Part shown: positions 1 through 64,000 of the stretch, in pieces
How the letters are laid out: each line of letters starts with the position of its first letter
Numbering within the stretch: position 1 is the first letter of the stretch
NCBI GenBank assembly: GCA_965112735.1
Contig: OZ218963.1
Coordinates: 2,232,001 to 2,296,000, forward strand
Length of the DNA stretch: 64,000 bases
Reading direction: 5' to 3'
From: Phaeosaccion multiseriatum
Taxonomy: Eukaryota > Protista > Ochrophyta, other classes
Made by a program: the position numbers and the translations under genes
Notes under the pieces: model-generated
What the model was told of the DNA's origin: nothing
The model's input: only the letters and a program-made list of their open reading frames with translations
Databases searched by the model: none

Positions 1-11
1 GTTTCTTCCAG

Positions 12-1085
12 CTGGAGCGGAGCAACTTTGCCATAGCGGCGGTGGGAGCTGAGCAGCTTCCTGCTCTGAAAATGGCGTTGGAGGGTGCTATGAAGGACGC
101 CGAGTTGGATGTGGTCAAGTTTAGGGCGGACAAGTTCAACTGGACGTCGACATACTTTCAGGGCTGCAGGTACCTCAAGCTCAAGGTTCGGTGCTTTGTT
201 CACCTCAGCTCCATCTGCGTTGAGCTGCAGCGTTACGACGGAGACGCTCTGACCTTCCACATGGTGGTGTCTCGTTTTGTCGCCGCCTTTCGTGGCGCCT
301 ATGCGGAGGTGTACCCCATCGTCGGTACGTACCGCTACCCTTCAGGCGGTCATGTAAGCGCAAAAGCTCCAGCAGCAGCAGCAGCAGGAGGAGGAGGAGG
401 AGGAGGTTGTGGTAGTGCGCTGCGGGGCGCCTACGCTACTTGCGGCAACAAGCTGGAACTCAAGCTGTATCCGGAGCGCCCGACGGCGGATGAGAGCAGT
501 TACTTTCCCTCTCCGCCCCCTCCCCCAACATCGTCGTCGCCGTCTGCTGCGGCTGGTCAGGCCGAGAACGCTGCGAGAATGAATGTGGAGTGCCTTCTGA
601 CCATGGTCCGGAGCAAGTTCCTTGATACGCAGGCGGAGGGAGTGAAGTGCCTTGCGGGCCTGTCGGAGAGGGCAGATGTCCGCGGCCTCTTGTCTGCGTG
701 CGAAGGAGAGCTCAAAACTGCGCCCGAGCTGGCACGTATGCTCAAGTGCGACACTCCCCCCGCCATTCAGCGATTCGCGGTGGTCGTGCTCGCCAACCTC
801 TCGCAAGACGATGACAGCGATATGAAGCAAGTCATGCTGCGTCGAGAACACGGCATTGTCACCGCCCTTGTCGATGTCCTGTTTACGGAAGGGGCCGAGA
901 TTGGCGCCCAACGGGAGTGTGGGCGGGCGCTCGTGAACCTGGCTTCGCGGAGGGCGGCAGCCGAGACCATGAAGGAGACCTATGCAGAGGCCATGGATCG
1001 CCTGCTGGGCCTTCATCCTGACCGTTTTGAGGACCGGGTACTGCGCACTCGCTTGGAGTCGTTCCAAGAGCTGCTGCGGGTGTGA
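12..1085 (+). CDS. Last exon of a 5'-truncated gene: KA1-like domain followed by armadillo/HEAT-like repeats
   Basis: Splice acceptor ttcttccag at 3-11 is in frame with the 347-aa ORF. VELQRYDGDALTFH resembles the C-terminus of a KA1 domain. Helical repeats EGVKCLAGLS, RFAVVVLANLS and RECGRALVNLA are ARM-like. Stop TGA at 1083-1085. Confidence 0.6.
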   Translation: MERSNFAIAAVGAEQLPALKMALEGAMKDAELDVVKFRADKFNWTSTYFQGCRYLKLKVRCFVHLSSICVELQRYDGDALTFHMVVSRFVAAFRGAYAEVYPIVGTYRYPSGGHVSAKAPAAAAAGGGGGGGCGSALRGAYATCGNKLELKLYPERPTADESSYFPSPPPPPTSSSPSAAAGQAENAARMNVECLLTMVRSKFLDTQAEGVKCLAGLSERADVRGLLSACEGELKTAPELARMLKCDTPPAIQRFAVVVLANLSQDDDSDMKQVMLRREHGIVTALVDVLFTEGAEIGAQRECGRALVNLASRRAAAETMKETYAEAMDRLLGLHPDRFEDRVLRTRLESFQELLRV

Positions 1086-1316
1086 GGGGCAGCCACGACC
1101 ACGGACCACGACCATTTACCGCTGCCTCGGGCACTTCAGTATCATTTTCCTTTTCCCCTCCTGATGCATGTTTTCTTCAATTCGCAGTTGTTCCGTCACA
1201 TGTCTCTTTCTTACCCCCATGGAAGGGAAATGAGCAGTTCATTCTGCAGTGTTGAAAAACCATGTTACATTGTTACACCATCGAACTCTCTGACTTTCTG
1301 TACCATCTTCACACAG

Positions 1317-1362
1317 CTTGCTGGCTGATGCAGTCGCTGCTTGCTGGCTGATGCAGTCGCTG
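1317..1362. repeat. Perfect 23-bp tandem duplication (CTTGCTGGCTGATGCAGTCGCTG x2)
   Basis: Directly visible between the convergent 3' ends of gene 1 and PLAA. Confidence 0.85.
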
Positions 1363-1399
1363 CTACTGCCCGAAGCCAGGGAGAGAGAGAGAGAGAGAC

Positions 1400-4300
1400 C
1401 TAGAGACACCGGATCACCTCCTCAGCCGCCTCGGAGAACTCTGACCCACTCAGCGACCTGATTGTGTTGGTAATCTCCACGTCGGCAGCTGTGGACTTGG
1501 CCACCGTCTCCACTTTGGACGACTCCGAGTCCGCGGCCAGCAGGGTACCGAGTGCCACTAATGCCCTGTACTTGCCGTCATCCTCCATAGTGCTCGAGCT
1601 CAACACCTCCTCAATCACCGCCACGAGCTGCTGCACCACCGATGCCTCTGAGTATTCCGGTACATCACCACCGCTGTATGCCCCCGCCCCCCCCCCCCCC
1701 GCCACCACGACAAGCCAGTGCCATGCGCTCCACCTCCGGCGATGTGACGGCCACAGCCAAATTGAGCAGAAGCGATGCGAGGGAGAGGCGAATGGTCTTG
1801 TTCGTGCTACCCACGTGCTCGGCAAACGTGTCAAGCAGGGCCGGTGCGAACCGCATCACGAGCTGGCGAGGGGTGGCGGCCTTGAGCAAGTTTACAAAGA
1901 ACCGGATGCCGCACAAGATCACGCCCACGGACTCCCGCCCCTCTCCGCACCGCTCAAGCACGGCCTTGACGAGATTGGGCCCATCAGTGGGGCCACCCAT
2001 TAGCTTTGCCCCTGCTGGATGGACGGCTGCTAAGCGACACAAGTCGATGCAGGGGAAGACATCCTCCAGCGGCCATTTGGATACAACGTGCACCAGCATG
2101 CGCAGCTCGGCCGGGGTCACCTCCGTGGCGTGATACAAGCTCGTGTTGGATAGCGTCGTGGACAGAGAATTCAGAGCCTGCGTGTGGGCCGCCGAGAGAC
2201 AGCCCGGGTTGTCATCCCCGCCGGCCCCGCTCGCCGCACTGAGCTCCCGGATCTTGGCCACAACCTTATCTAGACTGCCTGTCTCAAAGGTGGTGTACAC
2301 CTTGTGCGGGAGGAGCTTTAGACTCATCGCCCGTGCCTTGGATGACGACAAGGACGACGGTGGCATGGGCAGAGAGGTTGCAAACCCCGTGGGGTCGCCT
2401 ACCCCGTCAAAGCCACCTCCTCCCGAAGCCCCTCCCCCTCCTCCTCCCGAAGCCCCTCCCCCTCCTCCACCCTCCATGCCCAACATTGGCCCACCCGGCT
2501 GCTGAACTCGTTTGGATATGTAGTCTGCGATCTGGCCCAGGTAAGACTGGGGTAACTCGTGTTTGTCAATGAAGGTTTGTGCCGTCGTGAACGGGTTGTC
2601 GCCGTTGTTCACGCCGATTTGCAGCTCTTGCACCTGTGGAAGCACGAAGCGAAGTAGCAGGCAGAGTTTTTTTGTTTTGTTTCAGGGTGTGGCGTGGCAG
2701 CAAGCACACCTCTGTCTTCCTCTTCTGATCCCCCCCCCCCTCCCCAAGTCCCTCCATCCATCCAACAGAGGAAATATCCGCCGCAATACCTCACCTGCCC
2801 CGCCGCTGCCTCTACTTCAATCTTGAAGACGTGGTCGTAGCTCTGTCCATCCAAAGACTCCTTGCTGGACGATCCAGTAACCTCCCCGATCTCCACCCAG
2901 GCTGCACTGCTGCTGCTCCACTGCGCCGCAATCGCCTTTGCATCTCTCTGGAACAGCTGCACCTGTCCCTCGCTGGAACCAACCTGCGCGAGCGAGGGGT
3001 GAATGCACAACGTCAATGCTTGGGAGGAACGCCTAGCATCAAGCATTCTTGGTGTCTTGTCTTGCCACACGCGAGCTAGACGGGCAACTAGACACATGGA
3101 AGCGACTTCAGGCGGAAACAGAGAGGCAGATAGATCGACAGGAGAGATGGATGAGGTAAGCGCCGTAGCGATCTCAGTCACCAGACCCCTGATCGCCACC
3201 ATCCGAAGCTTGCAACGCCAAAGGTACAGGGAGGCCGGAATCCCAAAAGCCAGCCTACCCAACCGAATCAAAACCATGCCTAATCAATACCTTCGCGTTC
3301 CGCCGGTCCCAGTGAGGTAGTTTGCTCACTTCGGCGTCGCTGGGGCCCTTCTGCGACTGGGTGGCTGCCTCTTTGACTGCGTCATCAAAGGCAACGATAA
3401 CATCCGCTGCCGCCAGACGTTGCGGATCGCGAGAAAATACCCGAATCACGTGATCCTGCAAGAGCCGGAGTTGGAGGGGAGGGCGTAAGTCGGTTGACAT
3501 CAAAGACGTGCGCTGTCAAGTTGCCCACTGTCAAGCTGCTATCAGGATTTCTCAACCCCCCTCCCTCGTCCCCCTTTTTCGAGCTCGTTCCCCACACACA
3601 CACACACACACACACCGCCTTGAGAAATGACCGCTCTCCATATCGGCCCTAAATCGGTGGAGTGGTGGGACTGCTTTCTATTGGCCCCCGGCCGGTGGGA
3701 GATGGAAGAAGATTTTCATCACACTTCCCCGCCCCCTCCCCCACTCCCTCGTCAACTCTTGTGCCCACCTGACAGCCAGTTGCAAAATCCCCATTTGGCA
3801 GCGCTACGCAGCACCAGAGCGAAGCCGGGTGGGCAATGGTCTGCAGGGCCTCTGATCCACTCCACACCATGCAGACACCGCTTTCGTCCACAGATACAGC
3901 TTCCTGCCCCCCCCCCTGGAGGACGCAGCCACCGAGTACAAAGGTTGGGTGTCCTTCCCGAGTTGGGGGGTGCTGCATCGAGGCCAAGAGATCTCCCTCT
4001 AGCGACCACAGCTTGACGCTGCCGTCATTGGACGTGGACATGAAGCCCTGGATGAAGGTCGGGTGGAGGAAGAGAGGGAGGAAGGGAGAGGGCCCGCCCA
4101 ATTGGAAGCGAGGCAGGAGAAAGAAGCGGTGCAAAGGAACGAGAGGGCCGATTTGTGGTTAGGATCGGTCAGGGCCGACCGCAGGTTTCCGCTTCCCCAG
4201 CTTCCCCACAGGTGGGTGGCCGCAAATCGAAGCCTCACCATTCCGGGCATGACGTCGAGACACCGCACCCCTGCGCCGTGGTCCTTCATGGACCTCTTCT

Positions 4301-5298
4301 TCTGCCCGTCCTGAGAGAGAAGGGGAAACAGTACACCAACACAACAGAGGGGAAGGGGCAGCGTTACGATACAACACGGTGTTGCGTTGGCTCTGCGCTT
4401 TCGTTCTTCGTACGGTTGGTATGGAGACACCTCTTCCGGCCAGCAATGTCTTTCGTTCTCTCCCTCCCTCATGCTCTCTCTCTCTCTTGTTGTCCTGTCT
4501 CACCTTGCCCCACAGCCTGATTTGAAAGTCCACAATCCCGTTACCCGACTGCACGCCAGTGCTCCCTGTCACCATGCCCCCGTCGGGCAGGCCAAGCACG
4601 CACACTGCATTTTCGTGTCCCTCCAAGGTGCCCACACAAGTGCCGCTGCCGTTTTCCAAGTCCCATAGTTTGGCTGTGCCGTCCCAGCTCCCGCTGAGGA
4701 GATAGCCGGAGGCGGTCCAGCTAAAAGAGATGATTCCACCCTCATGCCCCGTCAGGGTCCGCGTGCAGGTCCCCTCGTTGTCAAATAAGCGTATCTTCTT
4801 GTCCAAAGACCCCGTAATAATTGACGCCCCGCCGCCAACACCTTTGTCCTTGAGGCGCTTGGGTATTGCCGTGGTGGCCACTACCCAGTGATCGTGGTTG
4901 GCGAGCGTGGGACCCATCTCAAAGTACACCCCCCCTCCTGCTTCTCCCCCTCCTGCCGCTGCCTCGCTCGCCTTGGGCAGCCACACTTTCCCGGTTGCAT
5001 CCTGTGACCCCGAGACTATGGGGCAGTATCCGCCCACCGCGCTGTTGTCCATAGCCCCGACCTTATCCGGCAAATAGCACAGTGCCCTGACCTGTTGTTG
5101 AATACGCAGCACGAGAGGGAGGGAAACGTGTTACAGCAGGGAGGACGCCCGCTTTCCCTTCAATTTTATAAACAAGGAACGCGAGATGTTCCCTCCCGCC
5201 CGAATTGAACATCAAGTACTCACCGGGCCGCCGTGTCCGTGGATCTCTGCACTGAGCGCGAACTGCGCCCCGCTCACCCCCTCCATCGCGGTTGCCAT
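1400..5298 (-). CDS. PLAA: Phospholipase A2-activating protein / DOA1 / UFD3 (WD40 + PFU + PUL), 7 exons
   Basis: WD40 repeats (GHEGGIISFSW, LLSGSWDGTAKLW, GHENAVCV, SLWCCVALPNGDFATGCQ|DHVIRVFS). PFU (YDHVFKIEVE, GDNPFTTAQTFIDKHELPQSYLGQIADYI). PUL (WPLEDVFPCIDLCRL, YRALVALGTL). GT-AG exons approx 5224-5298, 4504-5092, 4239-4311, 3769-4047, 3291-3455, 2796-2983, 1400-2633. Confidence 0.93.
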
Positions 5299-5483
5299 GG
5301 CTGCTGCTCCTCCCTCCTCTCCACTATACACAAGGGTAGGGAGAGAGAGAGAAGAAAACAAGAAGAATTTAAATTTGAGCTGTTCCCCTTTTGTTCACCG
5401 CCCACCCACACCACCTTCCAGAACATCTTATACACAAGAACTCCTTCCCAGAAGAAAGAGGGAGTACTGCCCAAGGCAAGGCA
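5299..5483. promoter_or_regulatory. Probable bidirectional promoter between PLAA and FCBP
   Basis: Only 185 bp separate the divergent ATGs at 5298 and 5484. Confidence 0.55.
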
Positions 5484-8400
5484 ATGTCAGCCATGGTGGA
5501 TGCGGGTCAAGATTGGATCGACATCTCTGGAGATGGGGGAATTTTGAAGAAGATCCTCCAGGAAGGTCAATTGCCTCCGCCTGGGGGAGAGGAGGCAGCT
5601 CCAGCCACCCCCCCACAGGGCTATGAAGTCGTCGCTCACTACACAGGCACGCTTGAAGATGGGACCAAGTTCGACAGCTCGCGGGATCGAGGACAGGTGT
5701 GGTGCTGGTGCGGAGAGGAACTGAGGATAGCGGAAGTGGAGGGGACTGAGGTATATATGTCTCTCGCAGTCTGGCATTCTGGGCGGGGGACATCAGCCAT
5801 ACAGTGTAGAAATTGCTCGGCTTGCTTGTGCTGCTTGTGCTGCTGCTCTTGGTGCTGCTTGTGCTGCAGCTTTTGCTGCTCGTTGACCAATCCCTTTTCC
5901 CTCTCTTGTGTCTTTTTGTCGCCGTTCTGACGGGTACAGGAGTTCAAATTCATGATCGGGCAAGGCAGTGTGATCAAGGGATGGGACGAAGGCTTTGCGA
6001 CCATGAAGAAGGGCGAGAAGGCCATCCTCAAGTGCAGGGCAGGTGCGCAGGGAGTGTTCGGCCCTCCCTCCCCCTCCCACTCTTACGCTTGAATGACCCC
6101 GTCTCCTTGCTGTACCTCTGTGTGATATATATCTGAACTGGAACTGCAAAGACTACGCTTACGGGGATTCGCCACGTCCGGGCGGACCCATCAAGCCTGG
6201 GGACACCCTGCTCTTTGACGTCGAGCTCATCGACTTCCACCCCAAGAAGAAGGAAATGTGGGAGTTGAGCCCTGCCGAGAAGCTCAAGGAGGCCCAGAAA
6301 CTCAAAGAGGAGGGAACAGGTCCGTCCTTGCTTTGGTTTGGGGTGTTTGCGAAAAAAGAGCCTATTTTGGTCTCACTTTGGGTAGCAGGTTGCCTCACAC
6401 TCAAGACGCGTATGAGACAAGGTCGTTCCGTGCTCAGTTGCTGCTGCTGCTTGCTCCAGTCTTATTCAAGGAGAAGTCGTTCGATGCGGCGGCAGCCAAG
6501 TACGCAGAAGCAGTCAAATACGCGGAGGGGGGGAAGGAGGACTTTGATAGCAGCGACGACGGAGAGGAGGGCGCGGAAACCTCCAAGACCGAAGGGAGCA
6601 GCGGGACGGAAGCTGCCACGCTCGTGCTTTCCTGTCTGCTTAACGCGGCGCAATGCCACCTCAGCTCCAAGAACTGGGGAGAGGCGGCGGCAACGGCCAG
6701 CAAGGCGCTTGACAAGGACGGGGAGAGCGTCAAGGGCCTATACAGGAGGGCAGTGGCAAGGAGGCATATGGGCCTGATGGACGAGGCCAAAGCCGACCTG
6801 CTCGTGGCGTACAAGCTAGACGGAGGCAACAGCGCAGTCAAGAAGGAGCTGCAGGTCATCAAGGAGATGGTTAAAGAGGCCAAGAGGAAAGAAAAGCAGG
6901 CCTTCGGAGGACTCTTCGGAAAGGTATATGGGTTCTCTCCTTTCCCCCCTAAAGCACTCATCATGGGTGCATCGCTTTTTGTTGGGTACAGGGAAGAGGA
7001 CCGCAAGGGTGGGGCTCATCGAACATAAGGTCAACGGGACATACTCAACCTGCCTTGTCTCATTCTTCTCTTCCCCTCCCTCTCTTTTGTGTTTGTGCCT
7101 CCCAGGTGTCCATGTACGGCGACAAAGAGGAGCTGGCGGTGGCCTCGGGACCGCTGGAGAGCGACCCCAAGGTCTTCTTCGACATCACTATTGGTGCGTA
7201 GCCCTGAAAAACTATACGGTGCTTACTACCTTTAGTTTCTTGTTGAGCTACTCACGGGCCAGAGTCCGTCAAGCCCGTCCCTCTGGAACCCTCACGCCAG
7301 CCTCTCGCCCCTCTTCCTTCCCTTTGCCCTCGGTACCCAACTGTGTGCTCGATGTGCGGCGTGTGGAGCACAGGCGGAGAAGCAGCGGGCAGGATTGTCA
7401 TGCAGCTCTTCGCAGGCTGCTGCCCCAAAACCGCAGAGAACTTTCGCCAGCTGTGCACCGGACAGAACGCCGGCAAGCACTACAAGGGCTCCACTTTCCA
7501 CAGAGTCATCAAAGACTTTATGTTACAGGGGGGAGGTGCGTTGAATGCTTTGTGTTGCGTTCAGTTGTGTTCCCTCCTTTTGTGGACCGTGGCAGTGGCA
7601 GGTCCTCATTGCCTTTCCTTTTGAGCAATGCTGTCTTATCTGTGCTTCTGCTCTTGTTTGTGTCATACATAACGTGTCTTCCATGCATTGATAAGCGTTG
7701 GCCTGCCTCCCTGTTCTTGTTGGTGTTGTTGTGCGCTAATCTACTTGTACCTCCTCCTCCTCCTCTTGTTGCCCTGTCCTCCCTTCGTGTGTGTACACCG
7801 TGCTTGACATACACAGACTTTACGCGCGGGGACGGAACGGGTGGCGTGTCCATTTACGGCGAAAAGTTCAAGGATGAAAACTTTGTGATGAAGCACACGG
7901 AGGCCGGGCTGCTGAGCATGGCCAATGCAGGGCCCAACACGAATGGCTCCCAGTTCTTCATTACCGTCACTGACACCCCTCATCTCGGTACGGACAACAT
8001 GCGGGCAACGGGCACGTCATGTTGCGGGGAAGACGCTTTCCTTGCGGGGGGGGGGGGGGGGGGCTTTCGTCCCCGGGGGGTACGGGCGGGGGGGAGGAAG
8101 CAAGTTGGTCTCTGGTGTGGGGGTGAGAGGAGGGGGCACCAAGGATTGATGAGGGTGGGGTAGGTGGTGTGAATTGTTCCCATCTTCTCCGGACCTGTAG
8201 AAAAATGTGTGTTTGTGTATTTTGTAGCTATTTCTTGTTGTTCCCTTCTGTGCAATCGCAAACCTCGCTCGCGTCGCGTTGGACGCCACCTACGAACACG
8301 ACACACACACACACACCACACACACCACACACACCCTATCCTATGATCTCTGACCCCTGACTGACTGACTGACTGGCCGTGCGACGAACCAACCTCTCCT

Positions 8401-8647
8401 GCCTTTGCTCACGGGTGTTCTGTCTTTGAAATGCACAGATGGAAAGCACGTTGTGTTCGGCAAGGTAGTGGAGGGGATGGACTTGGTGAAGCGGATCGAA
8501 CTGCTGGACACTGAGAACGACAAGCCCAAGGAGGACGTGGTCATTGCGGATTGCGGAGAGATGCCGGCGGGGACGGGGTCGGACAGAGAGGGAAGTGAAG
8601 AGACCACAGCAGCAGCAGCAGAAGAAGAGCCGATGGCGGAAGACTAA
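5484..8647 (+). CDS. Dual-family immunophilin FCBP: FKBP domain + TPR repeats + cyclophilin domain, ~8 exons
   Basis: FKBP: [22 protein letters not shown]|[46 protein letters not shown]: [27 protein letters not shown]. Cyclophilin: [42 protein letters not shown]|[31 protein letters not shown]|[10 protein letters not shown]. The domains join through canonical GT-AG introns. Confidence 0.9.
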
Positions 8648-9123
8648 CGTACGCGGACCACAGTGTGGGGAATCGTTCATTGGATGGAGTTGTTTCAAGG
8701 AGCAGGGATTGAATTCTTTCGCTCCATCTGCCCTGTTTCCTCTTTTTCGTAGCTTGTGTATTTCCCGTCCGGGAAACCAGAGAGGGATTCCATTATGCGC
8801 CGTTGTCGCACCTTTCTCGAAAGGCTCCTCTATGCTGCCTGAGACAGCAGACGGGGTGCCCTTGTCTCCGAGGGGCAGCAGCAACCTACACTCACTTCTG
8901 TGTTTGCCGCGCACATTTCTCACGTTTCGTCGCTTCTGCCGTACACAAAGCGTGTGTTCGTAATTAATAGTGGAACTAAAAATGAAGAAGGAAAAAAAAA
9001 GGGTAACCCATGCGCTCTTTCCCCGCCCGTAGGTAGGCAGTTGGTCATCTTCCGCGCCCCTCCTCTCCCCAACCCCACAGTACACCCACGGGCGCCAACG
9101 AACCTTTCCCTCATGACCCCTTC

Positions 9124-9141
9124 TCACTCCCTGCTCACATT

Positions 9142-9172
<31 letters not shown>

Positions 9173-12100
9173 GCGGTGGTGGTGCTGCTGTTGCCCTCAT
9201 CAGCGCCCCTAAAGGCTCTGCGCAGCAATTGCATCAGCGGGGAGAGAGGGCTGGCGCTGGTGACGCCTCTGCTTTGAGTGGAATCTGAAGCGCTGCTGCT
9301 GCTGCTGCTGCCACTGGCAGTAGTGACACTCTCGGCCCCAGCCGTGGGAGCTTCTCCTGCTGCAGCGGGAAGCGCATGTGCGTGCGCCTCTGATCTCGTA
9401 GATGCCATAGCTGCTGCAGACGAGCCTCGCACCGCCACTGGCGACGCCGCCGCCGATAAAGCACCATCACCACCTGCTGCAGGACGGACAGGTGCTGGCG
9501 TTGATGCTGGGCGCTGTGCCACTACTGGTGCTGTTGCTGTCGCCGCTTCCGTGCTTCCAGCGGCGGTCTGCGGGCGTTCCACGCCTCTTGCGGTGTCTCG
9601 TAGAGGCACAATAGCGTGGATGTGAATGTCAATGTTGCTAGCCTGAGTAGGAGCGGAGGTGATGAGCTGCCGAAAGACATGGTCTGGCGATAACGACCTC
9701 TCAGGCCGCCTTGGCACCAAGTGCGCGTTGGGTCCCACTACCCTGGTGGTCCTCTGATTCCTCACACTCGCATCACTTCCGCTGACGCCTCTGCTTCCAT
9801 CTCTCCAGCCACGCGTTTCCCAATGCACCACCCGCGGCCTTCGGTTTCCAGTCCTGTCGCCGCCGACATCAGGCGTCCTACTTCCCCTACCAACGCGAGC
9901 ACGAGAAGACGCCGCTGGCGATGTGCGCGCAGCTGCTTCTCCTTCCACTTCCCCTTCTCCTGCCGTTGCTATTGCTACTTGATCCCTTCCTCCGATGCCA
10001 TCCTCTTCGGTCTCGCTGAGGTGCACCAAGTGGGGAGCCAAATCTGTTAGCATTCTTCCCAACCGATCCAAGAGGGGCGCTACGTCGCGGGCCAGTGCAA
10101 GCCTGTTGCTGCTGCTGCCGCTGCGGCTGCTTCCAGCATCGACACCACCAGTCCCGCTTCGGAGTGGCTCCTCCTCTCCCTCTCTTTCTTCCTCCGTCGG
10201 CCATGCTGTAGGCATCTCTGACCTGTTGTCTCGCCTGCCACGACTGCTATTTGGCCTGTAGCAGCGGTGCGGCCACGGCAGATTCTTAGCCCGGACACCG
10301 CGACCATTCCCTCGGGTATTGGCGCCACCGCTGGTAGTGCCTGCTGCTGCTGTTACTCTTGCTGCTCCTGCTGCCCCTCCTTCAGACTCGCCGATATCGT
10401 CCTCTTCCTCATCCTCCTCACCAACTTCTTCGAGATCGGGCACGTACATGTCTGCCAAACTACGCACGAGGGGCTGGATCTGCCCCAGCATATTCTCCAC
10501 ATCAGGAAGCAGCACCCTGCAAATAACCGCAACAAAAGAAGAAAATGGTTCGTCTCGGCATGGCGGATAGAAAAAAAAGGGGGGGGATGAAGGGAACAAC
10601 CCTCAAATCCTCGCGTGAAAAACTCCCGCACCCCACATATATACCCCTTATTGGTGCGTATTACGCACCTGACATCGTCAACACCAGTGACGGGGGCGCC
10701 CTGCTCAAGTGACTGCGGGTAGGGCGACACGTGGAGGGGTGAGGGCGAGTGCAGAGTGCGCGTCCGGAAGGGCGAAATCCGAGGCGAGTCCCACGAGAGC
10801 CACTCATCCCACCTGTCCGGCCACCCGTTGTAGTGGACGAGCATCCTGCAGGAGTAAGCAACAGGGTGCGAGCGAGCGAGCGAATGTGTGTGTGTGAGGG
10901 GGGTGCGTGTTAAGCAACAAGGGAGAGAGAAACGAGCTGCGAAAGTAGACGCCAACACGTGCCCTCGGCAGTCCCCTGATAGGCCAAACTCTCGATGCAA
11001 CATGCCGCCTTCCTCTTGGGATCCCCACACTCTCCCTCTCTTGCGGTTGCCAAATATCCCCACGCTATTGCACTCACTCGCTATCGCCATTGAAGGTCCG
11101 AATTTCGATGATGGTTGCCTCCAGCCATTGGTTCACAGAGTCCTTCACGTCGAGCCATTGGCCCACAAAGAAGCGTCGCCCGGCGAACCTCCTGCGCGAA
11201 AGATTGACCATCGCAGCACTGCTCGCACGCTCGTCTCCTCCTTCGCTCACGAGACTGAGCAGTGCGGAGTCTTCCTCGTCTCGCTCCTCCTCCTCCTCAT
11301 CCTGCTCCTCCTGCTCCTCCTCCTCCTCGTCGTCGTCGTCTTCCCCTCCGCCTTGCTCGTCCTCATCGTCCTCGTCCTCGTCCTCGTCCCCCCCTTCATC
11401 TTCATCAGCCTCCTGCTGCGCTTCCTGACCACCACCGACCTCGACAGTCAAGTCTGGCTGAGAGGGCCTGGCGACGCCGAGGCTGGCTTCGCGTGCCTCT
11501 CTCGGTCGTCCCTCCACGTCTGCGCCCGGCTCGGCTGCGGCCACTTCACCTCTACAACCTCCCCCCATTTCTGATTGTGACTCTGCTGCTGAGACCACAT
11601 TTATCGACGATTCTTCTCCTTCGCTGGCAGCGACTCCTCCCCCCTCCCCTGTTCTCCCTTGGTTCCCCCGTTCCAAGCCTGCCTCCTCCCCTGGCATGCC
11701 GCTCAGGCCTGACATCATGGTGTGCAGTGTCAGCAGCCCCTGCCTCAGGTGTTCCAGCCCACCACCGCCACCGCCAGCGTCCTCCCCCTCCTGCTGCCGC
11801 TGCTGCTGCTGAGTGGTGCCTGGACTGAGGCGCATGGGCCTACCCCCTGCCTGCGGCATGAGCGCCAACGCCGGCATCATCATCCCTGCTGCTGCCATAG
11901 GGCCCATCATTCCGCCAGCAGCGGAAGCATCCGCACCAGCACCGGCACGACCCCGGCCTCCTCCTGCTCGAGGACCCATTGCCTGCGGGGAAGCTGCCTG
12001 CTGGGCCTGCGGAGCAGCCGAGGCCCCGCCCTCGTTGACCTCACTCGGACGGGGCCTCACCACCATGTGCATAGCATGACCCGTTTGGACATTGTGGTCG

Positions 12101-12488
12101 CTTAGCAAGTCCGTATCCTGGAGAACCTTGCCGCGGTAGATGAGGCGTTGCCGCTCAGCAGGCACTTCGGTGTGCTCCTGTTCCGCGAGAGGGGGGGGGG
12201 GGGTGCGGAAAGGGAAGGCCGCGTAAGAAAGGCGGAGATGAAAAGCCCGCGAGTAAGTAAGCGCGCGAGCAAAAGATGACAGAGTTTCCCACGCGTACGG
12301 CGTCGACGTCCCCCTCCCGCTCCCTCAGAGCGCACCTTAATAAGGACTTTGAGGCTCAACACAAGAAGGTCCTTCCGCACCCTGAAGGGGAAGACTTCCT
12401 CGTTCAGCGTCCGGATTTTGATGTCGATCAGGTCCTCCGCCTGGCCCTCCGCCGCAGCCATAGCGGAGGCTTCCTCCTCCCTGCTCAT
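9124..12488 (-). CDS. BAG6/Scythe-like ubiquitin-domain protein with an internal Tudor/MBT-like module, 4 exons
   Basis: N-terminal UBL (IDIKIRTL, LKVLIK|EHTEVPAERQRLIYRGKVLQD, HAMHMVVR). Aromatic-cage module GQWLDVKDSVNQWLEATI..|MLVHYNGWPDRWDEWLSWDSPRISPFRTRT. BAG6-like motifs PLLDRLGRMLTDLAPHL and NIDIHIHAIV. Exons approx 12336-12488, 11078-12177, 10669-10845, 9124-10516. Confidence 0.8.
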
Positions 12489-12736
12489 TTGTCGAGATCG
12501 GAGTCAAGAAAAGGTACGTAAGTCAATGATAAAACGAGCGTTACGTAACCTTACGAGGGGGGGGTCTGAGCTTTGATTTCCCTTTGAAGAGCCCCCTAGA
12601 GCCTAACGAGCAGCCCTCCATTGATGGACATCACGCCCCTCGTGTATACACATATATTTTTCAAGAGGGTGGTGCATGGTCTCGCGTGAAGTAACGGAGC
12701 AAGCTGAAGGGAACCCCAAGGGGTTTGAGGATTGAA

Positions 12737-13628
12737 ATGAGATCGGCTGCAGAGATGCGAGCGCCGCACGTGAGCAAGAGCTTTACGGAGGAGCAAGTAT
12801 GGGAGAAGCGATTTGGGCTCAAGGAGGACCAAGTGAAGCGGGCAAGGGCCCTGATGCGGCTGGGGGTGACGGAAGAAGATCTTCGATTGGCCCAAAACCT
12901 TATGCGACCTGGAGCCGGCACGGCAGCTGGCGCAGGAGGAGCAGTGTCTGTCGACGGAGACGTAAGCAGCGGCGCGGGGGGGGAGGGAGGAGTTAGTGGC
13001 GGCAGCAGCAGTAGCGTCAGTGGAGCGAATTTGGCAAAGGTGGAACAACTGTTGGGGGTTGCCACTGACCAAATGGCCCTGGTCAAGGCACTGGACGTCT
13101 TGGGCATCACGCAGGAGAAGTTCGACGAGGAGCGCAGTCGTGCGCTGGGGATGTTAGGAGGTACGCAGAACAATGTGGCCGCGCCGGATCCGTACGACAG
13201 CAATGGCAGTGCCGCCGTCAACTCCTGCGGGCCGGGGGCCGCCTGCCTGCCGCTGCTCCAGTCTAACGCCAACGGCATTGAGGGGCAGCGACCAGGCAGG
13301 TCGCTCTCGTCCTCTTCCCTCCTGCTGCCCTTGAGGCCATCTGCGGGTAGCGCGGTCACCGGGGGAGTGACGAGAGGGACCAATGGGGGCGGGGGGCGTG
13401 CGGAGGTGAAGGAGGGGACACCGTCAGAGCTGGGGGACGAGGACGTGGGGGAAAGCAGCGGAGGAAGTCATAATGCTGCTGCTGCTACTCCTACTACTGC
13501 TGCTGCTGCTACTACTACTACTGCGGTTGCTTTGCCTTCTCCACCCCCCCCCCCGACCTCTGCAACTACAAATGCATTTGCCGAGTCGTCGTCTCCTTCA
13601 CCGCCCTCCGATAGTAGTGGTAGTACTA

Positions 13629-13697
<69 letters not shown>

Positions 13698-13897
13698 CTA
13701 CTACTGCTACTACTACTCCTGCTACTACGACTACTTCGACTACCGCTGATAGTTGCGGTGCCGAGGGCTTGCACGATGTAGGCATGCAGGAGACAGGGCA
13801 GGAGGAGCCGGACCAGGAGCAAGAGGCCAGCGATGTGCCTGCGAGTCAGAGCGAGGAGGGTGGCGAGACGCTTGTAGAGGCGGCGACGACAGAGTAG
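12737..13897 (+). CDS. Hypothetical protein with repeated (K/R)ALxxLG helical motifs and a Thr/Ser/Pro-rich tail
   Basis: 390-codon ORF with GC-ending codon bias in the N-terminal half, divergent from the UBL gene. Motifs RALMRLGVT, KVEQLLGVA, KALDVLGIT, RALGMLGGT. The start site is uncertain. Confidence 0.65.
13470..13745 (+). repeat. (ACT)n/(GCT)n/(CCT)n trinucleotide microsatellite block encoding poly-Thr/Ala/Pro
   Basis: Long actactact runs at ~13625-13740. Confidence 0.9.
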
Positions 13898-14245
13898 GGT
13901 AAGGGCAGCCGGTGTCTCAGGCGTGCCGGCCGGGGCAAGGGGACCAAGAGTTGGTCCGTGGTGGACGGGACAGGACGGGAGGAGGGAAGGACGCGAGGAA
14001 GACGCAAAGGGGCTTGGGTAGTAGAGCCCTCGATTGACGAGGGCCCTTCTATATCGCTCTTGTCTTTTGCTATGGACTTGTACAGTGGGAGGGTGAGGGT
14101 GTGGGGGTATTGTAGACCAACCGTAGCAAGTTTGAGGGAGTAAAGGTGGTAGAATCATTGGAAGAAGGACTTGTAGTGGTGTAAGTGTTTTAAAAAGAAA
14201 AGAAAACACCGTGTGATACACTTTTCACATGTAGCTCCTTACTAT

Positions 14246-17200
14246 TTACATCGCTGGGGCACTGCGCTGCAGCAGCTCGAACCACTGCCTCAGGGCATCG
14301 GAAAGCACCTCCGGCATGGCCTCAAAGCGCTGCAGCACAATGTAGTAAGGGAAAGGGTACTTCTCCAGATAAGGCACAAACTTGATGCCAGATCCTGAAC
14401 CGCCCTTGCTCGAGGCGCCTCCCCCCTTTCCTCTCTCCATCACCATGGTCTGCGTTATCGACGACCGTCCATCCCCCTCACCATCTACCACCACCATGAC
14501 CAGCAGCTGGCCCCTCTCTTGCATGCGACGCATCACTTGCTCAATGAACTTTGGGTGGTTCCGGTCGTAAAAGCCGTCTGAGATCATGAACACCAATTGC
14601 ATGGGCACGTGACTGGTGCCTGACGACGACGCCCGAGAGGCTCCCCCTCCACTCCTCGCGCGATCCATCATGTCCGCCATCCTCTCCAAAGCTGCCCTCA
14701 GGTCCGTTCTGGTCTGTGCAAAGGTGAAACTGCCAGCTACCCTCGCGCCCACCTCGTCGGAGAAGGGCTGCCCGCTACCCCCACCACAGGTACCCTCACC
14801 CTCGAAGCCATGCAGTATCTCAGCGTCATCTCCAAACTTCACGACGGCAATCTCGCCCACCTCCAGCTGAGTCAGGCCAGACGCCACTGTGCTGAGGGCC
14901 GCCAACGCAAGCACTCCTGCTCCGTTGGCCTTCATGGACTCGGAGTCATCAATCGCGAGCACCACTTGGTAGGCTCGCTTGGCTGGCTTGGTGCGTCGGA
15001 GCCAAATCTTGTCCTTACGAAACCCGGAGGCAATGTACGAAATGACCCGGCGCATGTTGATGCGCTTCCCTGCACGGTAATCGCCCTGCAGTTTGGTGGC
15101 CACCATTGGCTCCAACACGAGACGCAGCTGCTCACAGAGGCGGTTAGAGAGAGGGGCCGTGGCAGCTCGGAGCTTGTTCCATAGCTCCCGCCCGGCCTCC
15201 ATACTATGCAGGCCATCGCCTTGGCTTGCTGCCGCCTCTTGATGAAGTGCCAGTTGCCGTAGTTCCTCCCGGATGCGGGCATCCAGTTGGTCCTCCTGCG
15301 TCGTCGACTGTTGCTGAGTCTGCTTGTTGCGCATCCACTCCAAAGGGTTGGCGAACACCGCCCCGCTGCCCTCGATGCGCTTCTCCTCGCCCTCTTCACC
15401 CCCCATCACAGCTGCGCGGATATCATCGGCCTCGGTTTCGAGGGGATCGTCATCATCCTCCGCCTCCTTATTCTCATCTCCGTCTACAGTACCCTCCTTC
15501 TCCGGTCTCTCCTCCTCCTCCTCCTCCTCCTCCTTTGCCTCGTGCGAGGCATGGGTGCTTTTCTTTGACCCAGACTTCTTCGCCTTGTCTCTTTCAGCCT
15601 CCTCCTCCGCCTTTCCCTCTTCCTCCATCGCCGTCGACGCCTCCTCTGGACTGCCAGCCTCGACACCATCCAACGAGTCGGCCAGAGCATCATCCACACG
15701 CGCTTCCTCTGGCTGCTGATGCTCGTCGTATTCTACATTATCCTCTCCCTCTTCGTCTGGTTTAGGGGTGGGAAGAGTCGGCGCTTTTTGGTCGTCCGGC
15801 GCTGCACCGAGCACTTGTCCGGTCCCCTCGTCGCCACCCTCGGTGTACTCGAACTTGGCGTTCTCGTCCATCTCGCGCGCTTCGGGCTGATCCGACGACG
15901 GGGCGGCAGGAGGCTCTGTGCGCAAACCCGACGGAGGAGAGGAGGGGAGAGGAGAGCAAAGGTGCACATTACAGGGGGTCGTTCTGGACGCGACGCACTG
16001 CACGACTTGCATCACACACACACTCTTTCTTCCTCTATGTCATTGCTCGAACAAAGAAGAGCTTCCAAAAACGACTCAGCCTATCCCCCTTCGTGGGAGG
16101 GACTTGGACCTGAATTGAGTTCAAAGCGGAGTCCACTACAGACCCGCTCGCTGAGATTCCCACTTGTAAGGTGTAGTCATCATTGTCAAAGAAGCGCCCT
16201 CTGCTGTCATCCCCGCCAAGAAAGTAAAACGAGGTAGAACGATACCCCCCCTCACCCCTTGACCAGACCTATTCTATCCTTTCGGCTGACATCAGCCACA
16301 CAACCACGATTGGACACACACACACACACCTGCCTCGCCCTGCTGCTCCTCCTCCTCCTGTAACATGTCCAGACGCTTATGCCAGTGCTGCAGAGCGTCG
16401 CCGGGGTTCCGGAACGGGTTGGGCGCTTCCTTGCGGCGTCGCTTGGCATCAGCAGCCTTGGCACTCTCCTCCTGCTCCTCTCGATTGGCGTCGTCTCCTC
16501 CACCCTCTTCGTCGCCTTCATCCTGCTTGTCGGGCCGCCACTCTCCTTCACCTCCATCATCCTCCCGCCCGTCGTTGGTGTCGTCCTTGCCCTCCTGCCC
16601 ACCCTCATCATCATCCTCCCCTCCCTCTTGCTCCTCCTCCTCATCCTCCTTCCCTTCGCCCCCCTCCTGAGCCTCCGCCTCCTTCTCCGCCTCCACCTCT
16701 TCGAGCACCGCACTGCTGCCTCCCTTCGCAGCGACACCATGCGTCGGCTCCTCCGGGGCCCCCGTATCTTGCTGAGGCTCATCAGGGTCCTCCTCCTCCT
16801 CCTCCTCCTCCTCCTCCTCCTCCTCCTCGCCCCCCTCTTTGCCCTTCTCCTCCGTATTCACAACCTCAGGGTTGCCCGCAATCCCCGCCGCTTGCATGTC
16901 CTGTTCCTCCTCCATCTTGGTGTCCTCATCCTTCTCATCCCCCCCTTCTTTCTCTTCCTCATCAGCTGGAGTGGTCGTGTCTGGCCCCTCTTCTTCTCCG
17001 TCCGAGCCTCCTGCTGAGGCTTCCTCCATGCCCCCGCCTTCCTCCTCCTCCACCTCCTCCTCCTCCTTCCCGTCATCGGCTCCGTCCAGGTTAAGGCTAT
17101 CAGGAACGTCATCTTCTCCCTCTCCATCAGCCCCTCCCTCTTCGTCAACATCCATTGCCTCCTCCTCCTGCCGCACGTCGATACCCGCTGGCTTTTCCTC

Positions 17201-20200
17201 GTAATCGTCCTGCAAGTCTTCATTAATCGGTCCACGGTCCTCCTCTCCATTGTCACCTTCGCGCTCTTCTTCATCCTCGCCCCCATCTCCCTCCTCCTGC
17301 TCTTTCTCCCCCTCGTTCCCTGGCTTCTTCTTCTCGCCTTCTTCCTCCTCCCCCTTCTTCTTGTCATCATCCTCTCCTTCCGCATCCTCTCCGTCCTCTT
17401 TCGTCCGCATCTCGTCCTCGATAGCTTCGCCCTCCATCTTTGAATCTTTCTCAAACTTCTCCTTCTTCTCCTCGCGCCCCTCATCCTCTCCTTCGTCTTC
17501 ATCCTCACTATCCCACATCTTCTCATCTACAACATTGGCATCGTCTCCCGCATCGCCCATTTCTCTCTCGAGCTCTTCTTCGGCATCCTCCCCCTCGTCT
17601 TCTTCGTTTTCTTCCTCCTTCTCCTCGTCGGGCAAATCGAACAGCTCCCCATCGAAATCTTGCTGCATCTCCATGCCTTCATCCTTCTCCTCTTCTCCCA
17701 GCTCCTTCTTCGTCTCTTCCTCATTCCCACCCTTGTCAGCACCTTCTTCCCTCTCCTCCTGTAGACCCAACAGCTGCTCCTCGTCCTCAATCTGGTCACT
17801 AACATCTTTCTTGCCCTCCCCTTCTCCCATGCCCGTTCCCTCGACATCGTCCGTGAACTGCATCCCCTCCGCATCCCCGTCCCCGTCCGCCTCCGACTCC
17901 ACCGTTTCGTCTGAACAAAGCCCCTTGGCCAAGAGCGTCCGAAACACGCGAACGCACACGTAGTGCAGCTTGCTCGTGCTCTGCCGTGACACATACACAC
18001 ACATACACACACGCACACACACAAGAAGACGCAAGAAAGAAAGTAGGTTTAAATGAGAGTGGGCGAGACAAGCAGCAGAGCTTGGACAGTTACAAAAGAA
18101 GCAAGAAGGGGGGGGGGCGGTCCTCATACGAAAGATGGTGATCTGTTTTCAAATCCACATATATGCGTTAAGAGTGGTGCATGAACTTTATAATCCTCGG
18201 AGCCGCCCGTCTATTGAATGCAGAGCTTTTGATTCAAGAGAGCCCAGAAAGGGGACAAAACAAAAACACCAAAGTAGCACACACACACACACACACACAC
18301 ACAAAGTTTCGATCTGACGGACCGTGTGACTGACCGTAACTCACTCACCTTTTGGCATGCCACAACGCCTTTCAAGAAAGTCCCTGCGGCCGCCTCCAGT
18401 TGGCGGGCCAGCCACAGCAAGTCCGCCACAAGACCACCGAATGTCTCTCCGGCCAGCACCAGCAGGGGGTGCCCCGCGTATCCCCGAGAGGCAGCGATGG
18501 CAGAGAAGTCCCGCAAGGCTGAGGACACTGCGACCAGCGCCGCGCCAGACCGCGACAGACGCAGCTGCTTGGCCTGCTTGAACATGCGCTGGTGCCTGTC
18601 TAACAGCGTCCCAGCCGAAGCTCCTCCCTCTTCCTCTTCCTCCTTTCCGCTTTGTTGGTGCCGCTTCCCATACTCGGTCGACGCCAGCGCTTGCACGCTG
18701 AGCAGCATTGCTTCCACAGCTGCCTGCAGGGTTCGCTGCATGCGCTCTGCCGTGTGTGTCACCACCACCTCGTCCTCCTCCTCCACCTTCCTCTCTCCCT
18801 GTCCCGCTCCCAACTCCTTCTCCTGCTCCTCCTCCTCCTCCTGCTGCTGCTCCACCCCCACCCCAGACACGGTCACCAGGGCACCCGTACCTTTGCCCAT
18901 CAACGACAACGTCTGCGGGAGTGCCACGGCCAGCCACGCTTGCATTGCTCCTGTCTCCATTTCGCTCGCTCCCCTCCGCGCCACCCCACGCAACAGCGTC
19001 TGTATCCTCTCCAGTGCTGCACTCACTGCCTGCGGAAAGTCGTGTCTTTCCACTGCTGAAGAGAGTTCTGCTTCGGCCGTGGATATCGCGTCTTGTGCTG
19101 TGAGCGCTACACAAGCAGCCTTGCCTCCTAGCAAGGGTTGAAGTGGTCTGGTCATGGCCATGCCGCCTTCGTGAGTCATGGCGACTGCAGCAGCGCTGCT
19201 AGTAGCACTACTGCCACCACCACCACCACCACCACCACCACCATCCAGCTGCCCCCGTAAAGCCCCAGCTGTGGCGCCCAGGCACTTCTCCACTCTCGTG
19301 ACGATGGGCAGGACAGCCCCGAGCTCCTGAATGGCCCGTCTATGCCTTGGCGCAGCCTCGTCGAGAGCGTTGCAGCCCGTTTGGAGCACTGCCCTCATCA
19401 TCAAGGAGAGCTCTCGGAGCGCTTCCAAAGCGAGACACGCCCCTTGCTGTTGGGCTCGGAGAATGGCCGCAAGGGGGGCCTGGGGAGGCAGGAGGAGTGG
19501 ATGGTGCGCGTTGAGCTCAACGACCAGTCGGGCTGCACCCTTCTCCTCCTTCTCCTGCTTTGCCTGCTCCTGCTGTGGGCGGCCACTGGAGAAAGCTCCC
19601 GCTGCCGCAGCTCCTGCTGTCCCCGCTGCTACCTCTTGTGCAGCGGCAGCGGGGGCAGCGCCGCAGCTCTCCAATGTTCTTAGCGCTGCTACAGTCGCCA
19701 CAAGTCCGTTTACTTCCTCCGTCACCTCACACACCATTGCCCTCTGCTGCAGCACCAACATCTGCAGGTGCTCACTCAGACCAAGCATGAGGCCGGACTC
19801 CCTTCGCGAAACGTCTCTCGTGGATGCGAAGGCCCCCTCTTCCAACCTCAGTCGCTGCTGCTCCGCCAGTCCTTTGAAGAAGTATCTCTCCGCGGAGCCC
19901 CACATGTCAGCGGACGAGCGAGGCGTTAGACTCAGAGGCATGCCGCCCTTGGCATAGCGCAGCGACAAGTGCAAGCCGGGCGAGGACAGTGACATGACTC
20001 GCCGCAAGTCCCTTGCTTCTTGTGGAGCGGCCGCCGAGCGTGCCGAGAGTCCTTGTCTCTGCAAGCCCCTAATGAGGTCAAGCACGGCGCGCTTCTTCAC
20101 AGCCCTTGTAGCCACGTGAGCCTTCTTGGTCGTCGTTCCGTTCTCCCCCTCTTGTCCTCCCACCCCTGCCGCTTGTGCATCACCAACGCCCCCGCCACTA

Positions 20201-23200
20201 CTCCCCTCCCTGAGAGTGTGAATCCGCCCAAAGATGGCCAAACTCAGCTCCTCCGCGAGCCGCGCCACTTCGAAGCCCTGTCCTCCTCCGCACCCAGGCA
20301 GCATCTCTTGCTGCTGCTGCTGCTGTTGCTCTTGTTCGCGTAGACGCTTCCCCTGCCCACCGCCTGACCCCTTTCCGAACACCACCCTCCTCAGGTGGCG
20401 CTGCATGCGATGTGCAAGCGAAGGAAGCCTTGCCAGCAATGTTGAGGACAATCGCGGCTCGTGACTGTCATCGTGAGCATCTGAAACGGCGCCCGCCAAG
20501 AGCGGGGTCGACAGGCATTGGGGAAGCACCGTCCCCGTCTCTGAGAGGAGTGTCGAGGCCTGGTCCACACTCTGCTGCTGCTGTTGCAGGACGTTGTGGA
20601 AAGGCCCAAGCGTGTAGAGCTCTCTTGGCTCCACCAGCACCTCGCTCTCCAGCGCCGCCAGCGTTGTGACCGGGGGCTGCACCATCAGCATGGACTTGAC
20701 CACGTGACGACTTCTCTTTCCGACCTTCTTCTCCTTCTTCTTGCCCTTCCCCTTCCCGCGTGTCACGTCATCCTCCTTCTCCTCATCGCCGCCATCACCC
20801 CCTCTCTCCTCCTCCTCCTCCTCCTCCTCCTCCTCCTCCTCTGCCTTGCTGCTGCTTCTGTGACGAGCAGGTGGAGCGAGGTCCGCTGCTCCCGTCTCAG
20901 CATCGAAGCGCGACACATGCATAAACATGGAGGCGTGAGAAGGGACTTCGGTTGACGGGGGCGGGGCCATGCCCTCCTTCCGCTCGCCAATGCCTACGGT
21001 GATGACCCTGAGAATGATGCTGCTGGCCGGTCCCTGTGTGGCATCGGGGCCGGACCGAGGTGGGTAAACATACATTCATGCATTCATTCATTCATTGGTT
21101 CATTCCCCACGTCCCGGGCCATTTGCAACAGCAGAAAGACGGACAAGACAGACAGAGAATATTGAAGCAGGCAGGCAGGCAAGCACAGGGCGAGAGAGAG
21201 GCACGTGAGGATGGGAGGGGTGTAGAAATTGGGGTGCGCACCGATGGCGACCCAAACTTGGACTGATTTGGTTGCCATCTCTCCTCTCTCCCCGAGGAAA
21301 GAAAAGACAGATTCGAAACCACACTACAGTTGCATGTGGCTGCGTGCGTGGGTATGGGGGCAATATAATGATGGAGGGTTAAGGCTTCAGTGCCACAGAA
21401 ATTGGCAGATATTTGGAGTCTCATTACGCCAATGATATATTGGCGCGTCGAAGGTGTCCTAAGTATATGATAAATCGTCATCGCCTTGCCGCACCATCAA
21501 TTAATAACACCAATTCCCATCTCCTTCTCTTACTTAATCTTAACTAACACATGTTCCCTCTCCCACACACCTGAAGAATGTCGTCGTACTCCCTGACGAG
21601 CTTGGTCAGCTTGCGATGCGACTTTTCCGACGCCTCCGCCAGAGAGTAGTACGTCTGTTCATCCCACTTGCTGAGCCGGGCCTCGCCCTTGAGCTTCTTC
21701 TCCACGCCATCTCGGAGGCTCTCGCGAGTGCTCGATATGTCTCCCGAAAACTGAGAAGAGAGGAGAAGAGAAGAGGGGCGAAGAGGCGCAAAGCAACACA
21801 CACACCACCAGGGGAGTAAGGTGTGTGGTGGTAGCAGGGGGTGGGGTGGGTGGGGATTCGAAGCGAACAAAAGAAAGGATGAGAAAAGAAAGACACAAAC
21901 TTGAAAGTGTCGACACCACAAACAGGTCCGGCTTTGGTTTGGACCAATGGAAGAAGGTTTGGGGGACGTTGTCGTTATGGTACCCAACTTGGGGTAACAT
22001 ATTTCGTTCTCAGCAAAAAGTTGTTTGAAGCATGGCGACCAAACAGAGGGTCGAATCATAGTTTAATTAAAACGTTTTTGAAGCATCAGAGAACATGAAT
22101 CCGCCAACTCCCTCTCTCCCGATGGAGCAGGATGGAGCATGTCGCGCCCAAACAACTTGAAGCAGTTGTCACACCCCGCCCTTCTCCCCCCCCCTCAAAT
22201 CTCACCTGGTCGTAGTAGCGCCACAGCGAATGGAGGAGATTCGCTGCCTCCTCCGCCTGCCGCTGCGGCTGCTGCTTCATTGTGGCACCAGCGGCTCCTG
22301 CCATGTTTGTAGTTGCCACACCCCCTGCCTCCTCGACCATCCCACTGGATGAGCCACCACAACCGCTAGGAAGGGTCGTCGCGACAAGCTCTGTCGTGAG
22401 TCCTGCCTGGGCTGCAAAGGCCCGGATCATGTCCAGACGGGCCGCAAAGTCCCCGAGGGTGGAGGTGCGGAGGAAGTCATCCAAAGCCGAGAAGAGCTCC
22501 GGTTTGATGGCACAGTCTCTTCCTTTACCCTCACCCTTGTCCTCACCCCCGCCTTGAGTCTTGAGCAAGCCCTGCCAAAGCCAGCTGGGAGGAGACCCAG
22601 CAGGGGCGATGAACTCGACTTTTGCTGACGCTTCTGACGCCCCTGAATCCTCTGGCACCTGTACTTGTTTGCTCTGGACGTCCCCTCCGACTGCAGTAAC
22701 TTTCTCGCGCATACCAATGTGATCGGCAAGAAGGCCATACAGAGGGAGCCACAGCCGATGCGCATTACTCTGTGCCCTCTTCTCTCGCTCATCCAGCATA
22801 CGAGCCCAACCCGCAAGCTCCAGCTTTCTCCACCGCGCCACGAGCGAGGAGAGAGGCTTGAGCTCGGCAGTCAGGCTCACGCCTCTGTGTGCGAACTGCT
22901 CCCAGTCTTGCGACTGTCGCAACAGAAGCTCGACTCCGGCAAGCACGGCGGCCACGGGAGAGTGAAGTGGCAACCGTCGCAAGCGGTCCGACAGACGAGC
23001 GATCCGCACCAAGACGGCATGCCCCGGGAACTGCCCAAACAGCTCAACGACCCTGTGCATAAGGTGAGAGAGAGGGGCGTCCACAAGCTTCACCTCAGGA
23101 GGGTTGGAGCCACGCTGAAAGTCGAGGGCTGTACTCGACGACGATGCTTCCCCAGACCCGGGAAGAGGAAACAAGCGTCGAAGAGAACGCTGCAGCTCCT

Positions 23201-26200
23201 CCTCCCACTCTCTTCCGTCCTCCCTCCTTCCCTTCCTCGCCCTCGTCTTGTACTTGCTGCTGCTCTTCTTTTTGTGCGCCTTGTCCTTCACCTCGGCGAC
23301 AGATGTTGCACCCTTTGAGCAAGCCGCCGCTGCGTCGGCCAGCGCCAGCAAGTGGCTGCAACAAAACGCACTCTCGCCCACGCGCACAGAACTACTCGCG
23401 TTGAGCGCTTGTCCTTCGCACATGGCATCCGTCTCCTCCGCGAGTAGAACTGCGGCGCGGTACGACGCTCGGGCGACCGAAAGACGCATCTCGTCGGTCA
23501 CCGCCACCGCTCCTCCTCCTCCTTCACCACCGATATGTCCCAGGCAGACGCGCGCATGCAACCCCACAAGGACGGAAACCTGCTCCTTGGAAAGTGTGCC
23601 CATTGCACGCGTGAAGGGATCCACTTGCGGCTTCTGCTGCTGCTGCTGCCGTTGCTTCTGCGGGTCGGACGTATCATTGGTGCCATCCCCACCACCACCA
23701 CCATTGCTGCTGTTGCTGAGGTCCACTAGGTCGTTGAAATCCTTGCGGTAGTCGGGAAAGAGTTCTTGGTGCATACGCTCGTCCTCTTCCGTCTCGTCCT
23801 TGGACTGTTCGCGTTAGATACATGTGTACACATAAACATACAAGCACAAAGCACAGCACAGAACATGCATGAGGGGGTAGCAAATTGATGTGCAGCCTGC
23901 CGACTCATGCGAACACAACAACGAAGAAATTGACTTGGTTTGCCCACCCTCCTCCCCCTCTCCTCCCCGCCGTGTGGTCAGCTAGGAATGGGACAAAAGC
24001 ATTTGATTGTGCGGTCTTCACTCACCGTATGCTCCTGCATCTTGTACTGGAGCAGCTCTGCTTCCTTCTCGCGCTTCACTCGCGCCTCCTCCTCCACCTT
24101 CCTCCACGCCACTACCACCAAGTCAAGCCCCCCCCACACGAGCTCCAAGCCCTGCTGTCGACTGAGCACTGCTCCGCCACTCATGTGCAGCTCCACTCGA
24201 GCCAAGACAGCCTGTAGCGTCACAACATGCCGCACACGGGCTAAGCGGCTCGTCGGCATAGCGCTGTCCCCACTCCCCGATAACACCTTCGCAGCCGCAG
24301 CGGCGCCAACAGCAGCGCCCATCTCTCCAGCCTCAGCGAGGGCGGCGAGACTTTGCGAAACGACACCGTAGACTCCTTCATCCCTGCTACATCCCACCTC
24401 ATCTCCCTCTTCCTGCATCGCCCCCCCTCTCTCCAAGTGTCCGACTTCGACCAGACTCCCTCCCCCGGGGGGCAAGCTGAAAGGGTAGCCCAGCATCAAC
24501 CCCTGCATGGCGCTCTGAGAGTCGCTGGCCTGCGCTCCGCTTGCCGTTACGATGAGTCGCGCCGGACCGACAACGGCACCAGGCTCGCAGCTCGGCGTCG
24601 ATGACGCCACAAGGAGAGCGAGGGAGGCTTGTGTTGATTGCACCGCCTCTGTGATCATGGGCACAACGTCTCCAAAGCTCGGTGCGTACCCTGTGCGCAA
24701 TCTGCTCACAAACGCGCTCGCACTGGCGTCCCAAGCCGCTGCCTCCCGCACCCCGTCCAACAATGCTCTAGTGCTGGTACTGTTGTCGTTGCTGCTGCTG
24801 CTGCTCCTCCTAGAGCTGTCTGCCAGTTTGGTGCTCAGTTGCGCAAGCCGTCCACTAGCCAGCACGCCCCTTCGCGCCGACCGCAGCTCTCGGAAAAGGC
24901 CCGCGAAAGACGCTGCTGCACTTACTCTCCCTCCTCCTCCTCCTCCTCCTCCATGTCCGTCGCGGCTCGCCTCGGCACTGGTCCCTGGTGCCGCAGGGCT
25001 ACCAAGGCGCTCGATGCATCGGAGCTGTAGAGTCGCAATCCCAGCCTTGAGCTCGCTTGTCTGCTGCAGCAATAAAGGCATGAACATCACCCCCTCTGGG
25101 GAAAAGTCTTCTCCTCGGGTAAGGCGATGGTGCCAGCGCCTCGCCGTCACCGCTCGTGTGAGGTCCTCCACTCGTGCCTGTAGGACTCCCCTCTGCAGAG
25201 CCGGTCGCACAGCAGGGTCCACTGGTGTGGCAGGGAGCAGCAGCTGCACTCTGAGCCACGCAACGAGAGTGGAAGCAAAAGCTGTGCATCGGAGGGCGGT
25301 CTGGGTGGAGGCATCCGTTCTTCCCACTTGCTGGCTCCTGCTGGACACCAGCCTCGACCTCGCTTCCTCCAGATGTAGCACAGCAGGGGTCACCAGCGAG
25401 TGCCACAGCTCCACCAGTACTCGGTGTGAGTTTCCTCGGAGGGCCGGGATGCATACTCTATCCAGCTCTTGCCTGCAGTCGCTGCTGCCTCTGCTGTTGC
25501 TGTTGCTGCTCCCCTCCTCCCCTCCTGGTGCCCAGCCCGTCGTTCGAATGCGCTGCAGCAAGGTGATGACTGCCCTGTGCTGCGTCTCGTCTTGGAAAGT
25601 TTCCTTCATGGCACGCAGCGTCTGAAGGAGTCTCCACCACGCCAGCCTGAGCAGCATCTGCACCAGCCGCGATCCTCCTCCGTCACCACCTCCACCGCTT
25701 ACAGCAACAGCAGGAGCAGCAGCAGCACGACCCGATGTCGAAGAGGATGAGAGCAACAGCAGCCACCCGACCATGGATTGGAACTGCCCCACTCGCGCCT
25801 GCACATTCATGATGGATACTTCTGCCGCGCTGGTGCCGTCGGCCAGGGCCAACACTTGCTGCTCAGCTGCCCGACTCATGACCACGCTTCGCAGAAGACG
25901 TAGCACCAGGCCACTTCGAGCACATTGGAACAGCCGAGGGAGACCATGCGACAGAGGCGAAGCGCTCTCTTGGTCCTGCAGTGATGGCTGCTGCTGTCCT
26001 CCTTCTCCTCCTTCTTGGGCAGGCAAGATAGTAGGTGGGGCGAGCTCCAAAGACAGAGAGGCCGAGTCGATGAAGAGGGCCTGGGACGGGCGAGACAAGC
26101 GCCCCATCCACGACTCGTGCATGGCCGGTAGCAATCGCCACAACAGTCCACACAGAGGAGCCTGCCAAGAGGCCGTGTCAACACTCTTGATGCTCGACTG

Positions 26201-29200
26201 GTGCTGGTGCTGGTGCTGCTGCTGCTCTTGCCATCCCTCCCAGGCCCAAAGGAGCGTTTTGTAGGGACGGAGGGCCGCTGGGCTGACATTTGCGCTGCAC
26301 AACAGCACGTCCGTCAAGACGCTCAGTCGGCTCATGGTGGCCTTCACTGTGCGCTCGCATACGAAACCGTCGGCAGCTTGAGCGGATGGAGCCATGTCTT
26401 CCGCTGGTGCGACGTTGACAGAGCCGGGAGTAGGCATAGTGCCTGATCTTCCCAACCGCTGCTGCTGTATCACCAACTGCTGCTGCTCCTGCTGCTCCCT
26501 CGACGCTGGCTGGAGCTTCTCCTGTAACTCGCTCAAGTCCGTGAGTAAAGAAGCTTCCTCCGACGCCGCCCAGTGCTGGACGAACGGCCACAGCTGCGCT
26601 GTCGCCCACTTGTCTAGGATGCTCCCTCCTTGTGGCTGCTGCCCATCGTCCCCTCTTTCTCGTCCGCCAACAACCAAGACAGAGGCCTTGGCAATCGCCT
26701 CAGCGGCCTCTCTCTCTGCATCATCCATTGCCCATACATTGGCAAGCATGGGGACCACACTCGCACGCTGATCACTGGGTGGCATGGCCTCACCATCTCC
26801 ACCGTCTCCTCCTCCAGCGCATATAGGCACCGCTGCGTGGCGCTTTCTGAAACGGTCTTGAGCTGCTCTTATCATGTGGGACATGCGCATTGGAAGCTGC
26901 TGAACCAGCGCTTGCTGACGACGCTGTCTGTCAAGCATATCCGCTGCAGCAGACTCAACGGCTCTTATCGCAGAAACAGGAGCAGCAGCAGCGGTGTCGG
27001 AAACCCCCTTGCCATTGGAGTCGCCAGTGCTGCCGCTCCTGCTGCTGCCGCCGTCGCTGCTGCTGCCTATCACCGGGCCTTGGTTCTCACCCTCTGTGAC
27101 TTGTACCTCGTCAGTCGTTGCCCAGTACAGCGTACACAGCGCTTCCAGCAGCTCTCTCTTTTCATCCCCGCTGACGGCCAAACTCGCATGGGCCGTTTGC
27201 AGCATCCTAAACATTACCTCGGAGGAAGACATGGCACTCGAGCTCGAGGAGTCACTCGCCTCACAAGCCCCACTCCCACCCCCACCTTCATCGCCACCAT
27301 AGTCCTGCTCTTGTGGTGCCAGGACGTCAAAGCTCGCCGAGAGCTTGGTCAACCCTTGTAGGTGAACAAGGTCCGTTGCTCGTCTGGGGACAGAAGGGTG
27401 GCCTGCATGAGTCCACAATGTGTCATCATCTGCTGCAGCAGAAGGAGGGGTAAGAGAAGGCGTGGAAGCCGTGCCCTGGCCACGACCTTCTTCCACACCG
27501 ATGTAATCGACACCACCGCCTCCTCTTCCGGGGCATCCCGTCAGCTCCCCCACGGCTCCATCGACCCCACTCATTGCTGCCAGGAGCGCTTGGAGTGCCT
27601 CTTCCAGACCATTTCCCTCCCCAGAACCAGTCAAAGCGCTTCCTCCCTTTCTCTTCGCCGTGCGGCTCTTTTTCCCACCCCCATCACCGCCTCCGGATCG
27701 TCCGGTAGCGTCATTTGCACCGTACAGGGCCCTGACGCTTTGGCGGGCCACGTGCACGAGGGCCCAAGCGCTTTTGCTAAAGTCGCGCCAAATCACCAAG
27801 AAGGCCGACGTGGGGAATAGACCGGGCGATCCCCCCGAGCTACTTCCACTCTCCCCGCCGCTACCTCCACCGCTGTTGCTTCTCGTGTGGCTGGCGTCCT
27901 CAGTAGTGCCGCCGGAGTGAGTCAGAAGGCGAGACATGTCGTCCCGAAACAGCAGTGCCTCACCCGTGAGCCGCACAAGCTGCTGCACGTAAGAGACAGA
28001 CCGGCTACCCTTGCGGTGCGGTGGGGTGCCTGCAGATGGCGGTGGTGGTGATCTCACCAACCCGTCCACAATACGTGCCACCACATTGTCAAGGGCCACG
28101 AACAGCGGATACACAAAGGGTACGAGGGAGGCTCGTGCTACTGCGTCGCCCTCATCGCCCTCGTCGTCTCCTTCCCCCCGTCGTGTCCCTTGGCTGCTCG
28201 GCCCTGTCGACACCACGCTGAGGTCGTGATCGCCCCTCGAGGACAGGAAGGAAAGGGCCAGCCAGCTGAGACCTTGCTCGGACACGCGGGTGGAGAAGGA
28301 GGCCTGGGCCACGGCTTGCGCGCGTAACACTTGCGCACTCTCCAGTTGCAGGAGGGGGAGGCGAACAAGTGTACCACGGAAGAACAGTTCCAGCAACGCG
28401 AGCTGCTGCTCCTCAGCCTCTGTGACTCTCCTCCCACCAGGCGGTGAACACCAGGAAGAAGACGACAACATCAAGGGAGACATCGTCCGGCTACTGGAGT
28501 GAGCCTCTCTTCCGCTGCCATCCTCGCCTTCCTCCTTGCCGAGGCCAAGGCCGGAGCTCTCAAGAGAGGGCGCCATGAACAAGGCGAGGTCCACACAGGG
28601 GCGACTTTCACTTTGCCATTCTGGTGCCCCTTCCTGCGTCACAGCAGCTGTTGTGATCAAGTGCCGAAGGACCGGTGAGTCCAACAGAGTCGTCAGCATG
28701 AGATCCACTGCTATCGAGCAATTGTCACCACCCCTACCCCCCTCACTCATCGCATCGTCGCCTCGGCCAGGGCTCCTCCTTGCCAATGCGCGGGCAAATT
28801 CTCTCCGAAGAGGGGCATCCTCCCATGAAGTTTGCTGCACAAAGCAGGCTGCCAAGTGCGGCAGCAGAAAATGTCCATTCTGCCCCTGCAAACAAGCGCT
28901 CAGTCCTCTACGCTCCAACCAAAACGCCGTATCAGAGGTGGCTTCTGAGCCAGGGGGCAGTACCACATCGCCCACAAAGAGCTCCAGGGCCAGGGTTGAC
29001 ATCTTCTCCTTCTCCACCCCGCCCTCCTCAGAGTCGGGGAGCTCCGCCAAGCTCCGAAACAGGTACTGAAAGAGGCGTCCGTCGTCCTCCACCCGACTGA
29101 GGAGGGAGTTGCGTAATCGAGACTCCAAGGGGGTGGGCACTAAGCTACACTCCAGCAAAGCCCGAGACAACATCTTCGCCTCTTGCTGCTGCTGTATCAC

Positions 29201-32200
29201 CAACTGCTGCTGCTGCTGTTGATCATCTTCCACCCCGCCGCCTCCTGCCTCCAGCCAGGCCCTCTCCACCACAGGCCCTACGTACGTTCTCCACTCCCCC
29301 ACACCCCCTCCGGGGAAAGCGAGCACGAAGGCCTCTCCCAACCACGGAAGAGGAAAGGACAGTAACGCTCCATCACCCTCACGTCCGTTCCCTCTCCCAC
29401 GCCTGGGGGGAGCACCTCTCTGCATGTACGCCACCGCCAGCTCCCCCCAGTGCGTGAGGTGACGAATGGTGGGCAGCGGACGACCCCGGAGTTTACGCCA
29501 TTGACGGCTCGCCGCACACCCCGCCAGCATGGCCCTGGCCACGGAGATGTCCACCACTCCTTCCGCAAAGAGAGCCTGCAGAGCGTCTGAGGTGCCCTGC
29601 GTCGGCGAGAACGTCGTTGCTGCCTCGCTGACAAGACGGTCTGTGCCAGTGCCGGTGCCAGTGCCAGTTTCACTGCCACTCTCCGTGCCAGCGTCTCTGG
29701 TCGACTTTCTCCTCCTCTTCCTCGACGTCCCCCTGCCGCTAGAGGGAGACGATAGCGAGAATCCCGCCCCCAGTTCCAATGCGCGAGGCAGTGCCAGCGT
29801 CGGAGAGGGGTCCAAGAGTGACACTTCCACACAGCGGTTTCGCATCGCTCTGGACATTTCTCCCACCGACGGGTCAATGGCCAAAAACAGCCGGAAGGAG
29901 GGGTGGGGCTTAACGACGCGGTATCCTCCGCCGCCATCCCCACTACTCGAAGCCGCCGTCTCTTCGCCGCCACACTCACTGAGCAGCAGCTCCCCGTCCG
30001 TCTCTAGGAGAGAGTTGAGTCGGTCCAGGACACTGGCCGCGCAGAGATTGGCCCCTTCCAGCAGCACCCAATGGCCCTTTTCGAGTGCTTCTACCAGCAG
30101 TCCGTCCCGCCAACGAAAGCAGGGCGCTTCTCCTCTTCCTGATGTATCACCAACTGCTGGAGTCTGGTCCCCTCCAGCGGAAGGAGTTGCGGAGCGTCGT
30201 ACTTTCCTCGTGGACTGCTCGAGCAACGCAGACACTTGGGCCAAGCCCTCTTCCAAGCCTTCCAAGCTTTCTTTCCGTCCTTCCACTCCCCCTTTTGCCG
30301 CCGTCGCTGCTGCTGCTGCTGCTGCGGCGGCGGCTCGGATCCACACTATCCCTTGCTTGACCCTAAGCAGAACATCTTGTGCCATTCTCACTCCCGCGTC
30401 ACTGAGACAAAGACCATGGGAGGAGACCGCCGCGGCTGCCGATGGAAGCACCGCCGCTGCATCTGTACGCCCCTCTCCTGCCTGTGTGGAGAGCGGTGAG
30501 GTGTAGCTGCGCGAGAAAGAGTACCAGGCCGTCCACACGCTCGACAACAGCGATGCTGGTGTCGGTGCAGCTGTGTCGCCGGCTTGACTCTTCTCCATGT
30601 GGGCGGAAAGACTGCGGCAGAGTCGGTAGGTGAGTGCCTGATGGGGAGAGCAGAGTGAGTGTGGTGGATGGAGGGGGGAGAAAGGGAGGGTTGTGAGCTA
30701 AGGCGCTCCCCTCTGTTTGACAGATAGGTGCTGTGCTGACATTTCAGCCCATGACAAGTAGTGTGGAGATGGGGCTTTTCCCTTCCTCCTCTCGAAGGAG
30801 GCTTAAAGTGAACAAGTAAGTTTCACACATGAGGCCTTTTGAAGGCACATAGCAGTCACAATCTGACAACACCATCACATCGGTTCTTTCCTTCACTCGC
30901 TGTGTGTTACTTTCAGGCAGCGCGGAAGGCACTAGAACGTCAACGAAAAAGAGACTCAGACTCTCACCTCAAGGCCGTCCACGAGCTCTTCCATCGTCGC
31001 TCGCGCGTCCACCTTTGAGTCATGTGATTTTCGCACACAAGGGTCAACACACATGCATCCCGCAGAGAAGCAACCAACGCCAAGAAGTGACAGCGGGTTA
31101 GAAGGGAACAAAAGAAAACGAAAGAGAAGTGAGAAACAGAGAAAGAAAAAAAGAACAAAAGCCTCGCACCCCTCTGCGATGTTCAATGCGGGTAGCATAC
31201 AGAGCTTCAGAGGCAATTATCGGGAGTTATTTCCAATTGGAAGGAAGAAGAAGAAAGCAAAGGGACAAGAACGAAAGAATGGAAGAAATGGGTTTCGACT
31301 AGGACCGGCATATGGACACACTCTCAACCCCCGCGAGGAGGGGCGACAATCCCGCTTGTCAGACATGAACGAAGCCCTACCAGCCAGGCGGTTACCCGGC
31401 GGGCTTTATGTTTGCTCTGCCCCGATTTTAACAGTCACCCCGCTACTGAAGGCGCGAACGGCGAAAAATACGTCGGGGTGACCAGGACTCAAAAAACAAG
31501 ACAAAAGAAGAAGCAACACAAATCCTCCTCCTCACGTAGAGATGCTTCTGTCGACCCATCGTGCTCTGCACTACGGGCGTACGTACGTACCTGTTCGTAA
31601 CAGCCCAAGAGCTCGCTGACGTCTGTGGAAGGAGTCATCGCCACCACTCGGAGAGCTGCACCCAACGCATTTGCCAGCCCAGTCACAAGCGATGTCTTGC
31701 CTGACGAGCGGTGGCCCACCAGCAGGCACGGCCAGGACAGCGCCACGCACCTCGCTACCGCCACGAGAGGTCTCCGGTTCGTCATGGGCAGGAGTATGGA
31801 GCTGCTGCTGCCTCTGTCCCCGGCCCCTTGACCACGAGGGCAGCGACCCCAACCACCTCTTGGCAATCTCAGCCCGGAACCCGCTCGTTGCCCACCTCCT
31901 TCTTCGGTTCGCGACAATGATGGTGGTGGTGGTGCGGTGCCGAGCTCCAGAGAGTTGGGGTGCACGGAGAGATTGGGTATCCCTCCCACCGCCGCCCGGA
32001 CCTCGTCCAGACTCAAGTCGAAGGCCTGGCCGTAGAGGGCAAGGATGGCGTTTCTGTCTTGCACGGTGCGCATACGCTGCAGGTAAACGGTATCCACCAC
32101 GTCGCCAGGATACCAAGCTTGCTGTTGCCTTCCTTCTCCTCCTTGTCTTGCTCCGCTTCTTCCCCTTTCCTCCTCGCCCTCGGCCTGCTCTCTCCGACGG

Positions 32201-35200
32201 GGCAGGTGGCGGTTGCAAAGCTGTTGCTGTTCCTGCTGCTCATTGACCATGATGTCGCACCAACGAAAGATATCACGAAGGTTGAACTCCCAGGGAGAGC
32301 CGGTGCTGCCGATGGTACGCTGGTCCATTGTTGCGGACTGCACGAGGCTTTGGGGACGTGACGAAACATTTATTTTGTACAATCATTTCGCGCCACGCCC
32401 CAAACAAAAACACATGGAGGGGAGGAGCGAGAACAGAGAGATGCGTACATTTGAGAGGGAAGAGGGGCGAGGGGGGGAGGTAAGAGCAGGAAGGAATACA
32501 GGGGGGGGAGGAGAGGGCGCTACTGCGAAAAAAGGCGGAGGCATGGCTCCGCTATCGTTTGCTGTACGCTGTGACTCCTTTGGGGTGTCAGAAAAGTTGA
32601 TGCAATCACAAGGAGAGTGGGGGGAGGGGGGGAGGGGGGTTTACCACGGGGCTTTTACCCTTTCGTGGCACCCACAACCCGCCGTCCTTCCCCCTTCCCA
32701 CGATATCATCGAAAGCGACGAAGCAGAAATTCTCGTCACCCACCCCGAGTCCCCTCCAACTCCGATTAAAGCCACAGAGGGAAGAATCGCAGGCAGACAG
32801 CCAGTAGACACAGACAGGCAGGTAGACAGACAGGCAGACACACACACCCGCGCCGCCGCCACCAATACACCTCCGTCCCATCCCCCCCTTCGACCTTTGA
32901 CCACACACCACAGCTCTCCACTTCAACAAACTAAGCCCCATCTTTGCTAACCTGTTGAAGCGCACCATCCGCTCGAGCATTTCCTTCCCATTCTCGTCCT
33001 TGGTCGCGGAAGCAGCGCAATCGGACCCACCCTCCTTGGTCATCTCGTCAGCAGCGGTGGCGGCTGCGGTGCTCCCCTTCCCTCCCTTGTCCACCAACTG
33101 CGGATACTTGTGGGAGACAATAAAGATCAAATCCTTGGGGGTGAGAGCGTCCACAAACACCTTGGTGAAGCGATTGAGAAAGCTTTTGGGCAAGCCCTTT
33201 CTGCCCCCTCCCTGCCCTAGTGGGTTCTGTGCACAAAACACCCGAAACGAGGAGGGGCAGGCGAAGGTCCTGTCGAGCTCAGGAATGTACACGGCGGCAC
33301 GGTGGTCCAAGCACGCGTTCAGGCCCTCCAGCACGCTCTGAGAGGCAAGGTTGAGCTCGTCCAGCAGCACCCAATGGCCCTTTTTGAGAGCGTTCAAAAA
33401 CACCCCGTCTCTCCACGCGAACCCCCCACCACCACCGCCACCACCACTACCAGCCCCCCCCTCCCTTCCGGCTCCACCACCGGGACAGTCTTCTCCGACG
33501 GGAAGATCGGAACCCATGAGGTCGGACAAGTCCGTTTGCTCCGAAAGATTGATGCGCACGAGGGTGTGCCCGGCCGCGGCTGCCAGGGCAGAAATGAGAC
33601 TCGTCTTGCCCACCCCAGGGGAGCCTTCCAGGAGAATGGCCTTGGGCAGCTGCATGGCCCGTAGCACTCGGCGAAGGTTCTTACGCGTGGTGGGCGACTC
33701 TAGAGAGTAGTGCAGCGTTCGAGGAGGAGGCAAGGCACCCCGGCGAATCGTAAAAGGTGGAATACCGAATCTCCCCTCGGCCGATGCAGCAGCCGCCCCA
33801 GCCCCAGCCCCTGCTCCAACGGGGTCGGCTTTGCGCCCGGTTTGGACAACACGCTCACCATCCTCATCCTCATCCTCAGTATCAGCAGTCGGATGATGAT
33901 CATCATCATCACCGTCTGCGAGGAGGTGAGCCTCGGCCAACGCGCGCTCCTCTGCTCCACACACCGACGACTGTGGAATACTCCCCAGTACCATCTTGGC
34001 ACAGACATTCCTCAGCTTGGTCACTTGGTCGGGCGCCAAGCCCGTCCCCAGACCCAACCCATCCAGCAGCACGAGTGAGGCTCCGTGCGCAAACGCCAGC
34101 CATGGTGAGAGGGCACCTGCCCGAACCACGTCCTTCGCGAAACGTGCCCACGCCAAAATGTCGCGGATGGACAGTGCCAGGCCGTGTGTGGAGCCAAACT
34201 GAGGCCCTGCTTCTTCGTTGAACCACTGCACGAAGGCCATCATCGGACCTGCCAGCAGAGGCACCAACTCGCTCTCGCTCTCCAGAGGCCTGCTAACGCC
34301 AACAACACCTGCTGCACCAAGGCCACCACCAGCACTGTCGACGCCAGCACTCCGGAGAGGAGGGGTGCGGTCTGGTGCGTGAGCCGCAGCAGCGGAAGAG
34401 GCAGGAGACCCCAGCGCCTTCATCACCACCATCTTGACATCGGCAATGTCGCTCATGGGAGGCACCCAAATCTCTGTAAAGCGGCTCCGCAAGGCAGGAC
34501 TGAGCTCCCGCTTTCCAAAGTCGCCCCCCGGGTTCATGGTTGCCAAGATGCGGAAACCCTCGGCGGCGTACAACTCCTCAGTCCCTTCTGATCCTCCTCC
34601 TCCTCCTCCTCCCCCGCCTTTCTCAGCCAGGACAAGAAGACGTTTGGGCTCCAGAACAGAGTTGAGTCTCTCCAAGACAGCATCCTCTGCCAGGCAAATC
34701 TCGTCCAGCAGCAGAAGGTGCCCTTCCCGCATGGCTGAGGTTAGAGGCCCGTCCGCCCATTCGAACATGCTCCGATAACGAGTCACCAGTACAAGCGCGC
34801 TCTCTCGAAGCTTTTCCACCCGTGCAAAGGCTGCTGCCGCTGCTGCTGCCGCTGATGCCACCACCTCTACCGCTACTGTGCCCTTCTCCTTCCCCTCTTC
34901 CTTTCGTTCTGCCGTCTCCGCGTCACCTCTCCCCTCGACAACGCCTTGCCCTCCCAGTTTCGCGGCTGATGCAGCCCCTACTCCCACAGCAGTCTCTGTC
35001 TCTACCGCGGTCACTGAGGTCTTTCTCTGTCGCTTCCTTCTGCCTTTCTTCTTCTGAGAAGTCTCCTGTCTCGAACTCTGCGCATCCGCGCCGGCATCGG
35101 CGACCGCCTGATGACCTGCAGGGGGTTCATGAGCTGCAGCCGTATTGGCTACGCCGGCGTCCGTGGTACTCATTCGCCTCCTCTTCTGGCGGCCTTCTCC

Positions 35201-38200
35201 TCCTTCGTCACCGCCAGCTGTGGTGGCGCCTCTCCTCGTTTCACCCTTGCTGTTGTTGTTGCTCTTGTTGCTACTGCTACTGTTCTCCTCGAGTTGACTC
35301 CACGCCCTGCGCACCGAAGCGTAGGCCACCTGATGGATGGGTGATGGACCAAACGGGCAAGGGGAGGGAGGGGTGCAGAAGGTGAGTCGAAACAGAACGA
35401 AACCGCTGAGTGATCGATGCGTCCCTCGGCCAAGGGACTGGTACGGTATACTGTGGTAGGTCAGAGTCAAGGCACACTGCACGAACAACGAGAGGCAAAC
35501 ATCACACAAGGCACGGAACACCCCCCCCTTACCCCCAAACACATGTAAAGGGTGCTGACATGGCCCAAGCTCAAGCAAGCATGAAAAGGCGCGGGCCTCG
35601 CAGTTTGAGCGCCCATCTTCCAATCCGCCCAAGGAGGAGAGGAGTGTCCAAAGGACACCCCTTCCCCCCTCTCTTTATAGGGAGAGTCGTGGAGTCACTT
35701 TCGCATCCGTTTGTTGACCGATCTAAGGCCATAGAGGAGACTGGCACGAGACGGAGATACCAGTATGCTTGCGTCCGTACGTACGCTTACGTACGTTTGT
35801 GTGTAAGGGAAAGAGAGAGGGGGGGGGGTGTTTCCAAGATCCTCCTAAACTCGTTCCACATCCCCTGCTTGTGTGTGTGGTCGATTCTCTCCGCCTCTCT
35901 CTCCCTCTCTTCTCTCTCTCTCACACACACATGCCTTCACATGCGCGCGTATGTGACTCCCCACACCCCCTTGTCTCTTACCTCTAGGGCTTGGTGCATC
36001 GCCTTGACACTGGACGCCTCGTCGTCCTCCTCCACCACCACAGAGGGCACCTCAACCGCCGCCGCCTCTTCTTCTCGACCTCCTCCCTCAGAGTCGGTGG
36101 GTGCCTCCTGACCCTCCTCCTCATTGACCCCATTGGCTGCTTGAAGTTTGATACTCGTAGGGTCCAGCAGGCGCTGGTGTGAGGCATGGAGCCTGAGGAA
36201 CGTTCCACACTCGGCATGGAAGGTCGCCAGCAGCGTCCGAAGCTGCGTCAGTACGTCACGTCGGCCTCGCACGGGTCGTAGCCCTCCCAACAAGTCGCCC
36301 TGAATGATGAAACGGCCACGGCAAGCGACGAAGCAAGAGGTCAGGCGTAGGAAATGGGTAGGAATATAATAAACTACGACACTTCATGCGGAGAGGGGAG
36401 GGGGTCAGGACGGGGGGAGGCTTGGAAAAAAACAGGTCTGGAAAAACTTACCGCCTCGGTGTTCTGATGGCAGTTGACAATGTGCAGCTGATTGTGCAGC
36501 AGCAGTGAGAAGAGCTGACAAACGGTGGTCTTGCCGCAGCCTGTGTCCCCCACAAGCAGCACCGGCTCCTTGTGTTCTAGGCAGCGACCGACTAGGCGGA
36601 ACAGACGCTTCAGCGATTGGGTCAGCGCCACGCCCTCAAGGCCGCGTGCTGCCTCCTCGTCTACAGGCCCCGCCCCAGCCTCGCTCGAGGTCAGCCCACC
36701 ACCCCCCTCCTCATGAGGGTTCCCCTTGGTCCCCTTTCTATCGAGCAAATCTTGAACGTGCTGCAGTTGCTGAAGACTGCCCTGCTGGTGCTGCTGCTCA
36801 TGTGTGTGTGTTTCTGGGTGCACGAGTGAAGCCGAAGCCGAAGCCGAAGCCGAAGCTGCCGCAGAGGCTGGTGGGGACAGGTCGTAGAGAAGCTTTGTGT
36901 CGATTCTGACGCCAATCTTATCCTCAAGCACGGCGAGAATCTCGCTCCGCTCGGCAGCGCTCCGAAGACGTTCGGCAATGAGCATATATCTTGGGCACGA
37001 AGTATAAGGCATCAAGAGCAGATCAAGAGCAGTCGCAATCATTTTTCCGAGGCGGTGGCACACAAGGGGAGAGAGGGGGGGCGGCGATGATTCGTTAAGT
37101 ACTTCTTGAGTACTAGAGCGTAGGCGGAGCTAGTGAGACGGAAGGATGTAAACGTAACTGTGGAATACCTCATGTGCCTTCCCCTGCACCACGGCGTGAA
37201 GCGTGACCAACACAGCCCCTCCCGGCCCTCGGCTGCTAAATGCCCTTTTTGGCCCAGGCACAGGCAAGACTCCGCCACAACCCCCGCCTTTCCGAAACGC
37301 CTTCATTTGGGCACCATTTTGGTGTTCCCGAATGGCAACGAATCGATGCATAAGGAAGGGCCGAGTCAAGCCCGTACCCAGAGGCCGGACGCGCTAGAGC
37401 AACCAAGGGCCCAAAGCGAAGGGGGGCAGGGACAAAGGCTTTCACAATCGCCCGCTCTCTGTCTGTTACAACAGGAAATAGACAAGTGCGAAAATTACTC
37501 TAGCTGAGAACTGTAACGGACCGTCTGACATGTGCCCATAGGGCTCACAGGCGGTTAGCTGGACCAGCATTTAAGCCCCCCCCCCTCCCCCCCTCTCATC
37601 CACACAGCAAACATGAAGAACCAAAAGACAGAATGCTCCTTTACCGCATCATTCGGTGAAAGGTTGAGAGGCAACGCGGCATTCCCTTCCCTCTAAAAAG
37701 TCAATCATGCTTCCCCCCATGGGGCCCAGAGGGGGGGGACTTCCCCCCTCCTCCCCCTCTCCCTCCCTCCCTCCCTCCCTCCTCAACTCACCCTTCCTCT
37801 GCGATCTCCTGCTTATTCTGCGGCTTGCGCATGGCCCAGCGGAGCATATCTCTCGGCGTGATGAAACCGTGCTTGCCCTGGAACACACCGCTTTTCGTCC
37901 TGCGCACATGGAGAGCGTCGAGCACAGCCACCAGCAGCTTGCAGTGGGACGGAGGCATGCCACAGCGCTGGGTTGGGTGGGGTGGGAACAGACAAGAGAC
38001 GCCACGCAAGCAAGCAAACAAGCAAGAAGAAGAGGGAGAGAGAGATGAGGTGGGCGGCGAAGAGGGGGCGAGAGGAGTCGGTGAGTGGGCAGTTGATAAG
38101 AGGACCTGCAAGACGACAAGGCCCCTCTGTTTCACTTGTCGTCATCAATCGATATACAGAGGACTTACTCCATATCACATCACAGATGGATACGCCGGAC

Positions 38201-41200
38201 CACAACACGCCCACTTGCCCTCCGGTTTGATAGGGGCCCTTCCGTTCCTCCACATGACATACTATCCATGCCCTGCAGCCCTAGCACTGCTTTCACCCTC
38301 ACCCTTCTCCCTTGACCCTCACTCTCACTATCACTCTCACCCTCACCCTCACTCCCACCCTCACCCTCACCCTCACTTTCACCCTCACTCTTGCTCACCA
38401 TGGCCAGAATGTTCTCCCATTCCGCACTGGGAATATCGCCCACGTGCACCTCCAGAAAGCGATTCCGAAACGCTCGAGACAATGGTTTCCTTCCCCCGTA
38501 GGCGCCCGGCGGATTCTGGGTCGCAAAGAGCTTGAAATTGGGATGCGGCGTCACTACCGTTTGCGTCTCCGGTATGAAGAGCTCTCGATTGTCGTCCAAA
38601 AGTCGATTGAGAGCCTCGAGCACCTCGGAAGGGGCGAGATTGAGCTCATCGAGAATGATCCAGTAACCGTTACGCAGCGCCTCCACGAGAATGCCCTCCT
38701 GGAAACACAACTTGCCGTGCTCGTCCGCGCTGTAGCATCCCGTGTACTCCTGAATGTCCGTGTGCTCGTGATTGTTGATGCGCACGCAGCGGTGGCCGCA
38801 TCGGGCGGCCAGATACTCAACGAGTGTCGTCTTGCCGGAGCTGAGGGGGAGGGTTGAGTTCGGGTACGAGTGGTGTGAGGGGAAGCACAGCACAGAAGAG
38901 GCGAGGGTGGGGAGGGAGGGCAGTGGATGAGATTAAACATTCGCTCGCTTGAAACTTGCTGCCTGCTTCTGCGTCCGCTGTTGTATTACTTTTGTACCAC
39001 CCCCCCCCCCCTCCCCTCCCCGATCAGAGCGATGATTTGAGGATGAACAGAAGGTCAACGATTGATCAGATATTGGTTCATTGATTGATCAGATCGTGGG
39101 GCATGTTTTGTCGTCAAAAAGCGGATGCATGACCCTGCCCATCCGCAATGCTTTTCAGCACCGCAGCACGGGAGGCACAGAACCATAACGAACAGGTCTA
39201 TGATAAGTCATGGGCTCTTATCCTCATCTCAATCCAATCCAGTTTCCAATCCGACGGGGCCCGTCCCGTGTCAACAAAACACACTCAATTTGAATAATAA
39301 AGAGGGAGGAAGAGAGAATACCAAGGGCAATACTCTGAAACAAGTAAACACAAAGCACGGGACAGCACAAAAATCTCAGCCAATAAAGAAGCCGACCTAC
39401 ACACTCACACACACTCTCCCCCCCCCCTACCTGGTTGGGCCCTGGAGCAGGATGGGGCCGTCGCTAACCTTGCAGGCGCGGGCCACCGTGCGCAAACTGT
39501 CCTCCACCGCAGCGGTAAGGATGAAGCGCGTGAGTCCAGTCTCGGAGTCCCTCTTGGCCCAATCTTGCTTCTCCAACGCCCCGCACGGGAGCCAAAAGGG
39601 TCCTATGACTTCCCACTGTTCGGCAGAGCTGCCACGCCCCCCCGGGCGGCGAGGAGGGCGCTCCCAGTCTCGTTTGGACACGTCTTTGCCAAAGGCACTG
39701 GGATGGTGGGAGATGGCAGTCCATGGGAGATGGGGGGTGGGGAGGGGAGGGGAGGGGAGGGGTAATGTGAGATGCTTGGGGCTGGGGGATGGTGTGAGTG
39801 CAATGATCGGCGTTTCAAACACATGCCAAACAGTACCCCCACTCCCTTCACACCTCATGATCTTCTTGTGTAGCTTCGGTCTACTGGCTCCGTCCAGCTG
39901 CGTCTCAAACGAAGCCGCAAAGCCCTCCACCAGGGCTCGAGCGAGGCTGAAACCGCCATCCTCCGCCAGCACACGCGCGGCGTTCAGCGCTCGACAGAGC
40001 GTTCGGAGGGAGTAGCGAGGACACTGCCCTGCGCCATCTGTGAGCCCCTCCGCGGCGTTCTTGCGGCAGTGGAGGTAGAGGTCGACGATAAGGGTGCGGT
40101 GCGCTTCCGTTACGCCGACCATGTCACTCAAGTACAGCTGCACGACCACACGGAGGTCGGCAAGGTCCGTGAGCTCCGGTACGAAGAGCTCTGTGAACCT
40201 GCTCCTCAGGGCCGGAGGGAGGTCCTTCTTGGCCGCGTCGGTAGGAGGGTTCATGGCGGCGAAGATGCGAAAGTTGGGGTGGCGTCGCACCGTGCTCGTG
40301 TCGCCCTTCTCCATGAGGCACACGGAGCCCTCGCTGCCCTGGGCATTTCACATTCATTGACATATGAACAGGAGGGACATTTGGGGGGGGTGTTCCGTGT
40401 GTGCGTGCGTGCGTGTCGTCCAGTACCCACCCGGCCGGAGCCGGAGATAAGGTTGACGGTGCGCAGAAGAGAGGAGCAAACAAAGCAAAAGGCGAGGCAA
40501 ACACACACAACAAAAACCGTATAGATGTGTTGTCAAAAGAGTCAAGAGAGGGTGGTGAATGAAGAAATAGAGAGCGAGTGCGAGTGTGCGTGCGCGTACG
40601 ATGTGTCAAATGAGGGGAAAGGGATCAGTCCATCTAGTAATTGAAGGGTCCACAAGATTCCTTCAAAAAGGCCGCGGCGACTAAACCGCTCTCGGAGTAG
40701 CTGATTCGTTGGTCATCATCTCCCTTCCATCTCTCTCATGTCTCCCCTCCACTCGACCCGAGCGAGCGAACGGGTTGAGCGAGCGCCAAAATACATGCAC
40801 TCACTCGTGCACACTGAAACGCAAAACACGACAACACAACTCGTCCGAACTCTCTGAGCGCATGTATGCCGAATGAATGGAACCACAGCAGCACCACCAT
40901 CTCAAAGCACACACCACCCAACCCCACCCTGCCCCACCACACTTCCTCTCCTATTTTACAACTGTCTCCAATGTACCTCACCTCAAGCAGACCAGAGAGG
41001 CGCTGCAAAGTCTCTGCCGCGGCGAGGTTAATCTCGTCAAGGAGTACCCAGTGGCCCTCACGAAGAGCCTTGACCACAAGCCCTTCCACAAAGGAGAAGG
41101 CAAAGGCGCCATCCACGGCGACTCTGTATGTAACCGTCACATGACGAAAAGGGCCGCAGCCCACAGCGAGACAGGGGAGGGAGGAGAAGAAACAGCAGAG

Positions 41201-44200
41201 TGTGACGTCAGCTTCCTCTATTTCGGTGAACGCTCAGGTGGCTTCGCAGATCAGAGAAGTCTGCCCTTCTTGTTTGGTCCAGTGCAGAACGGCACGTCTT
41301 AACTTCCACCGCCCGGCGCCCTTTCCCTCCCCTCCCCTCCCCCACCCGGCCTCACTCCGTGTCCGAGTGGAGCGGTTGCTTCTTAACTTGTCCAACTTTC
41401 GCTTCGCATGCAAGCGTGTTTTTTTATCCTCCTACATAAAACAAATCAGTTCTCAAACTTTCAAAAAAAAAAAAAAAATGCTAATCATCAGGAGAGTACA
41501 GACATTTAACAGTACATGCGTCCGGTCAACCAATCAACCAACCAGCCCACGCCGTTCCATCCCCTACATATACATACACAAAGATATACATATATATACC
41601 GCCCTGAGCCCATCCTCCATCCTCGCGTGTTGCTTACACCGAGTGACTCTTCTCTTCTTTCCACTCCCACACCCCGAACCGCACGTACCTCTGTCTCTCA
41701 AAGCGCGCCACAGCATTGCTGAAATCGGTCCATAGCCGCCTCAGCTCAGGCACGTCCAACTCAACTCTGCCAGCAGCAGCCGCACCATTACTTCCGGCAG
41801 CCACCTTCTTCCTCCCAATTTCCCCCCCTCCCCCACCCCCCCCCCCCATATTCTCGTCGCGCCGCTGCCGCTGCTGGTCCCCCTGCTCTTCACCACCCTG
41901 CTGATGCTGCTCCGCCTCTTTGCGGTTGAGCTTGGCCATCGCCATGCTAACCGCGTTGTTGAGCCCCACCGACAACCTCTTCCATTGCCTTCTCTCGAAG
42001 CAGAGGGTGATGGAGGCCTGGAACTTGGCGTTGGCTTGCTCAGAGAAGAGCGTGGGGAAGGTGGAGAAGAAGCGGTCCAACACGTCCTGAACCAAACAAG
42101 GGCAAGTATAAGGGTACACACAAGTGAAGCAAGGGCACGCATGCACACACACACGCACACACACACACAAACACACGCATAAGCACAAGGGGGAGAGGCC
42201 GGGTCAGGACTAGACAAATGGCGCACAAGGAGGGGAGGATGGCAGTGAATGGGTGGCGCAGTTTGAGCACGCGTGGGGAGCCTCTGTGTGTAGCCCGTCA
42301 GGTAGTTATGAAAAGAATCGACACGTGTTTAGTTCGGATCAGATCTTGGTAATTTCAGTTTCATCGTCACGGGGCTGGGCTCGGCTGCGCGCACACAGAG
42401 CTTTGGCTTTGGTGCATTCGTCATGAGGGGCAGAGGGGGGGGGAGTAAGAAGTATAATGGGAGGGCAGGGGAGCGCCTTCTTCCTTGCCTTTATGTTTCT
42501 CCGCCCCACTCCCCTGCCCCTCCCTCTGTTGAAGCAAAGATTTTTCAATCTACACATCAAAAAAAAACCCGTCGTACCTGAGCCAGCTGCCGCATCTCCA
42601 CCGGTCGATAGCCGCCCAACAGATCCGCGCTGTCCGTCTGCAGACTCAGATTCTGGACAACCAACTTCTGCCCGAGGCTGCGCGCCAACTGTTGCACAAG
42701 GGTGGTCTTCCCACACCCCGTTTCACCCACCAGCAGCAGCGGCTCTCGCAAGGCTACACCTGCTGCGATTCGCTCCATTAAGCGCAGTGCCTGCCCTGTG
42801 TGAGCGAAGGAGGAGGAAGAGGAGGAGCCCGAACCCACTGCATCGGCCGCTCCTCCTCCCCCCCCCGCTCCGAGGGCCCTTGACCTGGGTAAGTTGACTC
42901 GGCCGATAGTCACGTACGCCTCCTTGACGGTGAAGGAGGGACGACGAGAGAGCACCACGTCCATCAATGTCTCGGGCCGCACCTGCATATGATGGGCACC
43001 AATCGCAAGAGAGAAACATGACCAGTAGAGGAGGAGAGAGGGGAAGAGAAGGGAAGAGAAGCAAGAGCAAAAGACCAAGAGCGGCAGCGAACAATAGACG
43101 GGTAGGGGAGGGGGGGGGGGGGGTGAGGACGCGCGTTCGATACCCTTTTCGAAGGGGAGACATTCTCCTCCAAAATGTTCTATCTTCTCCTGTACTCTAC
43201 GTGGGTGATTGATTGATCAGATCGTGGGGCATGTTTTGTCGTCAAAAAGCGGATGCATGACCCTGCCCATCCGCAATGCTTTTCAGCACCGCAGCACGGG
43301 AGGCGCAGAACCATTATGAACAGGTCTATGATAAGTCATGGGTTTTTATCCTCAGCTCGATCAAAATCCGACAGCGAATGAGAGGGGAGACGTTTTCCCC
43401 ATCCACCCACCCATCCACCGATACTATAACCCAATCGCCCCACGAAACGCCAAAGACCATTCGTACACGACACACCCCCATGAATAATCACCATCCACGT
43501 ACCTGCCAGATGGATGCAAACGCCTCGGCAACGGCGGCGAGCTGATCCGTGGAGGGTAACGCGCCGGCGAAGACATCAAGCGCCTCCACGAGCACCCGCA
43601 GTGTGTCGCTCTCTGCGCAAACCAGCCCTCCCTCGCCCGCAGCCTCTGACAGCGTCATACCCCTCACGCGCAAGCCGGAGGGCGGCAATGAAGGGACGGC
43701 GGCGCCGCTCACGTCGTCGTTGGCTGTAGTAGCGGCAACCCCTCCCGCCCCCCTGGAATTGCCTGGGTCCTCGGTGTCGATATCGATGTCAGCGAAGTGC
43801 CCGAGCTCGTCAACGCGACGGCACAGCTTGAGGAAATCACGGACATTCGGCGCTCTCCCTCCTCCTCCTGGGGTTGCTACTGCTACTGATGCTACTGCTA
43901 CTGCTGGTGGCGGTGCTGGTGCCAATGTCGACCCCCCCCCCGTTGCTGGAGGACCTGCATTTGCGACATCGCCGCCGCCCCTCTTGCTACTGCTGCTGCC
44001 GCCCCTGCTGCTGCTGCTCCCACTAAAGAGCTCGAACGTGCGCAGCATTCTCGCCACAACCCGAGGAGGGAGGGCCGGAAACTGTTCACAAGCCACCACC
44101 CAGAGCTCTTCCGGCTGTAAGCTGCTGATACACACGTGCGTCCACAGGGCGCCAAAGTCCGTACTCCCTCCCAACATGACGGCGTGACCGTGATCGCCAT

Positions 44201-45887
44201 CGTCGGCTTCCGTCTGATGACGGGCGGTTGCGCCATCGGCGGCCCGAGCTGGGGTGGTGACCGTCCCGAACAGCCGAAAGGATGGAGCAGCCACCAAAGG
44301 CTTGGAGAAGCCCGGAATCGGCAGGCTCCCCGTCTCCAATAGGGGGGTGAGCGCTGCCAAGACCTCAAAGGGGGCGCGGTCGACATCTTCAACAAGCACC
44401 CATTGCCCCCTCGACACTGCTTGCGTCAAGGCCCCGGCTTGCCAAGTAAACTCCCCTGGAATGTCTGTGCACACATAGCTACCCAGAAGGGTCTTGCTGT
44501 CCGTCTGCTCGTCCAGGTGTAGCTCCAACAGCTTACTGCTGCTGCTACTGTTGCTACTGCTGCTCACGGTGCTGCCACTGTGGCTGCTAGTGGCTAGGTG
44601 GGATACTTCACGCAATAATGCGCTCTTTCCTGACCCTGCTGGACCGTGCAGGAGCAAGGGGCGCCGGGAGGCCAGGGCGAGGGAGAGCGACCTCAAATTG
44701 CGCCGCGTAGATGGCACTCTCGTTAGAGAGGGTCGGCTGTGCTGCTGTGTGCCGCCGCTGCTGCTGTTGCTGCTGTTGTTGCTGCTGCTCCTGTAGGAGG
44801 CGCGGCCGTGGTCGATACCCTCAATGCGAACAATGCTGGAGTGAGGGTGACGGTGGGGTCGGGGAGGTGGGGAGGAGGAGGCTGCTGCTGCTGCTCCTGC
44901 TGCTGCTGCTGCTGCTGATGATGATGATGACGGTAGTTTTGATACCTCTGCTGGGGTGGGCCTCCCTCGTATCCGTCGCTGCTGCAGAAAGGGTTGCAGT
45001 CTTCCCTCCAGCTCCTCTTGCTCCGCCATCTCCACGGCTCGCCGCAGGAAACTCTCGTTTCCCTCCGCACCTTCGCAGTCCCGCAGCGCGCCCACCTGCT
45101 TGAGTAGCAGACGGTGCTCCGCCTCCCCGAGGGAGAGGAGAAGTGACACAACGCCCACCGCTCTCCACCGTACCAGCACGTCGTCATGACGACTCAGCTG
45201 GAAGAAGGCGCTCCAATTCCAGAGGCCTCGCACTGCCTGCGGGTACCTTTGCAGCAAGCGATGCGCAGCCTCAGTCACGCGGTGTATCCTTTGCAGGCTC
45301 TTTTGGGCTTCTTCTTCCATTTCCGCATCCCCAGGAGGAGAATTGTTGGCGGTATTGTCGCTCGAGCAATCCATGGGGGAGGTTGTTGCCGCGTCTGACT
45401 CTTGCTGCCTACGCTTCTGCAGCGGAACCACCGCAGATGAGGGCGACGCAGCTACTAGATTCAGGAAGGCGAAGGGACAAGGAGCGGCACTCCAGTAGTG
45501 CGTCGCCAATGGAAGAACGTGCTCTGCAACAGGCAGCAGCCTACTCATTGTGCATAACACGTCTTCCGCGGAAGCGATCCTCAGAGAGAGCGCTCTTGCT
45601 GTAATCTCCAACAGATCAAGGCGGGCGAGGCGAGCGACTCGGTGCGTGTGCGCTGGCTGAAGCAGTAGGGCAGCCGCCTGATCCAATAGTCGCTGCTCCT
45701 GCTTCTGTGTGACGATGCCGCCGCCGCCGCCGCTGCTGCTGCTGCTGCTGTCACTACTGCTGTTCGTGGTGGAAGATGAAGTCGAAGCTGCGGAGATATC
45801 GAGCTGGTTGTCATGGCGAGGATTCACCAGCTGCTGCAAGCGCAGCACACGGAGGCAGGCGCTGTCTTGCTCCACCGACTCGGTCAT
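14246..45887 (-). CDS. MDN1: Midasin (Rea1) AAA+ ATPase for 60S maturation; 19 exons, ~7,700 aa
   Basis: Six Walker A motifs (GPAGSGKS, GETGCGKT, GPT|SSGKT, GDTGCGKT, GSPGVGKT, GHRSSGKT), with WxxLDExNLA and FATQNP motifs. Long linker, D/E-rich tail beginning GTGMGEGEGKKDVSDQIEDEEQL, and C-terminal MIDAS (LCEQLRLVLEP, RKDKIWLRRTKP, IDDSESM, FPYYIVL). Exons: 43503-45887, 42578-42982, 41689-42086, 40982-41123, 39854-40338, 39431-39697, 38399-38840, 37792-37967, 36452-36989, 35982-36299, 32952-35329, 31591-32347, 30968-31012, 24026-30637, 22206-23804, 21571-21750, 18349-21033, 16330-17980, 14246-15915. These sum to 23,133 nt, a multiple of three. Confidence 0.96.
16073..16187 (-). ncRNA. Intronic box C/D snoRNA, SNORD79-like LSU guide
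   Basis: Minus strand gac-a-ATGATGA ... CTGA-gtc, giving C box, D box and terminal stem. Guide GTGGGAATCTC is complementary to conserved LSU GAGAUUCCCAC. With D'=GCGA the +5 rule hits GAG[A]UUCCC, the human SNORD79 site. Confidence 0.85.
18115..18208 (-). ncRNA. Intronic box C/D snoRNA, dual guide for the two SNORD32 targets
   Basis: Terminal stem gggcgg/ccgccc; C=CCGAGGA, D'=CTTA, C'=TGTGGA, D=ATGA. Guide CATGCACCAC pairs with 18S GUGGUGCAUG. Guide TCACCATCTTTCG pairs with LSU CGAAAGAUGGUGA. Both are in the known +5 registers. Confidence 0.88.
21381..21487 (-). ncRNA. Intronic box C/D snoRNA, SNORD58-like LSU guide
   Basis: Stem aaggc/gcctt; C=GCGATGA, D=CTGA. Guide CTTAGGACACCT is complementary to LSU AGGUGUCCUAAG and precedes D'=TCGA (+5 = AGGU[G]UCC). 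Internal hairpin cgccaat/attggcg. Confidence 0.83.
22006..22094 (-). ncRNA. Intronic box C/D snoRNA with a 13-nt LSU antisense element
   Basis: Stem gttc/gaac; C=CTGATGC, D'=ATGA, D=CTGA. Guide GTTTTAATTAAAC is complementary to LSU GUUUAAUUAAAAC. Internal hairpin cgacc/ggtcg. Confidence 0.75.
31354..31478 (-). ncRNA. Candidate intronic H/ACA snoRNA
   Basis: Hairpin 1 (ccccga/tcgggg, tcgcc/ggtga), H box AGAGCA, hairpin 2 (acat/atgt, aagccc/gggctt, gccggg/cctggc), then ACA+3 nt. About 125 nt; no target assigned. Confidence 0.55.
32582..32746 (-). ncRNA. Candidate long (165-nt) intronic box C/D RNA
   Basis: Stem ggggtg/cacccc, extended by gactc/gagtc; C=GTGACGA, D=CTGA. Long internal G-rich/C-rich hairpin. 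The 3' part is complementary to LSU GGUGUCAGAAAAGUU..CACAGGGA. Confidence 0.6.
37144..37568 (-). ncRNA. Candidate long (~425-nt) structured intronic RNA with H box and 3' ACA
   Basis: 5' hairpin (gctgg/tcagc, accgcctg/cagacggt), H box AGAGTA, internal hairpins (tttcgca/tgtgaaa), 3' hairpin (ggctgtg/cacagtt), then ACA-tcc. High-complexity island in the longest midasin intron (802 bp). Confidence 0.4.
39083..39234 (-). ncRNA. Atypical ~150-nt intronic box C/D RNA, copy 1
   Basis: Stem gattga/tcaatc; C=ATGAGGA, D=CTGA. Hairpin gcggatg/catccgc. ATCATAGACCTGTT pairs with 18S AACAGGUCUGUGAU. Near-identical copy at 43209-43364. Confidence 0.8.
40619..40726 (-). ncRNA. Intronic box C/D snoRNA with two guides to one LSU segment
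   Basis: Stem aaggga/tccctt; C=ATGATGA, D'=CCGA, D=CTGA. Guides GAATCAGCTACT and TACTAGATGG are complementary to LSU CCAUCUAGUAGCUGGUUC (one G-U pair). Confidence 0.9.
42292..42376 (-). ncRNA. Intronic box C/D snoRNA
   Basis: Stem agccc/gggct plus distal ctctgtgtg/cacacagag; C=GTGACGA, D'=CTGA, C'=TGTCGA, D=CTGA. Guide ATTACCAAGAT pairs with LSU AUCUUGGUGGU (2 G-U pairs). Confidence 0.75.
43209..43364 (-). ncRNA. Atypical ~150-nt intronic box C/D RNA, copy 2
   Basis: C=CTGAGGA, D=CTGA, stem ttgatcga/tcaatcaa. The 139-nt C-to-D core differs from copy 1 at 6 positions; the flanks are unrelated. Confidence 0.8.
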
Positions 45888-46350
45888 CCTTCCCAGCCTC
45901 CCGTTTTCAGTATGTCCGCAGGGAATCGAGCAGCTCTTACCTACTGAATCAGCAGCCGTACTCTCTTAGGTATGCGTGGTCCATAGATCTCTTTGTCGCT
46001 ATCCTCATGGACCCTGTGTGGAGGGAAAGAAAGGAGGATTTTGGGTGGCCACAGATCATTGGCCTTTGGGCATACGCAATCACAGATGGCGACATTGTCC
46101 CCGTCTTCGCTCTTCTCCCTTCACTCTTTGAACTCTTCGACACTCTCCCCCTCCCCCTCCCTTGCTCCTTCCCTCCCTCCCTCCCTCCCTCCCTCCCTCC
46201 CTCCCGCCTCTCTCACACACGCGCTCACGCAGAGATTCCACAGAAGTCACTCGCTCACTCAGTCCCACCGCACCCTCACTCATTCCCCACACGCCCGCAC
46301 TCACACACTCACGCACGAACGCACTCATTCACTCACTCGACACCTGACGC

Positions 46351-46438
46351 GCTATCGCCCACATTCTTGATAGCACGCTATCGGCCGCCGGCCGATAGCA
46401 GATAGCACGCCCCCCTCCTGCTCGCGATAGCAGATAGC
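46351..46438. promoter_or_regulatory. Cluster of seven GATAGC/GCTATC motifs upstream of midasin
   Basis: Copies at 46351, 46369, 46377, 46394, 46401, 46426 and 46433, including CGATAGCAGATAGC twice. Confidence 0.5.
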
Positions 46439-46925
46439 GCGTCAGGGGTCGACACTCACGCACACAAACACGCCAAAGCATAGACAAGTGTTTGCCGGGG
46501 TATCGGTGGTACCGATTGCTTCGAAGGGAGAAGTAGCATAAAATCAATCCTTAGCTTTAATATATAATGCTTTAACACTTGGTATTTGTACGCCTTGGTG
46601 CGCCTTCGTCCTCCTTCTCATCTCTCAGCTCCCCCCCCCCCCCTCCCCCCTACATATTCACCACATTGTCCCTCGTGTACCATTCTATACCCAACACCAC
46701 AAAAAGCCCTACTGATGGAGCGTTCCTCGCAAAAAGAGGACGTACTCAGTCGCAGCGAAGACCCCACACGCCACCCTCGCCGCGTTTCGTTGTCGTCGCC
46801 CGTGAGCTTCCTGTTTCTTCGTGGCCGTATAGCGCTCCTCGCCCTCCCCGCACGCCTCGTCCTCTCACTTCACCCTCCCCCCCATCTCCATGCCCTTCAT
46901 GCCCCAACTCTTGCCATCGTTATCC

Positions 46926-47606
46926 TCAGTCCGAGTAAGAATGGTCCCAAGATGGGCGCTGGTACGCCTTGGTCTTGTACACACTCTGCCCCACTACCCA
47001 CCCGTCCACATGCTCCATGATCTCGGCCTCCTCCTTTAGCAATTGCCGCTTCTTGGCAGCGTCTTTCCGGTCTTGCTCTGCCCACACAATGGGGAGGATA
47101 CAGGCCCGCATGCTGCGTTTCTCGGTGAGGATTGCTGATCGTTTCTGGTTGGAGTCAACGAGCTTGAGAAAGCCGTAGGAGGTGTAACCTATAAAACCTA
47201 GCCATAACGCCCATCCAGGAGGTCCTCGCACGCGTGTTTTCCTGGCAATGTCAATCTTTGAAGGATGAGGAGGGCGAGCAGCAGAAGCAGAAGCAGCAGG
47301 AGAGCAGGGTGAGGGGGGGGGGGGATAAAATTCTCCATTTAGGAAGAAACTTGCCCAAAAACTCCGCAAGTCTTCCTTGGCCCTTTGAACATCATGCACA
47401 GTGCCATCAAGCTACAAATGACTGCTTGCTGTACTGACCCCGCAGTCACACATCACACGAATACTCCCCTCTCCCCCCTTCCTCCTCAATGGAAAATGCC
47501 TTGGGTTTTTGGCCCCCCCCCGCCCTCCTTTCCACCACCTCACCTTCGGGTAACCACCAGCTGGTGCACTCTCTTGCAGAAACGGACCCCTATTGAGCAG
47601 CGCCAT
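46926..47606 (-). CDS. NDUFA13: NADH:ubiquinone oxidoreductase subunit A13 / GRIM-19, 2 exons
   Basis: QESAPAGGYPK|IDIARK..RGPPGWALW, a TM helix, RACILPIVWAEQDR and EEAEIMEHVDGWVVGQSVY match the GRIM-19 family. Intron 47256-47543. Confidence 0.92.
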
Positions 47607-48083
47607 GCCTCCTTCGTATCTCTTGTCTCGGTCAAGTCACAAAGCAATCCCCAGGGGGCCTTACGTAAGGAAACCCAGTTCCCCGTTTCCGCTTCCGAGA
47701 GCAAAAAAAGCTCCTGTGCCGTACAGAGGAACAGAGCCGTCGTAGGACTGGTGCATCTTTGCAGAAGCCAAAGTGGGTGCCGCGATTGCGTCTGTAGATG
47801 ACTCTTGTGGAGGGGCTGGTGGAAAAGGAAGTCTTGTATGGAGATGATGTCTCATGCTTTTGCCATTTTCATTTTTGGGTGGTGTCTCCAAGGTTGTTTA
47901 ATCATCTCCCTTCCACCCACATTTCCTCTTAGCCTGAACCCTGCTCCAACTGAACTGCTGCCTTCACGGTCCTGATCATCACTCAAGTGGCGCCTCAACG
48001 TTTTTTTCAAGGCTTTAACTGGTCTCCTCCTCTCGTTTGTCGCCTCTGTTGAACCCCGTGCAACACGCCAGATGAGGGATCCC

Positions 48084-51000
48084 ATGCGGTGGACGGCTTT
48101 TGCGTTGGTGGGATTGGTCACGACGGAGGCATTCACGTGCACGGCCCCGGGAGTGCTGAAATGTCCGCACAGCTGCAGCAACAGAGATTCGCTATCATCG
48201 TCAGCATCAAAAGCAGCAGGAGCTGCAGCAGCCGGCGCCGCTGTCAGAGGTGCAGAGCGGCCGTCGTCAGCACGGCCATTACAAGCAAGAGGAGTGTCAG
48301 CACAGGGCGGAGGAGGAAGAGAAGGGGGCGTGTCGTGGGGAGGGCGCTCGGCATGGGGGGGCGTGTCGCCTTTTGCTGCCCGTCAACAGCCGGGGCGGGC
48401 TTTGCTGACTCTGTCAGAGTCAAATGATGATGATGATGATGCCGGTGATAGGGATTCCACGGCGCCTAGACCCATTCAAGAGTTTGCGGCCGCCACGGAG
48501 GCGGAATTAGACACTCTTCTGGTGCCCGAGGGATTCAGCCTCGAAGACTACATTGAGCTGCGTGTGTTGGCAAGGGAAGTGGGTTTACGGTGGGACTTAC
48601 CCGAAAATGCACAAGCATACAATGACTGCGCGAAGGAGAAGCTGGAGCGGGTCAACGAGCAGAGGCTGAAGGCAGGGGACAATTTCTTCCGGAAGGCAGA
48701 GGAGCAAGAGGCGTACCGCAGGGAGATGGAAGAGCAGCAGGACTTGACGGTGGACGAGATCAGAAAGTATGAGGACATTTACCGGGATCAGTTGAGAAAG
48801 GCGCTCGTATCGAGTGGACCGAAGCTCATCACGTTTGAAGTAACAGGTGAGTGCGTGTTTTGGGGGGTGCTTTATGGCTTGCTTCATGACCTCCAGTCTG
48901 CTACAAGAGGTGGAGCAAAAGCAGGGCGCGCCTTCACAGCAGGTCTCGTTTCACATGCGTGCTTCGCATAGGGCCGTGTAGCTGCCTCGCGGGGCCGGCA
49001 AGCACGGCAGATCCGATTCGATTCTTCTCACCTCTGGACGCAGCTGACAGTCTACTCCACTCCGATATGCCTGTCTCGCCCTTGTTTCCCGTCCCTTCCT
49101 CCCCCGACTTCCCCGAACCGACCGCCGATGTTGATGCCTCGCTTTGCATCATTTATATCAACGAAATAAAAAGGAGTTTTGCTTGACCACCTGGAGACAT
49201 ACGGCGAAGTGCTGCGTGAGTGTCTCCACCGATCTTTGCGCATGGCCATCCGCCTACCTGGGCCCGTCACCTTCGAGCGAGCATACTCCAAGTCTCTCAG
49301 TGCCATGTGAGTACGTCGCGGGTCGCAGTACTTCGTACCCGGGGAACGGAAATATGGGGGAGGGGGATCTGTTATCTCAGGATCCGTTTTGTGTCATGCT
49401 CTTCCACCTCTCTCTCTCGCTCTCCATCGCTTTCTCTCACCTCTGCGTGCTCCCCCCTTGAGTGCTCCATCCGAACCAACCACTGACATTTTATCTTATC
49501 ACTCCGTCCTCCACTCCTACCTGCCCTGTATGTGTGTATGTGTGTACGTATGTATGTATGTATGTACGTATGTATGTATGTATGTATGTATGTATGTATG
49601 TATGTATGTATGTATGTATGTATTTGTATGTGTATATGTGCAGGGAGCGGGAGTACCCTGACCAGGGTATTGAAGACGGTATTTCGTCCCCCGTGTGGTG
49701 GTTCAATGTGATTCAGGACACGTACGGAGAGCTGCTGGAGCAGTTCAGCTTTCCGGAAGAAACCCTCGAGGCCTCCTTAGACAATGCCTTTTACGACTTC
49801 TACTACTCGGCCACCGTACAAAAAGTAAGTTGAGGATATGACAGGGGCGGCCACGTGTCTGCAATACCTGACACAGCAGCCGGTGACGGGTCGGTCAGAT
49901 GGGGTGCTGTGCGCATGCGTATCGTATCAAAACGCCGCCTCTGGTGCTTCACGCTCTCACCATAGCACGTTGCTTTTCACTCTGCTTGACAAAGGGAACG
50001 AGTGTGTGAGCGGGATACCTACATGGGAGAGAATTCAGTTCGTTTGCATCCGTTCCTGTCCTTGTTCTCCCTCTCTTATTTGGATGTGCTTGCTGCATGA
50101 ATAACATCCAAAAAATTAAATTTCTCAGAACATGTGGATGAGAACACCTTACATCGTCAAGACCCTTTTGGAGTTCAAGAGATGGCGAGACAAGGATGGA
50201 GGGCCCATGCTTGGCGTCGTGACGGACTGGGATGGGCGGGTTCACACTTTGCTGGTGAGTGAGTGAGTGAGTGAGTGAGTGAGTGAGTGGGTGAGTCCAC
50301 GCAAATCGATCTCCTGGAAGCGCCATGCTTGCAGGCTGCGGTTTGTGTGTACACAGAAGGTGGTGGTGGATTGTGCCCGCAGTGGGTTGCTCATTGGTTG
50401 CGTGTTAAGAGGCAGGGTGCCCTGCTGGATATGCCCTGCACCCTGACCTCATGCATGCAAGTGTCGGTCGAGGAACATCTCCTTCCCGCAACAAGTCTTT
50501 TGCCCTCTGAGTAGGAGAATAGGACAAATGATTCGTCTTTTATCACTCCCTTGTGCTCCTCTTTGCTGTTCTGTTAAATGTCAAAACACCTCTCTCCCCT
50601 CTCCCTCCCCTCACCCTCCCATCAGTACAACTACGGCTTGGACCGATTCTTCGACTTTGTGATCAAGGCCCGAGACGTCAACGAGGCCAAGCCATCCCCG
50701 GGCATGTTTGAGCTGGTGCGTGTGGTTGCCCAAGCTCTGTGTCTTGAGGGTTTGAGGGTTGGGCCGCCTTGGTCTCAACCGAGTGTGTGTGTCCTGTGTG
50801 CGCGTTAGAACCCTTCGTCTGCTAAAAGTTCCAAATCTGTCGCTTCCCTTTGCTTCACTCCTTGCGCCATTCGGCAAAGATTTGCCACTCTCTTTTGGTG
50901 TGTGGAGGATGTTGTGTTCGATGCTTTTCCTTTTGTTGATTTCCCCCCTCTTTTCCCTTCCTTCGTGCCCCGTCCCCCCTCCCTCCATCCCTCCCTGCCT

Positions 51001-51717
51001 CCTCCTCTGCACATGTGTGTACATACATACGGCACAGGCTCTGAAGAAGGCTGGGTGCGAGCCCAGAGAAGCCATGCACGTGGGCAATAGCATGAAAGAC
51101 GTCAAGGCCGCCAGAGAGGCAGGCTTTGGGAAGATTTATGTGGTTGGGGAGCCTCCGTTCCCGGTACGTTGCGTCAAGTTTCGGTTCGGCACAGCTTGGG
51201 GGAGCGAGCGAGTCCGTCCACGTCCTGCTTACTCAGCCCAACCAAGAAGCCCTGCTGCTGCTGCTGCCGCTGCATTCGCTCCTTGCTCCATGCCGCGACA
51301 CACTTATGTGCGCCTTGCTGGGCTTGCAGAAGGAACGAACGATCTCAAAGCTCGGCTGTCGGGAGTGTGGGCGACTCTTCCCCTTCCCCATCGCATCGCC
51401 TCTTCCTTCTGCTTTGCCCCCCGGTACTGCTTACTAAGTTACGCTCTTTTTGTCTTGTAACTGTCGATCGTAACTCTCTTACGCGTTCTCCAGATGGGGA
51501 AGAGTCTTCCGTTCCAAGCTATCCCTTACGCTTCGGATCTGTGGCCCATTCTTCGTGGGTACAGAGTGGTAAGCACTTACTTCGCTTCTCGTCAATTTGT
51601 GTCCTCTCACATGCCTACTCATCTCCAAGCCCCCCCTACCCTGTCCTCTACATGCTCTCTTCTTGCGAGTGTGCGCCCACCCATCAAATTCTCTTCTCTT
51701 CCTTGGAACTTTGGAAC

Positions 51718-51761
<44 letters not shown>

Positions 51762-52251
51762 CCTTCACCCCAAGCCCCTCCTCCATCTCCCCGCGTCCAA
51801 CGAATTTGTCGCAACAACCAACAACACAACATCATCAACTCGCTGTGTTACTGTCATTGATCTCTCTTGTCTCTCCTGCCCCCGTCCCTGCACCCTCTTT
51901 TCCGCCTCCCCTCCCCCCCAGACGGACGACGCGGGTGGTTCCGTGGTGACCATGGGTGGGTACTGGTCGCTCTTCCCCGGCAACCTTCCCTTGCCAGACG
52001 TGGTTGAGGGCGCCGACGGAGAGATTGACTACTTTATGCAGCACGAGGAGGGAGGGGTGCGCCATAGCCTCAATAACCCGAGACGAATCCCGAACGAAGG
52101 CTTCATCTTTAGCTCAGGCTCGCCGCAGGCTCTGGCCGCGGAGGAGAGGCAGAGAGAGGAGGAGCGGCAGAGAAGAAAGGAAAAGCTTGCTCTGCAAAAG
52201 GAGCAGCTCTCGCTACAACAGGGGGGGGGTGATGGCGATGCAAGCTCATGA
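48084..52251 (+). CDS. Plastid-targeted HAD-superfamily (HDHD3/REG-2-like) protein, ~7 exons
   Basis: Signal peptide MRWTAFALVGLVTTEA-F followed by an S/A/R-rich transit peptide. HAD motifs LITFEVT|GVLL, LGVVTDWDGR, GLDRFFDFV..EAKPSPGMFEL, AMHVGNSMKDVKAAREAG. Confidence 0.8.
49545..49622. repeat. (TATG)n intronic microsatellite
   Basis: Directly visible. Confidence 0.9.
51719..51758. repeat. (TG)n intronic microsatellite
   Basis: Directly visible. Confidence 0.9.
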
Positions 52252-52877
52252 CTTTCTTTTGGGACTACCATACGACTATAATTAAAATTGAGTTCCTTTC
52301 TTTTCGTTCCATCAAACACGTCTTTTCGTGTGGTGGTTGTGGTTTTGCTCAGTGCTTTGCTTGATGCTTCTCGCCTGACTCATGACTCAATCGCTCATAC
52401 ATCGTACACTTCAATTGCTTTGTGGTCGGTGTCGTGTCCTCTATTTTTGTTGTTGAAATATTTATGCAGCGCCGAGTCGCACACTGCGTTTACGCTCGTC
52501 GCCGATTCGCCCTCCTCCACAAACTACAAGTCCTCTCGGAAGCCTACACTTTTTTTACGTTTACGAGAGGAAGCCGAATGATGCCACCACACAACAAACA
52601 AACTCACCCACAGTAACCTCTGTTTCTCCCTCCGTGACTGTCCCTCCCCTTTTATCCTCCACTCTATGTTACCGTGATCAATTCTCTACATCACTGCGAG
52701 TGTTGGTCACGACCCCCCCCTCCCCTACTCCCTTTCCTATTTTATTTGGCTATTTGGACAACGCCAAAGGCGACTTGACAAGCCCACTCTGACCCTGTGG
52801 ATAGAGGCATGCGTGCCCTCACAGACCAGCTATCCTTAAAACTGAATCCAAGCCACACAAGAGCGCAACAAATGTCC

Positions 52878-53406
52878 TCACGCGCACGCAGCGTGTGTGA
52901 CCTTGTCTGTCTCGGGATCCCCGGCCAGGGCGGCTGACGCAAAGTGCGGAATGGGCAGCATTGGCACGGTCGATCCGGACGCCAAAGCGAAGCACTGGGC
53001 GCCTCCGGGCTTGCCCACCACATCCGAACCCTCCGCTCCCTCTCCTCCTGGAGCCACCTCCTTGTCGCTCGCGGCGGCTCGTGGCCAGCTGGCCTGCTGC
53101 TGCTGGGCAGCGCCGGCGGGGGCCTGAGGGTGCGGCATATACATGGGTACAATCACATACTGCTGCTGTTGTTGTTGTTGCTGCTGCTGCTGCTGCTGCG
53201 TACCGCCAGCCCCAGCGGGAATCGGCACAGAGAACACTTGGGGGTGCTGGCCGCGCGTCTGCTGTATCACCAACTGTTGCTGCTTCATGGCAGCCGCGGC
53301 GGCGGACAGCAGCGATGGCGAAGGCACAGGCAGAGACATTCCCGTGCCCCCCACGTGAGCGGAGACCCCAACACAACCAGCCATCTCGTCTACCGCTGCC
53401 AATGTG

Positions 53407-53459
<53 letters not shown>

Positions 53460-54764
53460 AGACGAAGCCGTCACCGCTGTCGCGAGCGCTCCAGCTCCTT
53501 CCATACCAGCGTCTCTGCATGTGTCTTCCATGTCTGGTGGCGGAGCGACTCCGGAGTCCCTGAGGATGGCCAGACGGCGCAACATGCGTATGGCTCTCCC
53601 TAAGGTCTCCACTCGCGTCGTGTTGGGCGGAGAGGCAGCAGCAGCAGCCACCGACGCCACTCCACCAGACGCCTTTTCTCCTTCTGCTGCTGACTTTGGT
53701 TCACCCTCCCCCACCCCCATTGTGGCTTCCAACCCGTCCAGAACCTTCTGCAGCTCCTCGAACTTATCATTCAGTTCGATTCGCCGCTTCTTCTCGCGTG
53801 TTTTCTTCCTGTTCAGTCTGTCTGCCGGCGTGTCTGATCGCTCCGTCGCTCCTGTCTCCGCCTCTGCCATCAGCGACACCACCTGTTGCGTCGCTGCCGC
53901 CGCCGCTGCTTTGCAATGCATATCCGTCAGGCCAGAGATACCGTGTTCACCTTGTGCATGCGGCAGTGCCGTCATCGTAGCAGGCAAACAAGCAGTGGGT
54001 GAGGATGATGTTGATGGTAATGGTGGGCACCACGTTGAAGGAGCTTCGCCCCCGTCCTCTGCTGCATTCGTGCTCACGTCGCTGCTGCTTTGACCGTCAG
54101 ATGTGACACTCTCACACAAGTCGCTGAACGAGCGCTTCTTCTTTTGCTGCTGCGACACGATGCCCTCTTCCCCCAAATCCCCACCAGCCGGAAGTGAGGC
54201 GGGCGGTAACTTCTCAAAGACCCCACCGCTTTGCCGTTGATGGAGCTCCAACAACGAGGCCCTGAAATTGACAGAACAGTGTGCGCATGTACACGAAAGG
54301 GTCCGGCAAAGGTGAAAAGGGAATAAGTGAGAGGCTATGGGGAGACAGGCCAGCATCCATAGGGGCCGTACTACACCAGCCTCCCACCACGTCCAAGCCA
54401 AGTCGAGTTCGTAAAAAAAATATGAGGGCTTAGGGGTAAGTGGGAGAGCAGGACCGCCACAGAAGTTACGGACTTACAAGTCAAACATGTCCTCCGAGCC
54501 GAGATGCTCATCCAGCCCTCCTTCCTCTCCTCCTAGAAGTAGTCCTTCCTCGAACTCATGCCCCTGCTGCCCTTGCGGCGCCTGTTGCTGCTGCTGCCCC
54601 TCGTGGTGCTGGTGCGTCTCCTCCTTAACGCCCCCTTCACTCTGCTTGAAAACTGAGGATGACGCCACTGTTCCTGAGCTCCTCATTTGCTGCTGTCGCT
54701 GCTCGTGAGTCGCCTCCTGCTCCTGCTCGTGGCGGGAAGGCATCTCCGTCCCCTCCTCTTCCAT
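52878..54764 (-). CDS. bHLH transcription factor with poly-Q tracts, 2 exons
   Basis: Basic region/helix 1 RLNRKKTREKKRRIELNDKFEELQKVL; helix 2 TTRVETLGRAIRMLRRL. Intron ~54262-54476 joins DMFDL|ASLLEL in frame. (CAG)n tracts. The start is inferred. Confidence 0.82.
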
Positions 54765-54959
54765 ATTCTTCTCACGTGAGTGTTTCAATTGCGAGATCTC
54801 CAACCCCCCCCCCCCCGGGGAATGAGGGCCAACAAATTGGCATTTCGACTCGCCCGTTGGCCCGAGCAAGGGGCGAGCGACGGAGATAAAGAGAGCGAGA
54901 GAGGGGCTGGACGAGTGCTGGTCGTCTTGTCGTGGCTGGTGCTGTTGATCTGCCTCAAA

Positions 54960-57900
54960 ATGAGCCACGAGAAGACCTTCTGCTTTGATCTGGGCACGGG
55001 ACAGCACACGATAACGATCCACAAATCCACCGTCAAGCGGCTGCTCTTCGTGGGCAAGAAGCTCTCCAAGAGAAGTCCAGAGGAAGTGCTTGTGCTGCTG
55101 CACACAGAGAGCAGGGCCGCAGACAGCATCCCCAGGAAGGTAAGGCGTGCTGGGAGAATGATCTTTGTTGTTATCAGCTCAATCACCCAAATACCTCCTT
55201 GAACAGGATACACCAATCACGGAGGAGGCATTTGGGAGGGCCGTCCGCCAACTCCTTCCTACCTCATGGCTATCCAGGGGGGACAAACTGGTGCGTGAGT
55301 CGTGCATCTTCCCCACACCTTCTTCTTCTCTCTCTTCCTCCTGCCTTCCTTTCTTCCTTCCACCTCCTTCCGTATCCTCTCCTTCTTTGCTTCCTCCTTC
55401 CTCCTACTCCCTCCTTACTTCTTTCCTCCACTCCTCATTCTTCCTCGCCAGCTCCTCTCCTCTGTACTCGTGGACATGTTCCAAGCATACACTATGGATG
55501 CCTCGGCCTCTCCGCTTGCTGAACTCATGTGTGGACTCTCCATCTTGTGCGCGGGGTCGAAGAGCGCCAAGCTAGCGGTATGTACTCATCATATGGGCGC
55601 GATACAGTACGAAAGACAGGGTCGCGATGCTTTTTGAGAGAGGGGGGAGAGCATAATCTGGGACACGAGCGCCTCCTGTAAATGCTCTGTTCCTCTTTTG
55701 TAGCGTTTTTTGCACCAACTGAAGTGTCACCCTACTCTCTTGTATGCTCTCCCCCTCCAGTTTGCCTTCGACATGTATGACACGTGGGGCCGAGGATTGA
55801 TCAACGCTCTGGAGCTGCAGGCACTCCTCCGCTCCTTCCTCGCCGTCCTGGTATCGTGGGGTAAGTACTCAAGTAGCTGTTGTAGGGTGTAGGGGGGATA
55901 CGCCTTCTTTCTTGCCTTGCTTGACCGGTACCGTCTCTTAAAGTCGGGGTTGGAGAAATGACTGAAAATGCACTCCACACAAGCAGCAGAGATACATGTC
56001 TTCCCTCCAAGAAAGGGTCAGCTGTTGGTGGGAGAGGGTTGGTTCGCTTCCGTGCCACAACGTACAACTCTAGCCCAGTAGGGGGTGGGTGCGACATGTA
56101 GTCTCACCGCCTCCCCGTGTCCTTTCTCGCCCCCTCCCTCCCCAACCCCCCCTTGTCTTCTCCTCTCCACCTCTCTCTCCACCTCTAGGTACGATCGAGG
56201 AAGTGGGGGAGGACGGAATGATGGGAGCTGTTCTGACCCCAGGACCCGAGCTTGATGTGCTGGTGGACGAGCTGTGCAGGATTGTCTCAGATCGTATCAT
56301 GGGTGAGTTGTTGGCTCGGCTTAGGAGAGAGGAGACGCTTGCATCCATTGGGTGGTGCTCCTCTGCTCCTCCCACACAAGAATCCACGCTGTTTCTCACC
56401 TGCCCCCCCCCCCAAAAACACCACATACACACACATCAGGCACTGACAAGGAGGTGACGTACGTGCAGATTGGGGACTGGTACAACAACGGGGGCTATGA
56501 CCTCATCCCATGGCTGGAGCTGCTGGATTTGAGGAAGTGGGAGCTGTCACTCAAGGAGAGAAGCCAGCGAACCACAGCCATGGAGGAACAGGCGGTGCGC
56601 GAGGTAAGTCTCTTTGATGGAATGCTCCCAGAGGACCACTATGGGGGAGGGAAGAGGGACGTATCGGCCGGCTCTCGTAGCCGCGCCTCCTCTTACAGCA
56701 GTGCTCACAGCACAGCGGGGGTCGATGGCAGCATTTACGAGGTAAGTGAAGGATGTTGTAGGGAGGGAGAGAGTCAGGCAGGTTGAAGGAGGGGGGGGGG
56801 GCAGCGATGCAGGGGAACGGTGTGGAAGGGACGTAATCTTATGTAATCATGGGCACAAGTCACGGGCAAAGGGGTTGGAAATGCAGCGGAGGTAGGTGTG
56901 CACTTCCCTTCCGCGTGGCCCGCAGGCTCCGTCTAGGCTACTCAACTCTCTGACGCGGAGCTAAACAGCATTGCCAATGGGATTCCGTGGTATTTGTTCC
57001 TCGATTCATCCGCCCCAAACAGGACCGCAACGGAAGGGAGGATGAGGAAGACTCAGATGAAAGGGAAAGCACCAGCAACTGCAGTAGCAGTACGAACGGC
57101 GACGAGTACAGGGACGGCGCAGTGGAGTTCACGCGTGGGGGAGCGGAGCTACAGACTATTCCGCTGTACGACAGAATGGGTGGTGGTGAAGACGAGGAGG
57201 GGAGTGAGGACGGCGAGGAAGAAGAAGGAGAGGAAGCAGACGATGATAGTACTGGAGGGGACGAGGTGGCGTTTCAATTCACCTTTGGTGGTGCTGTGCA
57301 TGAGCACGAGGAGGAAATTGGCGGGGTGTGGGGGGAGGAGGGGGGTGGCAGTGAAGCTCCGGGGGGCTTCCCTCTCTTGAGCATAACCCACGAGGACATT
57401 GCCAACGTCGTGAGCCTGGCCACTGCAACGGTAAGACAGGCCACACACTTGTTTTCCTTGTCGTGTATTCATTCCAAAAACCCAAATTAGACGCCTCCCT
57501 TGCCTCCCGCACCTTTCGCCCCATCTGGAGTATTTCCGTCCTTGCTCCTCCCCCCCCCTTCAACCCACGTGGCGTCCCCACCTCTCCCCACCTCGCCTTT
57601 CCAACCCGGAGCCCCATTCCTGCTTTCCTCTTGGTGCCCCTTACGTGTAGTGCATATAAAAGAAGGGGGATGGCGTTGACGCTCCCATCCTCCCGTTTTG
57701 CATCTCTGTTGTACAGGGCTTGGTGAATCTCACCCCTGAAGAGGTGGGGCAACGGATCATCAGTGCGAGTGAGTCCCCAGGAGGGCACTCCGGCATGCTG
57801 AGTAAAGGTGCCTTCGATTCACTCATACGGGACGTGATTCCGGCGCCCACGCTCAGCAGCAGACAGAAGCGGCTATTTTCGAGGCTACTCAACGGCGCAT

Positions 57901-58371
57901 TTTACGCTTTTGACAAGGACACGTCCAATCGAGTTGACCCCCTTGAGTTGGCGGCAGGCATGAGTCTCCTGTGTAAGGGAGGCAAGAGTACTAAGCTTGC
58001 GTACGCCTTTACGCTGCTATTGGAGGGTGGTAAGGGCCAACACCTCGACCACAGAGGCTTGTGGCGCCTGTTGAGGAGCATCCTGTCTATTCTCATGGGC
58101 TTGACCAGAACCAGGCTCGAACCTGACCAGCTCACCCAAGCTGTGGACGCCGCGGCCCTGTGGACAGGCGCACACATTTTCAGCAATGCCGAGCTGCACA
58201 AGCAGGACGTTATCAGCTTTGAGGAGCTTGCTGTTTGGTACACCGAGGGCGGTTACCAAGTGTGCTCGTGGCTTGAGCTACTAGATCTACGGAAGTGGCA
58301 ACCCTCGGAGGCGGGTGGGGAGGGGGGAGGAGGAAATGATGATGAGGAAGAGGAGGAGAAGGCGGAAGACG

Positions 58372-58413
<42 letters not shown>

Positions 58414-61400
58414 GTGATACGGGGAAAGAGGGGGAGGACGTCAGCATGCTCAAGCGACGGCAACCGCAAGAGTTGCCAGAGCTGGAGGAGTTGCAGGACC
58501 AAGTGCCCGTTTATCAATTTCCTCTGTGCCTAGATACGGATTTGCGCATCGAATCGGATGACGTGGAGTTTCTCCAACGTGTGGTGGTGGTGACTGGCCT
58601 TGCACAACGTGACACAAGCTTCCTGGAGACAACTTTTCGAGAGGGGCTGCGCCTGTCGTGTGCTCAAGATTTGAGCCGGAAGATCAACCGGGATAGTTAC
58701 AACATGGTGGTTCGGCTTCTCGTGGCGGGGGCCTGGTTGTCGGAAGACGAGAAGCGGCTTGTTTCCTTTGCTCTGGGAAACGTTTTTATGGCCTTGGACA
58801 GAGAGGGTGAGTGTGTGTGCGTATGGGTCCGAGCTGAGTCACTTCGCTTCCGCACTTGCTTTCTCACCTCGTTCTTTATGCTCATCACGGCACCGCACGC
58901 GCTACCTACAGCATCTTTTGCCTTGGGTAGTGCTGCATTGGTTCGATCATTTGGAATTATGTATGCTGCGCCCCCACCCCAGCCCGCCACAGCTTGGTCC
59001 ACTCCACCCCCGTCTTTCTTTGCCCCTGTCTGCTGATGCTCTCTCTCTCTCTTGCGCTCAGGCCATGGCATGGTAGCGGCTCGGGACCTCATCTGTGGGC
59101 TTTCCTTCTTCTGCAGCGGAAACAAGAGCTCCAAGCTATCGGTAAGTACCCGTAGCCTTCCCCCCTGCTCACTCTCCTCCACCTTCTTTGCTTTTCGTAC
59201 AACACTCTGACCTTTTCGTGAAAAACCTTGTATTCATTTTGCACCCCTAAACCTGCTTCCTCCTCCTCCTGCTCCTCCTCCCACCCCCTTCTTTGCTTCC
59301 CTCGTTTGTCCCTATATAACATGACAGTTCTGCTTCCAGCTGTTCGAGGCCACAAACCCTGACCCTTCCCAGGGCGCCGAGGGCTGCATCTCCCGCGCGG
59401 GGGTGAAAACCTTCATTACAGACCTCCTCGCCTCGGTGTGCTGCTGTCTCGGTAAGAAGGAAAGACGACGGATAGGCACTGGGTATCTTATCCCGCTCCT
59501 CCATCTCTTTGTCTCCCTCTCTCTCTCCTCCATCGCTTTGTCTCCCTCCCTCTCTTGTTTCTCTCCTCTTTGTATCAACCCCTCCCCCACCGCCCCCCCG
59601 TAACGTAACACCGATCCAAATGGCGTACTTTGACGAGTTATACCCGAAACACCACTTACCCCCCTACTTCCCTCTCTACAATCCGCGCCTCAAGGCCAAA
59701 TGCTCGGCATGGACCCCGAGGCCATGGGGATTGTTGTGGAGGACAGCGCGGATGTGGTCCAATACGCCATCTTCTTTGACAGTAACAGCCGCTCCTACGG
59801 ACAACCCGGCTTGAGCTTTGAGGGATTCGGAACTTGGTGAGTGAGGGGTAGGTTAGCTTGGGTGGTGTGGTTTGCAAGCTAACCTACCACATCCCCCAAG
59901 CTAACCCACCACACCCCCCAAACTAACATACCACAAACCCCAAGCTAACCTACCATAAACCCCAAGCTAACCTATTACCCCCCCCAAGCTAACCTACCAC
60001 AATCCCCTACCACAATCCCGGGTTTGTGGTGGGTTAGCTTGGGGTTTGTGGTAGGTTAGCTTGGGGGGTGTGGTGGGTTAGCTTGGGGGGTGTGGCAGGT
60101 TAGCTTGGGGGGTGTGGTAGCTTAGCTTGTGGTTTGTGGTAGGTTAGCTTGGGGGGGGTGGTGGGTTAGCTTGGGGAGTGTTTGTCTTGTGGTGGTAGGT
60201 TAGCTTGGGGTTTGTGGTAGGTTAGCTTGGGGGGTGTGGTGGGTTAGCTTGGGGAGTGTTTGTCTTGTGGTGGTAGGTTAGCTTGGGGGGTGTGGTAGGT
60301 TAGCTGGGGGGGTGTGGTGGGTTAGCTTGGGGGGTGTGGTAGGTTAGCTTGGGCTTTGTGGTAGGTTAGCTTGGGGGGTGTGATGGGTTAGCTTGGGGGG
60401 TGTGGTAGGTTAGCTTGGGGGTTGTGGTAGGTTAGCTTGGGCGATGTGGTAGCTTAGCTTAGGGGGTGTGGTAGGTTAGCTTGGGGTTTGTGGTAGGTTA
60501 GCTTGGGGCTTGTGGTAGGTTAGCTTGGGGGGTGTGGTAGGTAAGCTTGGGGGGTGTGGTATGGGTGTGCTTTCTGGACACGCCCCCCACCCCCTCCTCC
60601 TCCCCGCTGCATGAATGAATATGCGGACGAGTGTGGTTCAGTTTGGGCGCCTCTGCCTCTGACGTTGTGTCTCTTGGCGAGGGCCGGCCAAGAAAATCTC
60701 TGTCCTACTGTCTGTCTTTCCATCCATCCATGTATCCACGTACCTATCCACCTGTCCATTCCCTGACCAGGTACAATGAGGGGGGCTTTGAGGTGGCGAG
60801 CTGGTTGGAGCTTCTTGATCTCTCCAAGTTCTTACCAGGAGTGACGAGAGGCGATGACGATGCCGCAGCGATGGAGCGACTCTTGGGCGGGCAAGCGAAA
60901 GGAGCGGATGGAGGCGGTGAGGAGGAGGAGGAGGAGGAGGACGAACGGCAGCAAAACCACACCGCTCCACGGTTTTGCTTTCAGGTACAGACAGACTCTA
61001 CTGCTCTTCGCTTTGCCCTTCCCTCCCCATTCCCGTCCAGCTGTGGTTCTTCACTTCAACGAAGGGGCTAAGCAAGACATTTTCCCTTCTTCCTACAAAT
61101 GATGACGAGAGAGAGAACAGATATCGGCGTGGTGGGGGTTGGTGAGGCGGCGATGAGAAGGACGAGGCTTTGGCAAAATAAAACACCCCCCTGCCCCCCC
61201 CTCCCGCCACGCAGGTTTCTGAGTCCACTCGGCCTGTCTTCCTCACAATCGAGGAGGAAGACGTGCAGGCAGTGCAAAAGTTGACAGCATCGGCGGCACT
61301 TCGCGATCGCAGCCCCCGACAGCTCTGTAACGCTCTGATCAGGTGCGCGACCGATGGACTCCTCGACAAGGTATGTTCGTGATGGCAGCAGACGGATGGC

Positions 61401-62520
61401 AGCAGACGGGGGGGGGATAGAGAGACGGAAGCTGATTAGGGAGGGGAGGATTGCGTAAGGTGTCCTTCCTGTCTGATATTCGCTTTTTCACATCTCTCTC
61501 CGGCTTTGATCTGTTCTGATGCAATGTTCTATTCTGTGTAGCCCTTACGCTCGCGGCCACCTTCACTTCCACCTCCTCACGCCTTGCTGCGTGTTTTGTT
61601 TGCTCTTCTCCTCTGTCTGCCCCGTCGCCTTCCTTTCCCTCTCCTCCCCCCAAGACGGCCTTTGATCGAGTGGTAGGCTCGATGGAGAACGAGTTGGGAA
61701 GCACCGCATCGCAGAGGAAGAGCTTCACCATCATGTTGACCTCAATCTTCTTCGCCTTTGACCGGGATGAGAGCATGACGGTGGACGTGAGCGAGCTCGC
61801 CGCCGGATTCAGTAAGTAGTATGAATTAATGAAAAGGGGGCAGGGGGCTGGTCATTGACTTGCTTTTCACTTCGCCTCACCCCCCACAAAGAACCAGTCA
61901 CGCAATTTTTCCCCTTGCTCCATCCCCGGTGCATTCCCATCTGTCTATAGCCCCATGTCTCCGCCCATATATATATGTATGTATGTAAGGGTTAGTATAT
62001 ATATAAATTTATACCTCGTTTGTTTTTACCCCCATAACAATGGCAGGAGGTCGCTTTTCTTCCCAACCTCTGGTGCGCTGAAAGTGTATATACTCTCACA
62101 GACTCGCCCTTGCTCTTGCCCGTGCTCTTGCCCTTGTCCTGCTCACTCACCGAACACACAACAGGTGTGCTGTGCGCCGGCAGCAAGTCTGCAAAGCTGG
62201 CCTTCGCTTTTGACCTCCTCGACGACGACGGCGATGGCATGCTCACCAGGAGAGGGCTGTGGCGCTTCATTCGCTCCTTTCTGACGGTACTCATGGCTCT
62301 CTCTTTCGCCTCCAGCGACCTCACCGCTGGTCAGCTCACGCGAGCTGTGGACGACGGGGCCGTGTGGACTAGTTCAAGAGTATTCGCCGAGACGGACACG
62401 TTGTTGGTGGCCAACAAGATTAGCTTCGAAGAGTTTGCCTCCTGGTACACCAACGTTGGCTACGAGAGCAGCGCTTGGATCGAGCTCCTTTCCATTCCCA
62501 AGTGGGGCGGTACCTTCTAA
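54960..62520 (+). CDS. Multi-exon protein with four repeats of a calcineurin-B/NCS-like EF-hand module
   Basis: Each repeat has F(Y/F)AFDxDxxxxVDxxELxxG(L/F)SxLCxGxKSxKLxxAF. EF loops include DTWGRGLINALE and DDDGDGMLTRRG. Each repeat ends WYxxGG..WLELLDLxK(W/F), at ~56480, 58235, 60770 and 62443. About 15 GT-AG exons. Confidence 0.82.
59846..60560. repeat. ~21-bp G-rich minisatellite (GGTAGGTTAGCTTGGGGGGTGT) with an inverted internal block
   Basis: About 30 units. Units at ~59875-60018 are reverse-complemented (CCCCAAGCTAACCTACCAC). Lies in intron ~59837-60770. Confidence 0.95.
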
Positions 62521-63052
62521 ATCAATACACCTGTGAGCTACGATCTCTTTCTCACTCTCCCGTTGTTGTCCTCCTCTGCCGTGGCCGGACGAGAGAGTGC
62601 GAAAGGGATGGGGATGGGGGAATAGGAGTTGCTACAGTAACGCTTTATTTGATTATGATACAAGGGTTTATCCATTACCAAAAATACAAGGGCTTTGTCT
62701 CACTCGCACCAGCTTACGCTGTCCACCTGTCTGCACTCTCTCTCTCTCTCAATCATGTCGACTCCGATGCAGGTAGTGACCAGACGGTAATTGCAAGGTG
62801 AGGACGCAATCAAAAAAGCATAATCACCGCCATTTCTACTCTACTCCTGACCTCCCACAGGCATAACCGATGTACAAAAATGATGGGAGCTGATGATGCT
62901 GCGCAGCGGCGACGGAACTGCTTCTCGTCCTGTCAGTCAGTCAGTCTGACCACACCACACGGCTCCCAGAGGAGAGCCTGCTGCCCACTTGCCGCTGCTT
63001 TTGCAAAGCTCGTTCGTTTGCGCTCAGTCCCCAACCAGTCCCCTCCCCTGCC

Positions 63053-64000
63053 TCAGCAGAAGAGAGCCACGAAGACAGTGATGTCGTCCGTGCTACCGGA
63101 GCGGATAGCCAAGCGCACGAGTTCATGCGCCACATTGACCTTGGCGGGGTTCTTGTGATAGGCTGCAATCTTCTTCCTGCAATACTGCACAATGTCGCTC
63201 TTGCTGCACACGTCCCACAGTCCGTCACTGGCAAAGACAACAAAGCCCTCCTCTGGTCTTTGCGACCTCCCCCGCACACTCACGTCCAGCCCCAGTCTAG
63301 ACTTGACCATTCGACTGCGCACGGAATCGTCCAAGGCATGGGGGCCGGGCGATGACCCTGCACCGCCACCGGAAATGGTTCTCCGCAATCCCCTTATGCT
63401 TCTAGATAGGGAGTCGCCCACGGAGTGTACCCGATGCATTTTTGATGATCTCTTCTTGGAGCTGGAGGAAGAGGTTGACGTATCGAGCAGCGGGTCGGTG
63501 GGCGGGGGCGGGGCAGGTAATCCCTTGGCCGACTCGTTCAAATCACTAGCATCAAGACCCTCCTCCTCCTCCTCCTCCTCCTCCTCCTCCTCCTCCCTGC
63601 CCATCGTGGCTCCCGACACGCTCAAGTCAAGTCCTGTGCCTACCATGACACCCGAGTCCACCGTGTGCTCGCTGCAGTCCCCAGCTGCAGCACCACTGCG
63701 GGGAGGGGGCGGTGGAAGCCAGAGTGATTTTGCTGCTGGCGCCGTGGTGGATGGTGCAACATGTGGGGACAATGATGCAGCTGTTGCTGTTTCTGCTGCT
63801 GTTCCTGCTGTTGTTTCTGCCGCGGTATCTGCTGCGGTATCTGCTGTTTCTGCTGCTGTTCTTGCTGAGGTATCAGCTGCGGAATCTGCTGGAGCATCTG
63901 CTGTTTCTGTTGCAGTAACTGCTGCGGTATCTGGCAGGGAGGGTAGCTTTGACGTCCCTTTCGAAGCCGATGCGTCCTTGTCCTGAATATCGAATCCCAC
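63053..64000 (-). CDS. PP2C/PPM family protein phosphatase, 3' part (5'-truncated)
   Basis: FVVFASDGLWDV and LVRLAIRSGSTDDITVFV are the C-terminal PP2C metal-binding motifs. Confidence 0.85.
   Translation of the reverse strand: MGFDIQDKDASASKGTSKLPSLPDTAAVTATETADAPADSAADTSARTAAETADTAADTAAETTAGTAAETATAASLSPHVAPSTTAPAAKSLWLPPPPPRSGAAAGDCSEHTVDSGVMVGTGLDLSVSGATMGREEEEEEEEEEEEGLDASDLNESAKGLPAPPPPTDPLLDTSTSSSSSKKRSSKMHRVHSVGDSLSRSIRGLRRTISGGGAGSSPGPHALDDSVRSRMVKSRLGLDVSVRGRSQRPEEGFVVFASDGLWDVCSKSDIVQYCRKKIAAYHKNPAKVNVAHELVRLAIRSGSTDDITVFVALFC

Follow-up and report, generated by a model that had tools for sequence, protein, structure and literature searches.

Putative box C/D snoRNAs in the introns of the midasin gene of Phaeosaccion multiseriatum

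Can the gene for midasin, a pre-60S remodelling ATPase, serve as the host of a whole set of small nucleolar RNAs? The question is raised by the 64,000-nucleotide stretch of Phaeosaccion multiseriatum DNA analysed here (contig OZ218963.1; the window), in which a first-pass annotation had placed guide RNAs in the introns of a putative midasin gene. That snoRNAs reside in the introns of other genes is textbook biology, and the mechanism is not new. The multi-snoRNA hosts include GAS5 and the SNHG genes and, among the biogenesis factors, NOP56, NOP58 and NCL; such genes hold many snoRNAs, typically one per intron, which are freed by splicing and exonucleolytic trimming. Introns of plants can hold more than one (clusters). 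The midasin transcript is normally of low abundance, which sets it apart from typical snoRNA hosts. Our search of the literature for midasin together with intronic snoRNAs found no paper linking them, and within that literature the statement that midasin is not known as a host stands. On the evidence presented below, midasin is very probably a multi-snoRNA host, and nine sense-strand intronic units (c16, c18, c21, c22, c32, c39, c40, c42 and c43) are very probably box C/D snoRNAs.

The identification of the host as midasin was borne out. Its long ORFs carry the Pfam domains AAA_5, AAA_lid_7 and MDN1_4th and a C-terminal VWA domain, and the tblastn chain is colinear with full-length midasins, including one of 5386 amino acids (P0011). 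The gene is larger than 31 kb and its protein would comprise about 5000 amino acids or more. The exon borders, which were set from homology-supported exon blocks, are approximate. The sequencing runs that include this locus are of DNA from one sample, with uniform depth over the introns and no splice joints.

Eight box C/D RNAs and a long one at 32582 had been listed previously. All are present on the sense (minus) strand, each between homology-supported exon blocks, and the positions listed are the 3' ends of units possessing a C-like box, a D box and a terminal stem (Table 1). Box C/D units in the sense introns of midasin exceed chance. A structure-only scan (C box with at most one mismatch, CUGA, and a stem of at least 5 bp), run on both strands and on 200 shuffles, revealed five loci in the sense introns and one in the antisense; the shuffles averaged 0.87 loci and none of the 200 reached five. 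The sense introns make up 6.5% of the scanned space, yet they hold five of the ten box-plus-stem loci found in the window on both strands.

Table 1. The midasin gene, the putative box C/D units and other candidates within it; coordinates are those of the window.
Feature	Position	Strand	C box	Guide and box that follows	Internal elements	D box	Terminal stem	Basis or remark
midasin (MDN1/Rea1) host gene	14246..45887	-						about 15-16 exons; Pfam domains and colinear tblastn chain
c16, box C/D RNA	16072..16189	-	AUGAUGA 16183-16177	AGUGGGAAUCUCA 16164-16152, then GCGA (D')	C'-like UUUGAAC 16125-16119	CUGA 16079-16076	UGAC/GUCG	last intron; boxes, stem, homologs in L129/L131
c18, dual guide with weak boxes	18116..18207	-	CCGAGGA 18200-18194	18S guide UCAUGCACCACU 18184-18173, then CUUA (D'); 25S guide AGAUCACCAUCUUUCG 18144-18129, then U + AUGA (D)		AUGA	GGCGG.UCC/GGA.CCGCC, 8 bp	mid-intron (18348-17981); full-length Rfam family alignments
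c21, box C/D RNA	21381..21487	-	AUGACGA 21481-21475	CUUAGGACACCU 21463-21452, then UCGA (D')	hairpin 21445-21427; C' AUGAGAC 21424-21418	CUGA 21390-21387	AAGGC/GCCUU	boxes, stem; shares intron with c22
c22, box C/D RNA	22006..22094	-	CUGAUGC 22089-22083	GUUUUAAUUAAAC 22073-22061, then U + AUGA (D')	hairpin 22053-22036	CUGA 22013-22010	GUUC/GAAC	boxes, stem; brown-algal homologs
H/ACA-like candidate	31354..31484	-						unsupported; fold and box inspection
c32, box C/D candidate, 165 nt	32582..32746	-	GUGACGA 32739-32733			CUGA 32591-32588	GGGGUG/CACCCC, 6 bp	box-plus-stem scan
long imperfect intronic hairpin	37144..37568	-						MFE -182 kcal/mol; z -3.6 sense, -1.6 antisense
c39, long box C/D RNA, paralog of c43	39083..39234	-	AUGAGGA 39227-39221	39205-39191		CUGA 39092-39089	GAUUGA/UCAAUC, 6 bp	box-plus-stem scan
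c40, canonical box C/D RNA	40617..40727	-	AUGAUGA 40719-40713	D' guide GAAUCAGCUACU 40707-40696, then CCGA; D guide UACUAGAUGG 40639-40630	C'-like UUGAAGG 40666-40660	CUGA 40628-40625	7-8 bp	boxes, terminal stem
c41, doubtful 46-nt mini unit	41446..41491	-						CUGAUGA-N35-CUGA; absent from earlier list
c42, box C/D RNA, about 75 nt	42294..42374	-	GUGACGA or ACGAUGA 42370-42361	AUUACCAAGAUCUG 42353-42340; D' CCGA 42337-42334 or CUGA 42342-42339		CUGA 42301-42298	CCCG/CGGG	boxes, stem
c43, long box C/D RNA, paralog of c39	43209..43365	-	CUGAGGA 43355-43349	UAUCAUAGACCUGUU 43333-43319		CUGA 43220-43217		intron 1 (43502-43190)

The C boxes of c16 and c40 are canonical, c21, c32, c39 and c42 have one mismatch each, and c22 and c43 have two each while retaining U2, G3 and A4. 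Every unit, even the weak-boxed c18, retains the GA dinucleotides of the K-turn. Terminal stems of 4-8 bp are found in all units except c41; that of c43 has seven of eight pairs and one mismatch. The order D', hairpin, C' is present in c16, c21 and c40, and c22 has a D' box and a hairpin with a weak C'. D' boxes of the form NCGA recur (GCGA, UCGA, and CCGA twice), with ACGA in the c16-type homolog of the metagenomic relative L129. As for placement, the 3' end of c43 lies about 15-20 nt from the acceptor, which is an unusual position. One guide RNA per intron had been proposed; most units are indeed alone in their intron, but c21 and c22 share a single intron of 1172 nt (22205-21034) with nothing coding-like between them. 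That the shortest introns lack a candidate was found to hold for the 221-nt intron (24025-23805). None of this is visible to Rfam at its gathering thresholds, which gave no matches in the whole window; E-value mode (32 kb, 4.3 kb, 6.2 kb and 0.7 kb) returned only weak miRNA-like hairpin matches and c18.

Over its whole length the c18 unit can be aligned with snoRNA families of plants and fly, and it has both guides in common with them. The scores are 22.6 bits (local E 0.0057; gathering threshold 44) against snoZ221_snoR21b (RF00300), 21.8 bits (threshold 55) against snoZ196/R39/R59 (RF00134) and 15.2 bits (threshold 50) against snoMe18S-Gm1358 (RF00533). Both guides are identical to the family consensus. 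The 12-nt 18S guide is shared with snoZ221/R21b and Me18S-Gm1358, and a 14-nt 25S guide with Z196/R39/R59, each in the same position relative to the boxes. The plant families keep these two guides apart, whereas c18 unites them in one RNA. The families also have CUGA boxes, whereas in c18 D' is CUUA, D is AUGA and U2 of the C box is replaced by C; all three scores are far under the gathering thresholds. By score, then, c18 is no formal member of these families, but to judge from its guides it probably works like the SNORD32-like ones. The predicted methylation sites are GGUGGUGCAUGG in 18S (GGUGG*UGCAUGG) and CGAAAGAUGGUGA in 25S (CGAA*AGAUGG), the position being marked here and below by an asterisk. 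Human U32A (SNORD32A) targets both 18S G1328 and 28S A1511. The same pair of specificities is carried by c18, whose boxes are weak and whose guides stand in the opposite order to those of U32A (18S at D', 25S at D). We thus regard c18 as a putative SNORD32-like dual guide for 18S and 25S rRNA, with sites tied to known families.

Comparing midasin introns among relatives, which the first-pass annotation had suggested, shows that RNAs of the c16 and c22 types and the 25S guide of c18 recur. A c16 homolog is located in the orthologous last midasin intron (E14/E15) of two metagenomic relatives (L129, 9757-9846; L131, about 2020-2110). It retains the C box, the 13-nt guide and the D' and C' boxes; its terminal stem differs in sequence but still pairs (GUUGG/CCAAC), a compensatory change. 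Two brown algae, Ectocarpus fasciculatus (L128, 7094-7172) and Scytosiphon promiscuus (L130, 4491-4569), have c22 homologs in their midasin introns. These form a 77-nt island of 91% identity that shares the C-box end and the guide with c22, and a canonical CUGA comes after it. The flanks of the c16 and c22 homologs have diverged. The midasin gene of L129 contains another intronic snoRNA that bears the c18 25S guide, and a further, fully canonical one with a 16-nt perfect 18S complement adjoining its D box; intron 4178-5128 of the Scytosiphon gene holds two units. No homologs of c21, c39, c40 or c42 were found in the relatives' midasin genes outside their 5' halves, and nothing in common with the candidates is present in the midasin loci of L125-L127, L001 and L002, which are distant relatives. 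Judged by these alignments, midasin hosting looks old in this algal lineage.

What might these RNAs guide? The rRNA reference consisted of eight complete rDNA units of metagenomic eukaryotes rather than the organism's own. Against it, complementarity to whole rRNA gave p values of 0.07-0.5 per candidate, none being individually significant, and the scans (CUGA-anchored and free) were noisy; the case for snoRNAs is therefore not rested on complementarity. When only the conserved rRNA core is considered, complementarity is confined to the sense strand (Fisher p = 0.001), the antisense showing nothing, and against shuffles it gave p values of 0.007 for c18, 0.006 for c42 and 0.012 for c39. Conserved-core 11-mers are mildly enriched in the sense introns (5 of 34 versus 2.2 expected). 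If NCGA or AUGA is counted as a D' box, putative guides of at least 10 nt to the metagenomic rRNA that stop one or two nucleotides before D or D' are present in c18 and c40 (both guides in each) and in c16, c21, c22 and c42.

The guides had been described as mostly LSU-directed. As a statement about known sites this is unsupported, only the two sites of c18 being tied to known families. A full-text search for the guide and target strings yielded nothing but PCR primers for rRNA and siRNAs, so that the other sites are not tied to published methylation sites, and the targets of all units except c18 are putative. The two guides of c40 pair with overlapping parts of a conserved LSU sequence, CCAUCUAGUAGCUGGUUC, with predicted 2'-O-methyl sites at CCAU*CUAGUAG*CUGG. 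The c42 guide is complementary to conserved LSU CAGAUCUUGGUGGU; depending on the choice of D' box, its predicted site is CAG*AUCUUGG or the U two nt 3' of the C. To our knowledge the sites predicted for c40 and c42 match none of those in yeast and human, a point to which we gave no weight. A heterozygous T>C is present at 42330, in the internal spacer of c42. Predicted sites are UGAGA*UUCCCACU for c16, AGGUG*UCCUAAG for c21 and GUUU*AAUUAAAAC for c22.

The remaining long units are less regular. The c39/c43 pair is a 164-nt duplicate with 94% identity, the last 100 nt being identical. The guide of c43 has a 15-bp complement to conserved 18S AACAGGUCUGUGAUG; what follows the guide in the pair is CGUU or CAUA, and no recognisable D' box adjoins it. 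A less likely possibility is that this RNA binds the two strands of 18S helix 34 and serves in folding, or as a guide of the acetylation type, instead of guiding methylation. An snR4-like acetylation guide was rejected, since the second match to 18S spans just 11 nt and includes two G-U pairs, and the target C would be paired, not bulged. Upstream of its D box c32 has an imperfect 18S complement. Its sole strong rRNA complement is a 15-nt perfect LSU match (32598-32584), which overlaps its own D box and stem and is unexplained.

Three further candidates were not retained. The c41 unit has a 12-nt complement to LSU UUCUCAAACUUU directly upstream of its CUGA, which is not above shuffles; with 46 nt, a run of 16 U and no terminal stem it was rejected as a confident snoRNA. 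Two H/ACA-like RNAs had also been proposed, at 31354 and 37144, and neither was borne out when inspected for a hairpin, ANANNA hinge and hairpin, an ACA 3 nt from the 3' end, pockets 14-16 nt from H or ACA, and a flanked target U. The 31354 region has a weak 3' hairpin with ACA only, and no proper hairpin-hinge-hairpin-ACA layout; in its 5' hairpin no pocket is correctly spaced, and in 18S the arms would enclose AG instead of UN. The region 37144-37568 is a single long hairpin in which no H or ACA box layout was found; it was rejected as an H/ACA RNA since it fits none of the features sought.

Could the units be no more than short motifs (xUGAxGA, CUGA, 4-6-bp stems) thrown up by chance in GC-rich introns, with rRNA matches that reflect the background of comparing 80 nt with 5.6 kb? 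The non-significant whole-rRNA results and the mild enrichment of core 11-mers would accord with this, as would the frequent matches of loose box scans in purine-rich coding sequence. It is nevertheless strongly disfavoured and hardly credible: the structure-only scan stands above all 200 shuffles and the antisense strand, c18 aligns full-length with known families, c16 and c22 have homologs in other midasin introns despite diverged flanks, and the core complementarity is sense-specific. Very improbable, too, is that these are real snoRNAs driven by their own promoters or belonging to a separate overlapping non-coding transcript. The usually low expression of midasin and the presence of two units in one intron, like the polycistronic clusters of plants, would fit such an origin; against it, every unit is on the host strand and inside an intron, and other lineages show the same arrangement in their midasin genes.

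A stronger, if still unlikely, alternative is that some units (c18, one of c39/c43, c32 and c41) are decaying copies or retroposed relics, which would leave fewer working guides. The C, D' and D boxes of c18 are all off the family consensus, c43 has an altered C box and a broken stem relative to c39, c41 is just 46 nt, and the duplicated 164 nt of c39/c43 are about the size of the RNA, which fits snoRNA mobility. On the other hand, c18 has intact guides (12 and 16 nt) and its 8-bp terminal stem, the K-turn GA dinucleotides are kept in all units, the fact that c39 and c43 are identical over their final 100 nt speaks against free decay, and the lineages of c16 and c22 are conserved in distant taxa.

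We therefore prefer the reading in which the midasin pre-mRNA carries a battery of C/D guides. The architecture, the c18 homology and the conservation of c16-, c22- and c18-type RNAs are in its favour, and it is strengthened because these homologs occur in other midasins; the H/ACA members, a strict rule of one unit per intron and known LSU sites, all of which belonged to the original proposal, are not supported. On this reading the guides would be transcribed as part of the midasin pre-mRNA, splicing and debranching would release them, and trimming of the released introns would stop at the C/D K-turn bound by core proteins. The mature guides would then direct fibrillarin to 2'-O-methylate rRNA five nt upstream of the D or D' box. 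Expression and processing of the units would follow this route, and the pre-60S role of midasin may be functionally or regulatorily coupled with its guides. Whether the link is ancient, preceding the split from brown algae and L129/L131, and has been kept by selection, coupling guide supply to transcription of the ATPase while snoRNAs moved between introns of the gene, is a tentative and rather doubtful extension.

The closest parallel among known hosts is human RPL13A, likewise a ribosome-pathway protein gene with several sense intronic box C/D snoRNAs (SNORD32A, SNORD33, SNORD34 and SNORD35A); it encodes a ribosomal protein and holds four units, whereas midasin is a pre-60S remodelling ATPase with about nine. 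The midasin gene encodes a protein, whereas GAS5 and the SNHG genes do not and are transcribed at high levels. Unlike these and NOP56, NOP58 and NCL, midasin has one two-unit intron and one unit about 15 nt from the acceptor. The paired units c21/c22, and those of the Scytosiphon intron, resemble the intronic clusters of plants, although most midasin units are alone.

Midasin is thus a host unreported in the literature searched, yet with some nine units. Hosting recurs in brown algae and two metagenomic relatives, with one snoRNA in an orthologous intron, which points to a long-lived association in a group with few catalogued snoRNAs. The set yields concrete guide-target predictions that are open to experiment, and it illustrates why scans at Rfam thresholds miss such RNAs entirely. 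Its NCGA-type D' boxes, weak C boxes and units near the 3' splice site could improve the annotation of snoRNAs in stramenopiles.

Long minus-strand ORFs at 14246-45887 carry AAA_5, midasin AAA lid, MDN1_4th and C-terminal VWA/MIDAS domains, and are colinear with full-length midasins, among them P0011 (5386 aa). Brown algae supply the closest proteins: exon 1 is 39% identical to the Discosporangium midasin, and the MIDAS exon shares 51-52% identity with Ectocarpus fasciculatus and Scytosiphon and 43% with Choristocarpus. The AAA core reaches 46-47% with its best representatives. The host is therefore an ochrophyte-like alga that has no close sequenced relative in the collections searched. Exon blocks were placed using homology, open frames and GT-AG sites, and borders outside the four clear introns (see table) are approximate. 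The sequencing runs covering the locus are DNA, with even depth across introns and without splice joints. The intron following exon 38848-38405 has a GTGAGG/GTGAGA-type minisatellite (38320-38405, minus strand) directly past its donor; this is abundant genome-wide, since its word depth is 25-100x that of the flanks in 4/4 DNA runs. GT-rich runs near the donors of further introns, e.g. around 16320, resemble the (GU)n microsatellites on either side of the C/D candidate c18 in its intron (18270-18300 and 17990-18040, minus strand).

Each position listed for a C/D RNA in the first-pass annotation proved to mark where a unit on the sense strand has its 3' end, and every such unit combines C-like and D boxes with a terminal stem. 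Beside the two canonical units (c16 and c40), a single C-box mismatch is found in c21, c32, c39 and c42, and two in c22 (CUGAUGC) and c43 (CUGAGGA), which retain the U2-G3-A4 core. The boxes of c18 are weak (CCGAGGA with AUGA), yet it has an 8-bp stem. The pair c39/c43 is a duplicated long unit whose repeat (164 nt, 94% identity) scarcely exceeds the RNA in length; the 3' end of c43 is ~15 nt from the acceptor. A D'-hairpin-C' arrangement is present in c16, c21 and c40, and c22 has the D' box and hairpin with a weak C'. The NCGA-type D' boxes and the tolerated C-box variants are notable local features of the set. A structure-only scan (C box with ≤1 mismatch, CUGA, stem ≥5 bp, 55-170 nt) found 5 loci in sense introns vs 1 antisense; dinucleotide shuffles gave a mean of 0.87, and 0/200 reached 5. 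Sense introns make up 6.5% of the searched space, yet hold 5 of the 10 loci found window-wide.

Box C/D candidates and clear introns of the midasin gene, and the repeated brown-algal element
Feature	Position	Strand	Boxes or size	Guide and following motif	Complementary rRNA
c16	16189-16072	minus	AUGAUGA + CUGA, canonical	AGUGGGAAUCUCA, then GCGA	LSU
c21				CUUAGGACACCU, then UCGA	LSU
c22				GUUUUAAUUAAAC, then U + AUGA	LSU
c39/c43				UAUCAUAGACCUGUU	18S
c40	40727-40617	minus	AUGAUGA + CUGA, canonical	GAAUCAGCUACU, then CCGA; UACUAGAUGG, then A + CUGA	overlapping LSU stretches
c41			CUGAUGA-N35-CUGA, 46 nt		LSU (12-nt complement)
c42				AUUACCAAGAUCUG	LSU
Clear intron	43502-43190	minus			
Clear intron	24025-23805	minus	221 nt		
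Clear intron	22205-21034	minus	1172 nt		
Clear intron	18348-17981	minus			
164-nt element, separate midasin introns of E. fasciculatus (L128)	2015-2177, 3243-3407, 7373-7535				
164-nt element, separate midasin introns of S. promiscuus (L130)	1354-1517, 4747-4910				

No rRNA was found in the window, and the reference was a set of eight eukaryotic rDNA units, all complete, taken from metagenome contigs and annotated with Rfam, rather than the host's own rRNA. Against these, each unit shows, in a guide slot, complementarity to conserved rRNA over 12 bp or more, although no recognisable D' box follows the c39/c43 guide. Scored on the full 5.6-kb rRNA, no single candidate was significant by shuffle test (p 0.07-0.5). 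Conserved-core 11-mers were only mildly enriched in sense introns; with targets restricted to the 1.5 kb conserved in at least six of the eight rDNAs the per-unit p values were 0.007 (c18), 0.006 (c42), 0.012 (c39) and 0.06 (c40), with a combined Fisher p of 0.001 and no signal on the antisense strands. Since the core test is significant but the whole-rRNA scores are not, complementarity supports the snoRNA case without carrying it. A literature search on guide and target sequences matched no predicted site other than those of c18 to a published methylation site. The frame of c32 is good, and its only strong rRNA complement is a perfect 15-nt match to conserved LSU GGUGUCAGAAAAGUU (32584-32598, minus strand), which overlaps both the D box and the 3' stem of this unit; by a rough estimate ~0.1 such matches are expected window-wide, and no canonical guide geometry fits it. 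Just past the midasin 3' end lie a perfect 14-nt complement to 18S GGUGGUGCAUGGUC (12668-12681, minus strand) and, on the plus strand at 12368-12407, two further stretches of 11-12 nt complementary to the 3' region of 18S, with no convincing C/D boxes seen around either.

A 126-nt search gave c18 end-to-end alignments to two plant families, snoZ221/snoR21b (22.6 bits, local E 0.0057) and Z196/R39/R59 (21.8 bits), and to Drosophila Me18S-Gm1358. The 5' guide UCAUGCACCACU matches the consensus of Z221 and Gm1358 exactly, but CUUA comes after it at the place of their D' box CUGA; the 3' guide AUCACCAUCUUUCG matches that of R39/R59 exactly, but after one further nucleotide AUGA stands in place of CUGA. 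All scores are below gathering thresholds, and c18 is therefore not a formal member, though it would work like these families. As in human U32A, which is hosted by RPL13A together with U33, U34 and U35A, an 18S site is paired with a 25S site, but the arm order is opposite.

Conservation in other midasin genes is the strongest evidence for snoRNA hosting. The comparison of midasin introns across relatives, proposed in the first-pass annotation, recovered a c16-type RNA in L129 and L131, contigs of one JGI metagenome whose midasins are ~40% identical to the host's in the last exon, and a c22-type RNA in Ectocarpus and Scytosiphon. Host exons were mapped onto L129 for intron orthology; the intron flanked by the counterparts of E14 and E15 is the one that holds c16, and it contains a C/D RNA. 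This RNA and c16 agree in the C box plus CUAC, in the guide AAGUG(U)GGAAUCUC, in having a D' box of NCGA form, in a UGUAGUG block and in the C' box. Their terminal stems are formed by different complementary pairs, GUUGG/CCAAC in L129 and UGAC/GUCG in c16. A second L129 midasin intron holds a C/D RNA bearing the c18 25S guide CACCAUCUUUCG, and a third a fully canonical one with a D guide perfectly complementary to 18S over 16 nt. An SmpB-domain gene lies just downstream of midasin on the opposite strand in both contigs (L129 12406-12967, L131 4664-5252), a synteny which suggests two related organisms.

In Ectocarpus fasciculatus and Scytosiphon promiscuus a 77-nt island in the 3' part of midasin is 91% conserved between diverged flanks; it has the C-box end and guide of c22 (GCUUCAAA..UUUAAUUAAACU), followed by a canonical CUGA, and in Scytosiphon lies within annotated intron 4178-5128. 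A 164-nt element, 90-94% conserved between these two algae, also occurs two to three times in the brown-algal midasin introns; within it a 5' hairpin precedes a C/D-like unit (stem UUGACAG/CUGUCAA, AUUAUGA...CUGA); a conserved rRNA complement was looked for in it and not found. Since C/D RNAs occur in both the L129/L131 and the brown-algal midasins, midasin is a snoRNA host in several lineages. At least one guide is kept in an orthologous intron; the intron that holds the c22-type RNA in brown algae is another than in the host.

Other proposed elements fared less well. Guide RNAs had been assigned one per intron, but c22 and c21 both lie in the 1172-nt intron, and the open frames that separate the two do not show the codon pattern (GC1 high, GC2 low) typical of true exons. 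The H/ACA-like candidate at 31354 is not supported: it has only a weak ACA-proximal hairpin, the 5' hairpin offers no pocket within workable reach, and in 18S the pocket arms would flank AG instead of a uridine. The other, at 37144-37568, is a long imperfect hairpin, on the sense strand more stable than shuffles (z -3.6, against -1.6 antisense), in which no H/ACA layout was found. The additional unit c41 is doubtful as a snoRNA because it has a U16 run and lacks a stem. GC-rich purine/pyrimidine inverted repeats at 42424-42523, 42801-42880, 38900-39020 and 35803-35921 matched numerous unrelated models of miRNA precursors weakly and below threshold, on either strand, and are probably simple low-complexity hairpins. 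A probable heterozygous site (42330 T>C, about half depth in three DNA runs) falls in c42's internal spacer and touches neither the boxes nor the guide.

The best reading of these units is ordinary intronic box C/D snoRNA hosting, in which snoRNAs encoded in midasin introns would be released from the host pre-mRNA and would then guide fibrillarin. GAS5, NOP56 and NCL are multi-snoRNA host genes, and these, with RPL13A and its U32A-U35A, are among the closest known cases. That midasin is unfamiliar as a host on such a scale was borne out, no paper in the literature searched linking it with intronic snoRNAs; the one Ectocarpus paper found to mention snoRNAs relied solely on automated predictions, made for read masking. 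Judged by its gene sequence, midasin is a real multi-snoRNA host, an arrangement of a kind already known, and its moderate interest lies in the scale and in the conserved hosting.

Follow-up and report, generated by a model that had tools for sequence, protein, structure and literature searches.

Helix 34 (h34) of 18S rRNA lies at the decoding centre; besides conserved 2'-O-methyl groups, it bears one of the two acetylcytidines that are conserved in 18S. SNORD25 and Arabidopsis snoR19 guide the G in AACAGG on its 3' strand, with snR56 as their yeast counterpart, and snR55 and SNORD33 act on its 5' strand (Um1269 in yeast). Acetylation of the h34 C through guides of the snR4 type depends on the RNA and on Kre33/NAT10, in yeast also on Sni445. 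These guides anneal on either side of C1280, to one and the same strand (PMC12848939, PMC5464676); in humans, a homologue of snR4 has not been identified (PMC9670809). Yeast C/D snoRNAs, including snR55 and snR56, also possess extra conserved elements that pair without methylating and often occupy the second guide region. These elements were proposed to open local structure, and overlap between accessory and guide targets was also described (van Nues et al. 2011, PMC3116282).

We identified two copies of a snoRNA-like gene in a 64-kb stretch of DNA (the window), and only two copies were present there. Both are sense-oriented within introns of a midasin gene, each being flanked by midasin exon blocks in tblastn searches (Table 1), and the host gene contains at least one canonical C/D snoRNA besides (a neighbour at 40619-40726 with a canonical GAUGAUGA). 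The copies differ at 6 positions (96% alike), and their intron flanks cannot be aligned. A D box, a C-like box and a terminal stem are present in each, which supports their assignment to a duplicated, atypical box C/D-type RNA, as an earlier note on this DNA had claimed. Its placement of both copies in midasin introns was confirmed, as was its 139-nt core whose six differences spare the antisense elements AUCAUAGACCUGUU and CAUGCCCCACGAU. It had also given each copy a terminal stem of its own; the stem is indeed found in both, but it is largely common to them, with an identical 3' strand and few differences in the 5' strand.

Table 1. Features of the two snoRNA-like genes, in window coordinates. 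In the numbering of the ~150-nt gene, position n corresponds to window position 39234-n in copy 1 and 43362-n in copy 2.
Feature	Copy 1	Copy 2	Strand	Remarks
snoRNA-like gene with terminal stem, copy 1	39075-39240		-	nhmmer E 1.6e-62; between midasin exon blocks 40341-39424 and 38995-38405
snoRNA-like gene with terminal stem, copy 2		43203-43370	-	between midasin exon blocks ending at ~44028 and starting at 42952
C box-to-D box span	39227-39089	43355-43217	-	139 nt each
C box	39221-39227	43349-43355	-	AUGAGGA in copy 1, CUGAGGA in copy 2; read directly
Element A	39206-39220		-	between the C box and CUUA (39204-39207); pairs with 18S 1270-1287, C1279/C1280 bulged; copy 1 only
Element B, UAUCAUAGACCUGUU	39191-39205	43319-43333	-	antisense to 18S 1424-1438 (h34 3' strand); identical in both copies
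Expected D' place after element B	39187-39190	43315-43318	-	CGUU in copy 1, CAUA in copy 2
GCCUC	39172-39176	43300-43304	-	pairs with 18S 1416-1420; adds 5 bp to element B across a 13-14 nt loop
Internal hairpin, predicted	39138-39172	43266-43300	-	15 bp, GAAA loop
Element C, GGUCAUGCAUCCGCU	39120-39134	43248-43262	-	can pair with 18S 1267-1280
C'-like box	39111-39116	43239-43244	-	UGACGA, read directly; D box 18 nt downstream
D-adjacent guide, CAUGCCCCACGAU	39093-39105	43221-43233	-	on 18S 1265-1277; -15.9 kcal/mol
D box	39089-39092	43217-43220	-	CUGA; read directly

Compared with RUGAUGA, the C box keeps the UGA core but has G instead of U at position 5 in both copies, and position 1 is A in copy 1 and C in copy 2. 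The D box is followed by UCAAUCAAU, which in the predicted fold of both copies pairs with the 5' flank to give a terminal stem of 7-9 bp. The interior contains a predicted hairpin whose tip holds a further CUGA (39155-39158). This internal CUGA and the C'-like box were both absent from the earlier note. A competing fold of this region contains a 7-bp GCGGAUG/CAUCCGC stem, and the copies are identical here and thus offer no covariation to choose between the two structures.

All six paralogue differences fall within the 5' 51 nt (the 5' third of the gene), and the 3' 100 nt are identical; if differences were spread uniformly, such clustering would have p ~0.004 by our own estimate. Within these 51 nt, none of the differences touches element B or the 23-nt block around it, and 6 of the remaining 28 nt differ. 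With just two sequences to compare, gene conversion could be the source of the identical 3' part. This distribution bears on the idea that the copies descend from a dual guide (SNORD25-like plus SNORD33-like) that lost its D' box, gained mismatches and is now non-functional or unexpressed. The deviant C box, the missing D' box and the mismatched D guide described below would all fit such decay. However, the strong clustering, with no difference in the 3' part or in element B next to unalignable flanks, and the retention of the D box and terminal stem in both copies make this explanation improbable.

Searches against Rfam gave no match at the gathering score for the whole window, a 6.5-kb region or each locus. 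When each 196-nt locus was searched alone at E <=10, the best match was snoR53, with 16.6 bits versus a gathering score of 70, and none of snR4, snR45, SNORD13, SNORD25 and snR56 was among the matches at this threshold. There was no Rfam match to snR55 or SNORD33 either. Pairing with rRNA was analyzed by ungapped scans and scans of 18-nt windows, with shuffle controls; full-length RNAduplex runs against rDNA yielded meaningless long-loop duplexes and were replaced by these scans. The targets are consensus 18S sequences from eukaryotic rDNA loci, which may differ from the 18S of the organism itself. Numbering follows one of these loci (L026, a eukaryotic rDNA contaminant) and coincides with that of S. 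cerevisiae.

The strongest contact involved element B, which forms 15 bp, including 2 G-U pairs, with consensus 18S (71 rDNA loci; 112 loci under the guide rule). The 14 bp with one G-U pair that had been reported for the SNORD25/snR56 region are contained in this duplex. Together with GCCUC, the composite duplex reaches -30.0 kcal/mol in copy 1 and -27.6 kcal/mol in copy 2. Of 150 shuffles, 4 gave a run of at least 15 bp somewhere in ~6 kb of rDNA, and the energy of element B on the h34 3' strand was reached by 0.5% of 200 shuffles. With consensus 18S as the target, element B is the sole statistically supported contact of this RNA (p ~0.005-0.03).

Element B covers the same 18S segment as SNORD25 and snoR19, and it ends four nucleotides past the C opposite the first G in AGG (yeast 1428), which is the register of a D' guide. 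The antisense to AACAGGUCUGUGAU that characterizes SNORD25/snR56 is present (15 bp), whereas the D' box required four nucleotides after the C opposite the target G is missing. The four positions where it is expected hold no GA dinucleotide in either copy, in line with the earlier observation that no D' box follows this element, and they include two of the six paralogue differences. Unlike in SNORD25, 16 nt separate the C box from the start of element B, the two boxes enclose an RNA of 139 nt, and neither SNORD25 nor snR56 was matched in Rfam. The internal CUGA was considered as a D' box and rejected, as the guide upstream of it had no consistent rRNA target in 120 rDNA loci and the box lies in the predicted hairpin loop.

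Another parallel is provided by the yeast accessory elements, in that element B is likewise an antisense stretch without an active box of its own, situated in the second guide region and directed near a methylation site. Its position and its conservation between the paralogues, as far as two sequences can indicate conservation, fit this class. In contrast to the yeast elements, element B is directed to the strand of h34 that pairs with the guide target, ~150 nt away, rather than to sequence immediately flanking that target, and the main guide of the RNA is itself imperfect.

This main guide, adjacent to the D box, pairs with the opposite strand of h34, so that the two antisense stretches have one target on each strand of the helix, as previously noted. 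The A facing U1269 is the fifth nucleotide upstream of CUGA (D+5), the register of snR55/SNORD33. Unlike these RNAs, the guide has mismatches to consensus 18S at G1267 and U1272 (the third and eighth positions counted from the D box), as well as a G-U pair at 1265; both the register and the two mismatches had been recognized before. No other conserved rRNA target of this guide was found under the canonical guide rule in 120 rDNA loci. Whether the mismatches are real depends on the organism's own 18S, as they were measured against the consensus. Two other minus-strand antisense stretches in the window (18173-18184 and 12668-12679) fit G1267 and U1272, which suggests that native 18S follows the consensus and that the mismatches are real. 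On the other hand, one of the 120 rDNA loci (L082) has A1265 and U1267, and the latter would remove the mismatch at 1267.

The missing D' box, on account of which element B presumably cannot methylate, and the mismatched D guide together suggest that the particle most likely works by pairing alone. We therefore tentatively favour a pair of box C/D-type snoRNA paralogues, encoded in introns, whose particle acts only through base pairing and opens the helix. According to this model, the RNA would be expressed and freed from the spliced midasin intron, and it would be shielded by its C/D kink-turn and terminal stem within a snoRNP assembled from Snu13, Nop56, Nop58 and fibrillarin; the four sequencing runs that contain this DNA are all DNA runs from one sample. 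Element B would represent a SNORD25-site contact, seemingly inherited from a D' methylation guide, which after loss of the D' box could still pair but no longer methylate. The D-adjacent guide, which occupies the Um1269 (snR55) register on the partner strand, has its two consensus mismatches within the 10 bp required for methylation and so presumably would not methylate either. While the 3' major domain is being assembled, the particle would thus keep the 3' strand of h34 off its partner, making the 5' strand reachable for other factors or other guides. The earlier proposal that h34 is held open is reasonable where the 3'-strand element is concerned, and for that element only.

A working methylation guide would be expected to show just the exact D+5 register seen here at a conserved methylation site, and this counts against action by pairing alone. 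A close rival, which we regard as quite possible, is that the D guide methylates the equivalent of U1269, as snR55/SNORD33 do, while element B assists by taking the partner strand and opening h34. The canonical D box, the C'-like box upstream of it, the identity of the 3' 100 nt (guide included) between the copies and the extra base-pairing described for snR55, snR56 and snR40 are all consistent with such an assisted guide. It requires either that native 18S differs from the consensus at 1267 and 1272, for which the natural variation at 1265/1267 in L082 offers a precedent, or that mismatches are tolerated. However, against the consensus only 4 contiguous pairs are left around the target, and the antisense stretches elsewhere in the window agree with the consensus at both positions. 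The pairing energy on the G-rich 5' strand was also no better than that of shuffles, 8.5% of which reached it; being within chance, it leaves D-box adjacency and register as the arguments for a 5'-strand guide.

Other contacts with the 5' strand were of the same kind. Element C forms a duplex of 14 bp with one bulge at -23 kcal/mol, which 8.5% of shuffles equalled and which is thus within chance. Element A, in which copy 2 has two paralogue differences, reaches -14.7 kcal/mol in copy 1, an energy attained by 14% of shuffles. Elements A and C, together with the pocket containing the CC bulge, were dropped as evidence because random sequences of the same composition pair equally well with the G-rich 5' strand. 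A pairing of UGUUCGUUAU with 18S AUAACGAACG is lost in copy 2 and was hence taken as chance. That the 5'-strand contacts stay within chance would also be expected if the guides at the D box, the internal CUGA or CUUA perfectly match an rRNA segment peculiar to the lineage, or an RNA of another kind, with element B as a relic of an older SNORD25-type guide. The strict conservation of the guide sequences in both copies despite their h34 mismatches and the presence of a canonical internal CUGA point in this direction. We nevertheless consider a different target unlikely: 120 eukaryotic rDNA loci yielded no canonical target that was consistent, the strongest predicted hairpin has the internal CUGA in its loop, and the placement of U1269 at D+5 would be a coincidence (~0.01-0.07 by our own estimate).

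We also considered acetylation, as the earlier note had proposed the RNA as a candidate acetylation guide. As it stated, the acetylation site lies just 3' of GCAUG, with C1279-C1280-G1281 located 2-4 nt beyond this motif. The RNA resembles snR4 and SNORD13/snR45 in that it is atypical among C/D RNAs and pairs imperfectly around the h34 CCG, and its D guide, like GS2 of snR4, overlaps the snR55/snR40 sites. An snR4-like guide might present C1280 of the CCG to Kre33/NAT10, either through the bulge duplex of copy 1, in which positions 14-28 leave only C1279 and C1280 of 1270-1287 unpaired, or by parting the h34 strands. Acetylation guides normally pair imperfectly, with mismatches (full complementarity lowered the activity of SNORD13), and no h34 guide is known outside yeast. 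But a paralogue difference breaks, or at least weakens, the bulge duplex in copy 2, its energy is matched by shuffles as noted above, and the RNA shows no likeness to any Rfam family. Moreover, the same strand has no conserved second element complementary to it 3' of C1280, and the layout differs from that of snR4 and SNORD13, whose two separated guide sequences flank the C. Specific support for the proposal was accordingly not obtained, and we regard it as highly improbable. A related possibility, also very unlikely, is that one continuous 30-nt stretch (positions 14-43) invades both sides of h34 (1270-1287 and 1424-1438) with the CCG cytidines bulged, and serves as an h34 acetylation guide or a dedicated folding chaperone in a lineage without a known snR4 relative.

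We further looked for relatives of the gene. The midasin exon adjoining copy 2 had relatives at 39-45% identity, the best named being that of the brown alga Discosporangium, among length-filtered matches from which full-length midasins were hidden. No related RNA was found in three contigs of midasin relatives (L001-L003), and these contigs and one metagenome pattern scan yielded no orthologue of the snoRNA-like gene. The single metagenome pattern match had neither a C box nor homology between the motifs and was considered to be due to chance. In a separate protein search with a cyclophilin-like ORF, matches came from mixed eukaryotes and covered 14% of the query.

Based on two paralogues and consensus 18S, we consider the case a good candidate rather than a discovery. 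If the reading by pairing alone is true, this RNA, with its long antisense to the h34 3' strand and no D' box, would be a natural case of a former methylation guide used for pairing only, and it would provide a handle on how strong rRNA helices stay open for modification.

Two closely similar minus-strand loci (copies 1 and 2 in the table) are probably genuine, although atypical, box C/D snoRNA genes. In both, CUGA is followed by UCAAUCAAU, which is predicted to form a terminal stem of 7-9 bp with the 5' flank. The C box reads AUGAGGA or CUGAGGA, in which the UGA core is kept and a G replaces the consensus U. The C-to-D-box span is 139 nt in each copy (39227-39089 in copy 1 and 43355-43217 in copy 2), and the sequences flanking the two copies are not alignable with each other. 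Each copy also contains a second, internal CUGA and a C'-like UGACGA, the latter located 18 nt upstream of the D box. In the minimum-energy fold, the internal CUGA is predicted to lie at the end of a GAAA-looped hairpin of 15 bp, and a competing 7-bp hairpin would leave it free; the fold data do not choose between the two because the copies are identical there. No Rfam family matched at any threshold used, including searches with each locus alone, and pattern and nhmmer searches within the window detected no further copies.

snoRNA-like loci, antisense stretches and neighboring features (element positions n in the text correspond to window positions 39234-n in copy 1 and 43362-n in copy 2)
Feature	Window positions	Strand	Remarks
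Copy 1	39075-39240	minus	~165 nt; 96% alike to copy 2
Copy 2	43203-43370	minus	~165 nt; 96% alike to copy 1
Second AUCUGAUCAAUC of copy 1	39060-39071	minus	23 nt downstream of the D box
Homopolymer runs	39000-39025, 43110-43123		long C and G runs (at least 12), in the same introns as the copies
Canonical box C/D snoRNA	40619-40726	minus	another midasin intron; GAUGAUGA ... CUGA, GGGA/UCCC terminal stem
RNA candidate	18115-18208	minus	fills a short midasin intron
Antisense UCAUGCACCACU	18173-18184	minus	in that short intron; 12 bp with consensus 18S 1267-1278, then CUUA, in the Gm1271 register
Antisense CCAUGCACCACC	12668-12679	minus	perfect 12-nt match to 18S 1267-1278, then CUCUUGA
Long ORFs	16000-20000	minus	two ORFs; strong GC skew (-0.31)

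Pairing with rRNA was assessed against 120 eukaryotic rDNA stretches contaminating prokaryote assemblies. More than 120 bacterial and archaeal species-representative assemblies and MAGs carry eukaryotic 18S/28S rDNA contigs (loci L005-L124), which are contamination; many are yeast-like, such as L026. The 18S numbering of L026 equals that of Saccharomyces cerevisiae and agrees with the literature positions of Um1269 (guided by snR55), Gm1271 (snR40) and ac4C1280, which lies within a CCG motif.

The antisense stretch designated element B (positions 29-43) pairs with consensus 18S 1424-1438 in the 3' strand of helix 34 (h34) over 15 bp, including 2 G-U pairs. The run scan recovered this pairing in 71 loci and the guide rule in 112. 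GCCUC at positions 58-62 adds pairing with 18S 1416-1420 across a loop, giving composite duplexes of -30 and -27.6 kcal/mol in the two copies. Runs of at least 15 bp anywhere in ~6 kb of rDNA occurred in 4 of 150 dinucleotide shuffles, and 0.5% of 200 shuffles paired as strongly with the 3' strand of h34 (energies in 18-nt windows). The same 18S segment is the target of SNORD25 and Arabidopsis snoR19, and in yeast it is the snR56/Gm1428 site. The predicted RNA is probably aimed at least at the h34 3' strand. Element B has the register of a D' guide, yet it lacks a D' box: the C opposite G1428 precedes four paired nucleotides, after which the sequence reads CGUU or CAUA.

The two copies differ at exactly six positions: nucleotide 1 of the C box (A/C), two changes in UAAGAGC/UAAAAAC, two in CGUU/CAUA, exactly at the D' place, and one in CUGU/CUGC. 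All six are confined to the 51 nt directly after the 5' stem, and the 3'-terminal 100 nt, including the D box and the 3' stem strand, are identical (p ~0.004 under a uniform spread). Element B and its surroundings form a 23-nt block that is unchanged, and 6 of the 28 other nucleotides of the variable part differ. GA is absent from the D' place in both copies; therefore, loss of the D' box probably preceded the duplication, with element B retained afterwards, which argues that element B may work by pairing alone. This constraint argument involves two sequences and would be weaker if gene conversion or recent copying through RNA had occurred. Copy 1 also has a second AUCUGAUCAAUC, an exact repeat of its D box and 3' stem strand that is absent from copy 2 and may represent either an alternative 3' end or a remnant of the duplication.

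The D guide, the antisense stretch directly upstream of the D box, pairs with consensus 18S 1265-1277 in the h34 5' strand (-15.9 kcal/mol) and places an A opposite U1269 at D+5, with mismatches of G to G1267 (position 3) and C to U1272 (position 8). Indirect indications on whether the native 18S has the consensus state point different ways. Two other minus-strand antisense stretches in the window, UCAUGCACCACU and CCAUGCACCACC, fit the consensus at both 1267 and 1272. The first has the register of the Gm1271 site of snR40/SNORD32; no clear C/D boxes were found around the second, and ~0.2 chance matches of its kind are expected in the window. One of the 120 rDNA loci, L082, reads AUUGUGGUGCAUG and therefore reveals natural variation at 1265 and 1267; the reference-search pattern held 1272 fixed, so the reference loci are uninformative on that position. 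This eukaryotic 18S (L082, 2340-2577) represents a rare natural variant of h34, in which GGAUUGUGGUGCAUGG replaces GGGUGGUGGUGCAUGG in the 5' strand and CCCUCAGA replaces CCCUUAGA in the 3' strand. The mismatches at 1267 and 1272 are probably real.

The case for the D guide comes down to two features, its canonical position beside the D box and a register that falls exactly on a conserved methylation site. The h34 5' strand is G-rich: the best energy against it was reached by 8.5% of shuffles (18-nt windows), and four separate windows at -14 kcal/mol or below are typical for shuffles. We discounted the 14-bp pairing between positions 100-114 and 1267-1280, as well as a duplex of copy 1 positions 14-28 with 1270-1287 that bulges exactly C1279/C1280; neither is evidence because shuffles reach such pairing (8.5% and 14%, the latter for the bulged geometry at the observed energy), and a paralogue difference removes the bulging duplex from copy 2.

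We tentatively favor a pairing-only role, in which the snoRNA would keep the h34 strands apart without methylation, by analogy with the extra base-pairing elements described in yeast snoRNAs, including snR55 and snR56 (PMC3116282), which follow the same logic. A close, somewhat less probable rival is that the D guide still methylates the equivalent of U1269, with element B as a helper. The acetylation guide suggested in the earlier note is very improbable: the tests run do not bear it out, with neither family-model similarity (Rfam) nor a conserved second element 3' of C1280, and the layout is unlike that of snR4 and SNORD13, in which the target C is flanked by guide sequences on one strand (PMC12848939, PMC5464676, PMC9670809). 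Beyond yeast, an h34 guide is not known.

Searches by tblastn with midasin fragments placed the midasin gene on the minus strand from ~45.9 kb downwards and each copy between its exon blocks; the copies are therefore intronic and in sense orientation. The homopolymer runs lie ~60-90 nt downstream of each copy. The closest short midasin relative, in a length-filtered set that left out full-length midasins, has 39% identity and comes from a brown alga. A second protein matched mixed eukaryotes. The same midasin gene hosts the textbook C/D snoRNA, which shows that a standard C box is also in use in this genome. The RNA candidate that carries UCAUGCACCACU lies in an intron between an ORF ending at 18211 and one starting at 18127; it lacks a CUGA and has odd boxes, with CGAGGAU close to the 5' end and AUGAGGA close to the 3' end. 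The two long ORFs at 16000-20000 had no Pfam match and may correspond to the D/E-rich acidic region of midasin; in that case, the gene would extend from ~45.9 kb to a point below 16 kb, with at least five snoRNA-like elements in its introns.
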